From an uncultured Gammaproteobacteria bacterium (lineage in GTDB: Bacteria > Pseudomonadota > Gammaproteobacteria > Steroidobacterales > Steroidobacteraceae), in the NCBI GenBank assembly GCA_963710595.1, contig CAVQAZ010000007.1, positions 36,926 to 100,925 on the forward strand: a stretch of DNA of 64,000 nucleotides, in the 5' to 3' direction. Below are positions 1 through 64,000 of the stretch, in pieces; positions within the stretch are counted from its first letter, which is position 1, and every line of letters begins with the position of its first letter. Below the pieces are notes generated by a model. That model had not been told where the DNA came from, searched no databases, and saw only the letters and a list, made by a program, of their open reading frames with translations. The position numbers and the translations under genes are program-made.

Positions 1-3000
1 TTGCCCTCCTCAGTGGCCGACGCAGACATCAACGGCACACCCGACACCGCGGGTTGCTCGATCCAGTACCGCTCGCGTGCAAACGGATAGGTCGGCAGGT
101 TGATGCGGCTGAACGCATGCCCAACAAACAAGCCTTCGAAGTCGAGGCGCCAACCTTCAACAAACAGCGCGGCAATCGTTGCCAGATTTTCCAGATACAC
201 CGCCGAATCCGTCAGCTGCGCACACTCCTTGATGCATTGATTTCCCAAGCGCTTGAACGTGGCGGGTTGCTGCCGCTGCGCGTCCGGCTTGGAAACATGG
301 ACCCGCGGCGCTTCACCTCGCACGAGCCATTGCTTCAGCGATTCAAGCAGGTGTTCGGTGCTGGCGGCGACACACGCCAATCGCTGGTTGAAATGCTTTC
401 TGCCGAGCAACAGGGTGTAGCTGATATCGCCGCAATCGATCGGCCCGGCGCTTTCACAATGTGCCACCAGTTGCTCGACTTGCTCACGCAACTGTCCGGA
501 ACTGCGCGCCGACAGCACTACCAGATAACCAGGCTTATTCGCCGGCATCCGTCGTACGGGCGGTGCCTCCGCGATGACCAGATGCGCATTGGTACCGCTC
601 AGGCCGAAAGAACTGACCGCCGCCGCGCGGCCCGTGTCGGACTGCGGCCACTCGCGCAACGTCGTGTTGACGTAAAAGGGGCTGTTCGTGATGTCGATGC
701 GCGAATTCGTCGTTTCATAGTGCAGCGATGCTGGGATTCGCTGGTGCTGCAGCGACAGCAGTACTTTGATCACGCTGGCCACACCGGCGGCGGCGGCGGT
801 GTGCCCCAGATTGGTCTTGATCGAGCCCAGTGCGCAGAAACCTTTCTTCGCGGTGTCCCCACGAAACACCCGCGACAACGCCTCGAACTCGATAGGATCG
901 CCCAGCTTGGTGCCGGTGCCGTGCGCCTCCATCATCTGAATTTCTTCGGCATGGATGCCGAACGTCGTGTAGATCTGCCGCTGCAATTCCTCCTGGGCAG
1001 CGGCGCTCGGCGCGGTAATGCCGTTGGTGGCACCGTCCTGGTTGATGCCCGAGCCGCGAATCACGCCATAGATATGATCGCTGTCGGCCAACGCATCGGT
1101 CAGCCGCCTGAGAACCAGCACCCCGACGCCTTCCCCCGGCACGAAGCCGTCGGCGCGATCGTCGAACGCGTAACAGCGCCCGCTCGGTGACAGCATGCCG
1201 GCTTGATTGCACATCTGATAGAAATCCGGCGTGCATTGAAGAAACACGCCACCGGCGAGCGCCATGTCCGTCTCGCGGGTGCGCAAGCTCTGACATGCCA
1301 GATGGATGGCTACCAGCGAGCTCGAGCAAGCCGTGTCCACGGCAACCGCCGGGCCGCGCAAATCCAGGTAGTAAGCGATGCGCGCGGGAATGAATGCAGC
1401 GGAAGTCCCCCACAACGCGTTCGCTGGACGCTCGTTGGACAGGAGCTGCGAATAGTCCCAGCTGCCGGTGTTGTGCCCCACATAGATGCCGCAGCGTCGT
1501 CCCTCGCTCGCGGCGCCGGCGCGCCCCGCATCCTCCAGCGCCTTCCAGGCTTCCTGAAGAAACAAACGCTGCTGTGGGTCCATGTATGTGGCTTCGGCGC
1601 CGGAGATCCCAAAGAAGCGCGGGTCGAAGCAATCGATGTCCCGCAAGAAGCCACCCACCCGGCAGTATCCTTTGGACCTGTCGCTGGCACGCGGCAAGCA
1701 CTCCGATGGTTCCCAGCGCGACGCTTCTTCGGTGAGGTCCGTAGCGGTGGCCAGGCAATGCCACAGCTCCTGAACCGTGCTGGCGCTGCCGAACTGGCCG
1801 CTCATGCCGACGATTGCGATGGCGTCTTGCGCCGTCGAGTCGCTGTTGCTGAGTTCCTGCATGGTGCGTGACGCGACATTCTCGATCGCATCTGCGCGCC
1901 GTGCCAACGGCTGCTCGATGTGAGCTGCCGCAAAGCGCTCACAGACATGCCGGGCGAGTTTTCGTATGCAGCCATGATCGAAAAGACTCGTGGTCGTGAG
2001 CTCGATCGCCAGCGCCCGGTTGATTAATGCAACCACGCGAATCCCACGCAGCGAGTCCAACCCGAAGTCCGCGAACGGCTGATCCGCATCCAAGGACGTC
2101 TCCGGAAGGTTCATCACTTCGGCGAACTTCGCGGTCAGCACAGCCGCCACTCGTTCCTCCGTGCGCTCGCGATCAACCTCTGAACGCGCTTCGGTTCGCT
2201 CATCCTGCAGCCCGCCGTCGCCGCTCTCGCCGCTGGTGTCAGCCGTGGCACCCTTGCCGGCCAGCTCGCGCATCGTTTTCTCCCGTATTACATACTTCTG
2301 GATCTTCCCGTTGACCGTCATGGGAAACTCATCCACGAAGCGGATACGGCGTGGAATCTTTGCGTCGGCGATCCGGCCGCGGCAGAAATGAATGATTTCC
2401 TCGGCGGTGGCCCGCTGCGACTGTCGCAACTTGATCCATGCGCAGACATCTTCGCCATACAACGGATCGTCGACGCCGAACACGGCGACCTGCTCGATCT
2501 TGGGATGCTCGAACAGGAACTCCTCCACTTCGCGCGGATAGATGTTTTCTCCACCGCGAATGATCATGTCGTTGAGCCGTCCCACGACCCGCACGTAGCC
2601 CGCCTCATCCATCACGCCCACATCGTTGGTATGCATCCAGCCGCCGCGATCGATCGCGGCAGCCGTCGCCTGCGGATCGTCCCAATACCCGGCCATCACC
2701 GAATAGCCGCGCACCAGGATTTCGCCTTGCTCGCCCAGCGGTACAGTGCGGCCCTCGGCATCCACCAGCTTGGCTTCCAGATGCGGCCCCACGCGGCCGA
2801 CCGTGCTGACTCGCTGCTCCAACGTGTCGGCCGGGCAGGTCTGAAAGCTGATCGGGGAGGTCTCGGTCATGCCGAAGGCGATGGTGATGTCTCGCAGATG
2901 CATCTGCGTCGTGAGTCGCTTCATCAGTTCCGTCGGGCACGGCGCGCCGCCGATATAGCCGGTGCGCAGCGATGTCAGATCCCGGCGTGGAAAATCTGGA

Positions 3001-3926
3001 TCTTCCAGCATGCCGATGAACATGGAAGGTACGCCGCCGATCGCCGTGCAGCGCTCCTGCTCGACAGTCTGTATCGCCAGCTTCGCATCGTAGCTTTCGC
3101 TGGGATAAATCATCGTCGCGCCATGAGTGACGCAGTCCAGGTTCCCGAGCACCATCGCCCCGCAGTGGTAGAGCGGCAAGAGAATGCAGAATCTGTCCTG
3201 AGGCGTAATGCCCATCGCCTCGCCGACGAAGAACGCATTGTTGATCAGCCCACGATGCGTCAGTGTCGCGCCCTTCGGACGACCTGTGGTTCCCGAGGTG
3301 AACAGGATGCTGATCGGGTCCTCGCACTGCAGCCCGCTGCTCAGGTTGTGCAGAGCCGCCAGTTCCGCGGCCGTGGCGGGCACCAGCAGTTCATCGAAGT
3401 TGAGCATGCCGGATGACTTTTCCAGGCCCAAACGGACCACGATCTGCAGCTGCGGCAAAAGATCCGCACCGCGTTGGTCGGACGCCGTCGTGAAGCGCTC
3501 AGGCGCGAGGGTTTGGAGCGTCGCGATGTGGTCGCAATGCCGGAAACCCGGAGAGAGAATGAGCGCCTTGCAGGCGGCCTTGCCCAGCGCGTGCCGCACT
3601 TCCTCGGCGCCGCCCGCTGGATTGATCGTCACCAGCACCAGGCCGACCTTGGCGGTGGCGAACTGCGTCACGACCCATTCAGCGCAGTTCTGCGCCCAGA
3701 TGCCGATGCGCTCGCCCGGTTTCAGTCCCAGCCGCATCAATGCGACCGCGAGTGTGTCCACCCGCTCGGCCAGTTCCCGATAGGTCCAGCGAATGTTCTG
3801 ATGCCGCGCCAGCAGTGCTTCGTTGTCTGGATGAGACTGCGCGATCCGATCGAACATCGCTCCGATGGTATCGATGCACAGCGGCGTGCTGGAAACACCG
3901 TGCTGATAACTCAATCTGGTTCGCAT
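1..3926 (-). CDS. trans-AT type I PKS, N-terminal part: acyl-CoA-ligase-like loading domain - ACP - KS - flanking subdomain; continues past the left window edge
   Basis: Hand-translated; absent from the ORF track because it has no stop in the window. ATG at 3926 (MRTRLSYQHG) with AAGGA upstream. Motifs checked share one frame: FTSGTTGRPKG (~3290), GLDS ACP motif (~2055), KS DTACSSS (Cys codon 1326-1328), and LPTYPFARERYWI near the edge. EAHGTGT and NLGH are also present. No AT domain follows the KS. Confidence 0.92.
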   Translation of the reverse strand, partial: MRTRLSYQHGVSSTPLCIDTIGAMFDRIAQSHPDNEALLARHQNIRWTYRELAERVDTLAVALMRLGLKPGERIGIWAQNCAEWVVTQFATAKVGLVLVTINPAGGAEEVRHALGKAACKALILSPGFRHCDHIATLQTLAPERFTTASDQRGADLLPQLQIVVRLGLEKSSGMLNFDELLVPATAAELAALHNLSSGLQCEDPISILFTSGTTGRPKGATLTHRGLINNAFFVGEAMGITPQDRFCILLPLYHCGAMVLGNLDCVTHGATMIYPSESYDAKLAIQTVEQERCTAIGGVPSMFIGMLEDPDFPRRDLTSLRTGYIGGAPCPTELMKRLTTQMHLRDITIAFGMTETSPISFQTCPADTLEQRVSTVGRVGPHLEAKLVDAEGRTVPLGEQGEILVRGYSVMAGYWDDPQATAAAIDRGGWMHTNDVGVMDEAGYVRVVGRLNDMIIRGGENIYPREVEEFLFEHPKIEQVAVFGVDDPLYGEDVCAWIKLRQSQRATAEEIIHFCRGRIADAKIPRRIRFVDEFPMTVNGKIQKYVIREKTMRELAGKGATADTSGESGDGGLQDERTEARSEVDRERTEERVAAVLTAKFAEVMNLPETSLDADQPFADFGLDSLRGIRVVALINRALAIELTTTSLFDHGCIRKLARHVCERFAAAHIEQPLARRADAIENVASRTMQELSNSDSTAQDAIAIVGMSGQFGSASTVQELWHCLATATDLTEEASRWEPSECLPRASDRSKGYCRVGGFLRDIDCFDPRFFGISGAEATYMDPQQRLFLQEAWKALEDAGRAGAASEGRRCGIYVGHNTGSWDYSQLLSNERPANALWGTSAAFIPARIAYYLDLRGPAVAVDTACSSSLVAIHLACQSLRTRETDMALAGGVFLQCTPDFYQMCNQAGMLSPSGRCYAFDDRADGFVPGEGVGVLVLRRLTDALADSDHIYGVIRGSGINQDGATNGITAPSAAAQEELQRQIYTTFGIHAEEIQMMEAHGTGTKLGDPIEFEALSRVFRGDTAKKGFCALGSIKTNLGHTAAAAGVASVIKVLLSLQHQRIPASLHYETTNSRIDITNSPFYVNTTLREWPQSDTGRAAAVSSFGLSGTNAHLVIAEAPPVRRMPANKPGYLVVLSARSSGQLREQVEQLVAHCESAGPIDCGDISYTLLLGRKHFNQRLACVAASTEHLLESLKQWLVRGEAPRVHVSKPDAQRQQPATFKRLGNQCIKECAQLTDSAVYLENLATIAALFVEGWRLDFEGLFVGHAFSRINLPTYPFARERYWIEQPAVSGVPLMSASATEEG

Positions 3927-3952
3927 GCAATGTCGTCCTTGATCACTGGGCA

Positions 3953-5230
3953 CTATGCTTGGCCGCCGTGGCTCGCAGGAGCGTGCTTGGGCTCGTCGTC
4001 CGGTACATACTCCGAACCGAATGCGTAGTAGCGCTGCCGCTGCTCGGGCGTGAGGCCCTCGAGCCGCTCCACCGTGTCCAGGAACCATCGTGTCCTGGGA
4101 TTTTCGGCGCGGTAGCCCTTTTTGAAATCCACGCCCGATACATAGGTGTTAGCTACGAAGCCAAACGGGCGCAGGCTGCCGAAGTGATGCGCTACATGCT
4201 GGTTGCATGTTTCCACGCTGGCGAGCCTGCTGAAGGGAAACACACCGGGAATGTATTGGTGGCCCATCATGTCGCTGATGCAGCCGCCGAACCAATAGAA
4301 CTGCGCGACCAGCACGCTGTCGAGAAAATCCAGCCAGGTGATGACTCGATCGGCGCTTTCCAGAAAACCGGTGCCGCCCGCCGCTCCGATCATGGCCGAC
4401 GGAATGGCATCGTGGTGATGTCCGTGGAACACGGTGAAGAAAAATCGCGAGCTGTGGTCCTTCTCGTGGTTCTCCTCGAACAGACGAAAGTGAGCGAACC
4501 GTCGCCATGGCGTGCCGTCGCCGCCGCGCTCGCGGGAGACATAGCTGCCGGTCAGCGCGGCCACGACACACCAGAGCACATAGCCGCCGAGCAGGAGGAC
4601 TTCGCGGAGGACCGAAGGGTTGGTCAATTTATAGAAGATCACGCAGGGCGCGAGCATGCACAGATGCGCGATCAGACCGGTGATGAACGCATGAACGATG
4701 TGCGTCCGGATCGACACACCGGCGAAGTTCTGCCGGATCGGCGAATCCTCGAGCACCTCGCGCACCCGATCCGCCCGCAACAGGTGTGCAATCAACACGC
4801 TGATGCGGAATGCAGTGATGAGGGCAAAGGGAATCCAGACGATCCACCACCACGGCAACGGCGCCAGCCAAGAGGTTCCGCTCAGCGTGGGACGTAGCGC
4901 CGCCTCCACCACCAGCGCAAGCGCGAATATGCTGACCGCCTGAAAAACCCTCGCGCGGATCGACCACCAGCTGCGAACGACCGCGGCGGGATAGCGCGCC
5001 ATGCCCACCAGAAAAACTCGGAGCGATTTCGGGTCGACGCTCCAGCCATGCTTCCTTGGAAACAGCCAGGCCAGATAGAGGAGCGCCGCGCACAACGTCG
5101 AATGGAACGCCGGATGGTCCAGGACCGGCCAGATCACCGCGCCGGTCAGCACCAGCGAGCAGAGATAGAGCAGAAAGTCTTCGCCTCGATAGCGCAGAAA
5201 GAACTTCTGGCGGGCATTGTGCGTGATCAT
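3953..5230 (-). CDS. Membrane diiron His-box enzyme, fatty acid hydroxylase/sterol desaturase-like (425 aa)
   Basis: C-terminal part of track ORF 3953..6124. The start is reset to MITHNARQ (ATG 5230, GGAGG upstream). Several hydrophobic helices and His boxes HEKDH, HGHHH and HVAHH. Confidence 0.7.
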   Translation of the reverse strand: MITHNARQKFFLRYRGEDFLLYLCSLVLTGAVIWPVLDHPAFHSTLCAALLYLAWLFPRKHGWSVDPKSLRVFLVGMARYPAAVVRSWWSIRARVFQAVSIFALALVVEAALRPTLSGTSWLAPLPWWWIVWIPFALITAFRISVLIAHLLRADRVREVLEDSPIRQNFAGVSIRTHIVHAFITGLIAHLCMLAPCVIFYKLTNPSVLREVLLLGGYVLWCVVAALTGSYVSRERGGDGTPWRRFAHFRLFEENHEKDHSSRFFFTVFHGHHHDAIPSAMIGAAGGTGFLESADRVITWLDFLDSVLVAQFYWFGGCISDMMGHQYIPGVFPFSRLASVETCNQHVAHHFGSLRPFGFVANTYVSGVDFKKGYRAENPRTRWFLDTVERLEGLTPEQRQRYYAFGSEYVPDDEPKHAPASHGGQA

Positions 5231-5256
5231 CTTTAGCCAACCTCCGTGCGACCTGG

Positions 5257-5366
5257 GGAAGCTCTGATTAATCGACTTCCCTGAGCTCAGCAAGTTTGCA
5301 ACTGATTGAAATGCTTCATCGATCGAAGTTGATATGCACGACGAATGGCAATTGATCAGAGATTCC
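5257..5366. mobile_element. 110-bp MITE-like inverted-repeat element, copy 1
   Basis: 105/110 nt identical to 13943-14052. Terminal inverted repeats GGAAGCTCTGATTAAT / ATTGATCAGAGATTCC (14/16). Flanks CTGG and CTAC are each one mismatch from CTAG. Confidence 0.6.
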
Positions 5367-5484
5367 CTACGACAGAAGCTGCTGCTGTATTCAGCCGGTC
5401 GTTGCGTAAACACGCTACTGGATAAATCCACTCGCCTGGCGTGCACGGCTGATGTCGCCGTCTCGGACATGCGCACGGTGCGCG

Positions 5485-6234
5485 CTATTTTCCGAACAAC
5501 GCCTTGATCCGATCCTTCACTTCCGGCTGATGAAAAGTCTGCGCGTGCATCGCCACTTCCAGCTCGGTGGCGCGCGGCAGATCCGCCCGCAGGCCGGCGA
5601 CCATGTGCGCCTTGAGCGTCACCAATGACTGTCGCGGCTTGTCCGCCAGATTCCTCGCGAGCTGATATGCGTACGGCAGTACCTCGCTCCGCGGCAGCAC
5701 CGGAAACGCAATTCCCCGCTCCGCCAGCTGCGCGCCCCGGTAGGTCTCGGCTGTCATCAACAGCTCCTGCGCCAGCGGCAACCCCAGCTTTTCCCGCAGC
5801 ACCAGCGTGGACCCGAAACCCGGCGTGAAGCCGTACTTCATGAAGTTCGTCGTGTAGACACTTTCTCGGCTGAAGATGATGAAGTCGGCAAACAAGCCGA
5901 ACACGAAGCCGCCGCCGATGCCATGACCCTGCATTGCCGCGATCACCGGCACCTCGCAGGCCAGCGGCAGGTTGTAAATGGGATAGTCGGTGAACTTTCC
6001 CTGACCATCGGACAACCCCAGCAACGCCTCCTGCGTGCCACCGGAGCAGAAATACGAGTCGTAGCCGGTGACGATCACGACTTTGCAGTGCTGGTCCCCG
6101 GCGATATTGGCAAAGGCATCCCACAGGCCCGCGCAGATCTCCGCAGAGAATGTGTTCTTGTGGACGCGATCTTCCAATGTGACCTGGACGATGGCCGGCT
6201 CGATTCGCTCGTGACGTACCGCCGGGGTGACCAT
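5485..6234 (-). CDS. pksI: Beta-branching enoyl-CoA hydratase-like decarboxylase ECH2 (PksI-like)
   Basis: Crotonase-fold motifs (EDRVHKNTFS, AMQGHGIGGG, FMKYGFTPGFG); last gene of the HMGS-ECH1-ECH2 run. Confidence 0.9.
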   Translation of the reverse strand: MVTPAVRHERIEPAIVQVTLEDRVHKNTFSAEICAGLWDAFANIAGDQHCKVVIVTGYDSYFCSGGTQEALLGLSDGQGKFTDYPIYNLPLACEVPVIAAMQGHGIGGGFVFGLFADFIIFSRESVYTTNFMKYGFTPGFGSTLVLREKLGLPLAQELLMTAETYRGAQLAERGIAFPVLPRSEVLPYAYQLARNLADKPRQSLVTLKAHMVAGLRADLPRATELEVAMHAQTFHQPEVKDRIKALFGK

Positions 6235-6235
6235 G

Positions 6236-7033
6236 CTAGGTGCGCTCCCAAGGAAACAGACCCGTCTCTACGTAGCGTGTGATGCTGGCGATGTTGGCAG
6301 GATCGCGGAACACTTCCTTGTTGGCCGCGATGGCCGCCGGCCGGTCGGCGACGACCGAGACGCCGAGCCCGTTCACGAGACGTTTGTAGCGCGCGATGGC
6401 CGTTCTGTTGAGCCGTCTCAGCCGGAGCAGATGCTTGCGCAACAGCGCTTCGCTGTTGGCGCCGCTCGCATCCACCAGTCCCCACTGCAGCGCCTGTGAT
6501 ACATCGATGGCATGCGTCATTGCCGTCAGGTAATGCGCCTTCTGAAAACCGACGCGGCGAATCAGGAACGGCAACACGCACGCCGGCACTAGTCCGAACA
6601 GCAGCTCCGAGAGACTGAACACCGCCGTCTCATCCGCGATCACAATGTCGCTCGCAGCGACGAAGCCCATCCCGCCCGCGTTCGTCTTGCCTCGCACATG
6701 CGAGACCACGAAGAACGGTGCCGTCGTCAGACGCAGCCACAAGTCATAAAGAGGTTCCGGTGATGGCTCAGACGCCGGCTGGCCGCCGCCGTTGTTGGCA
6801 ACCGCACGCATTTCCCCGAAATCGGCGCCGAAGCAGAACACGTCCGGCAGGCCCTCCAGCACCAGCACGGTGACGGGCTCATCACAACAACGCTCGATCA
6901 CGGCGGCGCACTCACTGATCAGCTGGCCGTTGATCGTGTTGTTCGCCTCGGGACGATGCAACTGCACGAAGCAGATGCTGTCCTGGAACCGCACCTGCAG
7001 CGTTTCGTAGGTCGTCTGTCGAACCGTGGCCAT
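6236..7033 (-). CDS. pksH: Beta-branching enoyl-CoA hydratase/dehydratase ECH1 (PksH-like)
   Basis: Start reset to ATG 7033 (MATVRQTTYETL), which overlaps the HMGS stop (TGATG). Motifs HRPEANNTIN, FCFGADF, LSELLFGLVPA. Confidence 0.9.
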   Translation of the reverse strand: MATVRQTTYETLQVRFQDSICFVQLHRPEANNTINGQLISECAAVIERCCDEPVTVLVLEGLPDVFCFGADFGEMRAVANNGGGQPASEPSPEPLYDLWLRLTTAPFFVVSHVRGKTNAGGMGFVAASDIVIADETAVFSLSELLFGLVPACVLPFLIRRVGFQKAHYLTAMTHAIDVSQALQWGLVDASGANSEALLRKHLLRLRRLNRTAIARYKRLVNGLGVSVVADRPAAIAANKEVFRDPANIASITRYVETGLFPWERT

Positions 7034-8295
7034 CACGACAACCACTCGTACTCGCGATGGAACTCTTTGATCTCGCGCAGTACCAGCCGCGGTCTGTTCT
7101 TGCCGGCGCGCGCGACCTCGCGACACACCTCGTCTTCCACCTTGACGTTGCGGGTGCCGAACCGCAGCTGGCTGTTGCTCATCAACAAGGAGTCGTATTG
7201 CTGCATCGACAAGGGATAGCGTTCATCGAGTTGCTGCCCGATCTTGCGCCGACGTAGCGCCAACTGCCCCTCCTGATGCGCCACGCCGCTATAAAACTCC
7301 GAGCAGCAGCCCGAGCCGTAGGAGAAACATCCGATGCGGTTGGCGGATTGAAAGTTGCCGTTGTCGATGGTGCTCGCCAGCGACAGCAATGAGGTCGCCC
7401 CCATGATGTTGCCCACCCTGCGGCAATAGGTGAGTCCCGGCACCACGCGCTGGTGAAAATCCGCTTCGATCTCCGCGGGCTTCGCCGCCGTCCACTTGCG
7501 CATCATCGAGCGGTGAGCGCCCTTGATCATGCCGCCGAACGGAGTGTGAAACGCCAGGTACTGAAATGACGTGGCGTAGTCGACGTCACTGACTCTCTTG
7601 CTGTATTCCTGGAACGCATTCTCACAACAGTCGAGGTACGACAGCAGCGACAAATCCGCATCGCCCGCCTCCATGTCCGGCGCCGGACGGCAGGTGTCCA
7701 TCACCTCGTAGCCGTAGTAGCCATTTGCACCGACATCCATTTCGAACACCAGCGGCCGACTGCTAACGAGCACCGCGACAGCGCCGGCGCCCGCACTGGG
7801 CTCCGCGAATGACCAGTCTTGCGTCAACGCGTCGCCGCCCTCGGCGACCATGAAGCGCGAAATATCCGTCGCGACCACCAATGCCTTGGCACCGGGAGAG
7901 ACTTGCGACAGGATGAAGTTCACCGCCATCTGCAAACCCGCAGTTCCGGAGTAGCAGGCTTGTTTTATTTCGAACAGGCGGCAATTGCGATTCAGTTGCA
8001 AGTGGCGGTGCAGGTAAGTGCTGATGGACTTGCCGAAGTCGATGCCGGACTCCGAGCACGCAATGAGCAGCTCGATCCGATCTTTGTCGGCCGGCGGCAG
8101 CGCATCGAGGATGGGCTTCGCGGCATTGACGCCGAAGGTGATCGGGTCCTCATCGGGCAGGGCCACCGTCTTCTCATCCATCAACAGGTTATTGAACCGA
8201 ATCGTGTCCAGTCCGCGATGCTCAGCCAGCTGCCTGACGTTCAAGCAGGCCACGCCGCCGAACACATTCATTGCCTCGATGCCCACGAGTGCCAT
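7033..8295 (-). CDS. pksG: HMG-CoA synthase-like beta-branching enzyme (PksG-like)
   Basis: EIKQACYSGT (catalytic Cys), FHTPFGGM, FSYGSGCCSEFYSG. Confidence 0.93.
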   Translation of the reverse strand: MALVGIEAMNVFGGVACLNVRQLAEHRGLDTIRFNNLLMDEKTVALPDEDPITFGVNAAKPILDALPPADKDRIELLIACSESGIDFGKSISTYLHRHLQLNRNCRLFEIKQACYSGTAGLQMAVNFILSQVSPGAKALVVATDISRFMVAEGGDALTQDWSFAEPSAGAGAVAVLVSSRPLVFEMDVGANGYYGYEVMDTCRPAPDMEAGDADLSLLSYLDCCENAFQEYSKRVSDVDYATSFQYLAFHTPFGGMIKGAHRSMMRKWTAAKPAEIEADFHQRVVPGLTYCRRVGNIMGATSLLSLASTIDNGNFQSANRIGCFSYGSGCCSEFYSGVAHQEGQLALRRRKIGQQLDERYPLSMQQYDSLLMSNSQLRFGTRNVKVEDEVCREVARAGKNRPRLVLREIKEFHREYEWLS

Positions 8296-8661
8296 GCAAA
8301 CGTACTCCAGGTTAGCTGCCGCGTTGCCGACGCAACGTGATGTTCATTGCACTGAATCCCGTGTTGCACGTCAATGCATGCCGGAGCAACGATGCGGCAG
8401 CGCCCGGGCTTACTCAGCGCGAGTCGGCGCCAGGCGCTCTGCTGAATGTTTATTTGCCGACGACACTACAGAGTTTCCAGTGCGGCACGCGCCCATCGGC
8501 CACCGCGAGCAGGAGCACGCAGGCCAGCGGCGTGCTCACCCAAGCCGAATGCATTTTTTGGCGGCCGGAGGCGGGGCCGCGCCGAGCGGCGCGACCGGAC
8601 AGGGCGTCAGACAAACCCGGCGTTACTCGGGATCGTCATGCGGATGCCGGTGATCCCCGTT

Positions 8662-8910
8662 TCACGAGCCGCGCAGTCTTTCGTGCAGCAGATCGGTCAA
8701 TTCGCCGAGATTGCGGGCGCCGAACAGCTCGACGCGGGGAATACGCAGCGCCAGCGACTCCAGCGTCATCGTGACGATCTCCGCACGATCGACTGAATTG
8801 GCACCGAGTGCGGCCAGTTGATCGGAAGGTTTGAAAGAATGGTCCTGCAGCTGTGGCAGCACTTCGCGCGCGTGACCCACGATGACGGCGAATAATGCTT
8901 CTTTGTTCAT
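8662..8910 (-). CDS. acpK: Donor acyl carrier protein for beta-branching (AcpK-like), copy 1
   Basis: 82 aa from MNKEALF; LGANSVDRAEI motif. Confidence 0.88.
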   Translation of the reverse strand: MNKEALFAVIVGHAREVLPQLQDHSFKPSDQLAALGANSVDRAEIVTMTLESLALRIPRVELFGARNLGELTDLLHERLRGS

Positions 8911-8946
8911 GATGCTTCGGCTCCTTGCTGATGCCATGGAATCTCA

Positions 8947-10332
8947 TCAGGTCCACTGACGCGACTGCACAGTGGTTCGTGTACTCGCCTGCGTGGCCAC
9001 CCACTGGTTCAAGTGCTCGGCGGTTCCCTCCAGCAGTCGTCGCGCGATATCCGCCACGTAGCGCTTCTGCCAAGGAAATATTTCCGTGTTTCGCACCCAT
9101 TGATTGAACGCGCCCAGGGCCGGCCCGCAATGGATCTGGTAATCGACTCTCTGCTCCCGCTCACCGCGCAGGGCGAGACGGGTCGAGTGAACGAAATACC
9201 ATTTGAATATCAATGCCATCTTGCGCTTGGGGGACACTTCGATGTCCGCGTTCGGGCGCCGCCTGGCGAGGTAACTGCGCGTTTCCTTCCACACCTCATC
9301 GATGCTGCGCCGGAAATATTTCTCCTCGATCTGACGCAGGATGGCGGGATCGATTTCACCCAGCGAGCCGTGCCGCTGATAGAGCTCGTACAGCCTGTTT
9401 GCCCGGGCCGGGAACAACAACCCTCGTTTCACCACCTGCACCTTGGCACCGAGCTCGAACAGGTCGCCGGCGGGCGCATAGGCAGTGTCTTGCACGTTAA
9501 TCTGTTGCAGTAGCGCCTTCACATCGTCGCTGGTGCCTGCTTCCCGGGTACATTGATTGATCGAACCGGTGAGGATGAAGTCCGCGCCCATCATGAAGGC
9601 GGCAGCCGCCGCATGCGGAGTACCGATGCCGCCGGCGGCACCGACACGAATGCGCCTTTCATAGCCGTGCCGCTCCATCATTTGATCCCGCAACATCATC
9701 ATCGCGGGGAGCAAAGCGTAAGCCACGCCTTGATCCGTATGGCCGCCGGAATCGGCCTCCACGCAAATATCATCGGCAACGGGAATGGCGTGAGCAAGCT
9801 CGGCTTGCAGCTCGGAGATCTGACCGGACGCGAGCAGCGCCTTCACGAGGCTCTGCGGTGCCGGCTGCATGAACGCCGCGGCAATTTCCGGACGCGATAC
9901 TTTGGCGAGCATGCGATGAGCCGAATGCAGCTCGCCCGTCTGGCTGCGACCGATGCCTTGCAAGCGGTAGCGAACCAGGCTCGGTGTGATATTCATGAAG
10001 GCCGCGGCCTCGACATGACGGATGCCATGCGCCAGGTAGAGATCGACGGTGCGCTCCTCCAGGTCCGGCCGCTCGGGATTCGCCAAAAGATTCATTCCAT
10101 AGGGTTCACCGTGCGTGAGCTCCGCTTGGATATGACGGATGGCTGCTGCAACGGCGTCCAACTCGAGCCCACCCGTGCCCAGAAATCCCATCAGCCCCGC
10201 TTTGCCCAGCGCAACGACCATCTCCCTGGATGCGATTCCCTTGTACATGGCGCCAGCCAGATACGCGTACCTGAGCCCATAGTCGGCCTTGAATTGCGCG
10301 TCTCCGAGTGAAGCTGCCGTAATCTGGCGCAT
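8947..10332 (-). CDS. PfaD/FabK-family trans-acting enoyl reductase
   Basis: YLAGAMYKGIAS, VEADSGGHTD, GAAGGIGTP and YQIHCGPALGAFNQW motifs; no AT domain fused. Confidence 0.88.
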   Translation of the reverse strand: MRQITAASLGDAQFKADYGLRYAYLAGAMYKGIASREMVVALGKAGLMGFLGTGGLELDAVAAAIRHIQAELTHGEPYGMNLLANPERPDLEERTVDLYLAHGIRHVEAAAFMNITPSLVRYRLQGIGRSQTGELHSAHRMLAKVSRPEIAAAFMQPAPQSLVKALLASGQISELQAELAHAIPVADDICVEADSGGHTDQGVAYALLPAMMMLRDQMMERHGYERRIRVGAAGGIGTPHAAAAAFMMGADFILTGSINQCTREAGTSDDVKALLQQINVQDTAYAPAGDLFELGAKVQVVKRGLLFPARANRLYELYQRHGSLGEIDPAILRQIEEKYFRRSIDEVWKETRSYLARRRPNADIEVSPKRKMALIFKWYFVHSTRLALRGEREQRVDYQIHCGPALGAFNQWVRNTEIFPWQKRYVADIARRLLEGTAEHLNQWVATQASTRTTVQSRQWT

Positions 10333-10409
10333 GCTTCGTCCTTTGCTGAGCGAGCGGCCCGCGTGGCGACGACCTGCCGGTGCGGAAACTGCGTGCTGCG
10401 CGTCCAGTG

Positions 10410-11651
10410 CTATGTGGAAGTCTCGTCCGCCAGTCCCCAGCGTTCCAATCTCCGAACCAGCAAGCCCAGGAAATGATTTGCGCGTGCGCCGTCCACGACA
10501 CGATGATCCAGCGTGAGGGTCACGTAGCAGCGTGGCCGCACCACGATGCGATCCTCACCTAGCTCGCTAATCACGACGGCGCGCTTCTCCAGCTTGCCCA
10601 CGCCCAGGATGGCCGATTGCGGCTGCTTGATGACGATGGGCGCAGCCAGCAGGCTGCCGCTGACGCCGTGATTGGAAATCGTGAATGTGCCGCCGCTCAC
10701 GTCCGCCGGTAGCAGCCGGCCCTCACGCGCACACCTCACTAACCTGCTCAGTTCACTCGCGATTGCGAACAGATCCAGCGTCCGCACATTGCGGATCACC
10801 GGCACGAGGAGTCCCCTGCCCGCCACGGCCGTGGCAACGCCGATGTCCACTGTGTCGTGCATCAACAGGGCATCCGGTAGCCAGCGACTGTTGATCTCCG
10901 GCACTTCGGTCAGCGCGGCGGCACTCGCTGCGAGAAAATAGGCGGTGAGCGTCAGTGCGGCACCCCGCCGTTCGAACTGCGCACGATGCTTTTCTCGATG
11001 TGCCAACACTGCGGTCAGATCGACTTCGAACACGGTGGTCACATGAGGCGCCGTGCGTAGCAAACTCTCGACCATGAGATCAGCAGTCCGCAGCCGCGTC
11101 GTCGAGTGTGGGACGCGCCGACTAGCCGGCTGCGCCTGTGCGTTCGCGACCGCAGTCTCGGGGCTCGCGCTACGATTCGCTACATATGCGAGCACATCAG
11201 CAACCGTCACTCTCCCACCCACTCCGCTGCCGCGAAGCTCCTCGGAATCGATCGAATGTTCCTTGAGCAGACGGCGAACCGCGGGGCTGTGACGTGCCGA
11301 ATTCGGCATCCCCAGGTGAGCGGACCACGCAGCGGCGCGACTCGATCCAGCAGGCTTTGCGGCACTTTCGTCGAGTGCGCCGCTCGCCAGCTGCGCCGTT
11401 TGCATCTGCTCGGTCTGAATGAACGCCAGCACCTCTCCCGGCACAATGTCTTCACGTGCCTGCTTGAGCACCCGCTGCAGCACCCCGCTGGCCGGTGCCG
11501 GAATCTCTACGACAACCTTGTCAGTCTCCACTTCGATCAGCGGTTCGTCCCGGGTGACGGGTTCGCCCACCATCTTCAGCCAGCGCTGCAACTGCGAGCG
11601 CGTCCCTTCGGACTGCTCACACGGCGCGCACACTGCAATCATCGCTGTCAT
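10410..11651 (-). CDS. 2-oxoacid dehydrogenase E2 (dihydrolipoamide acyltransferase)
   Basis: Start reset to ATG 11651. Lipoyl motif EVETDKV, binding domain HSPAVRRL, catalytic LDHRVVDG. Confidence 0.88.
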   Translation of the reverse strand: MTAMIAVCAPCEQSEGTRSQLQRWLKMVGEPVTRDEPLIEVETDKVVVEIPAPASGVLQRVLKQAREDIVPGEVLAFIQTEQMQTAQLASGALDESAAKPAGSSRAAAWSAHLGMPNSARHSPAVRRLLKEHSIDSEELRGSGVGGRVTVADVLAYVANRSASPETAVANAQAQPASRRVPHSTTRLRTADLMVESLLRTAPHVTTVFEVDLTAVLAHREKHRAQFERRGAALTLTAYFLAASAAALTEVPEINSRWLPDALLMHDTVDIGVATAVAGRGLLVPVIRNVRTLDLFAIASELSRLVRCAREGRLLPADVSGGTFTISNHGVSGSLLAAPIVIKQPQSAILGVGKLEKRAVVISELGEDRIVVRPRCYVTLTLDHRVVDGARANHFLGLLVRRLERWGLADETST

Positions 11652-11655
11652 TGAT

Positions 11656-13755
11656 TCAAAAGCTCGCCGTTTGTTCGATGGCCTGCATGATGCGCGCGAC
11701 GCTGGGCACCACCGAATCGAGCAGCACGGGGCTGTGCGGGCTCGGCACATCCGGCATGGTGATGCGGTCGATGGGTGCATCGAGATCGAAGAACACTTCC
11801 TTGGTGAGCGTGGCCGCAATCTCGGCGCCGAAGCCGGCCGTGAGATTGTCCTCGTGCACGATGAGGCAACGGCGCGTCTTGCGAACCGAAGCGATCACCG
11901 CATCACGGTCCCACGGAATCAGCGTACGAAGGTCGAGCACTTCCACATCGAGCTCGGACTGATAAGCCGCGGCTTCGCAGCGCTCGACCATGGCGCCCCA
12001 GGAAACAATGGTCAGTTGAGTACCGACTTGTGCGATCTTTGCTTGCCCGAAGGGCACGATAAAGTGATCTCCCGGATAGGGACGCCGTGCCCAGGCGGCA
12101 TCCAGCATGGCGCGGTGCTCGAAAAAAATCGTCGGATCATTGCCGCGCAATGCCGAGCGCAACAGGCCGACAGCATCCTCGGCGTTCGACGGCATGGCCA
12201 CGCGCCAACCGATGGCGTGCGCGAACTGCACTTCGTTGCTCTGGCTGTGCCAGGGATCGCCGGACTTGGAAAAGCCGCCCGGCATGCGCACTACCATGGG
12301 TGCGGCAAAGCGGTTGGCGGTGCGCCATCGCAGCGTGCCGCAATCGTTGAGCTGCTCGGTCGCCGGATCGGCGTACTTGCGGAACTGAATCTCCGGCACT
12401 GGCATCAGACCGGCTAACGCCATGCCCACCGCCCGGCCGATGATTCCTTCTTCGGACAGGCTGGTATCGAACACGCGCGCTTCGCCGAATTTTTCCTGCA
12501 GTCCCACAGTGGCGGCGTGCACGCCGCCTTTACGGCCCACATCTTCGCCGAACACCACGACGCGGGGATTGACGGCAAGCTCATGCTCGAGCGTGCGGCG
12601 GATCGCTGTGAGCATGTTTATTCGCGGCCCACTGGGTTGCGGCACCGATACTCCCAGCAACGGCTGCACGCCGTCGGCCAGCATTCCGCCCTGCTCCTGC
12701 ACTTCCACCGAACCATCGGGGAGATGCTCACTGAATGAAAAGCGTACGGTGGTCTGGGCATCCGGTTCCGCGCGCTGCTCCACTCGAGCCAGCGCCTGCT
12801 CCACTTCCTCGCTAGCACGCTGCTGCAACAGTGCCCATGCCTCGGCCGATATCACCCGCGGCACCAACTGCTCACGCAATCTCGGAAGCGGATCGCGCTC
12901 CAGTTCGGCGGCGATCTCCTGTGGCGATCTATATGCCTGGGTGTCCTGACCCGAATGGCCAGCGAGGCGCGGAACCTGGATGCGCAGCAGCGCCGGCCCC
13001 TGCCCGCGCCGCACGACTTCGACAGCATGCTGAATCTGCGAGGCAGTGCCGCTGGGATCGCGGCTATCAGCTTCAAGGATGCGCAGGTTACGAAACGAAC
13101 CGAGATTGGCGGCGATGTTGCCGCCGGGAGTCTGCAGGTCCGACTTCACCGAAATGCCATAGCCGTTGTCTTCGATGAAGAACAGCACCGGCAGCCGCTG
13201 AGTTGCCGCAATGGTGAGCGCCGCCCAGAAGCCGTTGGTGGCCACCAACCCGTCGCCGCCATGGGCCACCGCGATGCTGTCCGCCCACTGGGACTCCTGC
13301 AGCGTGTTCGTTCTATAAACAATCGCCTGGGCCCAGCCAACCACCTGCGTGTATTGCGCGCCCACGCCACCACAGGCGGGCAACACGCAGGCGCCATCCC
13401 GTCGTGGCAAGTTGAATACGACGCCGATGTCGCGACCCTGGCTGACGCTGCCCACGCGCATCATGGTCGAAGCCAGCGCATCCTCCGTAGTCAGTCCCAA
13501 CGAAAGCAGCAGAGGACGCGAGCGGTAGTAGACACCCACACCGTCGCGCGCGCCGGTGAGCATCTGGCCGAGGATTGCCTGCGTCACGTCGTGACCACGC
13601 GCAGTGAATTGATAAATAATCTTGCGTTCCGGCAGCAGCCGCGATTCTTCGAGCGCGTCCAGCGCGCGAGAGAGCAGCACCGAATACACGACCTGGGACC
13701 AATCAATCCGCGTGGAGCCGCTGGGCGCCGCACTTTCCAGAACCACTGCCGACAT
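11656..13755 (-). CDS. Fused E1 alpha/beta ThDP-dependent 2-oxoacid dehydrogenase (branched-chain type)
   Basis: Start MSAVVL (ATG 13755, GAGGTG upstream). ThDP motif GDG...EDN; beta-part motifs FGEDVG, FDTSLSEEGIIG, PEIQF. Confidence 0.88.
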   Translation of the reverse strand: MSAVVLESAAPSGSTRIDWSQVVYSVLLSRALDALEESRLLPERKIIYQFTARGHDVTQAILGQMLTGARDGVGVYYRSRPLLLSLGLTTEDALASTMMRVGSVSQGRDIGVVFNLPRRDGACVLPACGGVGAQYTQVVGWAQAIVYRTNTLQESQWADSIAVAHGGDGLVATNGFWAALTIAATQRLPVLFFIEDNGYGISVKSDLQTPGGNIAANLGSFRNLRILEADSRDPSGTASQIQHAVEVVRRGQGPALLRIQVPRLAGHSGQDTQAYRSPQEIAAELERDPLPRLREQLVPRVISAEAWALLQQRASEEVEQALARVEQRAEPDAQTTVRFSFSEHLPDGSVEVQEQGGMLADGVQPLLGVSVPQPSGPRINMLTAIRRTLEHELAVNPRVVVFGEDVGRKGGVHAATVGLQEKFGEARVFDTSLSEEGIIGRAVGMALAGLMPVPEIQFRKYADPATEQLNDCGTLRWRTANRFAAPMVVRMPGGFSKSGDPWHSQSNEVQFAHAIGWRVAMPSNAEDAVGLLRSALRGNDPTIFFEHRAMLDAAWARRPYPGDHFIVPFGQAKIAQVGTQLTIVSWGAMVERCEAAAYQSELDVEVLDLRTLIPWDRDAVIASVRKTRRCLIVHEDNLTAGFGAEIAATLTKEVFFDLDAPIDRITMPDVPSPHSPVLLDSVVPSVARIMQAIEQTASF

Positions 13756-13942
13756 TGCTTCACCTCGTGTTCGAAGGCGCAACGAGCTCCGAGCTTAATC
13801 AGCTACCTCGGAGTGAAGCGCTGGATTTCTCCATACCACCGCAGCGGCCGGTCACCCAAAAACCCGACAGCAACAGCACCAACACTGCCTCGATCAATAC
13901 CGATGCGTCCAGCTCGCGCCGGTGTCAAAGCAACAAGCCTAG

Positions 13943-14052
13943 GGAAGCTCTGATTAATCGACTGCCCTGAGCTCAGCAAGCTTGCAACTGACTGAAATGC
14001 TTCATCGATCGAAGTTGATATGCGCGACGCATGGCAATTGATCAGAGATTCC
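13943..14052. mobile_element. 110-bp MITE-like inverted-repeat element, copy 2
   Basis: Same terminal inverted repeats as copy 1, flanked by a perfect CTAG direct repeat (13939-13942 and 14053-14056). The right CTAG contains the stop codon of the ParB-like gene. Confidence 0.65.
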
Positions 14053-14943
14053 CTAGGATGCCGTGTCGATATTTCTGCGGCGGTGCGCCGCCTGCGTCGT
14101 GATGTTTGCATGCAGCACCGACTGGCCATCGAGAATCTTCGCCACTTCGTGCTGAATGCGCTCCTGAACTTCATCGGTGGCCACTTCTATGGGCAGGGTC
14201 ATGGCTATCAAACTGCGGTGCTGCCTGATCCGCAGGATGGGTACTCCGCCCTCGCTCCTGATGACCCGTTCGGCAGCCTGTAATTTCTTTTTGCGGCCCC
14301 GGCGCGCCGGGGTCAGCAGCTGGCGAAAGACCTCACCGGCGGCCGGACGCGGCCTCGCTCCAATCTCGCGCGCGCGTTGAATAATGGACTTTCTGCGACC
14401 CGGGTCTTGAATGGCGTCGTCGATATCCAGGCCCCATCGTTCACAAATGTCGGTACCGCTTTCGAACGCGCCGACGATGACGCTCGGCAGACGCGCGAGC
14501 CTGATCAGGCGCGACACCTGCGATGTGGAAATCTTCAATGCCTTGGCGATGTCCTCCTGCGAGCTGAAGTGGCCGGCCCGCAGCCAACGCGCATAACACA
14601 TGCCTCGCTCGTAAGGGCTCAGGTCCTTGCGTTTGTGATTCTCCGTATCGAGCGCGATCACCGCCTCCTTGTCCGACAGATCGCGCAATTCGGCCAGCAG
14701 CGGTCGGTTCAGAAAACGCGCGACGAACAGCCGGCGCGCGCCATAAATCAACTCGATGTCGTGCTCCGGATCGTTCTGCAAGCGCCGCCCGAGCACAGGA
14801 ATAAGCTGCCCGTGTTCAAGAAAGCTCTTGATCTCATCCTCGCAGGTTGCTTCATTGACGCTGCTGTCGATCCGATCGTGGCCCTTCCAGAGGCGACAGC
14901 GCACAGGGTTCACCGAAACAATCGTCCGATTCTCATCGACCAT
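14053..14943 (-). CDS. ParB/RepB/Spo0J-like protein 1
   Basis: GQLIPVLGR, YGARRLFVA and ENHKRKDL motifs of the ParB N-terminal domain, then HTH SQEDIAKALKISTSQVSRL. Confidence 0.85.
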   Translation of the reverse strand: MVDENRTIVSVNPVRCRLWKGHDRIDSSVNEATCEDEIKSFLEHGQLIPVLGRRLQNDPEHDIELIYGARRLFVARFLNRPLLAELRDLSDKEAVIALDTENHKRKDLSPYERGMCYARWLRAGHFSSQEDIAKALKISTSQVSRLIRLARLPSVIVGAFESGTDICERWGLDIDDAIQDPGRRKSIIQRAREIGARPRPAAGEVFRQLLTPARRGRKKKLQAAERVIRSEGGVPILRIRQHRSLIAMTLPIEVATDEVQERIQHEVAKILDGQSVLHANITTQAAHRRRNIDTAS

Positions 14944-15099
14944 AGATCCTCACTCTCTATTCCATGGAGCATGGATTCTCGCCCCGCGATGTGACGTCGG
15001 CGTTGCAACAAACCACACTGGCATGTGCGGCTGCTGGACACGCCGCAGGTGCTCGCGGCGCGCATTCGCGTCACGAGCACCTGATGCTTGCTACATCTT

Positions 15100-15987
15100 T
15101 CAGGTTTGTAAACCGGAGTAGTAGGACGACGATGCGTTGGGGTGATCGATATATCGGGCTGTGCGCCGCGTGCTCAGGTCCCGCACGATGCGCAGGACGG
15201 CATCCTCAATTCGCTCGAGCGCTTCTTCTGATACTCTGTCGGCGGGAAACAGCAGAGTGAACGCGCGAGACTGGCGCCTGACTCGAAACAGCGCGCTTCC
15301 GCTCGCACCGGTGACGGTTTCTTCGCACGATCTGCCGCTGCGCCGTCGATCCCACGCGACGCTCTGCAGGAGTCTTTGGTAAATCTCGAGCACCGGAGGG
15401 CGTGGAGTCATCCCGCGGATTTCATTCGCGACGCGGCTGAGCAGCGGGCGCTTCTCAACGTCTTCCCACATCTCCACCAACTCCAGTCCCCATCTTTCAC
15501 GCATGTCGGCCGGATTGGCGAATGCGCTCACGATGCTGCTCGGCAGCTGGGCGAGTCGCAGTAGTCTCGACACTTGCGAGTTGGAGAGATGTAAGGCACG
15601 CGCCAAATCTTCCCGTGACTTGAAGTATTCCGCGCTCAACCATCGAGCGCAGCTGCGCCCCCGCTCATAGGGGCTGATGTCCCGGCGCTGGCGGTTCTCG
15701 ATATCCATCGCGATGATCCCGTCGCGATCGGAGATGTCCTGCAGCTCAACCGCGAGCGGCATGTTGAGATGCCGTGCAACGAACAGGCGACGCGCACCAT
15801 AGATCAGCTCGACCTCATACACGGGATCGCCTTTCAAGCGCCGCCCCCGAGTTGGAATCAGTTGCCCCTCCTTGAGGAAGCTTTCGATCTCGACCTTGCA
15901 GGTTTCCTCGGTGATCTCCGTGTCAAGCCGCTCGTGCAAATCCCACATACGGCATCGAAACGGGTTCACCAGACTGAGCTCGCTCAT
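15100..15987 (-). CDS. ParB/RepB/Spo0J-like protein 2
   Basis: Start reset to MSELSLVNPF (AAGGAG upstream). GQLIPTRGR, YGARRLFVA, ENRQRRDI, then HTH SREDLARALHLSNSQVSRL. Confidence 0.85.
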   Translation of the reverse strand: MSELSLVNPFRCRMWDLHERLDTEITEETCKVEIESFLKEGQLIPTRGRRLKGDPVYEVELIYGARRLFVARHLNMPLAVELQDISDRDGIIAMDIENRQRRDISPYERGRSCARWLSAEYFKSREDLARALHLSNSQVSRLLRLAQLPSSIVSAFANPADMRERWGLELVEMWEDVEKRPLLSRVANEIRGMTPRPPVLEIYQRLLQSVAWDRRRSGRSCEETVTGASGSALFRVRRQSRAFTLLFPADRVSEEALERIEDAVLRIVRDLSTRRTARYIDHPNASSSYYSGLQT

Positions 15988-16331
15988 TTCAAACTCTCCT
16001 TTTTCGCAACCCCGGCCGCCTCCCGCAGCCGAGCCTTCCGCAGCATGCTGTGTTTTGACCCCCGCTCTCGCCACTCGCTCACTTCAGCTTTTTTTAAACA
16101 AGCAATGCGCCGCCTGCCCTACGCCGACATTCAGAAACATCTGCTCATGCGCATAGCGACATCTTTTTGTTCCATGCACACCGTCAAATCCGCAACAATG
16201 CATGAAGGCGGTCAACACCCATCCGGGCACCGAATCCAACATCTTGGCACGATACGTCTGCCACGCGTACGACACGCGAGACCCGGGACTGAATCGTCGC
16301 ACCCCATTGGATAGATCCGCCGTCACTGTGA

Positions 16332-17573
16332 CTAGTCATCAATGGACACGTTGCGCAGACAAATCGCGGTGTTGATGCCGCCAAAACCTATGCTCAGGTT
16401 CAGGGCGTTGCGAATCGTGCGCGCCAGCGGCTCTTGCCGCACCCAATTCAGCTCCGGCTTGAGGGGTTCCTGCAGATTTCGACTGGGATGCAGGAACCGG
16501 CTCCTCATCTGCAGCAACGTGGCGATGATCTCAACGGTGCCGGCGGCGCTGAATCCATGGCCCACGATCGACTTGGTCGCGTTGATATGCGCATGCGACA
16601 GCCCGGCGGCCATGATCGCGCTCGCCTCAATCTCATCGCCCATCCAGGAGCCGGTGCCGTGTGGATTGACATAGTCGATGTCGCGGGGCTCGAGCCCTGC
16701 GCGTCTCAAGGCGTTGTCAATCACCCTGATTTCACCGGCGAGCGACGGATCGGGGTTGCGATGTGCATCCATCACCGTCGCTGAGCCGGTCAGCACCGCG
16801 TACGGCTTGACGCGATTCCTGCTGACGGCCGACAGGCGTTCCACCACCACGGCGCCACAGCACTCACCAAAAATGAAGCCATCCCGTCCCTTGTCGAAAG
16901 GCCGGCAAGCCAACTCCGGACGATCCGCGTAGCGATCGCTTCCCATCGCACCTGTCGCGCGCAGAGCGTGGCACTCCCAGTACGACAGATCCATGAGGGC
17001 GCCGACGGCGATACAGACGTCTACTTGTTGTGATTGCACGGCTTGGACGGCCTGCAGTATGGATAGCTGACCACTTGCGCATGCCGCACCGACGGTGTAC
17101 GCGAAGCCGCGTATGTTGAACTGTTCCGTGCACCAACCGCACAGATCACTATCCAGGAAGGCAACCCCATAGCTGGGCCGCAGGAAGCGCATGCGCGCTG
17201 AGTGCTCCTCATGAATTCGCGTGAGCTCGCGCTGTTGACAGTTCGACCCGCCGATAATGAGGCCGATTCGATACGGATCGACGGAGTCGAGGTTGGCGTC
17301 CTGCCAAGCCTCATGCACAGTCATCATCGCCGCCTGCGCGGACAGCGAAGCTGAGCGCTGCGCGCGTGATGAAAGCGCTGCCGGCAACTTGAGCTCCGGC
17401 AACTCGGCGCCGATGAATGCGGAATCCTTCTGCCTTCCGGGACGCTGCATGACGCGAAAAGCATGGCGCCCTTCCTTGAGCGCCGCTTCGAATGCTCGAC
17501 GGCCCTGACCCACCGCGGTGAGTACACCGACGCCAGTGATCGCTACATCAGTAGAAGCGTCTTTCCTCTCCAT
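16332..17573 (-). CDS. Stand-alone KS of the beta-branching (PksF-like) family, retaining the active-site Cys
   Basis: YTVGAACASGQ (TGC at 17079-17081), NPHGTGS, KSIVGH; clear paralog of 19860..21074. Confidence 0.88.
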   Translation of the reverse strand: MERKDASTDVAITGVGVLTAVGQGRRAFEAALKEGRHAFRVMQRPGRQKDSAFIGAELPELKLPAALSSRAQRSASLSAQAAMMTVHEAWQDANLDSVDPYRIGLIIGGSNCQQRELTRIHEEHSARMRFLRPSYGVAFLDSDLCGWCTEQFNIRGFAYTVGAACASGQLSILQAVQAVQSQQVDVCIAVGALMDLSYWECHALRATGAMGSDRYADRPELACRPFDKGRDGFIFGECCGAVVVERLSAVSRNRVKPYAVLTGSATVMDAHRNPDPSLAGEIRVIDNALRRAGLEPRDIDYVNPHGTGSWMGDEIEASAIMAAGLSHAHINATKSIVGHGFSAAGTVEIIATLLQMRSRFLHPSRNLQEPLKPELNWVRQEPLARTIRNALNLSIGFGGINTAICLRNVSIDD

Positions 17574-17716
17574 GGGTACATCCTTGCTGCGTGCGGAGTC
17601 ATCTAACGATGCCGCCCGGCGCGACGTTCATGCAACGCATTTCGAGAACGGGATACGCGACGGTCGATGCTTGCTCGCAACGACCGATCGCGTATCCGCT
17701 GCCGATGCTCGAAGTC

Positions 17717-18907
17717 CTACTCCAGAACTTTCGACACCACACCCGCACCCACGGTCTTGCCGCCTTCGCGAATCGCAAAACGCGATCCGTCCTCCATCGC
17801 GATCGGCGCGATCAACTCGACCGCCATCTTGACGTTGTCGCCGGGCATCACCATTTCCACGCCCTCCGGCAGCTCCACCGCGCCGGTTACATCCGTGGTA
17901 CGGAAGTAGAACTGCGGGCGATAGCCTTTGAAGAACGGCGTGTGGCGCCCACCCTCCTCCTTGGTCAGCACATACACTTCGGCCTCGAACTTCGTGTGCG
18001 GCTTGATCGAACCGGGCTTCGCCAGCACCTGCCCACGCTCGACCTCTTCGCGTTTGGTACCGCGCAGAAGTACGCCCACGTTGTCGCCCGCCTGACCTTC
18101 ATCCAGCAGCTTGCGGAACATCTCAACGCCCGTGCATATGGTCTTCGTCGTGGGCCGCAACCCCACGATCTCCACCTCGTCGTTCACCTTGAGAATGCCG
18201 CGCTCGATACGTCCGGTGGCAACCGTGCCCCGCCCGGAAATGGAGAACACATCCTCAACGTGCATTAGAAACGGCTTGTCGATCTCACGCGGCGGCGTGG
18301 GAATATAACGGTCCATTTCCTGCACCAGCTTGACCACCGAGGGCACGCCGATTTCGCTCGTGTCGCCTTCCAGCGCCTTGAGCGCCGAGCCCTTCACGAT
18401 CGGCGTCGCGTCGCCAGGGAAGTCGTACTTCGACAGCAGCTCGCGCACTTCCATATCCACCAGTTCCAGCAGCTCCGCGTCGTCCACCATGTCCGCCTTG
18501 TTCAGGTACACCACGATGTACGGCACGCCCACCTGGCGAGCCAGCAAAATGTGCTCGCGCGTCTGCGGCATCGGGCCGTCAGCTGCGGAAACCACTAGAA
18601 TCGCTCCATCCATCTGCGCGGCGCCCGTGATCATGTTCTTCACATAGTCGGCATGCCCCGGACAGTCGACATGCGCGTAGTGGCGGTTCGCACTCTGGTA
18701 CTCCACGTGCGCCGTAGCGATCGTGATCCCGCGCGCTTTCTCTTCCGGCGCCTTGTCGATCTGATCGTAGGCCATGAATGTACCGCCGTGCGTCTCGGCC
18801 ATGACCTTGGTCAAGGCCGCGGTCAACGTCGTCTTGCCGTGATCCACGTGTCCGATCGTGCCGACGTTCACGTGCGGCTTGGTGCGCTCAAACTTGTTCT
18901 TCGCCAT
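17717..18907 (-). CDS. tuf: Elongation factor Tu, paralog outside its normal genomic context
   Basis: 396 aa, [28 protein letters not shown]; full length and no frameshift. No fusA/rps or tRNA/secE neighbours. Confidence 0.98.
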
Positions 18908-18971
18908 GGTCGTTTCCTATTTGAGATAAGGGGTAATCGTTAGAGGTAGAGGCTCGAGCCGCGAGCCGTCG

Positions 18972-19415
18972 TCATTGCACATTTCCCGTTTCGACCACCT
19001 GGGAAATGAGCTCGAGCAGACTGGCGCTCCACCGCGGGCCGCCGAACACAACCACCTTCAATTCGTTGCGCTCCTGGTCATACATCGACTCCAATCGCAC
19101 TGGCTCCTCGTCGCGTCGCTCCGCTCTCACGGCGCCCATCAGCACCGTGGTCAGCCGATCCGCGGCGCCGCGGCTGAGCGCTTCGATCCGCACCACGGTG
19201 GACACAGAGACGCGTCCGTGACTGCTGACCGCGTTCGGATCGAACTCCACCACCGGACGGCCCAGCAAAGCTTCGATATCTTCCTTCGCGATTCGGTATT
19301 GCTTGCCAATGCGCTTGGCCCGCAACCGCCCGACTCTCACGTAGTTGCGAACCGTTTTGACATGCAACTTCAAGAGATCGGCGACTTGATCAATGGAATA
19401 CAATTCCTGTGCCAT
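18972..19415 (-). CDS. Excisionase/MerR-like (HTH_17-type) DNA-binding regulator with C-terminal domain
   Basis: MAQELYSIDQVADLLKLHVKTVRNYVRVGRLRAKRIGKQYRI; alternative ATG at 19430. Confidence 0.8.
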   Translation of the reverse strand: MAQELYSIDQVADLLKLHVKTVRNYVRVGRLRAKRIGKQYRIAKEDIEALLGRPVVEFDPNAVSSHGRVSVSTVVRIEALSRGAADRLTTVLMGAVRAERRDEEPVRLESMYDQERNELKVVVFGGPRWSASLLELISQVVETGNVQ

Positions 19416-19445
19416 CGTACCAACCCTCATTGGGATGAAAACGGA

Positions 19446-19496
19446 CCTATTTATACCTATCGCTCCCTATTAGTCAATAGCACTGGGAGCGATAGG
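19446..19496 (-). promoter_or_regulatory. Sigma70-like promoter with overlapping operator repeats for the HTH-tuf unit
   Basis: Minus strand TTGACT (19477-19472), 16 nt, TATAAA (19455-19450). Perfect 12-bp inverted repeat CCTATCGCTCCC (19456-19467) / GGGAGCGATAGG (19485-19496). CCTAT at 19446, 19456 and 19466. Confidence 0.7.
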
Positions 19497-19624
19497 GAAT
19501 TTAAAGGAGTTGACGCTGGACGATTGCGGGGACGTGGCCGCTTGGAAAGAGCGTGGTCAAGAGGCGGTCCCCGCGTGCTCCAGACTGCAGGCCGCGCTGT
19601 GTGTTCAGCGGCGCCCCGCGGGGC

Positions 19625-19843
19625 TCACGGCCTTACTTTGGAGGCGGCCAGGAGTGCGAAGCGCACATTGGCCCGCATCCAGCGAATCAGAACAAGTTTG
19701 TCGATGCCGAGTCGCTCCGCGAGCTCAGCCACCGTGCATGCGCAGCCATCAGGGAGATCGCGCACAGCTGCCTCTATCGACGCTTGCGGAGGATCGGGAA
19801 CTGGCTCATTTCCAGCCAATGTATCCATGGATGCCATGTACAC
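19625..19843 (-). CDS. Small hypothetical protein with possible HTH
   Basis: Directly after the KS stop, AAGGGAG upstream of ATG 19837; TVAELAERLGIDKLVLIRW looks HTH-like. Confidence 0.4.
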   Translation of the reverse strand: MYMASMDTLAGNEPVPDPPQASIEAAVRDLPDGCACTVAELAERLGIDKLVLIRWMRANVRFALLAASKVRP

Positions 19844-19859
19844 GTACTCCCTTACGGTA

Positions 19860-21074
19860 CTAGTACTTTTGTAGACACAGCGCTGTGTTTATTCCACCAA
19901 ATCCCATGCTGAGCGTTAGTGCATTCACCATCGGATGCGCGACGGGTTGCTCTCGCACCCAGTTGAACGATGGATCAATGGGGTGATCGAGGTTGCGCGT
20001 GGCATGTAATCGGCCCGCCCGCATCTGCAGTAGCGTCGCGATCACTTCGACAGCGCCGGCAGCCGACAACCCATGCCCGATGATCGACTTGGTCGCATTC
20101 AAACGAGCCTGCGTGAGCTGTGTGGCACGCAGCGCGCTCAGCTCGGTTTCATCACCCACGACCGATCCCGTCCCGTGCGGATTGACGTAGTCGATGTCCT
20201 TCGACGCGCATCCCGCTCGCCGCAGCGCGCTGACGATCACCTTGATCTCCCCTTCCAACGAGGGATTCGGGTTGCGATTCGCATCGATGGCGACACCCCA
20301 CCCGGAGACGCGCGCGTAGGGAGTCATGCCGGAGCGCGGGCGCGCGTCGGCCCTCTCGATCACGACAGCGCCACAACACTCTCCATAAATGAAACCGTCA
20401 TGGTCCCGATCGAAAGGCCGCGAAGCGTGCTGCGGCTCACTCGCGTAGCGGTCTGAACCCATGGCGCCGAGGGAGCGAAATCCCTGGCATTCCCAATGAG
20501 ACAGATCCATCAGCGCTCCGAGAGCGATGCAGATATCGACCTGCTCGCACAACACCGCTTGCATCGCCTGGATGATGGCGAGTTGCCCGCTCGCCGAAGC
20601 TCCCCCCACGGTGTAGGCCAGCCCCTGGATGCCGAACTGCTCGGTGCACAAACCGCACAGGTCCGTGTCCATGAACGACAGGCCGTAGGTCGGACGCAGG
20701 AACTGCGTTCGTTCCGAGTACGCCTCGTATGTTTGCACCTGGCTGCGCTGCTGAAGGTTCGAACCGCCGATGATCAATCCGATCCGCGTCGGGTCCGCAT
20801 CACTCAGGCGCGCGTCACTCCATGCCTCGTGCAGCGTGACCAACCCCGCCTGCGCTGTGAGCGACGCATTTCTGAGGTGCTGCGGCGAAATGCCCGGAGG
20901 CATGCCCATTGACGGAATCTCCGCGCCGAGAAAGTTCGAAGCTTTTTGCCTTCCCGGCCGCTGCATGACACCGAATGCATTGGGCGCTTCGAACAGCGCT
21001 CGCGAGAACGCCTGCGCTCCTTGCCCGATCGCCGAGGTGACGCCGACGCCGGTAATAATCACTTCAGGCCGCAT
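19860..21074 (-). CDS. pksF: Beta-branching decarboxylating KS (Cys to Ser), PksF-like
   Basis: YTVGGASASGQ (TCG at 20595-20597), NPHGTGS, KSIIGH. Start at ATG 21074 or GTG 21086, overlapping the ACP end. Confidence 0.9.
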   Translation of the reverse strand: MRPEVIITGVGVTSAIGQGAQAFSRALFEAPNAFGVMQRPGRQKASNFLGAEIPSMGMPPGISPQHLRNASLTAQAGLVTLHEAWSDARLSDADPTRIGLIIGGSNLQQRSQVQTYEAYSERTQFLRPTYGLSFMDTDLCGLCTEQFGIQGLAYTVGGASASGQLAIIQAMQAVLCEQVDICIALGALMDLSHWECQGFRSLGAMGSDRYASEPQHASRPFDRDHDGFIYGECCGAVVIERADARPRSGMTPYARVSGWGVAIDANRNPNPSLEGEIKVIVSALRRAGCASKDIDYVNPHGTGSVVGDETELSALRATQLTQARLNATKSIIGHGLSAAGAVEVIATLLQMRAGRLHATRNLDHPIDPSFNWVREQPVAHPMVNALTLSMGFGGINTALCLQKY

Positions 21075-21312
21075 GGAACTTTTCACGCAGCAGATCCGCC
21101 AGTCCGCCGATGCTTTCCGGCCCGAACGCCTCGTGGCGGGGCATGTCGAGCGACAGCTCCCCTAGCACCAGCGTGATGATCTCGGCGCGATCGACGGAGT
21201 CGGCGCCGAGCGACTGCAGCCGGTCGCTGTCGATGAAAGCATGATATTGCAAATCCGGCACGACCTCCTGGGTGTACCGGACAATCAGCTCGAAGATGTT
21301 TTGTCTGTTCAT
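21064..21312 (-). CDS. acpK: Donor acyl carrier protein (AcpK-like), copy 2
   Basis: 82 aa from MNRQNIFELI; LGADSVDRAEI motif. Confidence 0.88.
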   Translation of the reverse strand: MNRQNIFELIVRYTQEVVPDLQYHAFIDSDRLQSLGADSVDRAEIITLVLGELSLDMPRHEAFGPESIGGLADLLREKFHAA

Positions 21313-21374
21313 GGCTGTGCTCAAGCTCCGGAAGACCACTGTTGATACTCACGCCCAGTTCGAGCCCCTCGGGA

Positions 21375-22277
21375 CTAGTTCCCGGATGTGCGCAGTTCTC
21401 GAGCCGCCGCCGGTTCCGCATCCTGCCGGATCTGCTGCACCAGACGCGTCAGCACGTTTCCCGGACCAATCTCCTTGAACTCCGTCACGCCGCGCGCGAG
21501 CAAAAAGCGAATGGTTCGTGTCCATTGCACCGGGCTCTTGATCTGATCGGCGAGCCCGGCCTTGATCGCGGACGAGTGATCGCTCGGATAGGGCGCAGCG
21601 TTCACGTTTGCAATCACCGGGACCCGCGCCGCTGAGAAAGGTATCGGCGCGATGAATTCATTGAACGTTTGCGCCACATCGCTCATGTACCGGGAGTGAA
21701 ACGCGGCGCTCACCTGCAACGGCATGTACATGCTCGCGCCGGCTTCCTCGAACAACGGAGCCGAGCGTTGGATGTCTGGCACCGGCCCGGAGATCACGAT
21801 CTGCTTGGGCGCATTGAAGTTCGCCACGTCAACGCCGCTCAGGCGATTCTCCGCGAGCACTCGCGCGACCTGGTCGGCATCCAACCCGACTACCGCCGCC
21901 ATGGCGCCGTTTCTCATTCGCGCCATGAGCTCGCCGCGTTTGATCACCAGGCGCAACCCGGTGAGAAAATCGAAGACTCCCGCCACGAGCAACGCGTTGT
22001 ATTCGCCGAGACTGTGTCCCGCGACGTAGCTGGGATGCGCGCCCTGACTCAATGCTTTGTAGTAGTACAGCGCGTTGACCACATAGAGACTGGGCTGAGT
22101 ATGTTGAGTCTGCTTCAGCTTGTTGTCCGGATCTTCCAGACAGAGTTTGCGCATCGAGTATCCCAACAGCTCATCGACGCTCTTCTCCACAGAGGTGAAC
22201 TCGCGCACCTCGTCAAACAATTGCTGACCCATGCCTCGATATTGAGAACCCTGGCCCGGGAACAAAAACGCGATCAC
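21375..22277 (-). CDS. Trans-acting malonyl-CoA:ACP acyltransferase (FabD/PksC-like)
   Basis: GTG 22277 after AAAGGAGG; FPGQGSQ, GHSLGE, AFHS (malonyl-type). Confidence 0.92.
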   Translation of the reverse strand: MIAFLFPGQGSQYRGMGQQLFDEVREFTSVEKSVDELLGYSMRKLCLEDPDNKLKQTQHTQPSLYVVNALYYYKALSQGAHPSYVAGHSLGEYNALLVAGVFDFLTGLRLVIKRGELMARMRNGAMAAVVGLDADQVARVLAENRLSGVDVANFNAPKQIVISGPVPDIQRSAPLFEEAGASMYMPLQVSAAFHSRYMSDVAQTFNEFIAPIPFSAARVPVIANVNAAPYPSDHSSAIKAGLADQIKSPVQWTRTIRFLLARGVTEFKEIGPGNVLTRLVQQIRQDAEPAAARELRTSGN

Positions 22278-22572
22278 TTCACACCTCCTTTGGTTGCGGC
22301 GCGCATGTTGCTGCATTTCCGGTCACACGTCCCGCGCCTTCCTTGTCCTGCAATGTTTGTACTCGAGTTACTCAATGTCGACCAGTGGAACTGCCTGGTC
22401 GAGCCGCAACGGCTCGCGATCGTTGTGATCACATGCCAAGCACACGGGCCGCAACGTGACTCGAATGTCCTCTTGCAAAGTTACATGGAAACAAAACCGA
22501 TCTATTGGGAATCGCCAGCCCCATCGCTCCCGGCTAAGGACATTGGCGATGCGACGAGACAATCACAGTGCA

Positions 22573-22605
22573 ACGGGCACAGCGCGACGGGCACAGCGCG
22601 ACGGG
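22573..22605. repeat. 14-bp tandem repeat (about 2.4 copies)
   Basis: ACGGGCACAGCGCG x2 plus ACGGG, in the long non-coding region upstream of the AT gene. Confidence 0.8.
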
Positions 22606-22949
22606 GTCTCCGCACCAGCCGCTCTGCGAGGTCTCGGGCAGAGCTGTAAGATTCTGCATTTCGCTCCCGAACGGCGACAGGATAAGCCGCACCTGCCCAA
22701 ATATGATTTCATTTCCATATGAATCTCATGAGCTTGATTAATTTCCAACGTGCAATGAGTCATCCGATTCCAGGCTCGACGCCGCCGCTTCGGCCGCTGC
22801 CGTTGTACGCGCATCGACGGATTCCCGAGCACTTGCGGTGGCTGCGATGCTCGTTGCTTGCTTCGCGAGCATCGTCGTTCCAGCGCCGGCTGCACTGATA
22901 GTGTGCAAGATTTTCTCGAATCTGCTCCCACAGCAGCAGATTTTGTCTG

Positions 22950-23175
22950 GCAAAAGAATTCTTTCGGCACCCTGTAAGCGGGAATGTTCAATTCGAGATA
23001 CGTCCGCAACTCAGCGACGCTATCATCGAGGTGGCGTTCCGATGCTCGAGCAGCATCCAGCGGGATTGACCCGCCCCTGTCAGCGGGCCCCACAAACGCC
23101 ATTGACACGCGATCGATCTGCCGGAACACGGTACGCAGCACTTCATGCCGGTGGACGGTACGACGGATAGTGACG
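22950..23175 (-). pseudogene. Probable collapsed NRPS relic
   Basis: One frame reads RRTVHRHEVLRTVFRQ (condensation-domain RHExLRTxF-like) and, about 35 aa later, AELRTYLELNIPAYRVP (like the end of an adenylation domain). Confidence 0.4.
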
Positions 23176-23477
23176 GGGCCGAGTCGCCGATGGCAACGCT
23201 CGGCGGGCCTGACTGATCTGGCACGCACGCCGCACCCGGCCCCGGCCGCTGCGCAGTACCTGGTCGGGGGCCAGTCCGGCGGCGATCAGCTTCGACTGAC
23301 GTTTTGGCAGCGACTAGGAAAAGCCGCCGTAATGAAGAACTCTATAAAATTCCCTCGGCTCTCGCCGAGGTGCGCGGGGCTTGCCACGTTATTGATCTCA
23401 TATGGAAGGACCAATTGGCGGATACGCTAGTCTCGCAGCGAGGTGTCTCTGCCGCTGCCACAGCGCGAGCGCATTGC

Positions 23478-25076
23478 TCAAGCGGCGCGAGCATGCAAGA
23501 GATCGGTCGAGAGGTCGGCGCTCTGGAAAACGACAGGTTCGGCCTTCGTATCCTGTGTGCGAAAGAACTCCATCCTGTGAACCAGCATCTGCGCCTGGTC
23601 TTGCATCAGTTTGCTGGCGGACGCGGCCTCTTCTACCAGGGCCGCATTCTGCTGCGTAGTGTCATCCATCTGTAAGACTGCCTTGTTGACCTGGTCGATG
23701 CCGCTGGCCTGCTCGTTGCTGGCGGTCGCGATCTGCCCGATGATGTCGCTGACCTTCTTGATGCTATTGACGATGTCATTGAGCGTCTGGCCCGATTCAT
23801 CGACCAGCTGCGAGCCGGTTTTGACTTTTTCTGCAGAATCGCCGATGAGTTCTTTGATCTGCTTCGCGGCAGCGGCGCTGCGCTGCGCGAGATTCCGCAC
23901 TTCGCTCGCCACCACAGCGAAACCGCGCCCCTGCTCTCCCGCACGGGCGGCTTCCACAGCCGCATTGAGGGCCAGCAAGTTTGTTTGAAAGGCGATCTCG
24001 TCGATCACGCCGATGATGTCCACGATTTCGCGGCTCGAGGCGTTGATCTCCCCCATCGCGACGATGGCTTTTCGCACCACCGCGCCACCTCTTTCCGCAT
24101 CGCTGCGTGCGTTGGCTGCCAAAGAATTCGCTTCGCTTGCACTGTCTGCATTGCGCTTAACCGTGACCGTCATCTGTTCCATGCTGGCGGCGGTTTCCTC
24201 CAGCGCCGCGGCCTGCTCCTGCGTGCGCGACGACAGGTCGTCGTTGCCGCTGGAGATTTGCGTCGCTGCCGTCGCCATGGAATCAATCCCTTCACGCACT
24301 TCGCCCACCAGGCCACTCAACTGGGCCGTCATGGCGCCGAGCGCACATTGCAACTCGCCGATTTCATCGGTGCGCCGGGTAATAACCGCTCTTGTGAGAT
24401 CTCCGCCAGCGACGGCGCTCGCCAGCTCCGCGCATTCCTGCACTGGACCCAGGATGCTGCGACGCGCTCGCACATAGCACACCCCCATCGCCCCGAGCAG
24501 CCCAAGGGTGACTAAGGACATGGTCCAAATACCATTCACCCGCGTGGAGGTGAAGGTCTGCAGCGATCGTTGCGCGAATTCGTTGCTGACCTTCACCGTC
24601 TCATCCACAAAGGCGCGATGAGCCAGGTAGTGCGCATTCACTGTCGCCAAGCCGGTGCGTGCACCTTCGATGTCGCCGGCTTGCAATTTCTGCAGCACCT
24701 CGGGTCGTGCGGCAGCGATAAATTTCTGGGCTGCTTCGTGCTGGCTGCCAAGTAGTTGACGCTCCAGGCCGAATGGCGGATTGGCGATCCAGTATTCGAC
24801 GCGCTGCCCATATTCAGCCTCCAGACGATCCACCTCCTTGCTTGCCTCCTCCAGTGTGAATGTCTGTTCTACGGCGCGCGATAGCGTCAGCCGCAGCTCG
24901 ATCAGATACATCGGCGGCGGGAGAATATCCGCAACCACGTCCTTTGCAATCATCGCCTCGCGGGCGCTGCGATCCAGCGAGTTGAAGCTCCACAAGGATT
25001 GCGACAGGACCGCAATTGCGGCCATCAGGCCGGCAAGCCCGACGGCGAGTAGCGACAAACGTAACGACTGAAACAT
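23478..25076 (-). CDS. Methyl-accepting chemotaxis protein
   Basis: Start reset to MFQSLRL. Two TM segments, HAMP, and signalling motif [34 protein letters not shown]. Confidence 0.93.
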
Positions 25077-25344
25077 GTTGCGACTGAAGGCTCGTTCAGA
25101 TGAATGGGTACAGGAGAAACGACACATACGGCGCTGCTGCTAATCACTGCCGGCTGGAGATCTGCGTATCTGCCCATACTGTGTCGGTGCCGCTGTCGAA
25201 AACGTTAGCGACATCGTGAGAAAATACGACATGGAGGCTTAGGTTCCGCCTTTGCCTCATGCGCTCATGAGCGTCGCTCTCGCATCATTGCGCTGATCTT
25301 CCTTACAGGTCGACGCCGATGTTACCGCCGCCGGCGTCCCCTAG

Positions 25345-27052
25345 CCTGGATAATTCACGAACGGTCGTGAATTCATAAAAGCAAAAGCCCCTGTTGTGAT
25401 AGAAATGGCTTTACCACAAGCACTTCCGTCACTCGAGAGGCCTTTGCGTGGACAAAGATATCACACGACAGTGTGTTCTGTTTCCGGAGCTGTTCGGCAA
25501 GACGCTCACGGTGAAGTTCGATCAGCGAGACGGCAGTTCGGACGGCGGCGCTATTTTGCTGAAGGCGGCGGAGCGGCGGCTGGGCTTGAGCGAGCGGCTG
25601 GCCGGGTGCATCAAGGATCGGCGCCAGCCGGGCAAGATCGAGCACACGGTTCACGAGGTATTGAATCAGCGGCTGTATGCGATCGCCTGCGGGTATCCGG
25701 ACTGCAACGATGCGGCGCGGTTGTCGAGCGATCCGGTACATCGACTTCTGTCGCGCGGGCAGACATCGGCTGAGGCGATGCTGGCGTCGCAGCCGACGTT
25801 GTCGAGATTCGAGAATGCCATGGACCGCGGCTCGCTGTATCGCATGGGAGAGGCACTGGCCCAGAGCGTGATCGAGCGACATCGAAAACGCCTGGGTCGG
25901 GGCAAGGTCAAGCATGTGCGGATCGACCTGGATCCCACCGACGATCCGACGCACGGTGCGCAGCAGCTGGCGTTCTTCAACGGGCACTACGACAGTTGGT
26001 GCTATCTGCCGATGGCTGGGTTTCTCACCTTCAACGGCGAGCCTGAGCAGTACTTGTTCTGCTACGTGCTGCGTGCGGGCAATGCGCCAGCCAAGCAAGG
26101 GGCCATCGGGATACTGGAGCGCATCATCAAGCAGGTGCGCGTGAACTTCCCCAAGGCGCGTATTGAGGTGCGCCTGGACGGTGGCTTTGCCGGCCCTGAG
26201 CTGTTGAGTTTTCTGGACGGCAACGACGTCGACTACCTGGTTGGAATGGCTGAAAACAAGGTACTGAAGCGTCGCGCGCGGCGATTGATGGGGCGCGCCA
26301 GAAGGCTGTCGAGGATCAGAAACAAGACGGCGAACGTCTTTGGCGAGACGCGCTATGCCGCCCAGAGCTGGAAGGAGCGCAAGCGGCGCGTGCTGATCAA
26401 GGCGGAGGTGGTGCGCGCGCACGGCAAGCTGCCGAAGGATAACGCCCGCTTTGTCGTCACGAATCTCAAGAAGACCCCGCGCCATCTGTACAAGCGCGTC
26501 TACTGCGGTCGCGGCGACATCGAGAATCGCATCAAGGAGCTGCACCATGGGTTGGAGATCGACCGCACCAGTTGCACGGACTTCCTGGCCAATCAGCTGC
26601 GTGTACTGATCACGGCGGCGGCGTATGTGTTGATGCAAGAGGTGAGACTGGCCGCCAAAGGAACCTCGTGCGAACGCGCGCAGGTCAGCACGTTGCGGGA
26701 CCGGCTGATCAAACTGGGCGCTTGGATCGAGACTTCCGTACGACGCATCGTCGTGCACTTGCCGAAAAGCGCACCGCATCGCTGCGAGTGGCAGCGTATC
26801 GCCCGTTCGCTGGGCGCCGTACCGGCGTAGCCGAGGGTCCTCTGGCGAATCTGTCCTGGCGCAGTGATGTGCCAAGGCCTGCGCTCGCCCGTCGATCAGC
26901 AAATTTCGACACCATGCGCTCATGATGAGCGTCACCCTTCGTTCGCCCGCCGATGCGCGCCAGAGAGCGCGTTCAGAACGCGTCGAAAGCACTCCATCGC
27001 GCACGTTCAACCAATGCATGGGCCTCGTCGCGTCGTTCATGAATAATGCGGG
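25345..27052 (+). mobile_element. Complete IS1380-family insertion sequence (1708 bp)
   Basis: Terminal inverted repeats CCTGGATAATTCACGAACG (25345-25363) and 27034-27052 (15/19 match); CTAG duplication at 25341-25344 and 27053-27056; one transposase inside. Confidence 0.88.
25448..26830 (+). CDS. IS1380-family DDE transposase
   Basis: SSDGGAILL, GYPDCNDA, LASQPTLSRFEN, IDLDPTDD, RLDGGF, RGDIENRIKE. Confidence 0.92.
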   Translation: MDKDITRQCVLFPELFGKTLTVKFDQRDGSSDGGAILLKAAERRLGLSERLAGCIKDRRQPGKIEHTVHEVLNQRLYAIACGYPDCNDAARLSSDPVHRLLSRGQTSAEAMLASQPTLSRFENAMDRGSLYRMGEALAQSVIERHRKRLGRGKVKHVRIDLDPTDDPTHGAQQLAFFNGHYDSWCYLPMAGFLTFNGEPEQYLFCYVLRAGNAPAKQGAIGILERIIKQVRVNFPKARIEVRLDGGFAGPELLSFLDGNDVDYLVGMAENKVLKRRARRLMGRARRLSRIRNKTANVFGETRYAAQSWKERKRRVLIKAEVVRAHGKLPKDNARFVVTNLKKTPRHLYKRVYCGRGDIENRIKELHHGLEIDRTSCTDFLANQLRVLITAAAYVLMQEVRLAAKGTSCERAQVSTLRDRLIKLGAWIETSVRRIVVHLPKSAPHRCEWQRIARSLGAVPA

Positions 27053-27225
27053 CTAGGCATGCCTGCGTAGCCGGCGTCATACCAACAGCAACACTCTGCC
27101 AGTGAGCGATACAGCGCCGCTGAACACGAGAGACTCGGACCATCCTGCGACAGGATGTGCGGTGGCGGTGCTGAATGTGACATGTGTGAACTCCTGATGC
27201 AGGCGCGCTTGCAAGAGGCCTGTCG

Positions 27226-27480
27226 TTGACTGCGCAACTATTTACGGAGCACAACATCCGGGTGACTTGCATTCAGCCGGGCGCGGTGGCGACGGAACTG
27301 TATGACCACATCAGCGATGCCGGCTATCGCAAGCAGATGGACGACCTCGCCTCCTCGATGGTGTTCATGCAGTCAAGCGACATTGCGGAGACCGTCTTGT
27401 TCGCCGCCAAAGCGCCGCGGCACGTCGACGTCGCCGAACTCTTCGCTATGCCGACTCAACAAGGATGGTGCCCCCCCTTG
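27226..27480 (+). pseudogene. C-terminal remnant of an SDR oxidoreductase
   Basis: HNIRVTCIQPGAVATELYDHI...DIAETVLFAAKAPRHVDVAELFAMPTQQGW matches SDR C-termini. No Rossmann GxxxGxG or YxxxK part upstream, and the frame reads on past the expected end. Confidence 0.65.
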
Positions 27481-27773
27481 CGGCGCGACCGGCCTGCCGG
27501 TCGCGCCGTTCGCCTTGATCTTCGGAGTTCGCCGAGCGCTCATCCCAAGCGAGGTGCTTTACACGCCGGTCCACGCAGCCGCGGATCGGTGTTGCCCCGT
27601 AGGCGGTAAGTACCTTTCCGCCCCGGATTCAACACTCTTGCGCAATCGCTAGTACGAAGAAAGCTGAATGCATCTGAAGGCGCTCAAGGCGCTACTGCAG
27701 CCGCCGTTATTGATAACGCAACAATGCGCATCCGCCCCCCACGCATCGCCGTACTCACCAATGGCCAGTCTCC

Positions 27774-29024
27774 ATGAAACAATCCACGCGAACGAAAGCG
27801 AAATTGAGCACTGCAGTGGCGGCGATTCTATGCGCGCCGGCTTTATTCGCAGCCCCCTCAGCCGCGGATGATGCTGAAGCGCGCCGATCGGAAATCGCGT
27901 CACTGCGCGCGCAAGTCGAGTCGATGAGCGTCCGCTTGAAAGAATTGGAAGCGCCCGAGACTCGCGGCGCCGCTGTGACCTCGCCGGACAAGGTCAGTGC
28001 GAAGCAAGCAGTATCCGCAGCAAGCACTGAGCCCTTCAAATTCTTTGGCGAGGCGCGGGTGCGCGCGGAATCGATCGAAGAGGACGGAATGAAGCGGCGT
28101 GATCGCGATCGGCTGCGGGCGCGGGCGGGAGTGATTGTCCGAGTCACCGACAGCGTACAGGCTGGCACACGCATCTCCACGGGCGGACGGGATCCGCGCG
28201 GTTCGAATGCAACGCTCACCGGCGAAAGCACCAAGAAAGATGTCGACCTGGACCTGGCGTACGTGCAATGGCAATTGCGCAGTGGCGTGACCATGCGTGC
28301 GGGCAAGATGATCGACCCGATCTGGCGTCCCACGCACAGCCCGATGATGAGCGCCGAGGTTACGCCGGAAGGCTGGGCGGGAAACTTCGGCAGTGGCAAC
28401 GGCTGGTTCGGTGGCTTGGCGCGCTTCTGGCTCGAAGAGCGCCCCGCGGACGCGGATTCGTCGCGCTATGTCGCACAGCTGGGTTACAGCGCAACGTTCT
28501 CGCCGGGGCACCAGCTACGCATCGCGACCTCCTATCAGGACTTCAGCGAAGTGCGATTTCGCAAGCCCTTCTTCGATGGCGTGAACTCCTACGGCAACAG
28601 CCTGCTCAAGGACGGCTCCCTCGCCGCCGATTTCGACGTCGTCAGCCTGGCGGCGCAACTCGATACGCACGTGTTCTTGCAGCCCTTCAACTTGTTTGCG
28701 GACCTCGCTCGCAATATCGCTGCGGACGATCATCAAGGTGCGGCAAGCATTGGCGCAGCCATCGGCGATAGCACGGTGCCGCGTGGCTGGCTGGTCGCCT
28801 ACCACTACACATGGATTCAAAAGGACGCGCTGTTCGCGCAGATCGTGAACGCCGAATTCGGTTCCGGCAATACCGATTCGCGCGGGCACGGCATGAGAAT
28901 TTCTTACGGGCTGGCGAAGAATTGGACCGTGGGGCTGACGCTGGGCCGCAACGACGTCGACGTCGATGTCGGGCGGCAGCACACCTTCCAGCGCGCGCAG
29001 TTCGACCTGCACGCAAAGTACTGA
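27774..29024 (+). CDS. Putative outer-membrane porin
   Basis: Signal peptide, N-terminal coiled coil, amphipathic beta-strands (RDRDRLRARAGV, DLDLAYVQW), C-terminal FDLHAKY. Confidence 0.75.
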   Translation: MKQSTRTKAKLSTAVAAILCAPALFAAPSAADDAEARRSEIASLRAQVESMSVRLKELEAPETRGAAVTSPDKVSAKQAVSAASTEPFKFFGEARVRAESIEEDGMKRRDRDRLRARAGVIVRVTDSVQAGTRISTGGRDPRGSNATLTGESTKKDVDLDLAYVQWQLRSGVTMRAGKMIDPIWRPTHSPMMSAEVTPEGWAGNFGSGNGWFGGLARFWLEERPADADSSRYVAQLGYSATFSPGHQLRIATSYQDFSEVRFRKPFFDGVNSYGNSLLKDGSLAADFDVVSLAAQLDTHVFLQPFNLFADLARNIAADDHQGAASIGAAIGDSTVPRGWLVAYHYTWIQKDALFAQIVNAEFGSGNTDSRGHGMRISYGLAKNWTVGLTLGRNDVDVDVGRQHTFQRAQFDLHAKY

Positions 29025-29135
29025 ATGAATTTCGAGCCATCCCTCGCGACAGATCGCATATGCGTATCACCAACTCGAGTGTAAGAGCTTCGTGGCAGGA
29101 GTTCTAGCCGATCGGTTGACGTGGAGCTGGTAGAG

Positions 29136-30710
29136 TCAGCGTAAGAAGTCGCGCCGCAGCTCCCGTTTCAAGATCTTGCCGCTGGCGTTCTTGGGCAAGC
29201 GCTCCACGAAGTGGACTTGCTTTGGAGACTTGTAGCCGGCGAGCCGCGCACGACAGAATTTGATCAATTCATCGGCGTCAGCTGCTGCGCTTGGGCGCAG
29301 CACGATGACCGCAGTCACGGCTTCGATCCATACGGCATCGGGCAAGCCGAACACGGCCACCTCGGCCACGGCAGGATGCGCGTACAACACGTCTTCCACT
29401 TCGCGGCTGGCGACGTTTTCGCCGCCCGACTTGATCATATCCTTCTTGCGATCGACCACGCGCAAATAACCCTCTTCGTCCATCACACCAAGATCACCGC
29501 TATGAAACCAGCCATTGCGGAACGCGGCGGCGGTTTGCTCCGGAGCTTGCCAATAACCCAACATGGCATGCGGGCTGCGATGCACGATTTCACCCACGAC
29601 ACCTGCCGGGACCGGCTGATCGTCGTCGTCGACTACGCGTGTCTCGACATTGATCGCAGGTCGACCGGCTGAGCCGAGTTTGCGCAATTGATCCTCCGGC
29701 TTGAGCACAGTGGCCATCGGCGACAGCTCGGTCTGGCCGTAGAAGTTGAACAGTCGCAAGTGGGGCAACCGCTGCGTGAGCTCCCTGGTGATCTCCTCGG
29801 GCATGATCGACGCGCCGTAGTAGGCTTTGCGCAAGCTCGCCACTCGCATAGGATCGAGCTCAGGGTGCCGCAGCAGTGAGATCCAGACTGTCGGCGGCGC
29901 GAACATCGAATTCACTCGGTACTGTTCGATCGCCGAGAACAGCGCGGCCGGTTGTGGGCCGGCCAGGATGATGTTGGTCGCGCCAAGATACAGCCCGGGC
30001 ATCAGAAAACAATGTTGCTGAGCGCAGTGGTACAAAGGCAATGAATGGACCAATATGTCGTCCGCGCTCATTTCACCATCGACGATGCAGCTGACGTATT
30101 GCGCGATCAGCCCCCGGCTCGAAAGTGTTGCGCCCTTGGGCCGGGATTCAGTACCGCTGGTGTACATGATCTGTATCGGCTGGTCGTCAGCGACGCTGCG
30201 GACGACCGGCGAGTGATCCGCATGGCACAGCAATCTGGAGCAATCCTCCCAGTCCGCCGGCATGGCAGCGGCTGTTTCGGGAATCACGGCCTGCACTTTC
30301 AGCTTGCGGTCGATCGCCTGCAGCGCTGCGGTTGCGACTGGGAGTAACGCATCTTCCACGACCAAGCCGACTGCGCCGCTGTGCTCGAGGATGAAGGCGA
30401 CTTCGCTCGCATTGAGCATGAAATTGATGGGCACGGCGATCGCGCCCAACCGGGCCAGGGCCAGAGTCACGATTGCGTAGACGTGATTATTGTGAGACAG
30501 CAGCGCGATGCGTTCTCCTTCGCTGACACCCCGAGCGGCGAGCGCATTGGCCGTGCGATCGACCGTTCGCTCCAGCTCGGCGTAGGTCTGCTGAAAGGTC
30601 CCATAGATGATGGCAGTCTTATGCGGCATGCGCGCCGCCGTCCTTCTCAGCAGGTCACCGAGGGAATTCGAGCGGGCCTGGTGGATGAGAGCGCTGACGG
30701 AGTCGGTCAT
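29136..30710 (-). CDS. Acyl-CoA synthetase (AMP-forming)
   Basis: YTSGTESRPKG, YGQTE, WFHSGD, GGENV, PKNASGKI. Confidence 0.92.
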   Translation of the reverse strand: MTDSVSALIHQARSNSLGDLLRRTAARMPHKTAIIYGTFQQTYAELERTVDRTANALAARGVSEGERIALLSHNNHVYAIVTLALARLGAIAVPINFMLNASEVAFILEHSGAVGLVVEDALLPVATAALQAIDRKLKVQAVIPETAAAMPADWEDCSRLLCHADHSPVVRSVADDQPIQIMYTSGTESRPKGATLSSRGLIAQYVSCIVDGEMSADDILVHSLPLYHCAQQHCFLMPGLYLGATNIILAGPQPAALFSAIEQYRVNSMFAPPTVWISLLRHPELDPMRVASLRKAYYGASIMPEEITRELTQRLPHLRLFNFYGQTELSPMATVLKPEDQLRKLGSAGRPAINVETRVVDDDDQPVPAGVVGEIVHRSPHAMLGYWQAPEQTAAAFRNGWFHSGDLGVMDEEGYLRVVDRKKDMIKSGGENVASREVEDVLYAHPAVAEVAVFGLPDAVWIEAVTAVIVLRPSAAADADELIKFCRARLAGYKSPKQVHFVERLPKNASGKILKRELRRDFLR

Positions 30711-31297
30711 GGTTGCTCCGGGGCGATTCGCGTGAGCGCTTTGCTGACCTGCGCATTCGCTTGATCGGATGAGCCTTCAAAGCCCACGGCGTAAAGCAGG
30801 AAAGGCGCGAACAGCGTCCACCCCAGGCTGAGCGCCGCGCTGATCGCAGCGTTCATCTGGGCGCGGGTTTGTTTGTCTCGCCCTTTCGTTTCGGCCAGCA
30901 ACCGCTGCGTCAACTTGGCGACACCGCCTTCATCCAAGGCGAATTCTGCGGGCGGATGACCGCTCAGCAGCAACTGCGCCAGGATCTTGGTGAACGCCGG
31001 GCGCGCGGTCACCATTTCGAACATGTGTTGCACGGCCTCGCTCGCGTCGGCGCTTCCGTTCACCGCTTCGCGGAACGCGACCGCGTGCTCCATGAGGACT
31101 TCCTGCAGCAATTTTTCCTTGGAACCGAAATGACGATGCACCAATGCGTGATTGACGCCCGCATGCGCGGCCACATCGCGCACCGACACATCATCCGGAC
31201 CTTTGCGACCGAACAATTCATTTGCGGCCTCCAATAACGCCGCTTTCACCTCGTCGCGGCCACGAGGCCGGAGCTCCGCCGATTTCTGGTTTGACAT
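30707..31297 (-). CDS. TetR-family regulator
   Basis: Start reset to MSNQKS; VSVRDVAAHAGVNHALVHRHFGSKEKL. Confidence 0.9.
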   Translation of the reverse strand: MSNQKSAELRPRGRDEVKAALLEAANELFGRKGPDDVSVRDVAAHAGVNHALVHRHFGSKEKLLQEVLMEHAVAFREAVNGSADASEAVQHMFEMVTARPAFTKILAQLLLSGHPPAEFALDEGGVAKLTQRLLAETKGRDKQTRAQMNAAISAALSLGWTLFAPFLLYAVGFEGSSDQANAQVSKALTRIAPEQP

Positions 31298-31301
31298 CAC
31301 T

Positions 31302-31343
31302 GTAGTCGCCTGGTTACACTTTGCCGTAGTCGAGTGGTTACAC
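31302..31343. promoter_or_regulatory. Two tandem candidate TetR operators in the divergent promoter
   Basis: GTAGTCGCCTGGTTACAC (31302-31319) and GTAGTCGAGTGGTTACAC (31326-31343); each has GTA...TAC symmetry. Confidence 0.6.
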
Positions 31344-31393
31344 CGCATGATCGCGCAGAAAACAGCGATTTACAATCACGGGGGGCGTGGGGG

Positions 31394-32254
31394 ATGCGAA
31401 TAGCAAGCATCAGGCGCGGGTCTGCCACGGCCATCGCCGCAGGGCTGCCGGATGGCTCCGCCTACGATGTGACCGGCAGCGCCGGCGGACCTCGCACGAT
31501 CGCCCAGGCGATGGTCGAGGCAATGTCAGGCGTGCTTGCTCAGCGGCTCGCCGATTGCGAACGAATCGATTTCTCTGCGCAGACGCTGCTGCGACCGGTC
31601 GATGACGACGCGCGCATTCTCTGCGCTGGATTCAATTTCGCAGCGCACGCCAGCGAGTCCGATCGCCAAACTCCGTCGCAACCCACTTTCTTCACGCGTT
31701 TTGCCTCGAGTCTGGTCGGGCCGTCGGAACCGATCGTACGTCCTGTAGCATCCGAATGCCTGGACTGGGAAGGCGAGCTCGCAGTTGTCATCGGTCGCGC
31801 TGGCCGCGCAATCGCGCGCGAGCATGCGCTCTCGCATGTGGGCGGTTACGTCTGCTTCGGCGACCACAGTGCTCGCGACTTTCAACTGCACAGCACGCAG
31901 GCGACAGCAGGCAAGAACTTCGATCGCTCCGGCACGATCGGCCCCTGGATCGTTACCCCGGATCAGGCACCGCAGCCCGGCCAGCTGGAAGTCTTCACTC
32001 GGCTCAACGGCGAACAGATGCAGCACGGGCGCTTGTCGCAGCTCGTGTTCGATATTCCAGCACTCATCGCCTACGCGTCGACATTCATGGCGTTGCGGCC
32101 CGGCGATGTGATTGCAACCGGCACACCCTCCGGAATCGGCGCCCGCCGCAAGCCGCCACGCTGGCTGCGCGGCGGCGACGAGATCGCAGTTGAAGTGCCG
32201 GGCGTGGGACTGCTGACCAACCGTGTGATCGAAGAGAAAGGAGCCGACTCATGA
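31394..32254 (+). CDS. Fumarylacetoacetate hydrolase family protein
   Basis: Start reset to MRIASIR; CAGFNFAAH, LDWEGELAVVIG, GKNFDRSG, GDVIATGTP. Confidence 0.9.
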   Translation: MRIASIRRGSATAIAAGLPDGSAYDVTGSAGGPRTIAQAMVEAMSGVLAQRLADCERIDFSAQTLLRPVDDDARILCAGFNFAAHASESDRQTPSQPTFFTRFASSLVGPSEPIVRPVASECLDWEGELAVVIGRAGRAIAREHALSHVGGYVCFGDHSARDFQLHSTQATAGKNFDRSGTIGPWIVTPDQAPQPGQLEVFTRLNGEQMQHGRLSQLVFDIPALIAYASTFMALRPGDVIATGTPSGIGARRKPPRWLRGGDEIAVEVPGVGLLTNRVIEEKGADS

Positions 32255-33240
32255 GCAGCGCGCGCTGGATCACTGAAGCGGAAGTCGTCGGCCTGCTCAG
32301 CCTCGAAGAGGCTCTTGCCGCGCTCGAGTCCGGGCTGGTGCGATTACAAACACCGGATGCAGTCACGATCCCCAAGGCGATGCACGCATGGCCCGGTGGC
32401 AGCGTGCATTCGTTGGGAGCATTCGATGGCACCACCGGCCTTGCCTGCTTCAAGAACTGGATCAATACACCTGCAGGCGCAGTCGCACTGCTGGTTCTGT
32501 TCGACACCGCCACCGGTGCGCTGCGCGCCATCATCGAAGCTGGCGCACTCGGCGCGATGCGAACTTCCGGAGTAACCGCGCTGGCGACTCGCGAGCTTTC
32601 CGCAGAGGGCGCAGACGAAATAGCAATTCTGGGTTCGGGCCGGCAGGCACAGCTGCAACTCGCGGCGATTGCGCTGGTACGCCCGCCGGCACGGGTTCGA
32701 TTCTGGTCGCCCACTCCTGAGAAGCGCGCTGCTGCGGCTATCGCAGCGTCGCAGCGCTTTGGCGTGAGCGCCGTGGCGGCCGAAACGCTCGAGGCTGCTA
32801 CCAAGGGCGCAGCGATCATTGCCTCCGTCACGCGCGCCCGCGAACCATTTCTCATGCTCGACCACATTGCACACGGGGCGCACATCAATGCAGTCGGCGC
32901 AATCCTGCCAGGATTTGCCGAAGTAGAACCGAACGTGCTCGCGGCCGCCGACATCCTCGCCGCTGACAGCGTCGCTGCTGTAAGCAAGTTGCGCGAAGTC
33001 AGCGAGGCAGCGGCACTCGACCCGGGCCTGGCGGCTCGCTGCCACGATCTCTCCACATTGCTCGCTACTCCCGGACGCAATCGGCCCGCAGCGCCGCGGC
33101 TTACGGCATTCAAGTCGATCGGCATCGGCGCCTCCGACCTGGCGATCGCGGGTGAAGTATTGCGACGCGCGGAAAGTCAGAACGTCGGCCGGGCGATTGA
33201 AAAGCCCTTTCCCATGGCGCCACGCTGGCGTCGCAGCTGA
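32251..33240 (+). CDS. Ornithine cyclodeaminase/mu-crystallin family protein
   Basis: GAMRTSG, ILGSGRQA, HINAVGA, FKSIGIGASD. Confidence 0.85.
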   Translation: MSSARWITEAEVVGLLSLEEALAALESGLVRLQTPDAVTIPKAMHAWPGGSVHSLGAFDGTTGLACFKNWINTPAGAVALLVLFDTATGALRAIIEAGALGAMRTSGVTALATRELSAEGADEIAILGSGRQAQLQLAAIALVRPPARVRFWSPTPEKRAAAAIAASQRFGVSAVAAETLEAATKGAAIIASVTRAREPFLMLDHIAHGAHINAVGAILPGFAEVEPNVLAAADILAADSVAAVSKLREVSEAAALDPGLAARCHDLSTLLATPGRNRPAAPRLTAFKSIGIGASDLAIAGEVLRRAESQNVGRAIEKPFPMAPRWRRS

Positions 33241-33252
33241 AGGATTCGATCC

Positions 33253-34383
33253 ATGCTCAACGCCTCCTGTTCCTCGGATCTCGTCGACACCCGTACGTTC
33301 CAGGCGCGGCCAAACCAAGCCTGGCCGGTACACGTCATTCGCGCATCCGCGATCACTGAGGCGCTGGCGCGGCTGCAGCTCGGAGCCGCCGGGGAAAACG
33401 GGCGGCGGGAAGTTCTCGCTGTGCATCCCATGAGCCGCGAGCCAGGCCTCGGCCTCGCGCCGAGCACTGCAGTGAGTTTCGGAGTGCTCTTGCCAGGAGA
33501 GCGGACGCGAGCACGCCGACGTAACGCATCGAGTTTTTCCATGGCGCTGGCAGGGACCGGAGTAGTGCATGTCGACGGGCAGCATTTCCCGCTCACTCGA
33601 TGGGACAGCTGGAATACGCCCGGGATGCGCACTGAGATTCTGGAGAACACCGGCGCGAATGCCTTTGTCTATATCAGCTATTCGAACGCGCCCGTGCTGC
33701 AGAAGCTCGAAGTTCTGTTCGAGGAGCTCGATCCGCCGACAGCCGAGGCTGCGGAAAGGGAGCGTGCCGTGACGACGGAACTCGCAGCCAAGACTGCGCG
33801 TGCCAAACAGCTCGCCGGCGATGCGATTGCGATCGGCACCACCGGGGCGATGCTGCTGCCCTATGAGCATCTCATCGACCCCGACTTCATCGAGTCGCGC
33901 GCGCTGCTCTGGAAGTGGAGCGAGGTGGGTCCGCATCTCGGCCTGGTACGCTCCCTGGGCCAAGGCTATACCGGCCGGCCCCTGTGGTGTCTCTACAACC
34001 CGGCCACTGAGCGGCGCAACGGCACGACATTTTCTTTCTTCGCGACGATCACTTCGGCCGCTCCTAACCTCATCGGCCCCGCTCACCGACACATTTCCGC
34101 CGCCATCAATTTCATCCTCGAAGGCGGCGGCTGGAGCATCGTCGACGGCCAACGTGTCGAATGGAGCGCAGGCGACATCATGCTCTCCGCACCCGGCTGG
34201 GCACCCCACGGTCATGCGATGGGCCCGGAGGGCAGCATCGTGCTCACGGTGCAGGACCATCCGCTGCACATCGGCGCCGAATCGCTGATCTGGCAGGAAG
34301 ATCTCAAAGCCGGGCCCATCCTGACGCTGGGCACTCAAGCGGGCTTCCAGACGAATCTGGCCCAATTTCGCGCCTCGAGGTGA
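33253..34383 (+). CDS. Bicupin, gentisate 1,2-dioxygenase-like putative ring-cleavage enzyme
   Basis: C-terminal cupin PAHRH...PGWAPHGH; the N-terminal cupin lacks the His ligands. Confidence 0.7.
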   Translation: MLNASCSSDLVDTRTFQARPNQAWPVHVIRASAITEALARLQLGAAGENGRREVLAVHPMSREPGLGLAPSTAVSFGVLLPGERTRARRRNASSFSMALAGTGVVHVDGQHFPLTRWDSWNTPGMRTEILENTGANAFVYISYSNAPVLQKLEVLFEELDPPTAEAAERERAVTTELAAKTARAKQLAGDAIAIGTTGAMLLPYEHLIDPDFIESRALLWKWSEVGPHLGLVRSLGQGYTGRPLWCLYNPATERRNGTTFSFFATITSAAPNLIGPAHRHISAAINFILEGGGWSIVDGQRVEWSAGDIMLSAPGWAPHGHAMGPEGSIVLTVQDHPLHIGAESLIWQEDLKAGPILTLGTQAGFQTNLAQFRASR

Positions 34384-34389
34384 GCTGTC

Positions 34390-35604
34390 ATGTTCGATCC
34401 GGTGCAATTCGCAGCGCTGCAGAATCGCTTTCCCTCATACCGCCGCCTGCGCGATGAGATGCCCGTTCTCAAGGTCGAGCTCGGTCCTGTATCGGTGTGG
34501 CTGCTGACTCGCTATGAGGATGTGGCAGCCATCCTGCGCAACCCGCAATCACGAGTGAAGCCACTCGATGCGGGCGGCGATCCTGCCGGGCTTGGCAACG
34601 GCGCGGCCGCTGCGATGTTCAATGCGCAGCTGGTGCTGTCGGACCCGCCCGATCACGATCGCCTGCGGCGTCTCGTCAGCCCTGCGTTCACGCTGCAAGC
34701 CATCAAACCGCTGCAGGCGTGGATCGAAGCCCTGGTCGCGCAACGTATCGATGAACTGGCCGAGCGGCAGGAGTTCGATCTCGTGGCCGATCTCGCGGCA
34801 TATGTGCCCGCCTCGACCATCCTGCACATCCTCGGCGTGCCGATCAGCGACTGGCAGCCATTGATCTCACGGGTGCCGGATTTCCTGAATTTCTTCTCAC
34901 CCTTTCCCATCAGCCGGCAGCAGCGGGATGCTTGCGAGGCGGCATGCCAGTTCTACATCGACTACTTCGGCGCAATCGTCGATGAGCGCCGCGCAGCTCC
35001 TGGCGATGACATCATCGGCACGCTGATCACCGCTCACCATCAGAACGACCAGCTCAGCCGCATCGAGCTGCTGGCGATCCTGCACGCGTTCCTCAACGCC
35101 GGCTTCGAAACCACGATGAGCGCCCTGGGCTCCGGCATGTGGGGCATGCTGTCGCAACGCGACCCGTGGCAGCAACTTTGCGCCGACCCGAGCCTCGCCG
35201 CCGCGGCACTCGAGGAGACCTTGCGCTGGGAAGCACCGATCCATTTTCTCAGGCGCTACCCGGTTCAGGATGTCACGTTGCACGGTGCCACCATCCGTGC
35301 GGGCGAAGCCGTCCTGCTCGGCTTGGCCTCGGCCAACCGCGACGAACGCAGGTTTCCCGATCCGGATCGCATCGACATTCAGCGCACCGACAAAGCACAT
35401 GTGACATTTGGCGGCGGCCGTCATTTCTGCATCGGCGCGCAGCTCGCAAAACTGGAAGCCCGCACGACGTTGGCAACGCTCGCGCGCAAGCTGCCGCAGC
35501 TGGAGCTCATGGAGACTGAACCGGAGCGCCAGGTGAACCTGATGTTCCATGCAATCAAGCAAATGAGAGTGCACGCCGGAACACCTCGCGCCGCGCAACG
35601 GTGA
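34390..35604 (+). CDS. Cytochrome P450
   Basis: DPPDHDRLRR, AGFETT, EETLR, FGGGRHFCIG. Confidence 0.95.
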   Translation: MFDPVQFAALQNRFPSYRRLRDEMPVLKVELGPVSVWLLTRYEDVAAILRNPQSRVKPLDAGGDPAGLGNGAAAAMFNAQLVLSDPPDHDRLRRLVSPAFTLQAIKPLQAWIEALVAQRIDELAERQEFDLVADLAAYVPASTILHILGVPISDWQPLISRVPDFLNFFSPFPISRQQRDACEAACQFYIDYFGAIVDERRAAPGDDIIGTLITAHHQNDQLSRIELLAILHAFLNAGFETTMSALGSGMWGMLSQRDPWQQLCADPSLAAAALEETLRWEAPIHFLRRYPVQDVTLHGATIRAGEAVLLGLASANRDERRFPDPDRIDIQRTDKAHVTFGGGRHFCIGAQLAKLEARTTLATLARKLPQLELMETEPERQVNLMFHAIKQMRVHAGTPRAAQR

Positions 35605-35663
35605 GCCGATGATCGCGATACGGTGCGGCCACGACCGCACCGGTCAATATATCAACCAGGGGG

Positions 35664-37943
35664 ATGTACAAAATGAAACGAATCATGCGAGATCGCGCCG
35701 TCACCGAACGTGACGCGCTGTTGATTGGCTTCGCCACGCTGGCATTGAGCCATGCCTCGAGCACATTGGCGCAATCGGTTACCGCACCGGCGGAGCAGAG
35801 CGCCGGCCCGCAACTGGAAGAAGTCCTGGTCACGGCACAGCGGCGCGAGGAGAGTGCACAGGACGTGCCCGTCTCACTGACTGCGGTCAGCGCCGCGATG
35901 ATCGAAGCCGCTGGCGTGCAAACGCTCGAAGATCTCACCCGCGGCATCGTCGGCATTCAATACGACTCCGGCTCCACGCAGCGAAACGAGTTGTACATTC
36001 GCGGCATCGGCACCAACCGCTTCGATATCGGCGCCGACCCGTCCTCGGGTGTATACATCGACGAGATCTATCAGCCGCGCTTCGCCGACGTGCTGACCGG
36101 CCTCCTGGACGTCGAACGCGTCGAGGTTCTGCGCGGGCCGCAGGGCACACTGTTCGGCCGCAACACCATCGGCGGCGCAGTCTCGGTGTTCACTGCAAAT
36201 CCCGACGACAGCTTCAACGGCAAGGCCGCAGCGACCGTCGGCAGCGAGCAGCTGGTCGACTTCGCGGGCACGCTCAGTGGGCCGATCAGCGATCGGACGT
36301 CGGCGCGCTTGACTGCCAGCTATCGCAATCGCGACGGGTTCATGCGTGACACGGTGAGCGGACGGACCGATGCCGTCGAATCCATCGCCACCCGCGGCAA
36401 GCTGCACTTCAATCTCGGCACCGGGCTGACGTTGGGCATCAGCGGCGCCTACTTCGAGAGCACGCAGGATGCCATGCTCGGCAATCCGGAAAGTCTGCCG
36501 CTGTTTATCGGCGGCCCGCTTACAGCGCAGGTACTCGATGGCGACAAGTACCGGGGCGCGTACAACATACCGGGCAGCAACGAGATCGAGAACGCCCAAC
36601 TCGCGGCGCGCCTCACCTGGCAGACCTCGGCGGCCGACGTGGTCCTGCTCGGCAGCTACATCAGCTTCGACCAGTCAACCGCGCAGGACCTGGACGGCTC
36701 CTTCAACGACAACATCAACTACTGGGGACACAGCGAGAGCGACAGCTACAGCCTGGAGCTGCGCTTCGCTTCGGTGACCGATGGCGCGCTGACGTTCGGC
36801 GATCGTTTGCGCTGGGTGGGCGGAATCTTCTATTTCGGCGACGACGGTACCGAGCAAACCGACCTGCAATGGGGGCCTGACAGCTTACCCGCCTTCGTGT
36901 TCGACAATCCCACGCTTTCGCCGCCCTTCACCGCTCCAAGCTCGCGTTCCACGGACCGCATGTTCGTCGCCAGCGAAGTCAGCAGTGTAGCGGTTTACGC
37001 GCAAGGCACGTTCGATCTCACCGATCGTCTGGCACTGACCGGCGGCGCGCGCTGGACGCGAGACGAGCGTGATTTCAGCTTTCGCGGCGATAGTTCCATC
37101 CCTGGCTTCGTCTTCGTGCCGGCGGACTTCATCGTGCACGGCAACCCCACGTCCGAGTCGTTCGATCCCAAAGTCAGCCTGGAGCTGCGTCCGCTGCAGG
37201 ACGTGCTGCTGTATGTCTCGTACAGCCAGGGTTACAAGACCGGCTCGATCCAATCGACGGCTTTCGACGCGACGATCGCCTCGCGCACGACGCAGCCGGA
37301 ACAGGTCGAAGCGGTGGAAGTGGGCATCAAGTCCGACCTGTTCGAGCGGCGCGTACGGGTCAATCTGGCGGCGTTCCAGAACGATTTCGAGGACCTGCAG
37401 GTGCGCCGGGTGGTGACCTTCCCGAGCGGCTTTTCTTCTGCGATTTCGGAGAACGCCGCGAGCAGCACGATTCGCGGCGTCGAGCTCGAAACGTCGTGGC
37501 TGCTGTCATCCAGCTGGCGCCTCAACGCCAGTTACGCCTACCTGGATGCCAACTACGAAACCTATGTCGTCGATGCCGCCGCCGGCATCATCTTCAGCGG
37601 CAACCGCCTGCCGCGTGCGCCGGAGCACCGCTTCAACGTCGATGCAACCTACACGATCGCGTTCAGCGGCGGCTCGACACTCGATCTGCGCGGCGCCTAC
37701 AACTGGACGGGCGAGTTCTTCTTCCAGCCGTCCAACTCCGCTATCGAGCGCGAGGCGGCGTACGGTCTGACGGATGTATCGGCGACCTTCGCCTTTGCCA
37801 ATCGCAATACGACCTTGCAGCTGTGGGGCCGCAACGTGCTCGATGAAGAGTATCGAACCTATCTCGATCCCCTGGACCGCGAGCGCGTGGCGATCTACGG
37901 CGATCGTCGCACCTACGGAATCACGCTCTCGCAATCCTTCTGA
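35664..37943 (+). CDS. TonB-dependent receptor
   Basis: LEEVLVTAQRREE TonB-box region, VEVLRGPQGTLFGRN, C-terminal RTYGITLSQSF. Confidence 0.95.
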   Translation: MYKMKRIMRDRAVTERDALLIGFATLALSHASSTLAQSVTAPAEQSAGPQLEEVLVTAQRREESAQDVPVSLTAVSAAMIEAAGVQTLEDLTRGIVGIQYDSGSTQRNELYIRGIGTNRFDIGADPSSGVYIDEIYQPRFADVLTGLLDVERVEVLRGPQGTLFGRNTIGGAVSVFTANPDDSFNGKAAATVGSEQLVDFAGTLSGPISDRTSARLTASYRNRDGFMRDTVSGRTDAVESIATRGKLHFNLGTGLTLGISGAYFESTQDAMLGNPESLPLFIGGPLTAQVLDGDKYRGAYNIPGSNEIENAQLAARLTWQTSAADVVLLGSYISFDQSTAQDLDGSFNDNINYWGHSESDSYSLELRFASVTDGALTFGDRLRWVGGIFYFGDDGTEQTDLQWGPDSLPAFVFDNPTLSPPFTAPSSRSTDRMFVASEVSSVAVYAQGTFDLTDRLALTGGARWTRDERDFSFRGDSSIPGFVFVPADFIVHGNPTSESFDPKVSLELRPLQDVLLYVSYSQGYKTGSIQSTAFDATIASRTTQPEQVEAVEVGIKSDLFERRVRVNLAAFQNDFEDLQVRRVVTFPSGFSSAISENAASSTIRGVELETSWLLSSSWRLNASYAYLDANYETYVVDAAAGIIFSGNRLPRAPEHRFNVDATYTIAFSGGSTLDLRGAYNWTGEFFFQPSNSAIEREAAYGLTDVSATFAFANRNTTLQLWGRNVLDEEYRTYLDPLDRERVAIYGDRRTYGITLSQSF

Positions 37944-37966
37944 CCCGCCAACCACGGAGCTGAATT

Positions 37967-38890
37967 GTGATATCTCCTGCTACACAGGCGCTGCGAGGGT
38001 CCTTCCCTCCGCTCGTTACTCCATTCCGCGCAGGCGAGGTCGATTACGCTGCATACGCGGCATTGGCGAATCATGTGATCGAAGGTGGCTCGCACGGGCT
38101 GGTGGTCAATGGCACTACCGCCGAGCCGACGACACTGACGCTCGAAGAACGCTGTGCGTTGGTACAGACGGCGGTGACAACAGCTGACGGCCGCGTCCCA
38201 GTCGTCGCGGCCACCGGTGCACAGAACTATCGCGAAACGCTCGAACTCACACGAGCGGCGGAGCGGGCCGGGGCGGATGCGGTAATGATCGTGACGCCCT
38301 ATTTCCTGAAGCCGCCGCTGCGCGGACTGATCGAGTACTACACTGCACTCGCCGGCGAAACGCGCCTGCCCGTTCTCATTTATCACATTCCCGGCCGCGC
38401 GGCCGTAACGCTGCCGGCCGCGGCGATCGAAGAAATCGTCTCGCGGGCGCCCAACCTCATCGGCGTGAAGCACGCCTCGACCGATCTTTCGTTCGTCACC
38501 GAGACACTCAGCCGCCTTGGCCCCGACTTCCGCATCTTCGTCGGGCTCGAGGAGCTGAGCCTGCCGATGATGGCGATCGGCGCGGTCGGCCTGATGAACG
38601 CAGCCGGCAATGTCGCGCCGGCACAGATAGCGGCTCTGGCAGAGGCGGCCCTGGCCGGCGACATGCTGCGTGCCAGGGCGCTTCACTACCAATTGTTCGA
38701 ACTCAATCAGGCAATTTTCTGGGACACCAATCCGATCCCAATCAAATACCTGCTGCGTAAGCTCGGCGTGCTGGCGGGTAACGAGCATCGGCTGCCGATG
38801 ATGCCCGCAACAGCCGAATTGGCAGCGCGGCTGGACGCCCTTCTGGTCCGGCTGGGACTGCATGCGACGGCGAGCCGCGCGATGTCGTGA
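37967..38890 (+). CDS. DapA/NAL-family class I aldolase (catabolic HpaI-like type)
   Basis: GTTAE, IYHIPGR, GVKH (Schiff-base Lys), FWDTNPIP; catabolic operon context. Confidence 0.8.
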   Translation: MISPATQALRGSFPPLVTPFRAGEVDYAAYAALANHVIEGGSHGLVVNGTTAEPTTLTLEERCALVQTAVTTADGRVPVVAATGAQNYRETLELTRAAERAGADAVMIVTPYFLKPPLRGLIEYYTALAGETRLPVLIYHIPGRAAVTLPAAAIEEIVSRAPNLIGVKHASTDLSFVTETLSRLGPDFRIFVGLEELSLPMMAIGAVGLMNAAGNVAPAQIAALAEAALAGDMLRARALHYQLFELNQAIFWDTNPIPIKYLLRKLGVLAGNEHRLPMMPATAELAARLDALLVRLGLHATASRAMS

Positions 38891-38905
38891 ATCACGGAGA
38901 CTTCC

Positions 38906-39946
38906 ATGCACTACCTGCGCAACACTTGGTACGCCGCTGCGTGGTCCGACGAGATCGGACGCACGCTGCTCGCGCGCACGTTGCTCGATCGGCCGATACT
39001 TTTTTATCGCACTGAGAAAGGCCGCGTGGCGGCGATTGGCAATCGTTGTCCACATCGCTTCGCGCCGCTGTCCAAAGGGAAGTTGTTCGGTGATGCGATC
39101 GAGTGCCCGTACCACGGTCTCAGGTTCGACGCATCTGGCGCGTGCGTTCACAACCCGCATGGTGGCGGCACGATTCCCGCTGCGGCGCACGTGCCTGCTT
39201 ACACCGTCGTCGAGCGTGATGGCCTGGTGTGGTTATGGGGTGGCGAACCCGCGCACGCCGATTCCAGCGGAATTGCCGATCTGAGCCATCTGCAGGATGT
39301 GGCTCTGGGTACGGTCCGCGGTTACATGCACATGAACGCTCATTATCAGCTCGGTATTGATAACCTCATCGACCTCAGTCACACACAGTTCGTACATCGC
39401 GACACGCTGCTCTCCAAAAGCTACGGGGAGTCGCATCCTGAAGTGGCTCAGGAAAAAGCAGCTGTAACAGTCCGGCTTTCGATCCCAAACAGCGATGTGC
39501 CGCCCGCGTACCAGCGCCATGTCGAAGATCCGAATGCGCCAGTCGATTACTGGCTCGATGCGAGATGGACCGCACCGGCCATGGTCGTGAACGATGTGGG
39601 CATCACCGCGCGCGGCATGTCGAGAGAACACGGCTTTCGATCCTTCGGCGTGCACATACTCACGCCGGAAACGCAGCGGACGGCTCACTATTTCTACGCG
39701 CATTCCCGCAATCGGAAGATCCATGACCCTGCCGTCGACGAGCAGATTCGTCAATGGCACAAGGTCGGCTTCGGCGAGCAGGACAAGCCGATCATCGAAG
39801 CGTCGGCTGAAATGATGGGAGATGAAGTCGACCCGCTGCGGCTCGGCGCCGTGCTGCTTCCCACCGACACGGGTGCGTTGCGCGCCCGACGAGTCCTGGC
39901 TGCGCTCATCGCCACTGAACAAGCGGCGATGAGCGTGAGCCCATAA
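38906..39946 (+). CDS. Rieske non-heme iron oxygenase, VanA/dicamba O-demethylase-like
   Basis: CPHRFAPL...CPYHG Rieske motif; DNLIDLSHTQFVH iron site. Confidence 0.9.
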   Translation: MHYLRNTWYAAAWSDEIGRTLLARTLLDRPILFYRTEKGRVAAIGNRCPHRFAPLSKGKLFGDAIECPYHGLRFDASGACVHNPHGGGTIPAAAHVPAYTVVERDGLVWLWGGEPAHADSSGIADLSHLQDVALGTVRGYMHMNAHYQLGIDNLIDLSHTQFVHRDTLLSKSYGESHPEVAQEKAAVTVRLSIPNSDVPPAYQRHVEDPNAPVDYWLDARWTAPAMVVNDVGITARGMSREHGFRSFGVHILTPETQRTAHYFYAHSRNRKIHDPAVDEQIRQWHKVGFGEQDKPIIEASAEMMGDEVDPLRLGAVLLPTDTGALRARRVLAALIATEQAAMSVSP

Positions 39947-39949
39947 CCG

Positions 39950-40909
39950 ATGTCGAATCCATCTCTCACACTTAGAGTCGCCGCGAAACGCACCCTCGCG
40001 GATGACATTGTCGCACTCGAACTGGTCGGTACTGACCGCGCGGTGTTACCACCATTCGAAGCGGGTGCCCACATCGACCTCAAACTTCCTAACGGCCTCA
40101 TACGCTCTTACTCGCTGTATGGGCGCACCAGCGAACCGGACGTGTATCGTATCGCCGTGCTGCGTGAAGCGAATGGCCGAGGCGGCTCGCATTACGTTCA
40201 CGATGAACTGCGGACAGGCGATCTGCTCACTGTCGGTACGCCGCGCAACAACTTTCCGCTGCGGCCCGCCGCCTTTCATTTGCTCCTTGCCGGCGGCATC
40301 GGCATAACGCCGCTCCTGAGCATGGCGTGGGCATTGTTTTCACAGGCGCAGCCATTCCGCCTCTACTACTTCGCACGCACCGAGAGCCGAATGGCATTTC
40401 GGGACGAACTCGCAACCGCGCCGTTCGCAAGCCAAGCCCACTTCCATTGCACCGATGATCCCAGTAGGAAACTCGCCCTCCAAGCCACCCTCGCCGGGCT
40501 TCCTTCCGGAACTCACATCTATACGTGCGGCCCGGCTGGTTTCATCGACTGGGTTGAAACGAGCGGCCGGGCCGCTGGCTTGCCGAAGGAACGCATGCAC
40601 CACGAGCTCTTTGCCGCCGCCGCACCCATCGAAACGAGCGGTGCCTCCTTCGATGTCTTCCTTGCACGCTCCAACATCTCCGTCAACGTCGCGGCGCATG
40701 AGTCCATAGTGAACGCCCTGCAACGCGTAGGGATCGACGTCCCTGTGAGCTGCGAGCAAGGCGTGTGCGGCACATGTGTAACTGCAGTGCTGGACGGCTT
40801 GCCCGAGCACCGCGACTCATATCTGATGGACGAAGAACGCACTTCGAACAGGATGATGACCTTGTGCTGTTCGCGCTCTCGTACAGCGCGCCTCGTTCTC
40901 GACCTCTGA
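39950..40909 (+). CDS. PDR/VanB-family FMN/[2Fe-2S] reductase
   Basis: RSYSL, GRGGS, GGIGITP, CGPAGF, CEQGVCGTC...C. Confidence 0.93.
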   Translation: MSNPSLTLRVAAKRTLADDIVALELVGTDRAVLPPFEAGAHIDLKLPNGLIRSYSLYGRTSEPDVYRIAVLREANGRGGSHYVHDELRTGDLLTVGTPRNNFPLRPAAFHLLLAGGIGITPLLSMAWALFSQAQPFRLYYFARTESRMAFRDELATAPFASQAHFHCTDDPSRKLALQATLAGLPSGTHIYTCGPAGFIDWVETSGRAAGLPKERMHHELFAAAAPIETSGASFDVFLARSNISVNVAAHESIVNALQRVGIDVPVSCEQGVCGTCVTAVLDGLPEHRDSYLMDEERTSNRMMTLCCSRSRTARLVLDL

Positions 40910-41197
40910 GTATCGCCGTACTGCGAGCAAATCTCAGCGCGAGAGTTGCGCAAGGTACGTTTCGTGAAGACCTGTACTAGCGCCTCAACGTCACGGAGAT
41001 CCACGTCCCGCCGAGCGGCGGGAGGATATCCTTGAGCACTGTGCGATCGAGACGGTGACTAGTTTCGGTGCCGCAGGTTTCGCCGGCGAGCGGCACCGGC
41101 TACTTAGATAGCTGTCGATATCGGGAACCCACTGATTCGCCACACGCAGCCCGTGTGGAGCTTCGAGGCGATAATGGGGGATGTTCTCGTACGTTGA

Positions 41198-41342
41198 ATG
41201 TACCTCTAACGCCTCATTTAGAGTGGGATTGAGACATTACGAAGCGTAAGGGGCACATTTTATGATCTTTGCATTGCCAGAAATGTACCTCTAACGCTAC
41301 AATCCACCCACATAAGCGGATTTTGAAGCGTAAGAGGCACAT
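41198..41342 (+). promoter_or_regulatory. Four-box operator array upstream of hipB
   Basis: ATGTACCTCTAACGC at 41198 and 41283; inverted near-copies GCGTAAG(G/A)GGCACAT at 41244 and 41328, the last abutting the ATG. Confidence 0.65.
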
Positions 41343-41609
41343 ATGACTACGCTTGCCCAGGTCGCCGAGGCTTTGAAAGACATCCGGCGCCAGGAAAAGC
41401 TCACTCAGGGGGAGCTGGCGGCGCGCGCTGGCCTGGCTCGATCCACCGTCACCCGCCTGGAAACCTTGGCCCAGGGCGACATCGGCATGTCCGCTTTCCT
41501 GCGTCTGCTGGAAGCGGCCGGTTATGACCTGAAAGTCGTCAAGACCGGCAGCATGCGCACACTCACGGACATCCTGGCCGAACAGCGCCGCGGTGAGACC
41601 TCTAAGTGA
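41343..41609 (+). CDS. hipB: HipB-like XRE antitoxin
   Basis: LTQGELAARAGLARSTVTRLE HTH; overlaps the hipA start (GTGA). Confidence 0.85.
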   Translation: MTTLAQVAEALKDIRRQEKLTQGELAARAGLARSTVTRLETLAQGDIGMSAFLRLLEAAGYDLKVVKTGSMRTLTDILAEQRRGETSK

Positions 41610-42946
41610 AGCTTGACGTACAGGTTCGCGGCAAGCGCGTCGCGCAGCTCTATCGGGAACGCGATGAGTACGTTCTGAAGTACTTGCCCGCGGCGGAGCC
41701 TGCGGATTTCGTCAGCCTGGCGATGCCCGTCGAGGCAGGCCAGTGGCGCTGGCCGCGGGACTTGCATCCGTTCTTTCGGCAGAACTTGCCGGAAGGTTTT
41801 CTGCTGGAAGTGATCCGCGAGGAGTTCGGTCCACTCCTCGACGGCACTGATCTTTCCCTCCTCGCCGTCGTCGGTGGCATGGGTATCGGCCGCGTGACGG
41901 TGACGCCGGAGGGGATTGAGCCAGGCGCGGAACTCGATCCCCTAGCGATCGAAGAACTCATTGGCGGGGACAACTCTACCGAGCATTTCGCGGCGCTCGT
42001 GCGCAAATATGCGCGCGCGGCGATCTCCGGCGTCGTGCCGAAGTTTCTCGCACCTAAGAACCCTTCGGCGGATGCCGCGGGGCTGCGCGGCAAATCGACG
42101 GTGCGAACCTCCCGCCACATCATCAAAGGATCCGATGACAGCACACCATTTCTAGGCTTTAACGAGCACTACGCCATGCAGGTGCTCGCGCGCCTGAAGG
42201 TCGTGCCTGTCGCGACGACGCGCATGTCCGATGATGGCCGTGTGCTGATCGTCGATCGCTTCGATGTGGATGAGGCGGGTCTGCCGACGTACGGGCTTGA
42301 AGATGCGTGCAGCTTGTTGGGGCTGCCGCCAAACGAGAAATATGCGACCAGCATGGAAGCGGTGCTCAAGGCCACGCGCGCGTATTTACCGCCCGAGCAC
42401 TCGCGCGCGCAACTTGTGCAGCTCGGCTGGCACATCCTTATCAACTATGTGGTGCGAAACGCCGACTGCCACTCCAAGAACATCGCGCTGTACTACACGC
42501 AGCTCGGCGATGTCGCGTTCACGCCCGTGTACGACATCATCACGACACAGGCCTATCGCCGCTACAAGAACAGTCCACCCGGATTGCGCATCGAGGGCCG
42601 GCAAGCATGGGCGCCCGGCAAGTCGATCGAGACTTTTTTCAAGGCGCGCCTCGGCATTTCTCCGCGTGACTATGCACAGATGGTGGAGCAGCTGTGCGAA
42701 TCGGCGGTCGAGGTCGGACGCGAAATCATTGCGATCGCCAACCACCAGCCACGCTGGCAACAGATAGCCGCCGAGATGGTCCACGCCTGGAATGATGGAA
42801 TGGCATCGCTGCGAAGCGTGCGAAGCGAGGCGAGATTCAAAAGATTGACGGCGGATATTGCAGCGGCAGGACTGCCAGCGCCGCAGCGCGCCACAGGTCC
42901 GGAGCCGATCGGTCGATCGCCGCTGATGGGACAACCGCGCTCCTAG
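41606..42946 (+). CDS. hipA: HipA-family kinase toxin
   Basis: N-terminal HipA coupling domain (FFRQNLPEG), AISGVVPK, NADCHSKN, FTPVYDI. Confidence 0.9.
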   Translation: MKLDVQVRGKRVAQLYRERDEYVLKYLPAAEPADFVSLAMPVEAGQWRWPRDLHPFFRQNLPEGFLLEVIREEFGPLLDGTDLSLLAVVGGMGIGRVTVTPEGIEPGAELDPLAIEELIGGDNSTEHFAALVRKYARAAISGVVPKFLAPKNPSADAAGLRGKSTVRTSRHIIKGSDDSTPFLGFNEHYAMQVLARLKVVPVATTRMSDDGRVLIVDRFDVDEAGLPTYGLEDACSLLGLPPNEKYATSMEAVLKATRAYLPPEHSRAQLVQLGWHILINYVVRNADCHSKNIALYYTQLGDVAFTPVYDIITTQAYRRYKNSPPGLRIEGRQAWAPGKSIETFFKARLGISPRDYAQMVEQLCESAVEVGREIIAIANHQPRWQQIAAEMVHAWNDGMASLRSVRSEARFKRLTADIAAAGLPAPQRATGPEPIGRSPLMGQPRS

Positions 42947-43101
42947 CAATTGGCCGGTAATTTAGCGAAACTTCTCTTCGCCCGAGCTGTACACCTTGCA
43001 CTCAGGACGCAATCGCTCAGGAACACTGGTACGAAGGGTCGTCGAAGTCGATCCGTAAGCGGGCTGCAATTCCGAGCCCGGACCTGGCACAAGCAGACAA
43101 T

Positions 43102-43551
43102 CTAGGACGTGCTTTCAGCCCGAAGCTCATTGATAGATGTGGGCACCTGACCCCGGCTCAGCATGCGCCTGAACACCTCGCAGACGTCGGTCTTCGAACC
43201 GGCCTTGCGCAGAGTGTCTTCGTCATTGAACCAGACATAGACAATCAACTTGACGGGCTTCGACGCGAATCGAAAGAACAGTCGGTAACGATCGGGCATT
43301 CCCCTCTTCACCCGGCGCCAGTTCGTATGTTCCGCACCGAGCGTCTTATCGAGACGGAAATCCGGATGGCCTGGATCAGCAGGTACAGCCTGCGTGATGG
43401 CTTTGTAGATAGATGCCAGCAGCCGCGTCTTGGGACGTGACTTGTATCCGGCGGGATCCTGTTTCGCGAGCTTCGTTACCGCCTGCTCAAGTTCGTCCAG
43501 CGCCGCCTTGAAGAGCTTGAAGTAGAAGCGTTGCCAGCCATTGGCAATCAT
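43102..43551 (-). CDS. yhaV: YhaV-family RNase toxin
   Basis: MIANGW..., WRRVK, RYRLFFRF, VWFNDEDTLRKAGSKTD. Confidence 0.85.
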   Translation of the reverse strand: MIANGWQRFYFKLFKAALDELEQAVTKLAKQDPAGYKSRPKTRLLASIYKAITQAVPADPGHPDFRLDKTLGAEHTNWRRVKRGMPDRYRLFFRFASKPVKLIVYVWFNDEDTLRKAGSKTDVCEVFRRMLSRGQVPTSINELRAESTS

Positions 43552-43558
43552 CGCGTCA

Positions 43559-43720
43559 CTACTCGACGTCCACACCCTTCACCAGCTTACGTATCCGGGC
43601 GAGCTGCGCGCGATCTGCCGGCTCGATCAATTCCGGATGCGCCGCCATTTGCTTCTGCAGAAAGCCGAGGAAGCCCAACATGACAGGATCGATCTCGTCG
43701 CCGGAGGAGAACGGTATTTT
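43559..43720 (-). pseudogene. prlF: 5'-truncated PrlF/SohA-like antitoxin (C-terminal half only)
   Basis: Frame reads DPVMLGFLGFLQKQMAAHPELIEPADRAQLARIRKLVKGVDVE* directly upstream of yhaV. In-frame TAA at 43721-43723; no AbrB domain. Confidence 0.7.
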
Positions 43721-43735
43721 TTATGCGCGTAAGTC

Positions 43736-43767
43736 AGCTGCGCAGCGGCCGGGGCCGCTGCGCAGCT
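43736..43767. terminator. Strong GC-rich hairpin downstream of the sugar dehydrogenase gene
   Basis: AGCTGCGCAGCGGCC-GG-GGCCGCTGCGCAGCT perfect 15-bp inverted repeat; only a weak U-rich tail on either strand. Confidence 0.55.
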
Positions 43768-43800
43768 TCTTGATCGCTCTACGTTGATTAAGTGATTGGG

Positions 43801-44925
43801 CTAGCGAGGTGTCAGTTTCAGCAGCCGTCCTCCGGAGCTTCCCTGCTGATCTTCAAGCACCCAGATCGCTCCGTCCGGCCCTTGCTCGACTTCGCGGATT
43901 CGCTGGTTCAGATTCAGGCGCTGTACTTCACGCGCCGTAGTGCCGCTGATTTGCACCCGGATGAGCGCTCGCGCGGAAAGCCCACCGATGAACGCATTGC
44001 CGCGCCACTGCGGGAAAAGGTTGGCGTCGTAAAAGATGAGGCCCGCCGGGGAGATCACCGGATTCCAGGACAGTTCGGGAGCGTTGAACTCCGGCCGGGT
44101 GTGGTGATCCGGAATGTCTCTGCCGTCATAATGATCGCCGTTCGAGACTATGGGCCAGCCGTAGTTGGAGCCGCGCTCGACGATGTTCAACTCATCACCG
44201 CCGCGCGGACCCATTTCATGCGACCACAGTCGACCTTGTGAGTCGAACGTGAGCCCGTAGACATTGCGATGGCCGAGGGACCAGATTTGCGCGGCCACGC
44301 CGCCCTGGTTGGCGAACGGATTGTCGGCCGGGATTGAGCCATCATCGTTCAGCCGGACGATCTTGCCGAGATTGGTATTCATATCCTGCGCCGGTTCGAA
44401 CTGAAAGCGCTCGCTGGAGGTGATCCACAGATGTCCATCAGAGCTGAATGCGATACGGCCACCGAAATGATTACCCCCTGTCACCTTCGGTACCTGCCTC
44501 CAGATGACCTGCACGTTCGACAATGAACCGCCTCCTTGCGGACTCAAGGTCAGTCTTGCCCGGGCGACCGCTGTTCCGCGCGTACTGTTCGCACCGGCCT
44601 CCGCGAAGCTGAGATAAACGAGGTTGTTCACCGCGAACCCGGGATGGAGAACGACATCTGCAAGTCCGCCCTGTCCTCCATATGACACAGTGGGTACGCC
44701 GGTGATCGTCGCCGTCGAACCACCGACTGTGTATACCCTCAGCTGGCCTCTCTTTTCCGTCACAAGCAGTCGGCCATCGGGCAGGAATGTCATTGCCCAA
44801 GGCTCACTGAACTGCGCCATGGGTGTCGCCACGAATGCCTGGGCTGTGGCTTTACTGCTGACAGCGCCGCAGACAGCGAGCAGCACGATCGCAAGTCCGA
44901 GCCCTGTGAGTTTGTTCAGGTTCAT
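43801..44925 (-). CDS. PQQ-dependent glucose/sorbosone dehydrogenase family (YliI-like), secreted
   Basis: Signal peptide from MNLNKL; PWAMTFLPDGRLLVTEK, GQGGLADV, HFGGRIAF, GHRNVYG, GPRGGDELN. Confidence 0.9.
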   Translation of the reverse strand: MNLNKLTGLGLAIVLLAVCGAVSSKATAQAFVATPMAQFSEPWAMTFLPDGRLLVTEKRGQLRVYTVGGSTATITGVPTVSYGGQGGLADVVLHPGFAVNNLVYLSFAEAGANSTRGTAVARARLTLSPQGGGSLSNVQVIWRQVPKVTGGNHFGGRIAFSSDGHLWITSSERFQFEPAQDMNTNLGKIVRLNDDGSIPADNPFANQGGVAAQIWSLGHRNVYGLTFDSQGRLWSHEMGPRGGDELNIVERGSNYGWPIVSNGDHYDGRDIPDHHTRPEFNAPELSWNPVISPAGLIFYDANLFPQWRGNAFIGGLSARALIRVQISGTTAREVQRLNLNQRIREVEQGPDGAIWVLEDQQGSSGGRLLKLTPR

Positions 44926-45381
44926 TCTTTCATCTCCTCCTTGTGCCAATAATTGGACAGCGAATGAAGCCGTCCACCTGTGCGACCTGTAGCCGCCAAG
45001 TCAGAATACCCGCTCAATCCGCAAGTTCCGAATGGTACCGGTCGCATCATCGATGTTACCCATACATTGGCGCCCGTGTTGCCACAGTTCGGCAACAGGC
45101 AGGGACGCCATGAACACTGCAGTTGGTTTTCAGCGGATGATTTCTTGCAGCGGTGGTTCTCATACTTTTCACTGCTGTTGCCAATGCGCAATCGGCATCA
45201 TCTCACTCAAGCCCGAGTGTGCGTTGGTCGGATCATCGTGGAACCGACCACACCTTTTCAGTGCAGCCGTCGCCGAGCCACTTGCATCTCGCAGTCCATT
45301 GCGGAGCGCCCCTCATTCATTGACAGCAAAGACTCGATTCGTGAACATCGGCCCCTTTGCTCAGCACACTAGAGGTCGTAA

Positions 45382-45891
45382 ATGGAGTTTCGCCGTCTAA
45401 CCGCCGACGACGCCGCAGCGTTTCGGCGCGTCCGCCTGGAGGGACTACAAAATTTCCCGGAAGCATTCGTCGCCGACTTCCGGACAGATGCGGCACGCCC
45501 GCTGTCCTACTTCGCGGCACAATTGAAAGACCTGCCGAACAACTTTGTGATCGGCGCCTTTGCGGAGGATGCGCTGATTGGCATAGGCGGGTTCGTTTGC
45601 GACGAACGGACTAACCTGCGTCACAAGGGAATGATCTGGGGTATGTACGTCGTGCCTGGGCATCGCGGCAAAGGCGTGGGTTGGCGCATCGTGAAGGAAC
45701 TCATCGCCACCGCCGCCGTCACTGCTTCTCATATGGAACAAATCAACATCATCGTGGCGGCAGTCAATACTCGCGCCAGGGATCTGTATCTCTCGATGGG
45801 TTTCCAGACGTGGGGCCGCGAGCGGCACGCGATGCTAATCGATGGCAACTATTACGACGGCGAACATATGGTTCTATTCCTTAAGGCGTGA
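45382..45891 (+). CDS. GNAT-family N-acetyltransferase
   Basis: IWGMYVVPGHRGKGVG acetyl-CoA motif; NTRARDLYLSMGF. Confidence 0.9.
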   Translation: MEFRRLTADDAAAFRRVRLEGLQNFPEAFVADFRTDAARPLSYFAAQLKDLPNNFVIGAFAEDALIGIGGFVCDERTNLRHKGMIWGMYVVPGHRGKGVGWRIVKELIATAAVTASHMEQINIIVAAVNTRARDLYLSMGFQTWGRERHAMLIDGNYYDGEHMVLFLKA

Positions 45892-45969
45892 TGGGACGTT
45901 CGCCCCCTAGATCTCATGTTCAAATATGCACCAATTACGCGCGAGCCGTCATGCCCGCGCGTGATGCCG

Positions 45970-48900
45970 TCACATGGAGCCGATCATGTTGATGAATGCA
46001 CCCTCGTGCCGGAAGCTGAGGTCGGTCAGATCCTCGGAAAAATCCGTGAAGTTGTAGCCGAGCCCGACCTTCACGTGCTTGCCGAAGTAGCGGTACATCG
46101 CGACCAGCGCGCCGCTGCGTTGCTCGTTCAAGTCCGTCATGTCGAGCATCCGGCCTTCGAGCAACCCTTCCCAGTCGTCCGCGAATTGCAGGTCAGTGCG
46201 CAAAATGTAGAGCTGCGCCCGGTTGTCGAAGAATTGTTCGTTCTCGCGATCGAGGCTCAATTGCCCCAGGCGGTAGGCGTACTTGCCGCCCACCGACCAG
46301 CTGTCGGTCAGGTCGTAGGTGAGATCGAGCGCGGCGACGTGGCTCTTCTGGACGAACTGAGCCAGCGTGTTCTGCGGCGTCACCTGTTCGGTCGTCGGCA
46401 CGTTGTAGAAGTACGTGTACTTGGCCAGCGCATTGATTCGATCGTTTGCGACCGGGCGATAGCCGTAGCCAAGCACCGCTTCGGAGTAGCCGCCATCGTA
46501 GAACTGCCCCAGCGAGCTGTCGCTCATGGCGTGATTGAGCTTGCCGACCACCCGCCAATCCGGCGTCAGCTGGAATTTGAAGCTGTTCCTGAACAGCCAT
46601 GTGGCGCGTTCTGAGCTGGTAGCGTCGGGCTGTGCAGTCTTGTCGAGCCGATATTCCACGGCGCTCGACAGCTGCATCGCCTCGAAGCCGTAGCCCACGC
46701 GCACCCCGGCTGCCTCGCGGTCGATCTCCGCGCCGGTCTCATCATCGGTCAGCGTACCGATATCGGTGTTCGCTCCTAAATTCCAGCGCTCGTTCGGCGC
46801 CAGCGTCATGCCGGTAGCATGCGTCAGGCCGGACATGGAGTCCGTCTGCTGATAGCGCTCCTCGACGAACACGCTGCTCGCATCCGACAGGCGGCGCTTC
46901 ATGCCCGAGATGAGGTTACCTCTGCGACCGCCGCGCAGCCCGTTGTCCGTGCGCTCGTTCTCCAGTGCGTAGTTCAGATACAGGCTGGTGCGCTCTGAGT
47001 ACAAGAAGCTCGTGCCGAGCCGTCCGCCGGCGCCGAGATCGCCATCAGAAATTTCAGCGTCCATGCGGAAGCGTTCGCTGAGGCGATAGGAACCGCCGGT
47101 GCCGAAGCGTCCGTTGTCGGAACGTTCGCCCGTCTTGGACAAGGTATCCTGCGCAAATGCATAGGCGCGCCACGACGCACCGGAATCATATGCAAGCTGC
47201 ACCACGCCGTCGGTGCGCTCGCCCTGTTCGCGGTTCACCGGCATAAACGCACCTGTGTACTCTCGCTCATCCTTCCTTACTCCGGTGCTCGTGCTCCAGT
47301 GTTCGGTGAATCGGTAGCCGAGGTCCAACTCTTGCGCCTCCGAGAACAGACCTTGATCCTGTTCGCGCTTATCGGCCTTGGCTCGCAGGTCCAATCTCTC
47401 GAACAGCTGCATTCTGAGCGTGCCGCCGGAGTGCTCGACATCGGTGAGTGTGCCAAGGCCGGGCGCCGAGTAGCCGGCACCCAGCGTCTGCGTGTAAAGC
47501 GTCAGTTGACCCGGCAACCACTCGACGACGTCCTTCAGGCCGACGCTCATGTCGGCGCGGTATGCATCGGCGCTCGCCGCGGTAAAGTCGGTCGTGTCCG
47601 GATTGACGAAATCAAAGCCGCCATCATTCGAATACAACGCGCTCGAGACCAGGCCTTCACTGCGGCCACCTTGCACCTTGAACCAGGAGTCGGCACTCAG
47701 GCGAACGGTCAAATCCGCGCCATCCAAGCTGCTGTCGACATCACCTTCTTCATTCCCATTGGTGGTGAGACCAAGCTTGACGTAATCGTTCACCCAGACG
47801 TGCGCCTGCCCGCCGCTCGCCAGCGAGTCGATCTCATCGAAGCCGGGCGTATATTCGTAGCGGACCACGAGATATGCCAGGTCGCCGCTGAGCGCGCCAC
47901 TGCGCACCAGCAGGTTGTCATCGACAGTCGACGACAATGGCTCACTGAGCACGACGCGGCCTTGCAGGTAGTCGATGTCATAGTCGAGGACCGGGCGCAG
48001 ATTCACGACCCCCGTGACCAGTCCCGAATCCTTGTCGCGCAACTCCACACGCAAACGTTCCGAGCCGACCAGGATGTCCTGGTTGCGCAGGAAATACAGC
48101 GAGCCGCCGGTTCCCCTGAATTCCTCGCGGCTCGCCAACGTACCGGGCTCTGCGGCGAAGCCATCGATCGACAGGCGTTGCTCGCCGAAGCTCGTGCTCG
48201 ACTCCGACTGGTAATGAAGGTTACCGCCGTACAGGCCGCGATCGACGTGCGCCAGCTCGTTGTCCGCATAGTTGATCTTGAAGTTGCCCCACATCGCGTG
48301 GCTTTCGTCGTGCGCCAGCTTTACGTAGAGCTTGCCGAGCGTCGGCGCGACTTCCTCAACAACGGAGTCGTCGCCGAATGTCGGGTAGTGATAGTCCGGA
48401 TCGATGCGGCGGAACAGCGAATCGGGCGACTTGTTGAGGAAGTTGCTGAACAGCTCATCGACCGGGCCTTCGCGTGTGTCGGCGCTCGCGCTCAGGCGCC
48501 AGTGCTCGTTGATCTTGCCGTTCACGTAGAACGCCAGGCGCCCGTCCAGTGACGAATCGTACTGATACGGCGCGTTCTCACCCTGTAGCAAGTCGGCTGG
48601 ACCGGTGGTGTTACTGCTCGAAGCCGTCAGGTCCGCGATACCGACGTAGAACCAGTCATTACGCTGGAACTCCAGGTCGCGCAGGAACATCGCACCGTTG
48701 CCTTCCTGATCGAGCACCGCCACTTCGACGGTGTGCATGCCGCTAGGGAGAATCTCCTCTGCGAGAAAGTTGCCCTGCGGGTCCACGGGCACGGGCCGGC
48801 CGGCGACCCATACGCTGTGATGCGCCGGAATGCCCCCGCCGCGAACTTTGATCGTGCCGCTGCCCAAGGGAATATTGTGAAGAGCCAAGCCGGTCGCGCC

Positions 48901-51549
48901 GTAGCTGGCAAGCAGTTCGTTCGGCGCCTGCGCCGGAGGTGCTTGAGGCGACAAGTCGGTACCGGTGCCGTCGTCCAGTACCAGCCACAATGGCTGCGGA
49001 CTGGTCTCGTCGAAGTTGCCGGCCTTGTCGTAGGCGCGCAGCACGTACATGAGTTCGTGCATCGGCGCTATGGTGTGCTCCGCCGTAGGCTCCCACTCGG
49101 CGAAACCTGCCGAATCGATCGGCAGCACCTTCATCGGCGCCGCTTGCGTCGACTGGTCAGCCTGGAAGATCCGCACTTCCGATCGATTTATGAACGCGGA
49201 GTAGTTCGCGTACATGCTGAAGCGCACCGGCGTGCCGAACAGGCGGGGCGCGTGCAACTGCGGTTCGGGCGACTGGATACTTTCATCCGGCGGTGTCTGC
49301 ACCAACGCACGCTCCGCATCGGTCAGAGGCACAGGTTGAGCTTCACCGGCGTCCTCGCACTCACCCTCATTCAACGCGAGCTCTGCTTCGGGGAGAGGTG
49401 AAAGAGTTCTTACCCTCTCCCCTTGGGAGAGGGCAGGGTGAGGGGATTCTTCAGCCGCTTCGGCATCACCGAGCGTCCCCTCACCCGCGCTGCGCGCGAC
49501 CTCTCCCACGGGGAGAGGTGAAGACTCTGCCCCCTCACCCGCGCTGCGCGCGACCTCTCCCACAGGGAGAGGTGAAGACTCTGCCCCCTCACCCGCGCTG
49601 CGCGCGACCTCTCCCACAGGGAGAGGTGAAGACTCTGCCCCCTCACCCGCGCTGCGCGCGACCTCTCCCACAAGGAGAGGTGAAGACTCTGCCCCCTCTC
49701 CCTTTGGGAGAGGGCTGGGGTGAGGGGATTCTTCAGCCACGTCGATTTCGGACATCGCCACAGTGGCCGGCCAGGCAGACACGCTCAGACGCGGCGTCGA
49801 CTGCAAGTTGTCGAACTGGAACTCGATGTCGGCGCGCTCCAGCGCAACGTCGGTGCAACGCTGGATGTCCGCCGAGCTCCTGCCCGGATCGTCGATCGGC
49901 TCGCCGTCAACCGTGATGCGCATCAGGTTCAATCCGAACGGATTCTTCGGCTTGAGCTCGCGCGTAATGCGAGTGATATCGACGCCCTCATAGTCGTCCA
50001 GCACGGCGGGTTCGTCGTACACGACCTGCACGACAATGTGAGAAGTGCCTTCCTGGGTGAAACCTTCGTTCACGACGTCGTTCGACTGCACATAGCCGCG
50101 ACCCTCATGCTCCGCTTGCGACGGCGCGAGGTTCATTTGCTCGGCGATGGTCTGTAATGCCCTTCGGGCACGAGCGGCGGCCAGACCGATGTCGTCGCCG
50201 TAAACCGTTGCCGTGCGGCGATCCAGGCGCTCGTTCTTCGTGTAACCGATGAAGCGCAGCCTGACATTGGTCTTGCCGGAGATATCCGTCATCGCACGGC
50301 GCAGCTGTTGCGTGTAGTCGCCGGGAATGACGGCACGACCGCCCTGCTCCAGCTGCAACGGCGCGATCGGTCCCCAAGATGGATCGTAAACTTTGGTCAC
50401 AACCTCACTGCCCGGCGCGTCCGGACACAGCCCGGGCTCATCTGGCAGTTCCTGCAGTGGATCGTCGTGCCAGAACTCCACTTCGACGCGGCGATTCAGC
50501 GCTCGCCCCTGTGCGGTGTCGTTGGTGGCCAGCGGCGCGCCCGCTCCACGGCCATCGCTGACGACACTCGCCGACGGCAGGGCAAGCGCTTCTTGAACAG
50601 CCAAAGCGACGCGATGCGCACGCGCCTTGGACAGCGCCAGATGAGTACCGTAAATGCGTTCATTGCGCCCCACCAGCGGCACGTTGTCCGTATGGCCGGT
50701 GAGCTTGATCGTGACGTTCTGCTTTTCCTTCAGGTTGTCCATCGCCTGCCGGACGTTCTCGATGAAGGCGGCCGGCACCTCGCCCGAGGCATCCTCGTAA
50801 CGCAGCGGTTGGACCAGATTGCGGATGCGTGCGCGTCGTGAGTGGCCTTCCTTGAAGCGCATCTTGCAAACCGTCTCCATGCGGCAGACCTTGAAGCGCT
50901 TGAGTTCGTGCTTGACGAGCACTTCGTCATCGATGCTCGCCTGCTTGACCTCGTCGTACCAGACCTCCACTTCGACGCGGCGATTCAAGGCTCGGCCGTC
51001 CGCTGTGGCGTTGGTAGCAATGGGCCGCGCCGTGCCGACCCACTCGTACGAGATCGATTCAGCCGGCAGGTTGAGTCGTGTCTGCAAATACTCTGCGACT
51101 TCACCCGCACGTTCGCGCGCCAGTCCGGCATTATCGCCATAGACGAGCGCCAGCGAATCGGACAGTGGCTGATCGTCGGCATGTCCAACGAGATGCAGCC
51201 GCACGTTGCGCCGGTCGCTGAGCTCATCAAGCGTCTTGCGCAGCGAGTCGACATACGTCTGCGGAATATCCGCGACACCCGAATCGAATCTGATTGGCGG
51301 CACGACGTTCGCGAGCTTCACGGTCTCGATCCGCTCGGTCGCGATCTGGCGCACTTCCAACTTGTCACCCGCCTCGCTCTCCAGCAGCTGCGGATCGTGC
51401 GCCCACGGTTTGAGCGGTTCATCGGGCGGCAAGTGCCGCTCTACCGTCTCACCTGGCGTGAATTCCTCCACGGACTGAGCGTGTGCCGCGAGCACCAGCA
51501 GCGTACTCGTCAACAGCAGTATGTAACGTTGCTTCAACATTCCGTTCAC
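45970..51549 (-). CDS. Large envelope protein: three OmpA-like domains plus C-terminal beta-barrel (1859 aa)
   Basis: Signal peptide; OmpA-like segments with LARERA...NRRVEV, LSKARA...NRRVEV and degenerate LAAARA; alternating beta-strand C-terminus. Overlaps the upstream stop (GTGA); alternative ATG at 51540. Confidence 0.85.
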   Translation of the reverse strand: MNGMLKQRYILLLTSTLLVLAAHAQSVEEFTPGETVERHLPPDEPLKPWAHDPQLLESEAGDKLEVRQIATERIETVKLANVVPPIRFDSGVADIPQTYVDSLRKTLDELSDRRNVRLHLVGHADDQPLSDSLALVYGDNAGLARERAGEVAEYLQTRLNLPAESISYEWVGTARPIATNATADGRALNRRVEVEVWYDEVKQASIDDEVLVKHELKRFKVCRMETVCKMRFKEGHSRRARIRNLVQPLRYEDASGEVPAAFIENVRQAMDNLKEKQNVTIKLTGHTDNVPLVGRNERIYGTHLALSKARAHRVALAVQEALALPSASVVSDGRGAGAPLATNDTAQGRALNRRVEVEFWHDDPLQELPDEPGLCPDAPGSEVVTKVYDPSWGPIAPLQLEQGGRAVIPGDYTQQLRRAMTDISGKTNVRLRFIGYTKNERLDRRTATVYGDDIGLAAARARRALQTIAEQMNLAPSQAEHEGRGYVQSNDVVNEGFTQEGTSHIVVQVVYDEPAVLDDYEGVDITRITRELKPKNPFGLNLMRITVDGEPIDDPGRSSADIQRCTDVALERADIEFQFDNLQSTPRLSVSAWPATVAMSEIDVAEESPHPSPLPKGEGAESSPLLVGEVARSAGEGAESSPLPVGEVARSAGEGAESSPLPVGEVARSAGEGAESSPLPVGEVARSAGEGTLGDAEAAEESPHPALSQGERVRTLSPLPEAELALNEGECEDAGEAQPVPLTDAERALVQTPPDESIQSPEPQLHAPRLFGTPVRFSMYANYSAFINRSEVRIFQADQSTQAAPMKVLPIDSAGFAEWEPTAEHTIAPMHELMYVLRAYDKAGNFDETSPQPLWLVLDDGTGTDLSPQAPPAQAPNELLASYGATGLALHNIPLGSGTIKVRGGGIPAHHSVWVAGRPVPVDPQGNFLAEEILPSGMHTVEVAVLDQEGNGAMFLRDLEFQRNDWFYVGIADLTASSSNTTGPADLLQGENAPYQYDSSLDGRLAFYVNGKINEHWRLSASADTREGPVDELFSNFLNKSPDSLFRRIDPDYHYPTFGDDSVVEEVAPTLGKLYVKLAHDESHAMWGNFKINYADNELAHVDRGLYGGNLHYQSESSTSFGEQRLSIDGFAAEPGTLASREEFRGTGGSLYFLRNQDILVGSERLRVELRDKDSGLVTGVVNLRPVLDYDIDYLQGRVVLSEPLSSTVDDNLLVRSGALSGDLAYLVVRYEYTPGFDEIDSLASGGQAHVWVNDYVKLGLTTNGNEEGDVDSSLDGADLTVRLSADSWFKVQGGRSEGLVSSALYSNDGGFDFVNPDTTDFTAASADAYRADMSVGLKDVVEWLPGQLTLYTQTLGAGYSAPGLGTLTDVEHSGGTLRMQLFERLDLRAKADKREQDQGLFSEAQELDLGYRFTEHWSTSTGVRKDEREYTGAFMPVNREQGERTDGVVQLAYDSGASWRAYAFAQDTLSKTGERSDNGRFGTGGSYRLSERFRMDAEISDGDLGAGGRLGTSFLYSERTSLYLNYALENERTDNGLRGGRRGNLISGMKRRLSDASSVFVEERYQQTDSMSGLTHATGMTLAPNERWNLGANTDIGTLTDDETGAEIDREAAGVRVGYGFEAMQLSSAVEYRLDKTAQPDATSSERATWLFRNSFKFQLTPDWRVVGKLNHAMSDSSLGQFYDGGYSEAVLGYGYRPVANDRINALAKYTYFYNVPTTEQVTPQNTLAQFVQKSHVAALDLTYDLTDSWSVGGKYAYRLGQLSLDRENEQFFDNRAQLYILRTDLQFADDWEGLLEGRMLDMTDLNEQRSGALVAMYRYFGKHVKVGLGYNFTDFSEDLTDLSFRHEGAFINMIGSM
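49388..49737. repeat. In-frame array of palindromic REP-like elements: four 54-bp tandem units (49477-49692) plus inverted flanking copies
   Basis: Unit CCCCTCACCCGCGCTGCGCGCGACCTCTCCCACAGGGAGAGGTGAAGACTCTGC at 49477, 49531, 49585 and 49639. Related CCCTCTCCC-N3-4-GGGAGAGGG-N-GGGTGAGGGG copies at about 49413 and 49694. Confidence 0.9.
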
Positions 51550-54500
51550 TCGCTCTTTGGCAAGCGCTGAGTGGTGGCTCGCTGCGGCAGATCCTGCGCT
51601 CCTGCGCTTGCTGCACTGGGGCTCCTGCCCAGCGGCGCGCCGAGTCGCCAGAACACTTCAGGCTCGATGGTCAGCGGGTAGCTCAAACGTAACGTCGCCG
51701 AGGAGCGCATGATTTCCGCCTTGACGGCGTTCATGCGCTGCTCAACCAACTGCTCGTCCTCAACGTCTGCCAGATATGACAGGCGCAATACCGCCGGCGC
51801 CTTCTGCAGCTCGTTCAGCAACAGTTGCAGCCGCGGCTGCCATTGCTCGCGGATTTGTGTCGTGCCCGGCTCGAACACGGCATCTGCAAGGTCCAGCCCG
51901 ATCACACGGTGAATCGATGCGCCGAAGTTGAACTTCAGCGCCTTACCACGCGTCGCACGTTTCACCAGGACCTGATCCGTCGATGGCCGATAGCCGCTGG
52001 GCAGCGTCCTGTCATCCAGCTTCAACACGAAATTGCTGCCGCGGCCTTCAAGGGGAATGGCGGCACAAGTGATGTGATATCGCCCATGGGCGTCGGTGGT
52101 GGCCATGAGGCCGCGCGCTGTCGCGACGCGCACGCCGGCGATGCCGACTTCGCCAGCATCCTGATGACCGTTGCGGTTGGCGTCGTCGAACACCTTGCCG
52201 GTGATGTCGGTGCAATCGAAGGTTGGATCCGGCACCACACGCACGGTCGCCGATGCCTCGTTCGACAGCGCTCTGCCGGTGAGCATGTGCACCGCTTGCA
52301 CGCGATTCACGAACTCACCCTCGCTGACACCCGCGCCCACCGCGAGCAGGACCAGCATCGTGTGACTTTCGGCACGGTCGACTGACAGGTCGTTCCAGGT
52401 GAGCTCGCGGCCAGCAACCGCAGGCTCCACCGGCAAGTTGTCGATACGCGCGGAACCTTCGACATAGCGGAGGCCCGCCGGGATGCGATCCACGACGCTC
52501 ACATCGAACAGCGGTACCTCGGTGACGTTCTTGTATGTGATGACGTAAGGCACCAGCTGACCGCGTGTCACGTTGAGCAGCGGTGTCGTCTTGGAGATCG
52601 CCAGCGCGCCTTGCAGGTCCGGATCGACCGGGACGTGATTGTTGAAGATCTGGCTTGAACCCGGCGCCAGGCTGTCGTCCAGCGTCAGGTTCACGTAATA
52701 CTTCGTGCCTGCGCTTCGCGCACGCTCCGTCAGCGGCGGCGCGAATTCCGATACCTGCACTTCGCAGTGCTCGGCCGTGGCGGACGCCGCGTCATCAACG
52801 CTACCGGGACACGTCGCCACCGCAAACGGGCTCGTTCCGGACCCAGTGGTCGGCGGAATAATCTGCGAGTACGTGCCGATGAAACCCGCCGGCGGCGGCG
52901 TCACATCGAGGATGTAGTTACCTCGGCTCGGACACGCCGGGTCCGAGAAATTCAGGTCGAAGCGGTAATAGCCGTCTACCAGCGTGACCTGGCTCTGCTG
53001 CGCCGGATCGTCGAAACAACTCGCTGGCAGCGCAGCGCGAGTCGCCTCGCTCAGCATGCGCAAAGTGACATTCGAGACCGCACCGCGCGAGACGGAGTTG
53101 TATGCGACGCCGTTCGGCGCAATCGGCAAGTTCAGATCCTGCAGGTTGCTGCCGTAGTCGACGATCACGTCATAAATGCGTTGCAGATCGTTGCTGAAAG
53201 CAGAGTACGCCCGGCCCAGCTTCGCGGTGTTCGCGCCGGCATCGCGCGCGGTGAAGCGCACTTCGTAACGATCGCCCGATGCGTAGTTCGGCGGGATGCC
53301 GCCGATCCGATACACGCCATTGATATCCGTCTGCACGAAGCGGATCACACGGTCATTACGCAGCAGCTCGACGGTCCAACCTTCGAGCACGCGCTCGTTG
53401 GCCTCCAACGTCCTGTTGAAATTGGCATCGTGCCACGCCTTGCCGTTGACCACGCCGACACCGGGCATACCACCGACGTCGAGAGAAATGCTCGCGGCGG
53501 CGGTGCGCGGCGGGTTGTTCCACGTCACCGTTCCGGTGTTCGTGATCCTGGTGCCGTCGAACAGACTCGAATTGATGACGGCGCGGAAGCGCAGCACTAT
53601 CGATTGGCGCGGCTGCAACGGACCATACGAGGTCGAATAGTCAGCCGTGATGATGTTGCCAGCGACGGCCACGCCCGTTGCGGCGCCGTTCAGCGTCGCC
53701 GAGTTCGGCACCAATGTGAGATAGCCCGGCGTCGCCATGTCGAGGTCATCCCTGATAACGACATACAGAGCCGGCAGCAGCGAGATGTTGTTCACGCGCA
53801 CAACGTATTCGAGAGTTGCGCCCGGAGCGGCCGGCCCGCCGCCGACGACGGCGACTTCCTTCGTGATCGTGAGCTGTTGAGTGTTGCCGACGACGACAAC
53901 CGTCGGCTCGGGTCCGGTCGATGGATTGCCGTCGCCGTCGGTCAAGACACTCGGCAGCTCCGCCGTCCGCACCACAGCCTGGTTGCGGATGATGGTCCCG
54001 GATGCGGTACCGTCATTAACGCGCAGATCGAACTGCACGACCGCCGACGAATTCGGCGAGAGCGTGCCTTCACCGGCCGTGGGCAACGGCGGCGTACGGT
54101 CAGCGGAGCTGACATACACGCCGGCGGCGAGCGGCGAAGAACCACCGTCGGGCTGACCAACCGGCAGGTTGTTGAGCAACGTCGAGTTGGCGACGTATGT
54201 CGTAAACGGCGGCACATTATCGATCAACCGCACGTCGGTCGCCGGAATCGCACCCGTGTTGTAGATCGTGATCGTGTACCGCAGCGTATCGCCCGGATCG
54301 ACCACCCCTGGCGAGCCCAGGTCGACCGCGAGTGCAACCCTCTTGTCAGCGAACAACAGCGGCGCGTTGCCGATCACATCGCGCGTCGGATCGTTGACGA
54401 TCGGCGTGCGCGGGTCGTCGGACGGATAGTCCACGATGCCGACGCTCACCGCGCTCACGAATGCCTGGTTGGAGATCACAGTGCCGTCGGGAAGATCCGG

Positions 54501-57500
54501 ATACGTCGTCACGTCGAACGTGAGGGTCGCGACATTGCCCGGCGTAGCGGTGGCGTCCGCACGCATCCGGCCGGGGGTTGTATCTTCCGGCGCGTACACT
54601 GCGATGCCATCCACCAGCGGCGAATTGCCCTGTGCGCCATCAGGTAATGGCGCGCCATTGATGGTCGTGCTGCCGGCGACGTAGCGAGTGTTCGCTGGAA
54701 TCTGATCGCGGACCGCGACATCGACCGCGTTATCGGTACCGATGTTCTTGATCGTGATCGAGTAACGCACAGCTTCGCCAGCCAGGAGCACCGACGGACT
54801 CGCACCCAGATATCGGCTGGTCTTGAGGACGCGGAACTTCGGCGCGGATGTGATCTGCACGCGAGTCGGATCCTCGTCACCGATCACCAGCGGATCGGGC
54901 ACCGCATTGAGAGTTGGGTCGTCGCTGCGCGCGACCTCGGTGTTGCTCAAGAGCACTTGCGCCTGGTTGGCAACGTAGCTGTTGTTGGCCAGCACCGGCG
55001 CCAGCCTGACTTCGTACTCGATGACGACGAACGTGTTGATGCCGCCCAGGCTCAGATTACGAATGTCCACCAGGCCCGAGCCGCCCGCGCCGCCGGACGG
55101 ATTCGTACTGGCAACATCCGCGCCGGCTGGGACCGCGGTCAACCGCAATGAGCCGGAGACGAATGAGGGTGTTGTGTTCAGGCGGCCGAGTTCATCGCGC
55201 AGCGTGAAGCCCGGCACCGGATCGGCGACGAGATTCTCGATGCGAATCCGGTAGCGCAGCGTGTCGCCCGGCGTCGCCAGCCTGCCTGGGTCCTGGCCGG
55301 TCGTGACGTTGATCACCGTCTTGTCGAAGCGGAGCACGGGCAAGTCGGCCGTCACCGTGTACGCATCCTGATGATCCAGCACGCCCGGCGTGCCATTGGT
55401 CAGCGTACGGGTGTACGTGCGTACCTCATCGGCATAGGTTGCATTCGACCGGTCAGCGCTGAACCACTCGGTGGCGGCAACGAGATTCGTCAGCGTCGCG
55501 TTACGTTCGCTGTCGTTGTCGAGGTAAGCCTGATATCGGACGATCAGCCGATGGTTCGGCTCGATCGCAGCGGCCGGCGTCAGCATCCGGATGTACAGCA
55601 CGCACTCGGGCGCGGCCATGAACGTCGCCGAGAAGTCTGTCCCCTCGACGAGGGCCGGTCCAACCACGGTCGTGCCGTCTGCCTGGTACATCTGCGCCGA
55701 GAATCCTGTCGGAGGGATCTCGCACATGCCGCTAGTTGGTGTGTTCGGCAACCTGTCGGTGAGCGTGAGATCCCACGCACGGCCCGTGCCCGTGTTGTGA
55801 ACGTTGAGCGAGAACATTCCGGGCAGGCCAAGCGTCAACCTCGGCGGGCCGCTCTTTTGTACCATCAACGTATCCGGACCGACAATCGTCATCGGCTGCG
55901 TTGTGCCGGCCTGGCCGAGGCGCTGGCTTGCATTGTTATTGTTGATGCGATTGAACAGATAGTTCGCAGTGTTGGTGAACTGCAGGCCCGAGACGTTGGT
56001 CGCGGTGTCCAGCAGTTGGACTGCGATCTCCAGCTCGATCTGTTCGTTCGCCGGGATGTCGATGCCGACACCGGCGGTCGGGTCTTCGATCACCAGATTC
56101 GTGGCCGTGCCGGTGTTCTGCGGCGTCCACGGCTGGGAGCCGGAGATCTTCGTCACGCTGATGAAGCGCATATCCGCGGCGGACGCGGTCAAATCGTCGG
56201 TGACGCGCACGTCGTAGAGCGCGTACGGATAGACAACCGATGGCACTGCGACGCGATAACGAAACACCTCGCCCACCGCAGCAGTCGGCTGCGTGTTGGT
56301 CTTTGCGAGCGCTTGCGGCGGTGGTGCCGGAGTTCCGTTGCCAATCGCGATCGCCGGGCCGAAACAATAGTCATTAGGCGCGGTGATCGTCGGACAGCCC
56401 GCGCCCGTACGCTCGAACGTGCTCGCGCCCTGCAGCGAGGTCCAATCGGTGTAAACGCGGTTCGCGATAGCTGTCCCCGTGTCCGGAGGCGCCAGCACTA
56501 CGACGCGATATGTCAGTTCTAGAAATGCGCCCGCTGGCAGATCGAGGCTCAGGTCGCCGTTACTGCGTCCCCACAACAATGGCCCGGCCGGCGCACCGGC
56601 TGGCACACCGACAAAGCCTGGGACCGGCACCGTGTTGATCGCTGCGGTCGGCGTGTAGTCGCCGCTCAGTCCCAACTCGATCGGCATCGTGTCCACGATG
56701 TTGACGTCATAGGCAGTAGCGCCGCCGGCGTTGGTGATCGTAACGACGTATTGCACGATGTCGCCCAGTGCCAGCGGGTCGGTTGGGTTCTTGCCTGCCG
56801 TGACGTTGCTCAACTCCTTGGTGGCCGTCAGTACCGGCTCGCGCACCGTGATCGGATCGGCAACGTAGTTGATCGTTTGCGGAGTGCCGCTCTCGCCATT
56901 GCGATACGTGACGTCCACGGAGTTGCGCAACACGTCGTTTGCATCCGTCACGAGATCGTTGTTGATGCGCGCAAAATAGTTGATGCGAATCGCCGGTGCA
57001 ATCGCACTCGTCGCTCGATCGTTTTCCGATGTCGTGACGACTCGGCCGATCGCCCATACAGCCGTGTTCGTCGCGCCGTCGGCGGGCACCGCGGTGAATG
57101 CAGCTTCGGCAGGCGCTTGCCCATTGACACTGGCGACGCCGACGAATTCATAGGTGATATCGAAATTGGCATTGTTGGCGAGCACATAGCTCACGGCGCC
57201 GACGTTGAGGTTGTCCGCGACGGACAGGTTCTCGGTCACGCCCTCAGGAAGATTGATCACGATCTGGAACGGCTTGTGCGTGCCGATCTCGGGCGCAAGC
57301 GCCGGATTGCGATCCGTCTTGGTGACGGTGAGTGCTGGAACCGTGACGGACGCGCTCGCTTGCGCTTCGTAGTCGTTGAGCGTATCGCCCGCGTTCGGCA
57401 GAGCGCCGTTGCGCATACCGTTCACAGCGCCGTCCGTGCCGATCTGGCCGGTCGTGTTGAGCGCGGTATTACGGCCGGGCAATGAGGTCCACGCCGCGTA

Positions 57501-60500
57501 GACCGTGTTCGCAAGTACTTTGTGCGGCTGTACTGTGGGAACGACTCGCACGACGAACGTGAATGTCACGGTGGCGCCCGGCGCAACGGCGAAGCCGGCG
57601 GGCCAGCTGAACACCGGGCGGTCAGGCCCCAGCACGGTGGTATCGACCGTGGGCGGAGTGGCGCCCGTGATGTTGCCGACGTAAGTCAGCAAGCCTGGTG
57701 TTAGATCGTCAAGCACGCGCAAGCTGTACGCGGGGCTCGTGCCATTGTTGGTCGCTGTGACCGTCACCTGCAACTCATCGGCTGCGTCGGCATTGACCAC
57801 CGGCGCAAACGATTTGGTCAGTGCGACGAGCGGCTCACGGACCAGCATGTCCACTTGCCCGAACGTGAGCTCGACCGGCGTGCCCGCTTCATTGACGTAT
57901 CGTGCCGTTACGCTGGTCGCGGGCGCGCCGTTCGAGAGCACAGCGCCGTTGTTGGTCAGCGCGCTGTTCTCGACGCGCGTGATGAAGCGGATGCTGAATG
58001 GGAAGCGGTTGTCAGGCGTCGTTCCCTGGGTAATGCGCTGCGTGCCGAAATTCCACTCGACGACCGAGTCGCTACAGGTGGGCGTGAAGGTGCCGCCCGG
58101 CTGAAAACCTGCAGCCGCATACGGCGGTGCATTCAGATTGATCACAGGAGCTTCGGAACAACGCAGCCCGGGCGGCAACTCATCGCGAATGACGAAATTG
58201 GCGAGCCTGGCGACCGGCAGCAGTGTCGTCAGCTCGAATTCGACTTCTTCACCGACAACGACCTGCTGTGGAGCCGGCGGCGTGGGAGCTGCAGTGTGTG
58301 ACGTGCGAGTGATGCGCTTGGGCTGCGTCTGGACCGCGATCATGCGCACTCGTGCGATCGCCTGTGCGCTGGTGTGTACACGAGCGCCGCCGATGTCGCC
58401 GCTGGGACGGCGGTCAAGGGTCTGGTTGCCGCTCTCGTTAGTGCTGCCGGCAAGTGAGTCGTAGCTCGCCAGATAACTATTCGTGAACGTCTGCAGCGGA
58501 GCAGCGTCATCGTTGAAATCCACGCGGTAATACAGCGTCACCGACTGGCCGGGGTTGACCCGTCGCAGTCCCGTGCTGTGCGTATGAGAGAAAGTGACCA
58601 CCGCGGCAAGGCCTGGCGTTGCCGGCATCGTGCAGTTGTTGGCGATCGTGCCTTCGCCGTTGGCGTCGCCGCCGCCTTCGCTACCGTCGGCGTCGTTGTC
58701 GAGAGCGTCGCCGTCGAACGGCATCACGCACGCCAGGCCACTCGCATCCAGCGTGTCGGTCACGACGAGATCGTAGGCAGGCGAGCGGGCAAGGCCGCTC
58801 GCAGCGGCTTCGTTGCTGACGATGAGGCGATAGATGTAATCGTTGAACGCGTCGCCGTCGTCAGCGAGCGTCGTCCAGTTGCTGCACGCCGGGCCGACGC
58901 CATAACGGGTCTCGTTACAAACTTGCTTCACCACCGTGAGCCGCGGCTCGGTGATCGTCAGGTCTTCGCGGCGGATCGGTTCGTTCGGATAGCCGACAGT
59001 GTTCGGCCCGAGCGCATAGGTCGTTTGCACGCCGCTGCTTTCGAAGACCGCGTTGAACGTCGAGGTCAGGATGTTGGTGCTGCGCGCTGCATGCTGATTG
59101 GGCGCGGCCACCGTGTTGATCGGATTATTGAGCACACGGCTGGTGACATCAGCCTGGAACCATTCGTCCAGCCGGTCGATCGGCGAGCTGTCGTTGAATC
59201 TCCAGGTGAACGGCGTACCCGGTGCGATCAGTCCCACCGGCGGCGTCGGCGATACGCTCTGGCCATCCAGAGTAATGCCGGCGATCTGGGCCGAGCTGGT
59301 GGGCACGGGATCGGTCGAGGACACGTAGCCCTGGCCGCTCGGCAGCGGATCAGTGACCGCCACGCTGCCGACTTGAATCAGCGTGAAGCCCGGCGTCTCG
59401 AAGCCGAACCAGCCGCCGGTGCGCACGCGATACCGGCACTGCTCACCGATCTCCACTCGCGGGGACGGCTTCGCATTCGGTCCGGGCACGCTTGTTTCAT
59501 CGTTCTCGTTGCACGCAAGGAAGCTCTTGATCAGGTTGAAGCCGATCACGCGCTGGCGCACGCCGTCCAGCGTGTAGTTGTTGGTGCGATCGAGCTGGCC
59601 GTCGGGACGCAGGATCGGCGTCGGGAACCACAGCAGCGTGCCGTCGAAAAGGGCGATCTCGCCGACGACATCGGCGCGCAGCGACAAGTCATCGAGCGCG
59701 AGTCGCGTCGGGTTGGTGGTCTTGATGACGCGGAAGTCGAAATTCACCGTAGTGGCCGGCGCAATGGTCGCGGGCTGGGTGCAGTGATACACCGTCGCGG
59801 TCGCGGGAATCGCACTCGGTTGCGTCCATGCCTTCCACGGGTTGGGTTGTGGTGGAGTACCACTGACGGCGATCGTCGTGCAGGCGGCCGGTGCGTTCAC
59901 AACCTGCATGGTCGCGCCGAAGCTCACGAACGCGTGGTAGTCCTCCGCGCTGTGCCCGCCGTTGTTGGTGAGACGGACGCGGATCGGCAGTTCCTGCGTC
60001 GGATCGTTGGTCAGGATGAAGACATTCGATGGATTGTTGTCGATGCCCGTGATCGCAATGTCGAGGTCTTCCGGAAACGGATTGATGGTGTTCGTGTCGT
60101 TGTACGGCAGGCTCAGGTGTCCCTGCGCCGCACAGAACGTGTCGTACTCGACGGTCAGCGCGTTGCTCGTCGTCGCTGGGCGCGCCGGATCGGTGCCCCC
60201 GGCGGTGACTTCAGGAGTTATGTCCAGGTCGGCGCGCAGGTCGTACGGCTCGACAGCGCTGCGATCCTGGCTGATGAGCACGACCGGAAACGTGACGACG
60301 ACGACGTCGTTCTGCCGCAGGACGTCGTTCTGATCGGCGTAGACCGGGTGTACCGTGGAGCTGGAAAGTCTCAACCGCGGAGCGGTGTTCTGCAGCGGCG
60401 TCTGCGACGGCGGCGTGAGGTTGGGTTGCGGGTTCTCCCAGGTGATTCGATCGACCATGCCCGCATACGCGCCACCGAATGCAGGACGGATGATGTTGAC

Positions 60501-61916
60501 GCCTGCCGTCGTGCCGCCCACTTGCAAGGTCTTGGTGAATCCGCCGGCCCAATAAGTCGGATCGACGACATACTGCGGCGGCAAGACATCGGTCAGCACG
60601 ATGTCCTTCACCGTGCCGCCCGTATTATTTCTAATCGTCAGCGTGATCAGGCCACGCGCGCCGAATGGCTGAGTGGACGTGGTCGCTGTGCCCAGTGTGT
60701 TCACGCCCGTGAATTGGCGTTGGATAGTGAGCTGGTTGTTGCCCGTATCACCGTGCTGAGTAAACAGTGTGGCTGTTTCGCTCGGGATCGGGATACCGCC
60801 GGCGCTGCCCCCGTCCGCTACGCAACCAAACTCCGCGTTGCTAACAGTGTTGGTTCTGCCGCCGGAGATGCATGAGCCGTTGGCCGTGATCTTGCCGACC
60901 AGGAACAGGATGGCGGCCGTGCCGTTAGCCTGCACATCGATGTCCCGGCCATTCAAATTGCGCGTGAATCCATTGGTGGCGTCGCCGTTCGGAAAGTTGG
61001 TCGTCGCACCCGTCACGCCAAAGGGATCAGCGACCACGAAATTGCCGACCGTGTTGGTCGCTGTGATACAGGGCGAGCCTCCCGGTGCGACGCCGTTGTT
61101 GGTCGCGACGGCGTTGGCGGCGGCCTCGGTGGGGCACGCGTAATTGATATCGAGGTTATCGGCCGCCATCAGATCGTCGAGCCGGACGTCCTGCATTGCT
61201 GCCAGGCCGTCGTTGTCGATCTGGATGCGCCAGATGATGTCGTCGTTGTTGTGCCCGTACACAGGGTTGCTGTACTGGCTGGCACTTTGCGCGGCGTCGA
61301 CGTTGCGGCCTTGCTTGATGACCTCCGGATCAGGCGCACGGAAGTCCAGCGTTGAGAAATCATTCTGGACCGGACAGGCGCCGGCGACGCCTACCGCGTT
61401 GTATGCGAGCGATGAGCTGATCGCCTTGCTCGCAGTGAACAGTCCCTCTTCCGCAGCGCCGTTGGCGCGGCGCACCTGGAATTCGATCTCAAGAAATTGT
61501 CCGTTGCTTGGATTCGGTCCGTCCGGCGTGAGTTGGAAGCCGCCGAAATCCCAAGTCCATACGCCGCCGGCATTCGTCGGCACGGGTGCCGCCGGAGTTG
61601 CGCCGTTGCCGACGCTGACGACAGTGGTGCCGGGAATGGGCACCAGCCCGGGTGCGCTCAGATCTTCCGAAATCCGGATATTGGTAATGGGCACATTGTC
61701 ATCATCGGCGTAGCCGACGCGCACCGTGACCCGACCGACACCGCACAGCTCGCAGTAGCTCTGCGAATCATCGACGAAGATGTCGATGTCGGCGCCGGAC
61801 GGGCACGCAGCCTGCGCGAAAGCGTCTTGCGTCGGAAACAAGAAAGCGAGGAGAGCGAGTGCTGCTAACGCAGCCCCACGAAGAATCCTCTCGCCAGTCC
61901 GTTGTCGTATGGTCAT
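51546..61916 (-). CDS. Giant secreted surface protein/adhesin with DUF11-type repeats (3456 aa)
   Basis: Signal peptide ending AFA; many T/N/V/P-rich Ig-like repeats (K...PGDTLRYTITIYNTG pattern); SdrD-B-like segments GKVFDDANRNG and GKAWHDANFN near the C-terminus. Confidence 0.88.
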   Translation of the reverse strand: MTIRQRTGERILRGAALAALALLAFLFPTQDAFAQAACPSGADIDIFVDDSQSYCELCGVGRVTVRVGYADDDNVPITNIRISEDLSAPGLVPIPGTTVVSVGNGATPAAPVPTNAGGVWTWDFGGFQLTPDGPNPSNGQFLEIEFQVRRANGAAEEGLFTASKAISSSLAYNAVGVAGACPVQNDFSTLDFRAPDPEVIKQGRNVDAAQSASQYSNPVYGHNNDDIIWRIQIDNDGLAAMQDVRLDDLMAADNLDINYACPTEAAANAVATNNGVAPGGSPCITATNTVGNFVVADPFGVTGATTNFPNGDATNGFTRNLNGRDIDVQANGTAAILFLVGKITANGSCISGGRTNTVSNAEFGCVADGGSAGGIPIPSETATLFTQHGDTGNNQLTIQRQFTGVNTLGTATTSTQPFGARGLITLTIRNNTGGTVKDIVLTDVLPPQYVVDPTYWAGGFTKTLQVGGTTAGVNIIRPAFGGAYAGMVDRITWENPQPNLTPPSQTPLQNTAPRLRLSSSTVHPVYADQNDVLRQNDVVVVTFPVVLISQDRSAVEPYDLRADLDITPEVTAGGTDPARPATTSNALTVEYDTFCAAQGHLSLPYNDTNTINPFPEDLDIAITGIDNNPSNVFILTNDPTQELPIRVRLTNNGGHSAEDYHAFVSFGATMQVVNAPAACTTIAVSGTPPQPNPWKAWTQPSAIPATATVYHCTQPATIAPATTVNFDFRVIKTTNPTRLALDDLSLRADVVGEIALFDGTLLWFPTPILRPDGQLDRTNNYTLDGVRQRVIGFNLIKSFLACNENDETSVPGPNAKPSPRVEIGEQCRYRVRTGGWFGFETPGFTLIQVGSVAVTDPLPSGQGYVSSTDPVPTSSAQIAGITLDGQSVSPTPPVGLIAPGTPFTWRFNDSSPIDRLDEWFQADVTSRVLNNPINTVAAPNQHAARSTNILTSTFNAVFESSGVQTTYALGPNTVGYPNEPIRREDLTITEPRLTVVKQVCNETRYGVGPACSNWTTLADDGDAFNDYIYRLIVSNEAAASGLARSPAYDLVVTDTLDASGLACVMPFDGDALDNDADGSEGGGDANGEGTIANNCTMPATPGLAAVVTFSHTHSTGLRRVNPGQSVTLYYRVDFNDDAAPLQTFTNSYLASYDSLAGSTNESGNQTLDRRPSGDIGGARVHTSAQAIARVRMIAVQTQPKRITRTSHTAAPTPPAPQQVVVGEEVEFELTTLLPVARLANFVIRDELPPGLRCSEAPVINLNAPPYAAAGFQPGGTFTPTCSDSVVEWNFGTQRITQGTTPDNRFPFSIRFITRVENSALTNNGAVLSNGAPATSVTARYVNEAGTPVELTFGQVDMLVREPLVALTKSFAPVVNADAADELQVTVTATNNGTSPAYSLRVLDDLTPGLLTYVGNITGATPPTVDTTVLGPDRPVFSWPAGFAVAPGATVTFTFVVRVVPTVQPHKVLANTVYAAWTSLPGRNTALNTTGQIGTDGAVNGMRNGALPNAGDTLNDYEAQASASVTVPALTVTKTDRNPALAPEIGTHKPFQIVINLPEGVTENLSVADNLNVGAVSYVLANNANFDITYEFVGVASVNGQAPAEAAFTAVPADGATNTAVWAIGRVVTTSENDRATSAIAPAIRINYFARINNDLVTDANDVLRNSVDVTYRNGESGTPQTINYVADPITVREPVLTATKELSNVTAGKNPTDPLALGDIVQYVVTITNAGGATAYDVNIVDTMPIELGLSGDYTPTAAINTVPVPGFVGVPAGAPAGPLLWGRSNGDLSLDLPAGAFLELTYRVVVLAPPDTGTAIANRVYTDWTSLQGASTFERTGAGCPTITAPNDYCFGPAIAIGNGTPAPPPQALAKTNTQPTAAVGEVFRYRVAVPSVVYPYALYDVRVTDDLTASAADMRFISVTKISGSQPWTPQNTGTATNLVIEDPTAGVGIDIPANEQIELEIAVQLLDTATNVSGLQFTNTANYLFNRINNNNASQRLGQAGTTQPMTIVGPDTLMVQKSGPPRLTLGLPGMFSLNVHNTGTGRAWDLTLTDRLPNTPTSGMCEIPPTGFSAQMYQADGTTVVGPALVEGTDFSATFMAAPECVLYIRMLTPAAAIEPNHRLIVRYQAYLDNDSERNATLTNLVAATEWFSADRSNATYADEVRTYTRTLTNGTPGVLDHQDAYTVTADLPVLRFDKTVINVTTGQDPGRLATPGDTLRYRIRIENLVADPVPGFTLRDELGRLNTTPSFVSGSLRLTAVPAGADVASTNPSGGAGGSGLVDIRNLSLGGINTFVVIEYEVRLAPVLANNSYVANQAQVLLSNTEVARSDDPTLNAVPDPLVIGDEDPTRVQITSAPKFRVLKTSRYLGASPSVLLAGEAVRYSITIKNIGTDNAVDVAVRDQIPANTRYVAGSTTINGAPLPDGAQGNSPLVDGIAVYAPEDTTPGRMRADATATPGNVATLTFDVTTYPDLPDGTVISNQAFVSAVSVGIVDYPSDDPRTPIVNDPTRDVIGNAPLLFADKRVALAVDLGSPGVVDPGDTLRYTITIYNTGAIPATDVRLIDNVPPFTTYVANSTLLNNLPVGQPDGGSSPLAAGVYVSSADRTPPLPTAGEGTLSPNSSAVVQFDLRVNDGTASGTIIRNQAVVRTAELPSVLTDGDGNPSTGPEPTVVVVGNTQQLTITKEVAVVGGGPAAPGATLEYVVRVNNISLLPALYVVIRDDLDMATPGYLTLVPNSATLNGAATGVAVAGNIITADYSTSYGPLQPRQSIVLRFRAVINSSLFDGTRITNTGTVTWNNPPRTAAASISLDVGGMPGVGVVNGKAWHDANFNRTLEANERVLEGWTVELLRNDRVIRFVQTDINGVYRIGGIPPNYASGDRYEVRFTARDAGANTAKLGRAYSAFSNDLQRIYDVIVDYGSNLQDLNLPIAPNGVAYNSVSRGAVSNVTLRMLSEATRAALPASCFDDPAQQSQVTLVDGYYRFDLNFSDPACPSRGNYILDVTPPPAGFIGTYSQIIPPTTGSGTSPFAVATCPGSVDDAASATAEHCEVQVSEFAPPLTERARSAGTKYYVNLTLDDSLAPGSSQIFNNHVPVDPDLQGALAISKTTPLLNVTRGQLVPYVITYKNVTEVPLFDVSVVDRIPAGLRYVEGSARIDNLPVEPAVAGRELTWNDLSVDRAESHTMLVLLAVGAGVSEGEFVNRVQAVHMLTGRALSNEASATVRVVPDPTFDCTDITGKVFDDANRNGHQDAGEVGIAGVRVATARGLMATTDAHGRYHITCAAIPLEGRGSNFVLKLDDRTLPSGYRPSTDQVLVKRATRGKALKFNFGASIHRVIGLDLADAVFEPGTTQIREQWQPRLQLLLNELQKAPAVLRLSYLADVEDEQLVEQRMNAVKAEIMRSSATLRLSYPLTIEPEVFWRLGAPLGRSPSAASAGAQDLPQRATTQRLPKSE

Positions 61917-62074
61917 TGCTCACTTTCAACGGTCCCACGCCGGGCCCGTTTGTCTTATTGCGTATCAACCGGCTTGCGCCGCATGCGCATAGCCTGACTT
62001 GCCATCGCCCGCAGTTCGCTTGCAGCCGAAATTCGGTTGCGAAGCTGCCGCGCTTATGTCATGTCAACAAGGAT

Positions 62075-63502
62075 TCATGCCGCCGGCAGGAAGTCGATCG
62101 GATATAAAATTGTGATCGCCGGCACGGCCTTGGCGCCGAAGTCGAATGTCTTCACGCGATCGATGACTTGCGCGGTGAGCTCCGGCGCAGTCATGTCAGT
62201 AGATTTGAGCTCGCACATCGACACACTGCCGTCCGGCTCGATCGTCAGGCGCAGCACGACCTGCCCCTTGAGAGTCGGGTCCTTGCGCAGCTCCTTGTTG
62301 TAAAGTCGATAGAGCGCGGCCTTGTAGCGGTCAAAGACAATCTGGATTTCTTCGTCGGAGCGAGCGGGCGACGCACCGTCGCCACTGAGCGGACGGTCTC
62401 CGCCTGGGACGCCGACTGCGGCAATCGCGCTGCTGGCGCGCGTCACTTGCACGCCGGCCATGCCGCCGCCATTGCCGCTGCCGCCGCCGGTGCCGCGGCT
62501 CAGCGATGAAAGATTGATGCCGCCGCTCGATCCCGGCGCGCTGGTCGTCAACATCGAGCGCTCGGCGCGCCCGGCTGAGTTGTAATCGGAGTTGTCGATG
62601 CGCGCCTGCTGGCCGAGCCGGCTGATCACCTGATCCTCTTTCACCGCGGACAGCTTGGAGCGGAACGCGAGGATGCCCTCTTCCTTCGTTGGTGTTTCCG
62701 GCACCGCTTCCTCGACTTTCTTCTCCACCTTGGCAAGACGCTGCGGAGACGGCTGCGCTTGCGGCGTCTCGGCCACTTGCTCACGCACCTTGGGTTTCGG
62801 CTCCTCTTTCGGTGGAGTCGGCGGCGCTGGACGTTCTTCCATCAACAGGCGCACGACACGCTCCGGCACCACGGTGCCATCGGCGCTCAAACGCACCGGC
62901 AGCGGAATGTATGGAACAACTACGCTGAACGTTATCGCCAGCAGCAGCGCGGTAGCGGCAGACTTGCGAAAGCGTTTGTCTTCCTCGCCTTCGCGCGCCC
63001 ACGGCATGACCAGCTTGCGCGGGAGTTCCGAGATCTCACGCTCGATCGGCCATTCGTACTTGAGCCGGTCCTCCTCGTCCTGCACTTCGAACAACGCGTG
63101 CTCGATGGCGTCGACCAGATCGGCTTGCCGACTCACCTGCTGCAGCAGGTCGGCTTCCCGCTTCTCGATCTCGGTTACGCGCCCGTCAAACAGCTCCACT
63201 CGAGCGCGCACGCTGCGAATCTGCTCGGCGCCCTGCGCCGACAGACCCTCGCCCCAGAACACCTCGGCGCCGCCCATGTCCGCAAGCTTTTCCAAAGCCT
63301 TGCAAGCATCGACCGCCAGTTGATGCTGCTTGCGTTGCGGCTTGAGAGATTCGAGTTCGTTCTCGGCTGCACGCAGATCGCGTGCGAGCGCTGCGAGCCT
63401 CGTCCGAGCACGCGCCAGCTCGTTGATGAGCTGACGCTGCTGCGGGATCGAAGCATCGTCTGCAAAAGTCACTGGGCGCGGCAAGGCCGTAGCTGCGTTC
63501 AT
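62075..63502 (-). CDS. TonB-like protein with AgmX/PglI-type C-terminal domain and N-terminal coiled coil
   Basis: Coiled coil, one TM (LLLAITFSVVV), Pro/Glu/Lys-rich linker, C-terminal RSDEEIQIVFDRYKAALYRLYNKELRKDPTLKGQVVLRLTIEPDG. Confidence 0.82.
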   Translation of the reverse strand: MNAATALPRPVTFADDASIPQQRQLINELARARTRLAALARDLRAAENELESLKPQRKQHQLAVDACKALEKLADMGGAEVFWGEGLSAQGAEQIRSVRARVELFDGRVTEIEKREADLLQQVSRQADLVDAIEHALFEVQDEEDRLKYEWPIEREISELPRKLVMPWAREGEEDKRFRKSAATALLLAITFSVVVPYIPLPVRLSADGTVVPERVVRLLMEERPAPPTPPKEEPKPKVREQVAETPQAQPSPQRLAKVEKKVEEAVPETPTKEEGILAFRSKLSAVKEDQVISRLGQQARIDNSDYNSAGRAERSMLTTSAPGSSGGINLSSLSRGTGGGSGNGGGMAGVQVTRASSAIAAVGVPGGDRPLSGDGASPARSDEEIQIVFDRYKAALYRLYNKELRKDPTLKGQVVLRLTIEPDGSVSMCELKSTDMTAPELTAQVIDRVKTFDFGAKAVPAITILYPIDFLPAA

Positions 63503-63565
63503 CGCAATTGAGTTCAGTGGACGATGTGGTCGAGGCGAATGGGGCTGGCGATGCTGTTGCAGCTG

Positions 63566-64000
63566 CTATCGTTGCAAGACGGCCAGCGAGATCTTGCCGT
63601 AAGTGGTCGCGGTGCAAGTCGCCATGACCTTTCTAACCAGGTCGAACGGCAACGACTTGTCCGCTATCACCGTGACCTCGCGCTTGGCAGAGGCAGGCGC
63701 GCTGGCATCGCCGATCAGCATGGGACGCTCCAGCACGCGCTGCAGTGGCTCGACCATCGATGTCTCCGAAGCGCTCGCCTCGGCAACGCTCGCCACCACT
63801 TCGCCCTGCACGAAAATGTGCTCCTTGGTGATCGTCACGACCACCGTCGGCGTCGCCTGCGTCTGCGAACTCGACTGTGGAATCTCAATGCCCTTGTTGT
63901 TCTGGACCACTTCCACGTCCGCCGTGTAGATGAGTAGGAACGTCACCAGCACGGACATCACGTCGATCAGCGGGATCAGGTTGAGCTCCGCGTCCTCGCG
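63566..64000 (-). CDS. exbD: ExbD/TolR-family protein (5' end outside the window)
   Basis: The frame extends to the edge: REDAELNLIPLIDVMSVLVTFLLI (conserved TM Asp), IADKSLPFDLVRKVM. Confidence 0.9.
   Translation of the reverse strand, partial: REDAELNLIPLIDVMSVLVTFLLIYTADVEVVQNNKGIEIPQSSSQTQATPTVVVTITKEHIFVQGEVVASVAEASASETSMVEPLQRVLERPMLIGDASAPASAKREVTVIADKSLPFDLVRKVMATCTATTYGKISLAVLQR

Follow-up and report, generated by a model that had tools for sequence, protein, structure and literature searches.

A divergent third EF-Tu gene as a probable immunity gene of a trans-AT polyketide cluster in Steroidobacter

Introduction

Self-resistance by target duplication is known from several trans-AT polyketide synthase (PKS) clusters, including those for mupirocin (the IleRS encoded by mupM), kalimantacin (the FabI encoded by batG), and thailandamide (a resistant AccA). 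Streptomyces producers of kirromycin-family elfamycins, which are polyketides that target elongation factor Tu (EF-Tu), carry divergent additional tuf genes (tuf3-type genes), and EF-Tu figures among the putative self-resistance genes of type I PKS clusters. In Planobispora rosea, a resistant EF-Tu gene (tufR) lies adjacent to the cluster for the thiopeptide GE2270A (PMC3943966). Compounds of the GE2270 class block aminoacyl-tRNA (aa-tRNA) binding to EF-Tu (PMC3943966), and one resistant copy suffices for protection (PMC6685928), whereas sensitivity to kirromycin is dominant (PMC6685928). Pulvomycin, a beta-branched conjugated polyketide of Streptomyces that is made with an HCS cassette, likewise stops EF-Tu.GTP from binding aa-tRNA (PMC13014233; PMC9529903).

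We analysed a 64,000-nucleotide stretch of a Steroidobacter genome (here called the window) in which a tuf gene is embedded among polyketide biosynthesis genes. The original prediction for this locus proposed that the product inhibits EF-Tu and that the embedded gene, here termed tuf3, is a self-resistance copy. Our findings support this interpretation, with the inhibition of EF-Tu by the product inferred, and suggest that tuf3 is probably the target-duplication immunity gene of a trans-AT polyketide cluster.

Results

As originally predicted, tuf3 is an intact gene. Its 396-aa translation reached 755.7 bits with the NCBIfam equivalog model for EF-Tu (TIGR00485; cut-off, 522.4), matched all three Pfam EF-Tu domains (GTP_EFTU, D2, and D3), and retained the G motifs, the SALKA motif, and the catalytic His. 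The setting of the gene was also as described: tuf3 lies between two paralogous, free-standing PksF-type ketosynthase (KS) genes with products 62% identical to each other, every gene from the acyltransferase (AT) gene down to the PKS is on the minus strand, and the tRNA, fusA, and secE neighbours of housekeeping tuf genes are all absent (Table 1). We recovered each part of the gene set named beforehand, namely the CoA-ligase loader, two ACPs, two KSs, the HMG-CoA-synthase-like enzyme (HMGS), two enoyl-CoA hydratases (ECHs), a trans-enoylreductase, fused E1 and E2 components of a 2-oxoacid dehydrogenase, and a His-box membrane protein. The latter had no match in Pfam or NCBIfam. A 723-aa ORF at 3953-6124, which conceals both ECH2 and the His-box protein, was rejected as a mis-call. 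The claim that tuf3 contains codons atypical of a highly expressed gene held only mildly: GC3 was 0.816 for tuf3 versus 0.859 for housekeeping tuf, and rare codons were somewhat commoner (GGA four times, CTA twice, and ATA once), but its codon bias remains stronger than that of the neighbouring PKS genes (GC3 of 0.70-0.75).

Table 1. Features of the polyketide cluster around tuf3, with positions given within the window
Feature	Position	Strand	Evidence or remark
9009-aa trans-AT PKS, N-terminus (CoA-ligase, ACP, KS onwards)	3..3926	-	AMP-binding, PP-binding, and KS domains; no AT
His-box membrane protein, 425 aa	3953..5230	-	translation; motifs HEKDH, HGHHHD, HVAHH
MITE-like 121-bp element, copy 1, outside the function	5252..5372	.	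type A relative skips 5251-5366
ECH2	5485..6234	-	ECH_1, E=4.5e-59
ECH1, enoyl-CoA hydratase family	6236..7126	-	ECH_1, E=4e-55
HMG-CoA-synthase-like beta-branching enzyme	7033..8295	-	HMG_CoA_synt_N, HMG_CoA_synt_C
Donor ACP 2	8662..8937	-	PP-binding match
PfaD-family trans-enoylreductase	8947..10332	-	TIGR02814, 687 bits
E2 lipoyl acyltransferase	10410..11819	-	Pfam 2-oxoacid_dh, Biotin_lipoyl, E3_binding
Fused E1 alpha/beta, 2-oxoacid dehydrogenase	11656..13782	-	Pfam E1_dh, Transket_pyr, Transketolase_C
MITE-like 121-bp element, copy 2	13938..14058	.	type A relative skips 13933-14056
ParB/RepB-like protein 2	14053..14943	-	47% identical to protein 1
ParB/RepB-like protein 1	15100..16074	-	SoPB_HTH, TIGR00180; conserved in L127
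KS2, PksF-type, active-site Cys kept	16332..17573	-	NF005490, 611 bits; GAACASGQ
tuf3, third divergent EF-Tu gene, proposed immunity copy	17717..18907	-	
HTH_17/excisionase-family (Rv2175c-like) DNA-binding protein, 147 aa	18972..19415	-	Pfam HTH_17, NCBIfam 'excise'
Promoter-like TTGACT-16-TATAAA	19440..19500	-	read directly from sequence
Small conserved ORF, ~72 aa, between KS1 and the HTH gene	19625..19843	-	
KS1, PksF-type malonyl-ACP decarboxylase, active-site Cys->Ser	19860..21086	-	NF005490, 623 bits; GGASASGQ
Donor ACP 1, beta-branching cassette	21064..21339	-	PP-binding match; GADSVD motif
Free-standing trans-acyltransferase, first cluster gene	21375..22316	-	Pfam Acyl_transf_1, E=2e-39

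Most of the assembly line was correctly placed outside the window. The PKS gene at the left edge, with a likely start at 3926, runs on to the left, and the remainder of the line occupies 37 kb to the left on the same contig (C7). The assembly-line proteins of 9009, 2248, and 1910 aa form a CoA-ligase-primed line of at least 10 KS-containing modules. Acyl_transf_1 had no match in the ~13,000 aa of PKS, in which RhiE-like KS-MAT linker remnants were seen; modules without an integrated AT, together with the stand-alone AT, mark the system as trans-AT. The beta-branching set is complete, with a donor ACP, a Cys-to-Ser KS, HMGS, ECH1, and ECH2, and the 41 kb of PKS that we examined showed neither NRPS nor pyridone-forming parts. 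The final PKS gene terminates in a KS-linker, and the contig starts within a 3.4-kb module repeat with copies that are 95-98% identical. No thioesterase (TE) was found in the PKS, and no PKS was found at any other contig end of the genome. Given the near-identical module repeats and the lack of a visible TE, part of the PKS may be missing or wrongly assembled at this end of the contig.

The HTH gene lies 64 nucleotides upstream of tuf3. Wherever we found HTH orthologs of 72-96% identity, the N-terminus of a tuf3 came directly after them, and homologs of 40-55% identity elsewhere are ordinary regulators that are not linked to tuf. A search of 400 further genomes of the order recovered neither the HTH-tuf3 cassette nor any close HTH homolog. 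The HTH protein is likely a regulator of this cassette. Direct reading of the sequence, rather than the consensus scan, which did not list it, revealed a promoter-like element upstream of the HTH gene with the -35 hexamer flanked on either side by one arm of a 12-bp perfect inverted repeat (CCTATCGCTCCC / GGGAGCGATAGG), a putative operator of the HTH-tuf3 unit. In the mechanism that we propose, tuf3 would be transcribed together with the HTH gene from its own promoter overlapping this palindrome. We also considered whether the excisionase-like and ParB-like genes mark tuf3 as cargo of an integrative element or plasmid, and rejected this candidate: ParB/RepB-like protein 1 is not accompanied by parA, and in window positions 1-31000 we found no integrase, ParA, or replication gene, and no attachment repeats, near the HTH_17 gene or the ParB-like genes. 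The two MITE copies were the sole direct repeats that reached 40 nucleotides.

The 7.9-Mb genome contains three tuf copies, so that tuf3 is not the sole tuf. Both housekeeping copies are on another contig (C6), share 99.6% identity, and have canonical surroundings; one follows fusA, and the other lies in a tRNA-Tyr/Gly/Thr - tuf - tRNA-Trp array. Relatives of the producer have one or two housekeeping-type copies each. Far from being nearly identical to the housekeeping genes, tuf3 shares only 90% amino acid and 82.6% nucleotide identity with them, and a search of 5.8 billion proteins found no full-length protein >92% identical to tuf3. A phylogenetic tree placed tuf3 inside the Steroidobacter tuf genes, not as sister to the copy of its own genome but apart from it, with moderate support (SH-aLRT, 91-92) and on a long terminal branch (0.12 versus a median of 0.007, or 17 times the median).

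Six substitutions in tuf3 (P213H, V227A, L372S, E203P, V236L, and E3N) were not seen in the 120 closest relatives, and the first three of these hit nearly invariant positions. Residues 213 and 227 presumably flank the aminoacyl/GE2270 pocket segment 215-230. All classic resistance positions (L120, Q124, Y160, R230, G257, G275, G316, Q329, R333, T334, A375, and E378), the published sites of resistance to kirromycin, enacyloxin, pulvomycin, and GE2270, are wild type in tuf3: each carries the residue of E. coli EF-Tu and of the housekeeping copy.

The gene order AT-ACP-KS-HTH-tuf3-KS-ParB-ParB-E1 recurs piecewise in environmental lineages at 96%, ~81%, and 73% nucleotide identity (the upstream half only at 73%). 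In the 96% relative, which we term type A, biosynthetic genes flank tuf3 on both sides. The entire interval 57-22917 is colinear in contigs of 17.8 and 36 kb from run X7, and the match to the type A relative stops at ~22917. Other lineages revealed one side of the locus: AT-ACP-KS1-HTH-tuf3 in L107 (82% nucleotide identity) and L108-111 (73%), and tuf3-KS2-ParB-ParB-E1 in L127-130 (~81%), where a KS2 ortholog (87%) directly follows the tuf3 C-terminus. The AT is likewise the first cluster gene in L107 and L108-111, and a 70-aa gene in L108-111 holds the position of the small ORF between KS1 and the HTH gene. Every metagenome sighting of HTH-tuf3 was attached to PKS genes or their scars. By ARTS-type criteria, tuf3 is an extra copy of an essential gene, lies inside a biosynthetic gene cluster (BGC), is conserved in related BGCs, and has an incongruent, accelerated phylogeny.

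Substitution patterns indicated strong purifying selection. For the type A relative, the C-terminal half of tuf3 contained 18 changed codons, of which 17 were synonymous. In cluster-less strains (type B, 96% identical), 27 of 31 codon changes in the gene were synonymous, and there was no indel or stop. The hallmark residues are all kept in relatives, and S372 also in the 81% lineage. This selection suggests, indirectly, that the tuf3 product supports translation. A slightly relaxed codon bias relative to housekeeping tuf is what one might expect of a decaying hitch-hiker, a duplicate with no current function, but this explanation is contradicted by the substitution pattern, by the intact frame, and by conservation across lineages down to 73% nucleotide identity, and we consider it scarcely credible.

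Type B strains have lost the PKS, E1/E2, ParB, KS1, ACP, and AT genes yet keep tuf3 intact. Broken pieces of KS2 and ParB2 remain on its downstream side, and 455 unrelated bases replace the AT-ACP-KS1 block upstream. These scars indicate that the cluster is ancestral in type B and that the strains are cluster-loss derivatives that kept tuf. One potential objection to the original prediction was that the gene might also sit at this locus in relatives lacking the cluster. It does occur there at the same spot, but as a remnant of cluster loss rather than as a resident gene. Retention of tuf3 after cluster loss fits the pattern expected of an immunity gene.

Because tuf3 persists in cluster-less strains, its value could also be unrelated to the cluster product. 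A stand-alone accessory EF-Tu would then simply lie beside PKS genes with a product that has another target, serving either as orphan immunity against another organism's EF-Tu inhibitor or as a stress or spare translation factor. The unchanged classic resistance positions are compatible with this view, as are L104/L105, in which tuf3 directly adjoins an MCP gene without AT-ACP-KS1. Furthermore, the relatives G011 and G013 contain other divergent orphan tuf genes outside any BGC, and extra EF-Tu genes in the genus therefore need not be BGC-linked. We nevertheless regard a stand-alone role as unlikely, given the KS2 and ParB2 fragments in type B, the biosynthetic genes on both sides of tuf3 in the type A relative and on one side in L107, L108-111 (upstream), and L127-130 (downstream), and the absence of the cassette from the 400 further genomes of the order that were searched.

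Cluster loss also bears on two further explanations. The E1 and E2 genes are diverged copies of a chromosomal pair conserved across the family (the E1 family throughout Steroidobacteraceae), with a paralog on contig C9 that is 73-82% identical for E1 and a paralog 60% identical for E2, and they are syntenic in related clusters. This raises the possibility that E1/E2 is the immunity copy, with a product that hits the 2-oxoacid dehydrogenase complex and tuf3 being incidental. However, E1/E2 disappeared with the PKS in type B while tuf3 was kept, a pattern that fits biosynthetic genes with products that provide a precursor or branch donor, and the pair belongs to the same co-oriented run as the trans-enoylreductase, ACP2, HMGS, and two ECH genes. 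In other pathways, enzymes of the E1/E2 type provide carrier proteins with acyl or hydroxyethyl units, which also counts against an immunity role, and we judge this explanation to be quite improbable. Even less can be said for tuf3 moonlighting in biosynthesis or regulation, for instance by presenting aa-tRNA to a pathway enzyme or as a chaperone. Its position in an operon-like gene run is the one observation in favour of such a role, which is highly improbable considering that no tRNA-dependent enzyme family was seen among the cluster genes, that tuf3 was kept after pathway deletion, and that its canonical EF-Tu motifs and equivalog score are preserved.

Discussion

We conclude that tuf3, an extra and diverged EF-Tu gene that is under purifying selection, is conserved in synteny with biosynthetic genes, and is retained after cluster loss, probably provides immunity to the product of this trans-AT polyketide cluster through target duplication. 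We infer that the cluster product is a beta-branched polyketide that would bind bacterial EF-Tu. Both housekeeping copies, with the universal P213, V227, and L372, would be sensitive, and the tuf3 protein, with H213, A227, and S372 in addition to P203 and L236, would keep working when the compound is present. A cell gains protection from a resistant extra copy only where sensitive EF-Tu is not dominant, and for this reason the compound is predicted to block formation of the EF-Tu.GTP.aa-tRNA complex, as pulvomycin and GE2270 do, rather than to trap EF-Tu on the ribosome like kirromycin.

The comparison with described systems is consistent with this mechanism. Like GE2270A with tufR, the producer encodes an EF-Tu variant beside biosynthetic genes. 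In the GE2270A system, however, resistance resides in the housekeeping tuf itself, part of an rpsL-rpsG-fusA-tuf operon, and the compound is a RiPP, whereas tuf3 is an additional gene, the third tuf of its genome, that belongs to a trans-AT PKS operon of a gammaproteobacterium and is wild type at G257 and G275. Pulvomycin resembles our system, by description, in its trans-AT-type line with an HMGS (HCS) cassette and in the same predicted ternary-complex block, but its producer belongs to a different phylum, and tuf3 shows no change at the pulvomycin resistance positions R230, R333, and T334. Beyond the pulvomycin set, the cluster here adds the CoA-ligase loader, E1/E2, the His-box enzyme, the ParB-like genes, and a second KS/ACP. 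In the comparison with kirromycin-family producers, tuf3 is wild type at the kirromycin positions 120, 124, 160, 316, 329, 375, and 378, and neither NRPS nor pyridone-forming parts were seen in the 41 kb of PKS. Since kirromycin sensitivity is dominant, adding one copy to a genome with two sensitive ones would give no protection against a compound of that kind. The mupirocin, kalimantacin, and thailandamide clusters are alike, again by description, in holding a diverged extra copy of an essential gene, with ARTS-style duplication, co-localisation, and incongruent phylogeny, but the target protein here would be EF-Tu.

More tentatively, and with less confidence than in immunity itself, the product may be a structurally new Gram-negative EF-Tu inhibitor with a new site marked by H213, A227, and S372. 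This site would comprise the edge of the domain 2 acceptor pocket together with domain 3, unlike the four known elfamycin sites. The same speculative proposal includes a divided natural population, with producers (type A) alongside immune strains (type B) that do not make the product, having deleted the pathway and kept tuf3.

EF-Tu is a validated antibacterial target that is clinically unexploited. To our knowledge, almost all natural EF-Tu inhibitors come from actinomycetes, with enacyloxin from Burkholderia and Frateuria. Steroidobacter is a barely explored soil genus, and a Steroidobacter cluster flagged by a resistance gene is a good, prioritised lead for a candidate new elfamycin-type compound. 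In such work, tuf3 would serve as a resistance marker already at hand for confirming the target, and P213H, V227A, and L372S give testable hypotheses on where the compound binds. Sibling strains that lost the pathway and kept tuf offer a natural experiment in the ecology of antibiotic immunity. If this reading is true, a polymorphism of producers and immune cheaters would be directly visible in public sequencing runs.

Results

A third, divergent tuf lies within the polyketide cluster. A single run of minus-strand genes occupies the left third of the window, and the original prediction of an intact tuf in a polyketide cluster was confirmed: a 396-amino-acid ORF, tuf3, lies between KS1 and KS2, scores 755.7 bits against an EF-Tu equivalog cut-off of 522.4, and contains all G motifs. 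A 723-amino-acid ORF at 3953-6124 was rejected as a mis-call that spans ECH2 and the His-box gene. The PKS reaches 37 kb past the window's left end within the 115-kb contig (C7) that also carries the window. The PKS proteins (9009, 2248, and 1910 amino acids) contain at least 10 KS domains plus KR, DH, and MT domains but no AT domain. C7 starts within one of three 3.4-kb module repeats, where we observed frameshifted DH fragments; the near-identical PKS repeats arose in the assembly as an artefact or in the genome by recent duplication or conversion of modules. We saw no thioesterase in the assembly line and did not find PKS sequence continuing it at the genome's other contig ends. Further multimodular PKS loci occur at C9:978-1080 kb (about 100 kb; over 20 KS domains), C1:190-212 kb, C4, and C6:1087-1107 kb, and none has an extra tuf beside it.

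Genes of the cluster run and repeats of the adjoining PKS (window coordinates unless C7 is named)
Feature	Coordinates	Strand	Remarks
Free-standing AT	21375-22316	-	First in transcription order
ACP1	21064-21339	-	
KS1	19860-21086	-	PksF-type; active-site Cys->Ser
Small ORF	19625-19843	-	72 aa; between KS1 and HTH gene
HTH_17/excisionase-family protein	18972-19415	-	147 aa
tuf3	17717-18907	-	EF-Tu gene
KS2	16332-17573	-	PksF-type; Cys retained; 62% identical to KS1
Two ParB/RepB-like genes	15100-16074; 14053-14943	-	Mutually 47% identical
E1	11656-13782	-	Fused alpha/beta 2-oxoacid dehydrogenase
E2	10410-11819	-	
Trans-ER	8947-10332	-	PfaD-type
ACP2	8662-8937	-	
HMGS	7033-8295	-	
ECH1	6236-7126	-	
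ECH2	5485-6234	-	
His-box membrane protein	3953-5230	-	425 aa
Trans-AT PKS start	from ~3926	-	9009 aa; CoA-ligase, ACP, KS, onwards
KS-linker-DH unit, 3.4 kb	C7:1-3549, 4273-7659, 25884-29705		Three copies, 95-98% identical; left of window
1.5-kb repeat pair	C7:10625-12155, 14531-16062		98% identical; in PKS, left of window

The genome carries three tuf genes, the two housekeeping copies both being on contig C6, one behind fusA and the other in a tRNA-Tyr/Gly/Thr - tuf - tRNA-Trp setting. Whereas this pair is 99.6% identical in DNA, tuf3 shares only 82.6% nucleotide and 90% amino acid identity with it, with 133 codons differing synonymously and 40 nonsynonymously. An identity so far below that within the pair indicates that the duplication is old and that tuf3 escapes the gene conversion homogenizing the pair. 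Maximum-likelihood analysis placed tuf3 within Steroidobacter tufs but apart from its own genome's copy, on a terminal branch of 0.12 (median, 0.007). Codon usage, called atypical in the original prediction, is only slightly so relative to housekeeping tuf (GC3 of 0.816 versus 0.859), and the codon bias of tuf3 is stronger than that of the neighboring PKS genes. The substitutions E3N, E203P, P213H, V227A, V236L, and L372S (E. coli numbering) were never seen in the 120 closest database relatives of tuf3, among which P213, V227, and L372 are 95 to 100% invariant. At the known positions of resistance to kirromycin, enacyloxin, pulvomycin, or GE2270, tuf3 is unchanged.

The tRNA-linked housekeeping tuf (G000 C6:372120-373300) has lost 1 nucleotide from a TTT run near codon 39, and the chromosomal E1/E2 paralogs (C9:1563579-1566965) fall into several frames with in-frame stops. 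Both are probably long-read homopolymer errors; if the tuf deletion were real, the strain would have just one intact housekeeping tuf.

Linkage of tuf3 to the cluster is conserved in relatives. A search of 5.8 billion proteins gave no full-length match to tuf3 above 92% identity, since contigs from short reads are broken within the gene, and orthologs were obtained only via the neighboring HTH and KS2 genes and sequencing-run contigs. HTH orthologs with 72 to 96% identity lie on metagenome contigs in the order AT-ACP-KS-(small ORF)-HTH, followed by a tuf3-type tuf N terminus (MAKN/SKFERT...AET). Contigs with an 87% KS2 ortholog open with a tuf C terminus bearing the hallmark DGSRFA (S372) and continue with KS2-ParB-ParB-E1. 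Furthermore, a relative from public runs that is about 96% identical (type A) yielded 17.8-kb and 36-kb contigs colinear with window positions 57-22917; in the C-terminal half of its tuf3, 17 of 18 changed codons are synonymous and the hallmark residues are all kept. A close HTH homolog was found in 0 of 400 genomes sampled across the order, and no tuf lies beside the 40 to 55% HTH homologs, which are mostly from actinomycetes and also from family f9. The conserved linkage in relatives indicates that tuf3 and the HTH gene are a stable, specific part of this cluster family.

A mobile-element origin, suggested by the HTH_17 "excisionase" and the two ParB-like genes, was rejected: we found no integrase, ParA, or rep gene, the gene order is shared with related clusters, and the distant homologs of the HTH protein are ordinary regulators. 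Rather than partition proteins, the ParB-like pair (14053-16074; L127:1777-3692 in a related locus) may encode regulators of the cluster, as ParA is absent nearby and the pair keeps its position in a lineage at about 80% nucleotide identity. E1 was discarded as a cluster marker after a genome-collection scan returned solely conserved chromosomal Steroidobacteraceae paralogs and no related clusters; by the names of these E1 relatives, the organism belongs to Steroidobacter (Steroidobacteraceae, Gammaproteobacteria). The 72-amino-acid ORF contains a helix-turn-helix-like stretch (TVAELAERLGIDKLVLIRWMR), and a 70-amino-acid gene occupies the matching position in related loci L108-111. A 121-bp MITE-like element, with about 27 to 33 copies in the genome, occurs at 5252-5372 and 13938-14058, upstream of the His-box gene and E1; both copies are missing from type A, which implies recent insertion.

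By eye, we observed a promoter-like TTGACT-16-TATAAA site upstream of the HTH gene, with its -35 hexamer between perfect 12-bp inverted-repeat arms; a consensus promoter scan listed no site. A search of RNA runs returned soil metatranscriptomes only, holding 5 to 6% of the words.

tuf3 outlasts the cluster in related strains. The about 96% identical type B strain (runs X37, X31, and X34) lacks the PKS genes. In its contigs, position 14468 is joined straight to 17179 and position 19240 to 22695 via 455 other letters, and depth is zero across 1-14273. Lost are the PKS, the His-box gene, both ECH genes, HMGS, ER, E1/E2, ParB1, most of KS2, KS1, ACP1, and AT; the strain retains tuf3, most of the HTH gene, about 130 codons from the start of KS2, and a ParB2 fragment of 195 nucleotides. 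The ParB2 and KS2 fragments indicate that the cluster is ancestral and was deleted later, and tuf was left untouched by at least three separate deletions. The presence of tuf in relatives lacking the cluster, which the original prediction had counted against itself, is thus formally observed, but these scars reverse its meaning. Type B tuf3 is intact, with 27 of 31 changed codons synonymous, no indel or stop, and unchanged hallmark residues, a substitution pattern that contradicts a decaying duplicate and leaves that explanation scarcely credible. A moonlighting biosynthetic role for tuf3 is also very unlikely, since we saw no tRNA-dependent enzyme in the cluster and tuf3 outlasts loss of the pathway. 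E1 and E2, both duplicated housekeeping genes, might instead form the true immunity pair; this is improbable, as they were lost along with the pathway, whereas the retained tuf3 behaves like an immunity gene useful among producing kin.

In a third arrangement (loci L104/L105; 93% nucleotide identity), an MCP gene directly adjoins HTH-tuf3. L104 is also missing an entire 20-kb stretch, 25280-45966, along with 19513-23476. Upstream of the HTH promoter, different relatives carry different sequence in place of the spacer (19477-19602). The tuf3 neighborhood is a rearrangement hot spot.

Retention in type B, together with orphan divergent tufs in genomes G011 and G013, would also fit a stand-alone EF-Tu, accessory or serving orphan immunity, with no relation to the cluster's product. 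However, biosynthetic genes conservedly bracket tuf3 and type B bears cluster scars, and we regard this explanation as unlikely. The third tufs of these large Steroidobacter genomes (G011:C48:323721-324896, locus L022; G013:C3:99601-100782, locus L023) are 75 to 77% identical to tuf3 and may be orphan EF-Tu variants. They were rejected as tuf3 orthologs, being outside BGCs and in a long-branch clade of their own; their neighbors are GH43, sulfatase, and TonB-receptor genes or GST, MFS, and exosortase genes.

Discussion

An extra, diverged, and selectively maintained EF-Tu is conservedly embedded in this cluster with its own upstream HTH gene. The best explanation, supported but unproven, is that tuf3 is probably a target-duplication immunity gene. 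In this mechanism, the cluster's polyketide would bind EF-Tu, housekeeping EF-Tu (P213, V227, and L372) would be sensitive and EF-Tu3 insensitive, and the HTH protein would govern the HTH-tuf3 cassette. One wall of the aminoacyl/GE2270 pocket is made up of residues 215-230; P213H and V227A would flank it, and L372S lies three residues from kirromycin position A375.

Sensitivity is dominant for ribosome-trapping EF-Tu inhibitors, whereas one resistant copy is enough against ternary-complex blockers (PMC6685928). Given this rule, the presence of a third copy alongside two housekeeping copies that are unaltered argues for action of the pulvomycin/GE2270 type. Pulvomycin, too, is a beta-branched polyketide, and its synthesis uses an HCS cassette (PMC13014233). 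It binds at the three-domain junction, and GE2270A binds on domain 2 (PMC9529903).

Target duplication is well established as self-resistance. An EF-Tu copy is known or proposed as the GE2270 resistance gene (PMC3943966), and EF-Tu copies are listed in silico among the resistance genes of type I PKS clusters (bioRxiv 10.1101/2020.06.01.128595). What is new is the host genus, Steroidobacter, which no paper in our literature search ties to such a compound; the gene set of CoA-ligase loader, doubled KS/ACP, E1/E2, His-box enzyme, and ParB-like pair; the nonclassical substitution set in tuf3; and the natural polymorphism of putative producers and immune nonproducers. As a discovery lead the tuf3 cluster is strong and well delimited; it is not a surprise in concept.

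Follow-up and report, generated by a model that had tools for sequence, protein, structure and literature searches.

The ketosynthases (KSs) of HMGS β-branching cassettes are malonyl-ACP decarboxylases, and the change of their active-site Cys to Ser is the hallmark that is used to annotate them. KAS enzymes whose active-site Cys is exchanged for Gln, Ser or Ala decarboxylate in an uncoupled manner; with the Cys in place, efficient decarboxylation requires prior acylation of the enzyme, and condensation follows. The cassette KSs PksF, CurC, MupG, TaK and BonF (KS-S or KS0), which belong to the same family as the two KSs described here, keep both catalytic His residues and are encoded together with an AcpK-type ACP, an HMGS, ECH1 and ECH2. 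The dual system of myxovirescin comprises TaB/TaC and TaE/TaF and has one KS (TaK).

The window analyzed here, which is the whole stretch of 64,000 nucleotides, contains a polyketide antibiotic gene cluster on the minus strand that encodes two KSs of the PksF type. The first, KS-Ser, is like the cassette KSs in every tested respect, the overlap with an ACP gene included, whereas the second, KS-Cys, has Cys in place of Ser, carries F341 and V86, which are absent in the family, and falls in a separate, derived clade. Our literature searches returned no report on a Cys-bearing cassette KS and no biochemistry of members of this clade.

Organization of the gene cluster

The features of the locus are as follows.

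21375..22316, minus strand: trans-acting malonyl-CoA:ACP acyltransferase (AT), FabD type (Pfam Acyl_transf_1; TIGR00128, 337 bits, cut-off 261)
21064..21312, minus strand: ACP-A, donor-type discrete ACP (GADS; NF005502, 100.9 bits, cut-off 79)
19860..21074, minus strand: KS-Ser, predicted canonical PksF-type malonyl-ACP decarboxylase (NF005490; GGASASG, Ser codon TCG)
18972..19430, minus strand: HTH_17/excisionase-type DNA-binding protein (Pfam PF12728, TIGR01764)
17717..18907, minus strand: third EF-Tu copy (TIGR00485, 755.7 bits)
16332..17573, minus strand: KS-Cys, PksF-lineage ketosynthase, 413 aa (Cys165, codon TGC at 17079-17081; His305; His339)
15100..15987, minus strand: ParB-like protein 1 (SopB_HTH)
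14053..14943, minus strand: ParB-like protein 2 (SopB_HTH)
11656..13755, minus strand: 2-oxoacid dehydrogenase E1, alpha/beta fusion (paralogue of the housekeeping branched-chain enzyme)
10410..11642, minus strand: E2 lipoyl acyltransferase, start approximate (Biotin_lipoyl, E3_binding and 2-oxoacid_dh domains)
8947..10332, minus strand: PfaD-type trans enoylreductase (ER; TIGR02814, 686.8 bits; Pfam NMO, FabD_helical_ins)
8662..8910, minus strand: ACP-B, second donor-type discrete ACP (GANS; NF005502, 118.9 bits, cut-off 79)
7033..8295, minus strand: HMG-ACP synthase (HMGS), the sole HMGS of the genome
6236..7030, minus strand: ECH1, PksH-type dehydratase, start approximate (NF005498, 387 bits, cut-off 250)
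5485..6234, minus strand: ECH2, PksI-type decarboxylase (NF005496, 361.5 bits, cut-off 215)
3..4088, minus strand: start of the trans-AT PKS (acyl-CoA-synthetase-like A domain, ACP, KS and further domains), which runs past the window

The original prediction had counted two AcpK-like ACPs, one HMGS and one ECH pair, and the family models confirm this inventory: ACP-A and ACP-B both pass the AcpK-type model, carry the phosphopantetheine Ser and share 49% identity, and the HMGS and the ECH1/ECH2 pair are the only ones in the genome. A second HMGS, suggested as something to look for elsewhere, is not encoded anywhere in the whole 7.9 Mb. The stop codon of ACP-A overlaps the start of KS-Ser by 11 nt, while the ACP-B gene lies immediately before that of HMGS. 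KS-Ser has orthologues with 84-85% identity on the related contigs L051 and L052, where the order AT-ACP-KS-HTH is kept, HTH_17 gene included, and ACP-A shares 82% identity with its counterpart before KS-Ser in L051. On contig L042, which together with L051 (one sample) represents a related cluster variant, the 75-nt gap between ER and HMGS holds no ACP motif in any frame, and ACP-B has no counterpart there. The cluster AT is 66% identical to AT2 of L042 and 25% identical to AT1 of L051.

The cluster EF-Tu, which shares 90% identity with two copies on contig C6, is likely a self-resistance gene; literature searches gave nothing specific on trans-AT clusters with EF-Tu. E1 and E2 duplicate the housekeeping branched-chain enzyme; a second copy is on contig C9 (73-82% identity), and the housekeeping genes of a Steroidobacter genome stand in the order AsnC-E1-E2. 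The E2 of the cluster, whose orthologue in L042 has 410 aa, scores below every equivalog cut-off tried. We rejected the explanation that these are housekeeping genes caught in the cluster, because of the other copy on C9 and because the pair is conserved inside related clusters. Repeats of 121 nt that flank the block from E1 to ECH2 were likewise rejected as cluster-specific regulatory sites, since at least 35 copies occur genome-wide, and a promoter and terminator scan gave nothing useful.

The PKS has its own loading module (A-ACP) and runs off the contig, the end of which is a near-copy of internal sequence. Module 2 (KS-ACP, without a reductive domain) is the only visible module with an unreduced β-keto group, and in this visible part of the PKS two kinds of β-branch are not indicated. 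All nine complete, readable modular KSs have Cys-His-His, and on that ground we rejected the idea that KS-Cys stands in, in trans, for a modular KS that is inactive. A Trp flag marks acceptor ACPs (PMC10006238); a Trp near this position was seen in one ACP only, which belongs to a KR-containing module, and the flag was uninformative for finding acceptor ACPs in the visible PKS.

The Cys-bearing clade of the PksF family

The earlier reading of two PksF-like KSs that differ at the active-site residue, the Cys-bearing one with a full triad, proved correct. The active site of KS-Ser reads VGGASASGQ, with both catalytic His residues kept. That of KS-Cys reads TVGAACASGQ and, with both His motifs retained (NPHGTGS and VGHGF), its catalytic set consists of C165, H305 and H339, with K334, giving the Cys-His-His triad. 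Both proteins pass the PksF-type NCBIfam model NF005490 (610.6 bits for KS-Cys and 623.2 bits for KS-Ser, cut-off 445) and lie far under the FabF cut-off; KS-Cys passes neither of the FabF/FabB models (TIGR03150, 233.6 against 493.75 bits; NF005935, 173.8 against 630). The two are 62% identical over 400 aa without a gap, give weak matches to the model of the heterodimeric cispentacin AmcF, and are the only PksF-like KSs of the genome. KS-Cys is in the PksF lineage and, since it lacks the Cys-to-Ser change, outside the functional class as defined. With FabB/FabF (KAS I/II, including KS-alpha of type II PKS) it shares the triad and the DAxH-loop His seen in Thermus FabF, but its identity to them is about 30% and it descends from the decarboxylase family, not from FabF.

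Of the 120 nearest homologues in the database, 115 have Ser at the active-site position, as do 16/16 readable loci from GTDB genomes and all discrete representatives with a readable motif, down to about 40% identity; the Cys is far from the expectation for chance or drift. The scan of GTDB genomes gave no Cys-type relative beyond the window's own genome, and the Cys clade comprises about ten sequences, metagenome loci included, of which five are in our tree. There the Cys sequences are monophyletic (SH-aLRT 92) and nested within the Ser family, and they group with a Ser-bearing sister, P0011 (SH-aLRT 95). The gene of this sister is part of a canonical ACP-KS-HMGS-ECH1-ECH2 cassette, which makes the Cys a reversion from a cassette decarboxylase.

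Only four positions set the Cys clade apart from the family, namely S165C, L341F, N271H and L86V. Of these, L341F lies two residues past the catalytic His, and H271, which corresponds in the alignment to the DAHH-loop His of Thermus FabF, a condensing enzyme, is restricted to the Cys clade except that it is already present in P0011. The same TGC codon and the H271/F341 markers recur in the approximately ten independent sequences, so a sequencing error was rejected; a recent duplication within the cluster was rejected as well, given that the two KSs belong to different subclades and KS-Ser has its own close orthologues. Among three cluster variants dN/dS is 0.10-0.14 for KS-Cys and 0.14-0.16 for KS-Ser; neither copy is decaying and KS-Cys is under purifying selection.

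Gene neighborhoods of KS-Cys

A search for Cys-bearing PksF homologues and their neighbors, one of the checks proposed at the outset, found this small monophyletic clade in conserved contexts. All of its genes have left the ACP-KS-HMGS position. In the window the neighbors of KS-Cys are tuf on one side and the ParB-like genes on the other; HMGS is 8 kb away, no ACP gene adjoins KS-Cys, and the same holds in relatives. Two arrangements recur, both of them at the start of the pathway. Type A, found in Steroidobacteraceae-type clusters, has the order tuf, KS-Cys, ParB, ParB, E1, E2; the EF-Tu C-terminus upstream of KS-Cys is also present in L004 and L042, and the ParB-like pair after it in L004, L042 and the P0007 contig. 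Type B has AT, ECH2 and then KS-Cys, which immediately precedes the first PKS gene and in one locus is fused to it; the loading part encoded by this PKS gene is a BioC-like MT-AT-ACP, and no second, Ser-type KS is visible in up to 13 kb. A KS-fold protein that stands at the beginning of an assembly line, and in type B directly upstream of or once fused to the loading module, recalls the KSQ loading domains and CLF; those have Gln for Cys, whereas in KS-Cys the nucleophile is restored, and the opposite change of activity is predicted.

Both KSs are present together in at least two type A variants, the window and the L051/L042 contigs, while L052 shows the KS-Ser side only. At least one related cluster variant thus shares the two-KS arrangement and not the second ACP. 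The original idea of a doubled donor system holds only in part: two KSs and two ACPs are indeed present, but the KSs are not recent duplicates and the related variant keeps both of them without an ACP-B gene between ER and HMGS, which argues that the function of KS-Cys is independent of ACP-B.

The ParB-like proteins belong to a large family (969 matches); elsewhere its members are encoded ahead of large genes of biosynthesis type. A role as enzymatic partners of KS-Cys is less likely, since the size of the family and these contexts suggest regulators.

Proposed function of KS-Cys and alternatives

The Cys is genuine, it is kept throughout a monophyletic clade under purifying selection, and further substitutions adjoin the catalytic residues. 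KS-Cys therefore likely has a function other than plain malonyl-ACP decarboxylation, as had been suspected, and the gene contexts point to the formation of a precursor or starter. That KS-Cys is specifically a condensing enzyme which builds a short β-ketoacyl-ACP precursor, and not a spare copy, is a proposal to which we give an even chance. It would be a neofunctionalised descendant of the cassette malonyl-ACP decarboxylases (PksF/KS-S) in which the regained nucleophilic Cys restores competence for condensation. A short acyl group would be loaded onto Cys165, the likeliest source being a branched acyl-CoA from the co-conserved E1/E2, with acetyl as the alternative primer; the link to E1/E2 is suggested by gene order. 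His305 and His339 would decarboxylate malonyl on a donor-type discrete ACP loaded by the trans-AT, and a Claisen condensation would then give a β-ketoacyl-ACP. This product may be a dedicated precursor, either a chain starter or a free-standing acceptor for the single HMGS/ECH1/ECH2 set (plus ER), while KS-Ser and ACP-A would keep their ordinary role of supplying acetyl-ACP to HMGS. We infer the condensation, the identity of the primer, the ACP used and the fate of the product from sequence and gene context.

Several points weigh against condensation. After a long past as a decarboxylase the acyl-binding pocket may be lost, and L341F makes the site bulkier, so that acetyl might be the only primer accepted or no acylation might occur at all. 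A PKS with its own A-ACP loading module has no evident need for a separately made starter, no thioesterase or transferase for handing over the KS-Cys product was identified, and the Cys enzyme of type B could simply be the cassette decarboxylase. Carried further, the proposal would be that the Cys-restored lineage founded a new polyketide chain start, in which KS-Cys takes its acyl group from the cluster-owned 2-oxoacid dehydrogenase, or a BioC-type methylated malonyl unit in type B, and condenses onto a free donor-type ACP, HMGS and ECH introduce the branch off-line to give a branched starter before the assembly line, and the cluster probably makes a new EF-Tu inhibitor of a Gram-negative soil bacterium; taken as a whole, we regard this as possible but doubtful.

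It is unlikely, in our estimate, that KS-Cys has remained a pure decarboxylase of malonyl-ACP (or methylmalonyl-ACP) dedicated to the second donor ACP, with two donor pools and one HMGS in a myxovirescin-like arrangement. Two donor-type ACPs and two KSs in one genome, with ACP-A directly before KS-Ser and ACP-B directly before HMGS, as one of the ACPs is in myxovirescin, are what this explanation expects, and in type B, with a Cys-type KS and ECH2 and no Ser-type KS in the available DNA, the Cys enzyme might do the ordinary job. However, the analogy to myxovirescin, part of the original prediction, fails on its defining second HMGS; here there are one HMGS and two KSs instead of two and one, the sole trans-AT belongs to the FabD/malonyl type with no sign of a methylmalonyl-specific AT, and a single unreduced β-keto module is visible. 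The close variant that is missing ACP-B keeps both KSs under equal constraint, and an unchanged job would not predict a reversion of Ser together with active-site changes and exit from the cassette.

Rather less probable is a KS-Cys/KS-Ser pair that works like the KS/CLF of type II systems, in which KS-Ser would prime by converting malonyl-ACP to acetyl-ACP, KS-Cys would condense this with a second malonyl-ACP to acetoacetyl-ACP, and HMGS, ECH1, ECH2 and ER would produce a 3-methylbutyryl-type (isoprenoid-like) unit on a free ACP. The co-conservation of both KSs in at least two type A variants and their weak matches to the heterodimeric AmcF model are consistent with a pair, and the enzymes from acetoacetyl through HMG and methylcrotonyl to isovaleryl are all encoded, the trans-ER in the same operon; but KS-Cys of type B has no visible Ser partner, such a pathway would duplicate a supply that the E1/E2 paralogue could give from leucine, and BonF, a cassette KS, is reported to be monomeric (PMC12560621).

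A non-biosynthetic KS-Cys, carried as a passenger or as a member of a resistance or regulation module with tuf and the ParB-like genes, is improbable: the tuf, KS-Cys, ParB, ParB order is conserved, a 72%-identical relative of KS-Cys is followed by ParB, ParB behind a different upstream gene, and a recombinase and a PIN gene flank a related cluster, yet the catalytic set is intact with dN/dS near 0.1, the sister subgroup (type B) stands in purely biosynthetic surroundings, and the genes that follow ParB-like homologues fit regulators at the head of operons and not partners of the KS.

A conserved clade has therefore undone the Cys-to-Ser change and moved out of the cassette, and in this organism it coexists with a normal Ser copy. 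This is a natural experiment in the interconversion of decarboxylase and condensing activity in the KS fold, and a caution that PksF homologues should not all be annotated as decarboxylases. KS-Cys is a small, soluble target for which an assay of decarboxylation versus condensation on two small ACPs would be simple. Its role also has to be known before the product of this cluster, which has an EF-Tu copy of its own, can be predicted, and if the enzyme builds an unusual starter or acceptor, it would be a portable tool for engineering the start of polyketide chains.

Ketosynthases and carrier proteins of the window

The window (C7:36926-100925) belongs to a source assembly of 7.9 Mb in nine contigs, and every gene of its KS/ACP/HMGS region is located on the minus strand. 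The two discrete ketosynthases, named KS-Cys and KS-Ser for their active-site residue, scored 610.6 and 623.2 bits, respectively, with the PksF-type model NF005490 (cut-off 445 bits), while both missed the FabF and FabB model cut-offs by a wide margin. They are 62% identical over an ungapped alignment. The active site of KS-Cys reads T-V-G-A-A-C-A-S-G-Q, with the Cys codon TGC at 17079-17081, and the NPHGTGS and VGHGF motifs are retained; the codon at the equivalent site of KS-Ser is TCG. The discrete carrier proteins ACP-A (GADS) and ACP-B (GANS) share 49% identity. No other PksF-like KS was found in the genome. The original prediction had described two AcpK-like ACPs and two PksF-like KSs, one of them with the catalytic Cys, beside one HMGS; models, motifs, the single HMGS and the positions all confirmed this description and its coordinates.

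Genes of the KS/ACP/HMGS region, in transcription order (window coordinates)
21375-22316, minus, FabD-type trans-AT, first in transcription order
21064-21312, minus, ACP-A (GADS), passes the AcpK-type model NF005502
19860-21074, minus, KS-Ser (GGASASG), passes the PksF-type model NF005490
18972-19430, minus, HTH_17 protein
17717-18907, minus, third EF-Tu gene (tuf)
16332-17573, minus, KS-Cys (GAACASG), passes NF005490
15100-15987, minus, ParB-like gene 1
14053-14943, minus, ParB-like gene 2
11656-13755, minus, fused alpha/beta E1 of a 2-oxoacid dehydrogenase
about 10410-11642, minus, E2 of a 2-oxoacid dehydrogenase
8947-10332, minus, PfaD-type enoylreductase (ER)
8662-8910, minus, ACP-B (GANS), passes NF005502
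7033-8295, minus, HMGS
6236-7030, minus, ECH1
5485-6234, minus, ECH2
from 4088 downwards, minus, first trans-AT PKS gene, 1.4 kb past ECH2

Two 121-nt direct repeats, 94% identical, lie upstream of the PKS (5252-5372) and of the E1-to-ECH2 block (13938-14058); they belong to a dispersed element present at least 35 times in the genome and were therefore rejected as a cluster-specific site. The intergenic region between tuf and KS-Cys contains, at 17640-17690, a near-perfect inverted repeat of 16-17 bp (GGATACGCGATCGGTCG ... CGACCGTCGCGTATCC). No T run accompanies it, so that it may form an RNA hairpin or bind a protein.

A clade of cysteine-bearing PksF enzymes

Among 5.8 billion protein clusters, 115 of the 120 nearest homologs of KS-Cys have Ser at the active site; the other five, namely KS-Cys itself and its four nearest relatives (87, 72, 70 and 70% identity), have Cys. 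Ser was also found in all 16 readable PksF-like loci of GTDB species genomes and, in a 1.84-billion-protein library, in every discrete representative at 39-58% identity with a readable motif. Scanning JGI metagenome DNA with the pattern T-V-G-[AG]-A-C-A-S-G-Q gave four further Cys-type genes, and one more was present on a contig retrieved through its E1 gene. The search for Cys-bearing homologs and their neighbors proposed in the original prediction thus yielded a small clade with two gene contexts. In the literature searched, no PksF-family enzyme with Cys was described.

Maximum-likelihood analysis placed the Cys sequences in a single clade (SH-aLRT 92) nested within the Ser family, and their sister, joined with support of 95, is the Ser-bearing homolog P0011, whose gene is located in a textbook ACP-KS-HMGS-ECH1-ECH2 cassette. 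KS-Ser of the window falls in a different subclade, which rules out a recent duplication as the origin of the pair. Only four alignment positions set the Cys clade apart from the rest: S165C, L341F, N271H and L86V. L341F is two residues past the second catalytic His; H271, already carried by P0011, corresponds in the alignment to a His of the Thermus FabF DAHH loop. For three Steroidobacteraceae-type cluster variants, the dN/dS of KS-Cys is 0.10-0.14 at a dS of 0.5-0.7, the same level as that of KS-Ser (0.14-0.16). The clade, the co-substitutions and the dN/dS therefore exclude a sequencing error or a decaying copy and, as judged from these comparisons, the Cys marks a derived, selected PksF subfamily.

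Gene contexts and predicted role of KS-Cys

The Cys-clade genes were found in two arrangements. Type A (the window, loci L004 and L042, and the contig of the Cys-clade homolog P0007) has two ParB-like genes directly after KS-Cys; in three close variants tuf precedes KS-Cys, and E1 and E2 follow the ParB-like genes. Type B (L001, L003, L055, L058, L060 and L062), a recurrent soil-metagenome cluster type, has the order FabD-type AT, PksI-type ECH2 and KS-Cys, followed immediately by the first cis-AT PKS gene, whose loading part consists of a BioC-like methyltransferase, an AT and an ACP with the unusual motif GL(R/S)S. The MT-AT part is missing in L060, where the KS frame continues into the PKS. 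No HMGS was seen within the DNA at hand for the type B loci. In both arrangements the Cys enzyme has lost the ACP-KS-HMGS position of its Ser sister.

When Gln, Ser or Ala takes the place of the nucleophilic Cys in a KAS enzyme, malonyl decarboxylation becomes uncoupled from condensation, while the Cys form decarboxylates efficiently only once acylated and condenses afterwards. The reading we favor, with about even confidence, is that KS-Cys may be condensation-competent again and make a short beta-ketoacyl-ACP precursor, because the Cys was regained, the residue by the catalytic His changed, the cassette was left and a normal Ser copy coexists. Its location next to E1/E2 in type A and directly before the loading module in type B suggests the precursor role. 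The regained Cys would restore condensing activity, E1/E2 in type A would generate an acyl-CoA beside the enzyme, and the resulting short beta-ketoacyl-ACP would be either a starter or a free-standing acceptor that the single HMGS/ECH set modifies. Such a precursor is consistent with the earlier suggestion that KS-Cys might trans-acylate or elongate and so provide a starter.

It is rather unlikely that KS-Cys is a second decarboxylase serving a second donor. ACP-B, which could suggest a doubled donor system as originally predicted, is not conserved. Loci L051 and L042, from the same metagenome sample and taken as one cluster variant, retain both KSs: the order is AT1, ACP, KS-Ser (85% identity) and an HTH gene in L051, and tuf end, KS-Cys, ParB, ParB, E1, E2, AT2, ER, HMGS, ECH1 and ECH2 in L042. 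The L051 ACP is 82% identical to ACP-A and 56% to ACP-B. In L042, ER and HMGS are 75 nt apart with no ACP gene in between, and none of the frames of the 12.8-kb contig contains an ACP motif; ACP-B and its spacer therefore look like an insertion in the window or a deletion in L042. In addition, no second HMGS was found further along the contig, the whole genome holding one, and the myxovirescin pattern does not match the window cluster. The doubled donor system is thus poorly supported.

The spacer between ACP-B and HMGS (8296-8661) is 366 nt long, non-coding and unique in the genome. The variant and the window also differ in gene content, with AT1 and AT2 against one AT, and ACP-B absent or present; L042 has AT2 at a position where the window has none, and the window AT is the ortholog of AT2 (66%), not of AT1 (25%). 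Just ahead of its AT-ACP-KS-Ser genes, L051 carries genes for a serine recombinase and a PIN-domain protein (L051 1574-3174), which suggests that the cluster lies at the margin of a mobile island.

Less probable still is that KS-Cys and KS-Ser act as a KS/CLF-like pair and supply acetoacetyl-ACP for an isoprenoid-like unit, and a role of KS-Cys outside biosynthesis is very improbable.

The first PKS protein (9009 aa) has the domains A-ACP-KS-KR-ACP-KS-ACP-KS-DH-ACP-KS-DH-KR-ACP-KS-KR-MT-ACP-KS-KR-ACP-KS, and the second continues as KR-ACP-KS-DH-KR-ACP-KS...; all nine complete modular KSs that aligned have Cys-His-His. There are no tandem ACPs in the visible PKS. Module 2 (KS-ACP) is the only visible module without reductive domains and hence the one visible candidate for a beta-branching acceptor. 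Two segments upstream of window base 1, C7:1-3549 and C7:4273-6997, repeat C7:25884-29705 of the first PKS gene at 98% identity, through either a recent module duplication or an assembly artefact, and a KS near C7:6820, likewise in the 7 kb at the start of the contig, is frame-shifted. No thioesterase or true PKS end was seen at this contig end, which these internal copies and the frame-shift make unreliable, and any count of branch sites is therefore provisional.

Neighboring genes and predicted product

The cluster E1/E2 is an extra copy, since contig C9 of the same genome carries a second fused E1 (73-82% identity to the cluster E1). Neither E1 nor E2 reached an equivalog cut-off in the profile search. 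Close E1 homologs are named Steroidobacter, Povalibacter or Steroidobacteraceae, which makes this family the most likely home of the source bacterium. The ortholog in a Steroidobacter genome is found in the AsnC-E1-E2 order typical of branched-chain 2-oxoacid catabolism. The housekeeping E1 (C9:1564852-1566944) is read in three different frames, which suggests assembly indel errors or a broken gene; if truly broken, the cluster E1 would be the sole intact copy.

The ParB-like (SopB_HTH) family gave 969 matches at E <= 1e-10, mostly metagenomic. In both long contigs examined, a homolog immediately precedes a very large gene in a biosynthesis-type operon; in one contig this gene encodes a protein of 2228 aa, and HTS and CmlA-like genes come after it. 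This fits a class of cluster regulators, which the ParB-like proteins may represent.

ParB-like homologs in the two long contigs
L053, 8001-8891
L054, 8001-8900

The cluster EF-Tu shares 90% identity with both housekeeping copies on contig C6, and tuf is kept just upstream of KS-Cys in L004 and L042. This extra conserved copy is probably a self-resistance gene and predicts that the cluster of this Steroidobacteraceae-like bacterium makes a polyketide directed at EF-Tu.

Follow-up and report, generated by a model that had tools for sequence, protein, structure and literature searches.

A ParA-less pair of ParB-like proteins in a gammaproteobacterial trans-AT polyketide synthase cluster: candidate cluster-dedicated regulators related to plasmid ParB

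To our knowledge, gene-regulating CTP switches with the ParB fold are few and come from mobile elements (KorB, VirB, BisD), and cluster-situated ParB-like regulators are known from actinomycetes (StrR) only. Members of the StrR family (StrR, Bbr, Tei15*, Dbv4, NovG) are pathway-specific activators of actinomycete clusters and have a ParB-like N-domain (PMC10886168). VirB of Shigella flexneri is a transcription regulator that operates as a CTP switch and whose spreading starts at a specific site (PMC10770331), and KorB of RK2 and BisD of ICEclc are sliding clamps of the ParB-CTPase fold that control distant promoters (PMC11790492, PMC12409273). Together with KorB, the ParB homologs VirB and BisD, which lack the ParA motif, are described as acting in gene regulation as CTP clamps (PMC12704722).

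The window analysed here, a stretch of 64,000 nucleotides, lies on a 115-kb contig (C7) and contains two ParB-family paralogs with an N-terminal domain and an HTH, as a first-pass annotation of the DNA had already recognised; they are termed ParBL_1 and ParBL_2 (Table 1). Both are full-length and share 47% identity across 262 residues. The ATG at 15987 was taken as the start of ParBL_1, backed by the family alignment and by a ribosome-binding site (RBS) kept in the orthologs. The NCBIfam model TIGR00180 (ParB/RepB/Spo0J) was matched with 91 and 83 bits against a cut-off of 58.45, and Pfam PF18090 (SoPB_HTH) with E-values of 1e-12 and 3e-9. In ParBL_1, the N-terminal ParB nucleotide-binding fold (GARR, ENRQR) is followed by a SopB-type HTH and a C-terminal beta-beta-alpha domain. 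YGARRLFVAR and box III, D[IT]EN..R.D.SPYERG, occur in both paralogs, with box III of ParBL_2 being the variant DTENHKRKD, and their nucleotide boxes align with those of the chromosomal ParB of the host. A Foldseek search with the AF2 model of ParBL_1 (pLDDT 87.5) revealed Noc as the top match, along with CDP/CTPgammaS-bound ParB, KorB and SopB, and the SopB DNA-binding domain superposed on the model at an rmsd of 2.1-2.5 A. Residues 222-278 of the model form a C-terminal beta-beta(-beta)-alpha domain of high pLDDT, which aligns with the C-terminus of chromosomal ParB. We conclude that ParBL_1 and ParBL_2 belong to the ParB/RepB/Spo0J superfamily (ParB-CTPase fold plus HTH).

Table 1. Coordinates of the features discussed, as positions in the 64,000-nucleotide window.
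Feature	Position	Strand	Remarks
Trans-AT PKS cluster, part inside the window	1-22316	minus	domain matches; gene order repeated in L029
Palindromic MITE-like dispersed repeat, 110-115 bp	13937-14052		abuts the ParBL_2 stop codon
ParBL_2	14053-14943	minus	296 aa; paralog with the architecture of ParBL_1
ParBL_1/ParBL_2 intergenic region	14944-15099	minus	mean 75% identity among orthologous loci, unusually high
ParBL_1	15100-15987	minus	295 aa, ParB/SopB-like; family matches, AF2 model, orthologs
Upstream of ParBL_1	15988-16331	minus	poorly conserved apart from the RBS

The ParBL proteins begin at the first strand of the fold, and the NCBIfam RepB and SopB models are matched only from position 60-77; nor do they have a segment like the LGRDLSALLG-type N-terminus of chromosomal ParB. 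Judged from the sequences, the ParA-contact N-terminal region is missing, and boxes I-III, the HTH and a predicted C-terminal dimer domain are retained. Every part of a ParB-type clamp appears to be present, which agrees with the earlier proposal of a clamp-type protein. Both paralogs are under purifying selection, with dN/dS values of 0.16-0.19 for ParBL_1 (orthologs at 78% identity) and 0.13-0.16 for ParBL_2 (80-83% identity). They fall into different subclades, the sister of ParBL_2 being the copy that borders the cluster on contig C9.

The best sequence relatives are type-Ia plasmid ParBs (F SopB, P1 ParB and alphaproteobacterial RepB-like proteins), at 35% identity or less. In common with them, the ParBL proteins have the N-terminal motif RCR-W-LH-R, GxRR without Glu, ENR.R.DIS, a SopB HTH and a C-terminal domain. 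The GARR found in place of GERR, to which attention had been drawn, is present in both paralogs but is no special trait, since it is common to type-Ia-like plasmid ParBs; GxRR without Glu was also found in a bona fide plasmid partition ParB. Type-Ia ParBs differ in having a ParA gene upstream and a ParA-contact region of 50-70 N-terminal residues, both of which the ParBL proteins lack. The nearest plasmid ParB (34% identity) is encoded downstream of a 401-aa ParA and has ~54 extra N-terminal residues. ParBL_1 and ParBL_2 are best explained as domesticated descendants of a type-Ia (SopB/RepB-like) plasmid ParB that lost ParA and the ParA-contact N-terminus.

As compared by description, StrR-family proteins resemble the ParBL proteins in length (~300-350 aa) and in domain order, with a ParB-like domain at the N-terminus, an HTH in the middle and a helical C-terminus (PMC10886168), and likewise are encoded within biosynthetic clusters without ParA. 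They differ in their occurrence in Actinobacteria and in combining a ParBc domain with an AsnC-type HTH, whereas the ParBL HTH is SopB-type and closest to plasmid RepB/SopB models; paired genes are not described for StrR, whereas pairs recur among ParBL genes. VirB is, like ParBL, ParA-less and derived from a type-Ia plasmid ParB, but is plasmid-borne and counters H-NS on AT-rich virulence genes, whereas the ParBL genes are chromosomal, lie in DNA that is not AT-rich and have biosynthetic operons as proposed targets. KorB matches well in structure (TM 0.66-0.69 on the target), with negligible similarity in sequence (E 0.8). It has an additional partition role with IncC and depends on KorA or TrbA to lock the clamp, whereas no such partner is conserved near ParBL, and BisD differs in working within an ICE. 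Noc is a chromosomal, ParA-independent ParB paralog, as are the ParBL proteins, and a CTP clamp; it differs by its N-terminal membrane-targeting helix, its many NBS sites around the chromosome, its role in cell division and its occurrence in Firmicutes.

The trans-AT PKS cluster is one-directional and continues from the window over a further 36.9 kb of the contig. Its order is AT, KS, HTH_17, an EF-Tu copy, KS, ParBL_1, ParBL_2 and the E1 and E2 genes of a 2-oxoacid dehydrogenase, followed by a trans-ER, HMGS, two ECH genes and the first part of an 8989-aa megasynthase, the rest of which lies further along the contig. The setting originally given as a PKS cluster thus holds for the pair, which lies inside the cluster, and not for positions 23-64 kb of the window, which are non-PKS (MCP, catabolic genes, HipA, giant surface proteins). 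In the orthologous clusters (L029, L030), the two genes likewise stand in tandem and in the same place. The ParBL genes lie mid-operon and have no obvious promoter of their own, a sigma-70 promoter scan upstream of ParBL_1 and of ParBL_2 having given no candidate.

Neighbourhood analysis of the homologs, as suggested at the outset, revealed a strong enrichment at NRPS/PKS clusters. With over 1,100 homologs, the family is large; its members are carried on the chromosomes of Steroidobacteraceae-like Gammaproteobacteria. All four family loci of the host genome lie 0-12.3 kb from megasynthase cores, in zones covering 6.9% of the genome (p ~2e-5); NRPS/PKS detection, including that at these loci, used a small reference set, which makes negatives weak. 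The genes concerned are situated at the upstream edge of, or within, NRPS/PKS clusters. In one 7.3-Mb genome (G086), the only condensation domain is located 3.7 kb downstream of the family gene, and in another (G087) the family gene is inside the only NRPS/PKS cluster. Among long metagenome contigs picked by length alone, seven of seven had NRPS/PKS genes within 10 kb. The fetched loci were mapped with a crude longest-ORF caller; at those without NRPS genes, the neighbours still belong to specialised metabolism (FkbH, a macrolide-type glycosyltransferase, PabAB-like proteins, a C39 exporter).

The core clade is thus tightly linked to NRPS/PKS clusters. A distant clade (39-45% identity) adjoins LuxR/LuxI and exporters in genomes without any NRPS/PKS. 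True family members were present in only 2 of 81 related genomes, so that the profile across relatives is uninformative, and 16 related genomes carry small NRPS clusters without a family member, which implies that the family is not generally required. Paralog pairs recur in unrelated clusters (L008, L015, L034, L036, L037); in L037, another trans-AT cluster, a ParBL_1-like and a ParBL_2-like gene follow each other in unchanged order. These recurring pairs fit two proteins working together, in agreement with the joint action put forward in the first-pass annotation.

Given the location of the family at or inside NRPS/PKS clusters, the ParBL proteins most likely control these clusters. That they bind DNA as regulators dedicated to their clusters, by whatever mechanism, appears probable, judged by cluster linkage; that they are such regulators acting as CTP clamps is a more tentative proposal, to which we give a little under an even chance. 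The mechanism that we infer, in which regulation as such, the need for a nucleotide, sliding, the direction of the effect and the formation of heterodimers are all putative, would be as follows. ParBL_1 and ParBL_2 would regulate their own trans-AT PKS cluster, and their paralogs would do likewise for other NRPS/PKS clusters. Dimers, possibly a ParBL_1/ParBL_2 heterodimer, would recognise a cluster-specific site via the SopB-type HTH and would bind a nucleotide, most likely CTP, in the conserved pocket of boxes I-III. The protein would then close into a clamp that spreads or slides along the very long one-directional operons and modulates transcription in the manner of VirB, KorB and BisD. The broadest form of this proposal, in which a proteobacterial family of ParA-independent, CTP-gated sliding clamps derived from plasmid ParBs would serve as dedicated long-range switches of giant NRPS/PKS operons, often as obligate heterodimeric pairs of a ParBL_1-type and a ParBL_2-type protein, appears doubtful to us.

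Retention of motifs alone is no proof of CTP binding by ParBL, and the alternative that fares best is that of ordinary operator-binding cluster regulators, whose ParB N-domain would have no task beyond oligomerisation or ligand sensing, with neither a nucleotide-gated clamp nor sliding. It corresponds to the classical description of StrR, as StrR-like activators bind defined palindromes and no role has been assigned to their ParB-like domain (PMC10886168), and a plasmid ParB-like protein that is independent of CTP has been reported (PMC12260392). It is further favoured by a conserved inverted repeat or hairpin in the intergenic region between ParBL_1 and ParBL_2 (arms 15039-15062 and 15067-15090), which might act as an operator or else form a hairpin in RNA. 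The half-site of this repeat was found seven times elsewhere in the window against eight expected by chance, and the repeat is not common to the L037 pair. Over 39 family genes at 33 loci, k-mer enrichment and palindrome enumeration gave no common motif, the top k-mers all stemming from intergenic regions of orthologous loci that had entered the count more than once. These negative searches weigh against the main proposal, as do the mid-operon location of the genes, the distant clade in genomes free of NRPS/PKS and the relatives that have NRPS clusters but no family member. What speaks against ordinary operator binding is the nucleotide pocket: G64, R66, R67, E97, N98 and R101 (GxRR, ENxxR) are invariant in 31 of 31 aligned family members, and both motifs are retained in seven further ones, which would be hard to reconcile with an unused pocket. 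The predicted ring-closing C-terminal dimer domain is retained as well, and we regard the ordinary-operator reading as unlikely, if still a serious one.

An architectural role is improbable. Here, the ParBL proteins would coat or insulate giant operons, for instance against replication-transcription conflicts or nucleoid-protein silencing, with no pathway-specific control; the associated operons measure 36-100 kb, and ParB, Noc and KorB complexes do spread across kilobases. However, each cluster has a single paralog or a single pair, and these paralogs have diverged from one another, which argues for cluster-specific recognition. Moreover, the cluster is not AT-rich, its GC content being that of the genome, so that VirB-style relief of silencing on AT-rich DNA is not indicated.

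That the proteins are instead left over from an integrated plasmid, ICE or genomic island, or still serve to maintain it, stabilising or segregating DNA rather than controlling a pathway, is quite improbable, even if, among characterised proteins, plasmid partition ParBs (RepB, SopB) are the nearest relatives and biosynthetic clusters are often borne on islands. On contig C7, neither a PF13614 match nor an ORF with KGGxGK[ST] was detected as evidence of ParA, and the only parAB pair of the host genome is chromosomal (C3:958158-959914). Across 41 family loci (757 kb in total), no ORF with KGGxGK[ST] and no ParA match by tblastn were found, and neither these loci nor C7 showed integrase, transfer or rep genes. 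The window contains no canonical parS with up to three mismatches allowed. The reported lack of parA, rep and canonical parS was thereby upheld. The 14 kb of C7 past the window carry TPR proteins and unknowns and no rep or par genes; parA or rep just outside the window, as on a plasmid, was accordingly not what the contig revealed, and C7 has no plasmid features. C7 was rejected as a plasmid given the lack of ParA and rep and the low identity (at most 35%) of the best plasmid relatives, and family members were found on Mb-scale chromosomal contigs. With no adjacent ParA gene and no ParA-stimulating N-terminus, the ParBL pair is not a ParABS system. The absent ParA-contact N-terminus, a conserved intra-operon position under purifying selection, and the presence of five copies in one genome, each beside a different cluster, also argue against maintenance. 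A ParB/Srx-type nuclease or a factor protecting the host from the cluster product, for which the historical name "ParB-like nuclease" and the self-protection genes implied by an EF-Tu resistance-type gene in the host cluster might speak, is hardly credible, as family members occur with clusters of unrelated chemistry (NRPS, trans-AT PKS and others), have the full DNA-binding ParB architecture and show only weak, HTH-level matches to defence systems.

Control of the cluster by the ParBL pair had been introduced as a regulatory mode not recognised for such clusters; this is not supported, given the ParB-like N-domain of the StrR-family activators of actinomycete clusters (PMC10886168). With ParB-like cluster regulators (StrR) and ParB-derived CTP-clamp regulators both known already, we read ParBL as a new, proteobacterial variant. 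By term search, a 2025 survey of the ParB-CTPase fold makes no mention of biosynthetic clusters, StrR, polyketides or secondary metabolism. If true, the proposal would link the ParB-CTPase clamp mechanism to the control of natural-product pathways, and the unexplained ParB-like domain of the actinomycete StrR regulators may work likewise. A conserved ParB family that lacks ParA and is tied to NRPS/PKS clusters would offer a test bed for long-range clamp control of operons of 40-100 kb, and the cognate ParBL protein or pair, co-expressed in a heterologous host, could be a handle for waking silent clusters of uncultured bacteria. ParBL may also serve as a simple genome-mining marker of cluster borders in uncultured, cluster-rich Gammaproteobacteria.

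The palindrome beside ParBL_2, which had been offered as a candidate loading site, is real, but was ruled out in that role as a dispersed repeat that is missing from the orthologous loci, where the spacer between ParBL_2 and E1 measures 63 bp (L029) and 5 bp (L030). It occurs in ~33 copies across the genome (21 full-length and 12 partial, on seven contigs, at 84-97% identity), and a second copy in the window is located at 5256-5366.

The two neighbouring genes ParBL_1 and ParBL_2 were confirmed as ParB-like paralogs with a helix-turn-helix (HTH) region, as the first-pass annotation had it, with open reading frames, NCBIfam, Pfam and the fold model in agreement. The start of ParBL_1 was assigned to the ATG at 15987 and not to an upstream GTG, based on the family alignment and an RBS conserved in orthologs. 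The products share 47% identity. Pfam detected only SopB-type and ParB-type HTH domains in both, NCBIfam placed both above the cut-off of its ParB/RepB/Spo0J domain model with the models for plasmid RepB and for SopB as runners-up, PHROGs labelled them ParB-like partition proteins, and a PDB sequence search returned Spo0J, SopB, Noc and ParB. An AlphaFold2 model built from a 31-sequence alignment was confident (pLDDT 87.5), revealing an alpha/beta domain at the N-terminus, then a helical HTH region and, at the C-terminus, a domain of three strands and a helix. Foldseek matched it to Noc, CDP- and CTPgammaS-bound ParB, KorB and Spo0J, and its HTH region to SopB at 2.1-2.5 A.

Positions and settings of the features discussed (window positions unless a contig, C, or a fetched locus, L, is named)
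Feature	Position	Strand	Size	Setting
ParBL_1	15100-15987	-	295 aa	inside PKS cluster
ParBL_2	14053-14943	-	296 aa	inside PKS cluster
trans-AT PKS cluster, portion	1-22316			one-directional
MITE-like palindromic repeat	13937-14052		110-115 bp	adjoins ParBL_2
Palindromic repeat, second copy	5256-5366
2-oxoacid dehydrogenase E1 (fused alpha/beta) and E2	10410-13782	-	E1, 708 aa	within trans-AT PKS cluster
EF-Tu, third copy	17717-18907	-		inside PKS cluster
HTH_17 protein (MerR/excisionase-type)	18972-19430	-	152 aa	between KS gene and EF-Tu
Two giant ORFs	45970-61916	-	1859 aa; 3456 aa	OmpA domains; DUF11, SdrD_B, CARDB-like repeats
ParBL-family gene	C9:975700			1.9 kb upstream of 100-kb PKS/NRPS cluster, co-directional
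ParBL-family gene	C1:245311			5.9 kb upstream of 71-kb NRPS cluster
ParBL-family gene	C2:412273			divergent from gene row leading to 36-kb NRPS cluster, 11 kb distant
Housekeeping EF-Tu	C6:372117-373303			apparently split by frameshift near N-terminus
Distant-clade gene row	L021, L023, L028: ~7300-12800 each			LuxR, LuxI, ParB-like, unknown, ABC exporter
Divergent promoter region	L034:8413-9125			between NRPS gene and ParBL pair; two ~22 bp direct repeats (GACGTTGGCATACATGG)

In an alignment with the chromosomal ParB of the same genome, the box I-like ESFLKEGQLIP, box II (ELIYGARRLFVA against IIAGERRWRAA) and box III (DIENRQRRDISPYERG against LIENIQRENLNPLEEA) were in register and the HTH was conserved, while the ParBL N-terminus coincided with the first strand of the fold, without an LG-R/K-GL-type ParA-binding segment. 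G64, R66, R67, E97, N98 and R101 are invariant across the family alignment. Even the nearest plasmid proteins share no more than 35% identity; the best relative, from a Sphingobium plasmid, is preceded by a 401-aa AAA ATPase at the plasmid start, has ~54 additional N-terminal residues and shares the motifs VDPxRCRxWxLHxR, GVRR and DIENRSRKDIS. Since this type-Ia-like protein also has GVRR, GARR in place of GERR, noted previously, reflects a trait of the lineage (GxRR without Glu) and is not peculiar to cluster-borne proteins. From the same comparison, the family seems to derive from a plasmid ParB, with loss of ParA and of the ParA-contact region.

ParBL homologs number more than 1,100 at 50-60% identity, chiefly metagenomic; among species-representative genomes, 18 MAGs, belonging to Steroidobacteraceae or to unclassified Gammaproteobacteria, carry the family, and the contigs involved reach 5.45 Mb. 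Neighbourhood analysis, which had been proposed as a check, supported linkage to NRPS/PKS clusters. The home genome holds five members at four loci, all within 12.3 kb of megasynthase cores; because such zones make up 6.9% of the genome, p is ~2e-5. In a second genome (G086, 7.3 Mb), the sole condensation domain lies 3.7 kb downstream of a family gene, and in a third (G087), the family gene is located within the sole NRPS/PKS cluster, between its KS and C domains. All seven long metagenome contigs, chosen for length alone, have NRPS or PKS genes at a distance of 10 kb or less. At loci without an NRPS match, the neighbours are FkbH, a macrolide-type glycosyltransferase, a PabAB-like fusion with DUF6002, or a C39 bacteriocin-type exporter. 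The link has limits: genomes without NRPS/PKS harbour a more distant clade (39-45% identity), in a conserved gene row with LuxR-LuxI and an ABC exporter, and the family is missing from 16 related genomes that do contain small NRPS clusters.

We consider the ParBL proteins to be probable cluster-dedicated DNA-binding regulators. As no part of a ParB clamp appears to be missing and the pocket residues do not vary within the family, a CTP-gated mode is favoured, if tentatively and at slightly less than even confidence, in which ParBL would load onto DNA and then spread along the long cluster operons. VirB, BisD and KorB are ParB-fold CTP clamps that regulate genes, and the ParA-binding motif is missing from Noc, VirB and BisD (PMC12704722). 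VirB-style anti-silencing is not indicated, because the PKS cluster is not AT-rich. The mode of regulation, previously thought unrecognised for such clusters, has a precedent in StrR-family activators of actinomycete clusters, which possess a ParB-like N-domain of undefined role (PMC10886168). Both groups are ParB-like and cluster-borne; going by the description of StrR, that family is actinomycete, whereas ParBL is proteobacterial and SopB/RepB-type. A 2025 survey of the ParB fold nowhere uses 'biosynthetic', 'StrR', 'polyketide' or 'secondary metabol'. As all the literature found tying ParB-like regulators to clusters concerns actinomycetes or fungi, the family is best described as a proteobacterial, SopB/RepB-type counterpart.

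A plasmid partition role was argued against by the absence of any ParA or Walker-A ParA-type ORF on C7 and of plasmid genes in its far flank, by the location of the sole, chromosomal parAB pair on C3, and by the lack of canonical parS in the 64-kb window; the earlier observation of no parA, rep or parS thus holds, and C7 does not look like a plasmid. The palindrome beside ParBL_2, previously a candidate loading site, is a MITE-like insertion with 21 full-length and 12 partial copies (~33) on seven contigs (84-97% identity), not obviously enriched near clusters. At the orthologous loci L029 and L030, the ParBL_2-E1 spacer is 63 bp and 5 bp, respectively, and lacks the repeat; the element is not a dedicated loading site. 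The insertion supplies the final bases and stop codon of the ParBL_2 ORF, whose tail varies among orthologs. Canonical parS, motif and repeat searches of the window and family loci yielded no binding site; the 156-bp ParBL_1-ParBL_2 spacer provides the sole candidate, an inverted repeat (or RNA hairpin) that is conserved. The direct repeats at L034 are a possible operator at that locus.

Orthologous contigs (~78-83% protein identity) retain the order KS-ParBL_1-ParBL_2-E1-E2-AT-ER-HMGS-ECH-ECH, and dN/dS is 0.13-0.19 for both paralogs alike. ParBL_1 and ParBL_2 fall into separate subclades, with the C9 copy as sister of ParBL_2; the tree therefore points to an old pair, not a recent duplication. 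Family pairs recur in tandem (L008, L034, L037) and divergently (L015, L036); at L037, which is another trans-AT/NRPS cluster and includes a halogenase, a gene resembling ParBL_1 (60% identity) precedes one resembling ParBL_2 (61%), as on C7. This fits joint action but does not prove a heterodimer.

The PKS setting held for the part of the window containing both genes; the remainder is not PKS. The order is trans-AT, KS, HTH_17 protein, EF-Tu, KS, ParBL_1, ParBL_2, 2-oxoacid dehydrogenase E1, E2, trans-ER, HMGS, two ECHs and an 8989-aa megasynthase, followed by PKSs of 2244 aa and 1870 aa reaching the start of C7. The cluster EF-Tu is 90% identical to two housekeeping copies on C6, which suggests a product targeting EF-Tu and a self-resistance copy. 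The 40 residues at which it differs include none of the positions classically tied to resistance against kirromycin, pulvomycin or GE2270A (E. coli numbering). The frameshift in one C6 copy is probably an assembly indel. E1 and E2, kept in L029, may provide the pathway with a starter or an extender unit. The HTH_17 protein, not found at other family loci, could be a second regulator. The window corresponds to C7:36926-100925. The home assembly comprises 7.9 Mb in 9 contigs, against 3.5-3.6 Mb in three genomes assigned to its genus, and at least nine NRPS/PKS regions form part of the additional DNA. The giant ORFs are surface/adhesin-type proteins, not PKS.

Follow-up and report, generated by a model that had tools for sequence, protein, structure and literature searches.

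A tuf gene embedded in a trans-AT polyketide cluster encodes an EF-Tu with His213 and Ser372: a candidate self-resistance copy

Elongation factor Tu (EF-Tu) is a validated antibacterial target, clinically unexploited, for which few inhibitor classes are known. Polyketide chemistry is directed at EF-Tu by pulvomycin, kirromycin/aurodox and enacyloxin IIa, and macrolactin A has been proposed as an EF-Tu-directed polyketide as well (bioRxiv 10.1101/2024.02.10.575802); the assembly lines of kirromycin and macrolactin are described in the literature as at least partly of the trans-AT type. The known resistance alleles, from laboratory strains and from producers, are point substitutions in an otherwise normal EF-Tu, and they affect L120, Q124, Y160, G316, Q329, A375 and E378 (kirromycin/enacyloxin), R230, R333 and T334 (pulvomycin) or V226, G257 and G275 (GE2270A/thiopeptides).

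Resistance-guided mining for elfamycins has its precedent in actinomycetes, with the EF-Tu3/tuf3-type copies of Streptomyces. These are divergent additional tuf genes that stand beside the housekeeping copies and are used, or have been proposed to be used, as a spare insensitive target. Resistant extra EF-Tu copies are known in Streptomyces as 'elfamycin-resistant type EF-Tu' (PMC9361827), and mining pipelines have flagged EF-Tu among the self-resistance genes near PKS clusters (bioRxiv 10.1101/2020.06.01.128595). Few genomic features predict the mode of action of a compound as strongly as a copy of its target lying within the biosynthetic cluster.

Here we describe a third tuf gene lying inside a polyketide cluster in the genome of an uncultured gammaproteobacterium. 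Like the EF-Tu3/tuf3-type genes, it is a divergent additional copy to which the same target-directed mining logic applies (duplication, BGC proximity and phylogenetic incongruence). It differs from them in its Gram-negative host, in its association with an orphan trans-AT PKS, and in carrying none of the known resistance substitutions, its insensitivity being a candidate property. In the literature searched we found no report of a tuf gene embedded in a trans-AT cluster of a Gram-negative bacterium, nor of residues 213 or 372 as resistance sites. We propose, with a probability of about 0.62, that the cluster EF-Tu is a spare, drug-insensitive target (a self-resistance copy) for a putative EF-Tu-directed polyketide.

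The third tuf gene and its polyketide neighbourhood

The window, that is, the whole 64,000-nucleotide stretch of DNA analysed here, corresponds to C7:36926-100925 of a 7.9-Mb, 9-contig assembly. Three tuf loci are present in this genome. The two housekeeping copies are located on contig C6, in the contexts fusA-tufA-rpsJ and tRNA-tufB-secE-nusG of a tufB-secE-nusG...rpoBC-rpsLG-fusA-tufA layout; we call the host Gram-negative because of this layout and because the nearest EF-Tus are gammaproteobacterial-like. PKS accessory genes (KS, KS0 and AT) border the third copy on either side in the same orientation, and a trans-AT assembly line of 13,000 aa is found 12 kb away; no ribosomal genes were seen near this tuf copy (Table 1).

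Table 1. Coordinates of the cluster tuf gene, its codons of interest and the surrounding features in the window.
Feature	Position	Strand	Evidence
Start of the 9009-aa trans-AT PKS (acyl-AMP ligase-ACP-KS loading region), extending left of the window	1..4088	(-)	
Accessory biosynthetic genes: ECH, HMG-CoA-synthase-like, trans-ER (FabD insert + NMO), E2 and fused E1 of a 2-oxoacid dehydrogenase	6236..13782	(-)	
Pair of ParB/RepB-like genes, separating the biosynthetic genes from the KS-tuf block	14053..16074	(-)	
Free-standing PksF-type KS, active-site Cys kept (ACASG), directly downstream of tuf	16332..17573	(-)	NF005490, 610 bits
Third, cluster-embedded tuf gene, intact EF-Tu, 396 aa	17717..18907	(-)	ORF + TIGR00485
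Codon TCG, Ser372; host and close relatives have Leu	17783..17785	(-)	Alignment + frequency counts
Codon GCC, Ala227; Val in host and 120/120 nearest relatives	18218..18220	(-)	Alignment + frequency counts
Codon CAC, His213 (E. coli numbering); nearly all EF-Tus have Pro	18260..18262	(-)	Alignment + frequency counts
HTH_17/excisionase-MerR-like regulator gene, 64 nt upstream of tuf	18972..19430	(-)	Pfam HTH_17 2.6e-13; TIGR01764
Free-standing PksF-type KS, Ser for Cys (ASASG), upstream of the HTH-tuf pair; serves the beta-branching cassette as decarboxylase	19860..21086	(-)	
Free-standing acyltransferase (trans-AT)	21375..22316	(-)	Pfam Acyl_transf_1 2e-39

Two further PKS proteins, of 2248 and 1910 aa, come after the 9009-aa PKS, and together the three megasynthases comprise about 11 KS with RhiE/CurL-type linkers, KR, DH and one methyltransferase. 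No integrated AT (Acyl_transf_1) was detected in the megasynthases, the AT and AT-ER-like proteins being encoded separately, which makes this a trans-AT PKS cluster, and it is an orphan one. The assembly line runs off the contig end. Past the 1910-aa protein, the next PKS gene, which has a PS-DH domain, falls apart into several short ORFs at C7 1-1190 (L231), where the contig ends; the cluster is incomplete there and probably carries indel errors. Enacyloxin clusters are marked by halogenases, a carbamoyltransferase and DHCCA genes, of which no sign was seen in the window.

Two PksF-type KS genes were seen together with a single HMGS, and the ParB/RepB-like genes form a tandem pair without ParA. 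Elsewhere on contig C7 the genes are of chromosomal type (TPR proteins, hybrid sensor kinases), and plasmid functions were not seen there. Farther along the window, two giant minus-strand ORFs at 45970-61916, one of 3456 aa with DUF11/SdrD-like repeats and one of 1859 aa with OmpA domains, probably represent a surface adhesin system, and a HipA-family kinase toxin gene (HipA_C + Couple_hipA) is found at 41606-42946.

The association of tuf with its neighbours was not encountered elsewhere: no EF-Tu was found at 19 loci encoding homologues of the adjacent KS, nor at 14 loci encoding homologues of the HTH regulator. Full-length relatives of this regulator, with 43-49% identity, occur in a dozen Nonomuraea genomes (loci L243-L255, from Nonomuraea and Streptomyces). 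At L255, the one Nonomuraea locus examined, the relative lies between a gene for an AlkZ-like DNA glycosylase, a known type of self-resistance enzyme, and a DUF4180 gene, and in Euryhalocaulis it adjoins hydrolases; the regulator may be one of a family associated with resistance or stress genes.

The product of the cluster gene has the attributes of a regular EF-Tu. It scores 755.7 bits against the TIGR00485 EF-Tu equivalog (cutoff 522.4), with residues 1-396 covering profile positions 1-394, that is, the full length. An AF2 model (pLDDT 85, GTP form) shows the three-domain fold, a G domain and two beta-barrels, and Foldseek matches it to 1EXM/1EFT/1TTT with a TM of 0.93. The GTPase and aa-tRNA pocket residues H84, H66, E215, D216, F218, T228, N273 and R288 are all in the E. 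coli state. It is a bona fide EF-Tu under purifying selection: dN/dS (omega) between the cluster gene and host tufA is 0.08 (dS 0.85), which shows the cluster gene to be constrained and working.

Non-canonical residues of the cluster EF-Tu

A previous sequence-only reading of this DNA had singled out a His and a Ser in the cluster EF-Tu, P213H and L372S in E. coli numbering, and had proposed them as a new resistance allele. Both residues were borne out on the minus-strand ORF. The numbering, which follows the mature protein and took an E. coli EF-Tu sequence as reference, is right by alignment, and its offsets agree with those of the alignment to PDB 1EFC (query 3-395 = chain 2-392). Contrary to the first refuting condition of that reading, neither residue is shared with the host housekeeping genes: both copies have P213, V227 and L372 and read FLMPVEDVF...GTVVTG.

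The classic resistance positions were likewise correctly described as wild type. L120, Q124, Y160, R230, G257, G275, G316, Q329, R333, T334, A375 and E378, together with V226, are the E. coli residues in both the cluster copy and host tufA. There is accordingly no substitution in the cluster EF-Tu at the kirromycin/enacyloxin sites (120, 124, 160, 316, 329, 375, 378), at the pulvomycin sites (230, 333, 334) or at the GE2270A/thiopeptide sites (226, 257, 275), V227A next to the last group being a common natural variant. The cluster copy thus differs from the known alleles in the sites affected, while 372 adjoins R373/A375 and 213 lies in the hairpin that bears V226-R230.

We considered whether the odd residues are errors of long-read assembly or sequencing. 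Indel-type problems do exist in this assembly, as seen in the fragmented PKS ORFs at the contig end and in host tufB (C6 about 372232; L003 about 1505-1510), where a TTT run has lost 1 nt (GAGTTTGCAC in tufA, GAGTTGCAC in tufB), so that the gene is split at codon 38. Against this stands that H213, A227 and S372 each lie two base substitutions away from the host codon (CCG>CAC at 213, CTG>TCG at 372) and are therefore not of the indel or homopolymer type, that the cluster tuf ORF is intact, and that its 10% divergence from the host copies spans the whole gene; an artefact is highly improbable. The tufB frameshift itself is either an assembly error or a real pseudogene, and in the latter case the host would have only one intact housekeeping tuf.

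In the strand register predicted from the AF2 model (E. coli 211-213, 216-220, 224-233), residue 213 is placed roughly opposite 230-232 in the first hairpin of domain 2. Position 372 is directly N-terminal of the 373-378 strand of domain 3, which bears R373, A375 and E378. Both residues may plausibly lie near the three-domain junction (pulvomycin region), as the sequence-only reading had it. In this EF-Tu strand the side chains of 372, 374 and 376 point to the face opposite to that of 373, 375 and 377, so that Leu372 is more likely a packing residue than a ligand contact.

How unusual the residues are was assessed in three samples. Among the 120 nearest homologues, position 213 is Pro in 119 and Ser in one, position 372 is Leu in 114 and Val in six, and position 227 is invariably Val (120), leaving His213 and Ser372 at 0/120 each. 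In a diverse sample of 150 representatives of 50%-identity clusters, chosen independently of sites 213/227/372, residue 213 is P in 101, S in 17, A in 10 and H in a single case (1/138); residue 372 is L in 62, Q in 13, M in nine, T in seven and S in five (5/107, about 5%); and residue 227 is V in 77 and A in 51 (51/137). Finally, a degenerate-codon scan of 185,579 species genomes with the pattern F-x-x-H-[LIVMF]-E-D-V-F-x3-G-R-G-T-V returned 83 H213 loci. Given a pattern sensitivity of about 72-77% (the Pro version matches 216/301 genomes of the phylum), His213 is estimated to occur in roughly 0.04-0.06% of species. A scan of the species genomes for S/T/C/R372 yielded at least 120 loci; among the matches listed, Planctomycetota, Omnitrophota and many Anaerolineae typically have S372, and Campylobacterota typically have T372.

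The description of the two substitutions as non-canonical therefore stands for H213, found in about 80 of the 185,579 species genomes, and does not hold for S372 as a very rare residue, given its share of about 5% of diverse EF-Tus. Of the three residues, only H213 is a genuine rarity; S372 is moderately uncommon, and A227 stands out in this clade alone. When the cluster EF-Tu was screened for atypical residues (frequency <=3% at positions with >=60% consensus), H213 and the conservative E150D were the only two obtained, and host tufA gave none, which makes H213 the most atypical single residue of the protein.

Relationship of the cluster copy to other EF-Tus

His213 is not confined to biosynthetic clusters. 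Wherever neighbouring marker genes were recognisable, the 83 H213 loci are in a housekeeping context, by fusA/rpsJ or secE/nusG. Most of them are from Dehalococcoidia and combine H213 with P227 and L372. H213 occurs with S372 in seven loci, mostly from Anaerolineae/Chloroflexia MAGs plus one Bacillota MAG, and with Q372 in four (two alphaproteobacterial MAGs, a Liberibacter and a Desulfobacterales MAG). In a gammaproteobacterial MAG whose EF-Tu is 88% identical to the cluster copy, both tufA and tufB encode H213, and a metagenome scan for M-H213...[S/T/C/R]372 gave one match, a housekeeping tufA. These housekeeping proteins (Dehalococcoidia, some Anaerolineae with S372 and scattered Proteobacteria with L/Q372) are 65-88% identical to the cluster copy and have residue 213 in common with it, but they are sole or operon-encoded EF-Tus whereas the cluster copy resides in a PKS cluster. 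No related PKS was found in the 20 genomes with housekeeping H213 that were examined. By these comparisons His213 is compatible with normal EF-Tu function and arose several times; its presence in housekeeping EF-Tus means that His213 alone is no proof of resistance, and the H213/S372 pair could be a neutral lineage variant.

Across Dehalococcoidia, His213 with Pro227 is the lineage-typical state of the housekeeping EF-Tu (loci L009-L091), which raises the side question of whether this class is naturally insensitive to some EF-Tu inhibitor.

A specific coupling between positions 213 and 372 was considered and dropped. Raw co-occurrence in the pooled, ascertainment-biased sample amounts to seven H/S, four H/Q and 13 A/S proteins, which at first hinted at a contact pair. 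When lineages were compared in pairs on the pooled tree, significance was not reached (median p about 0.6). Among the unbiased representatives, non-Pro213 is associated with a polar residue 372 (OR 3.2, p 0.009), and a consensus/non-consensus column screen gave OR 2.8 and p 0.02 for 213 versus 372. The latter ranks only 31 of 340 columns, since 30 others show an association with non-Pro213 that is no weaker; proteins without Pro213 simply diverge more along their whole length.

Beyond the residues singled out, the cluster copy is 90% identical to the host copies, and its 40 differences from host tufA are scattered across the gene, with several cluster-specific ones crowding at 193-236. They include V201T, E203P, A205E and G208K in the domain 1-2 linker, as well as V227A, V236L (E. 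coli I236) and E150D. A self-resistance EF-Tu whose insensitivity is due to determinants other than His213/Ser372, be it these other differences or an extra or induced dosage of EF-Tu, would account for this concentration, and it would agree with S372 and A227 being common elsewhere and with the ordinary housekeeping EF-Tus that carry H213. The linker changes weaken this explanation: V201T, A205E/D and G208K are also carried by P0093, P0098 and P0114, housekeeping EF-Tus of related uncultured lineages (loci L238-L241), and V201T/A205E/G208K look like lineage background because they are found in these related housekeeping genes. At conserved sites, moreover, only H213 stands out. Other determinants are thus a rather unlikely source of the insensitivity, if one to be kept in mind. 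One of these three proteins has P213S in both tufA and tufB, again in housekeeping genes.

In a tree of 125 EF-Tus, the cluster copy is not sister to the host tuf genes, tufA/B falling in a starred 21-row clade that excludes it. It is a singleton in a collection of 5.8 billion proteins, in which its nearest relative has 92% identity, and it is about equidistant (90-92%) from all sampled relatives. Its terminal branch measures 0.097, against a median of 0.008 in the tree, because close relatives are lacking. Accelerated evolution of the cluster EF-Tu was considered and rejected, as relative-rate tests gave neither a significant result nor a surplus of unique changes, and omega is 0.08.

This even distance, the unremarkable relative rates and the low omega would also fit a tuf gene that has no resistance role, namely a housekeeping-type gene from an unsampled donor lineage that travelled with the cluster or was inserted into it, H213 and S372 being neutral polymorphisms. 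H213, H213 with S372 and P213S in housekeeping genes elsewhere, the 88%-identical gammaproteobacterial proteins among them, speak in the same direction, and the ParB-like genes in the cluster hint at mobility. Such a passenger would nevertheless have to have come without any ribosomal-operon neighbours, and to be located by chance, intact and constrained, as a third EF-Tu between two same-strand PKS accessory genes and with its own regulator, which is hard to credit; it would also have to carry two residues that are each absent from the 120 closest EF-Tus. We regard this origin as unlikely.

A proposed spare EF-Tu for self-resistance

Self-resistance remains the reading that we favour for the cluster EF-Tu. 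As sought by ARTS-type mining, an essential gene is duplicated (three tuf loci), one copy is inside a biosynthetic cluster, and phylogeny sets that copy apart from the housekeeping gene. By contrast, a BGC that is just a neighbour of the str operon, as in the case of berninamycin (PMC9290621), would not count as a duplicated-target case.

We envisage that the cluster polyketide would bind EF-Tu, that the cluster tuf is probably switched on with the pathway through the HTH regulator upstream of it, and that its product would keep delivering aminoacyl-tRNA while the two housekeeping EF-Tus are inhibited. Two ordinary-looking host EF-Tus remain in the cell, and a spare copy can therefore rescue it only if sensitivity is recessive. 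Elfamycin genetics ties recessive sensitivity to inhibitors of ternary-complex formation, as opposed to those that jam the ribosome. The drug is consequently predicted to block ternary-complex formation, in the mode of GE2270A or pulvomycin, rather than to jam the ribosome in the mode of kirromycin. Pulvomycin sensitivity was reportedly described as dominant by Zeef et al. in 1994, which would complicate a spare-copy mechanism for a pulvomycin-like drug.

That EF-Tu is the target, that the cluster copy is insensitive and that H213/S372 cause this insensitivity are the parts that we infer. His213, which ends the first strand of domain 2, would be the most likely determinant, with Ser372, in front of the R373-E378 strand of domain 3, and Ala227 as possible helpers; we name His213 as the leading candidate only tentatively, and P213H/L372S is better viewed as a hypothetical new resistance allele and a mining lead than as a demonstrated allele. 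Several observations weigh against self-resistance: no known resistance position is altered, no related PKS was present in the H213-bearing genomes examined and no related tuf-bearing cluster was found among the loci with KS or HTH homologues, overall dN/dS is low and the relative-rate test gave no acceleration. In addition, His213, being tolerated in normal EF-Tus, may be neutral.

A more far-reaching and doubtful extension is that this Gram-negative trans-AT PKS produces an EF-Tu inhibitor of a new class, with P213H (+ L372S) as a previously unknown determinant. The binding site of the inhibitor would be unlike those of kirromycin, enacyloxin, pulvomycin and GE2270A and might comprise the domain 1-2 linker together with the first strand of domain 2 and the 372 loop of domain 3. 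Were this true, P213H could be used as a probe for further producers.

The presence of His213 in the normal EF-Tus of whole lineages such as Dehalococcoidia tempers its claim as a resistance marker. Extra resistant EF-Tu copies are already known in streptomycetes, and the cluster tuf described here is a good mining lead. If the cluster copy is insensitive, the chemotype or its binding site would likely be new, given the Gram-negative host, the orphan trans-AT PKS and the lack of known resistance signatures, and His213 would offer a cheap sequence marker for resistance-guided mining.
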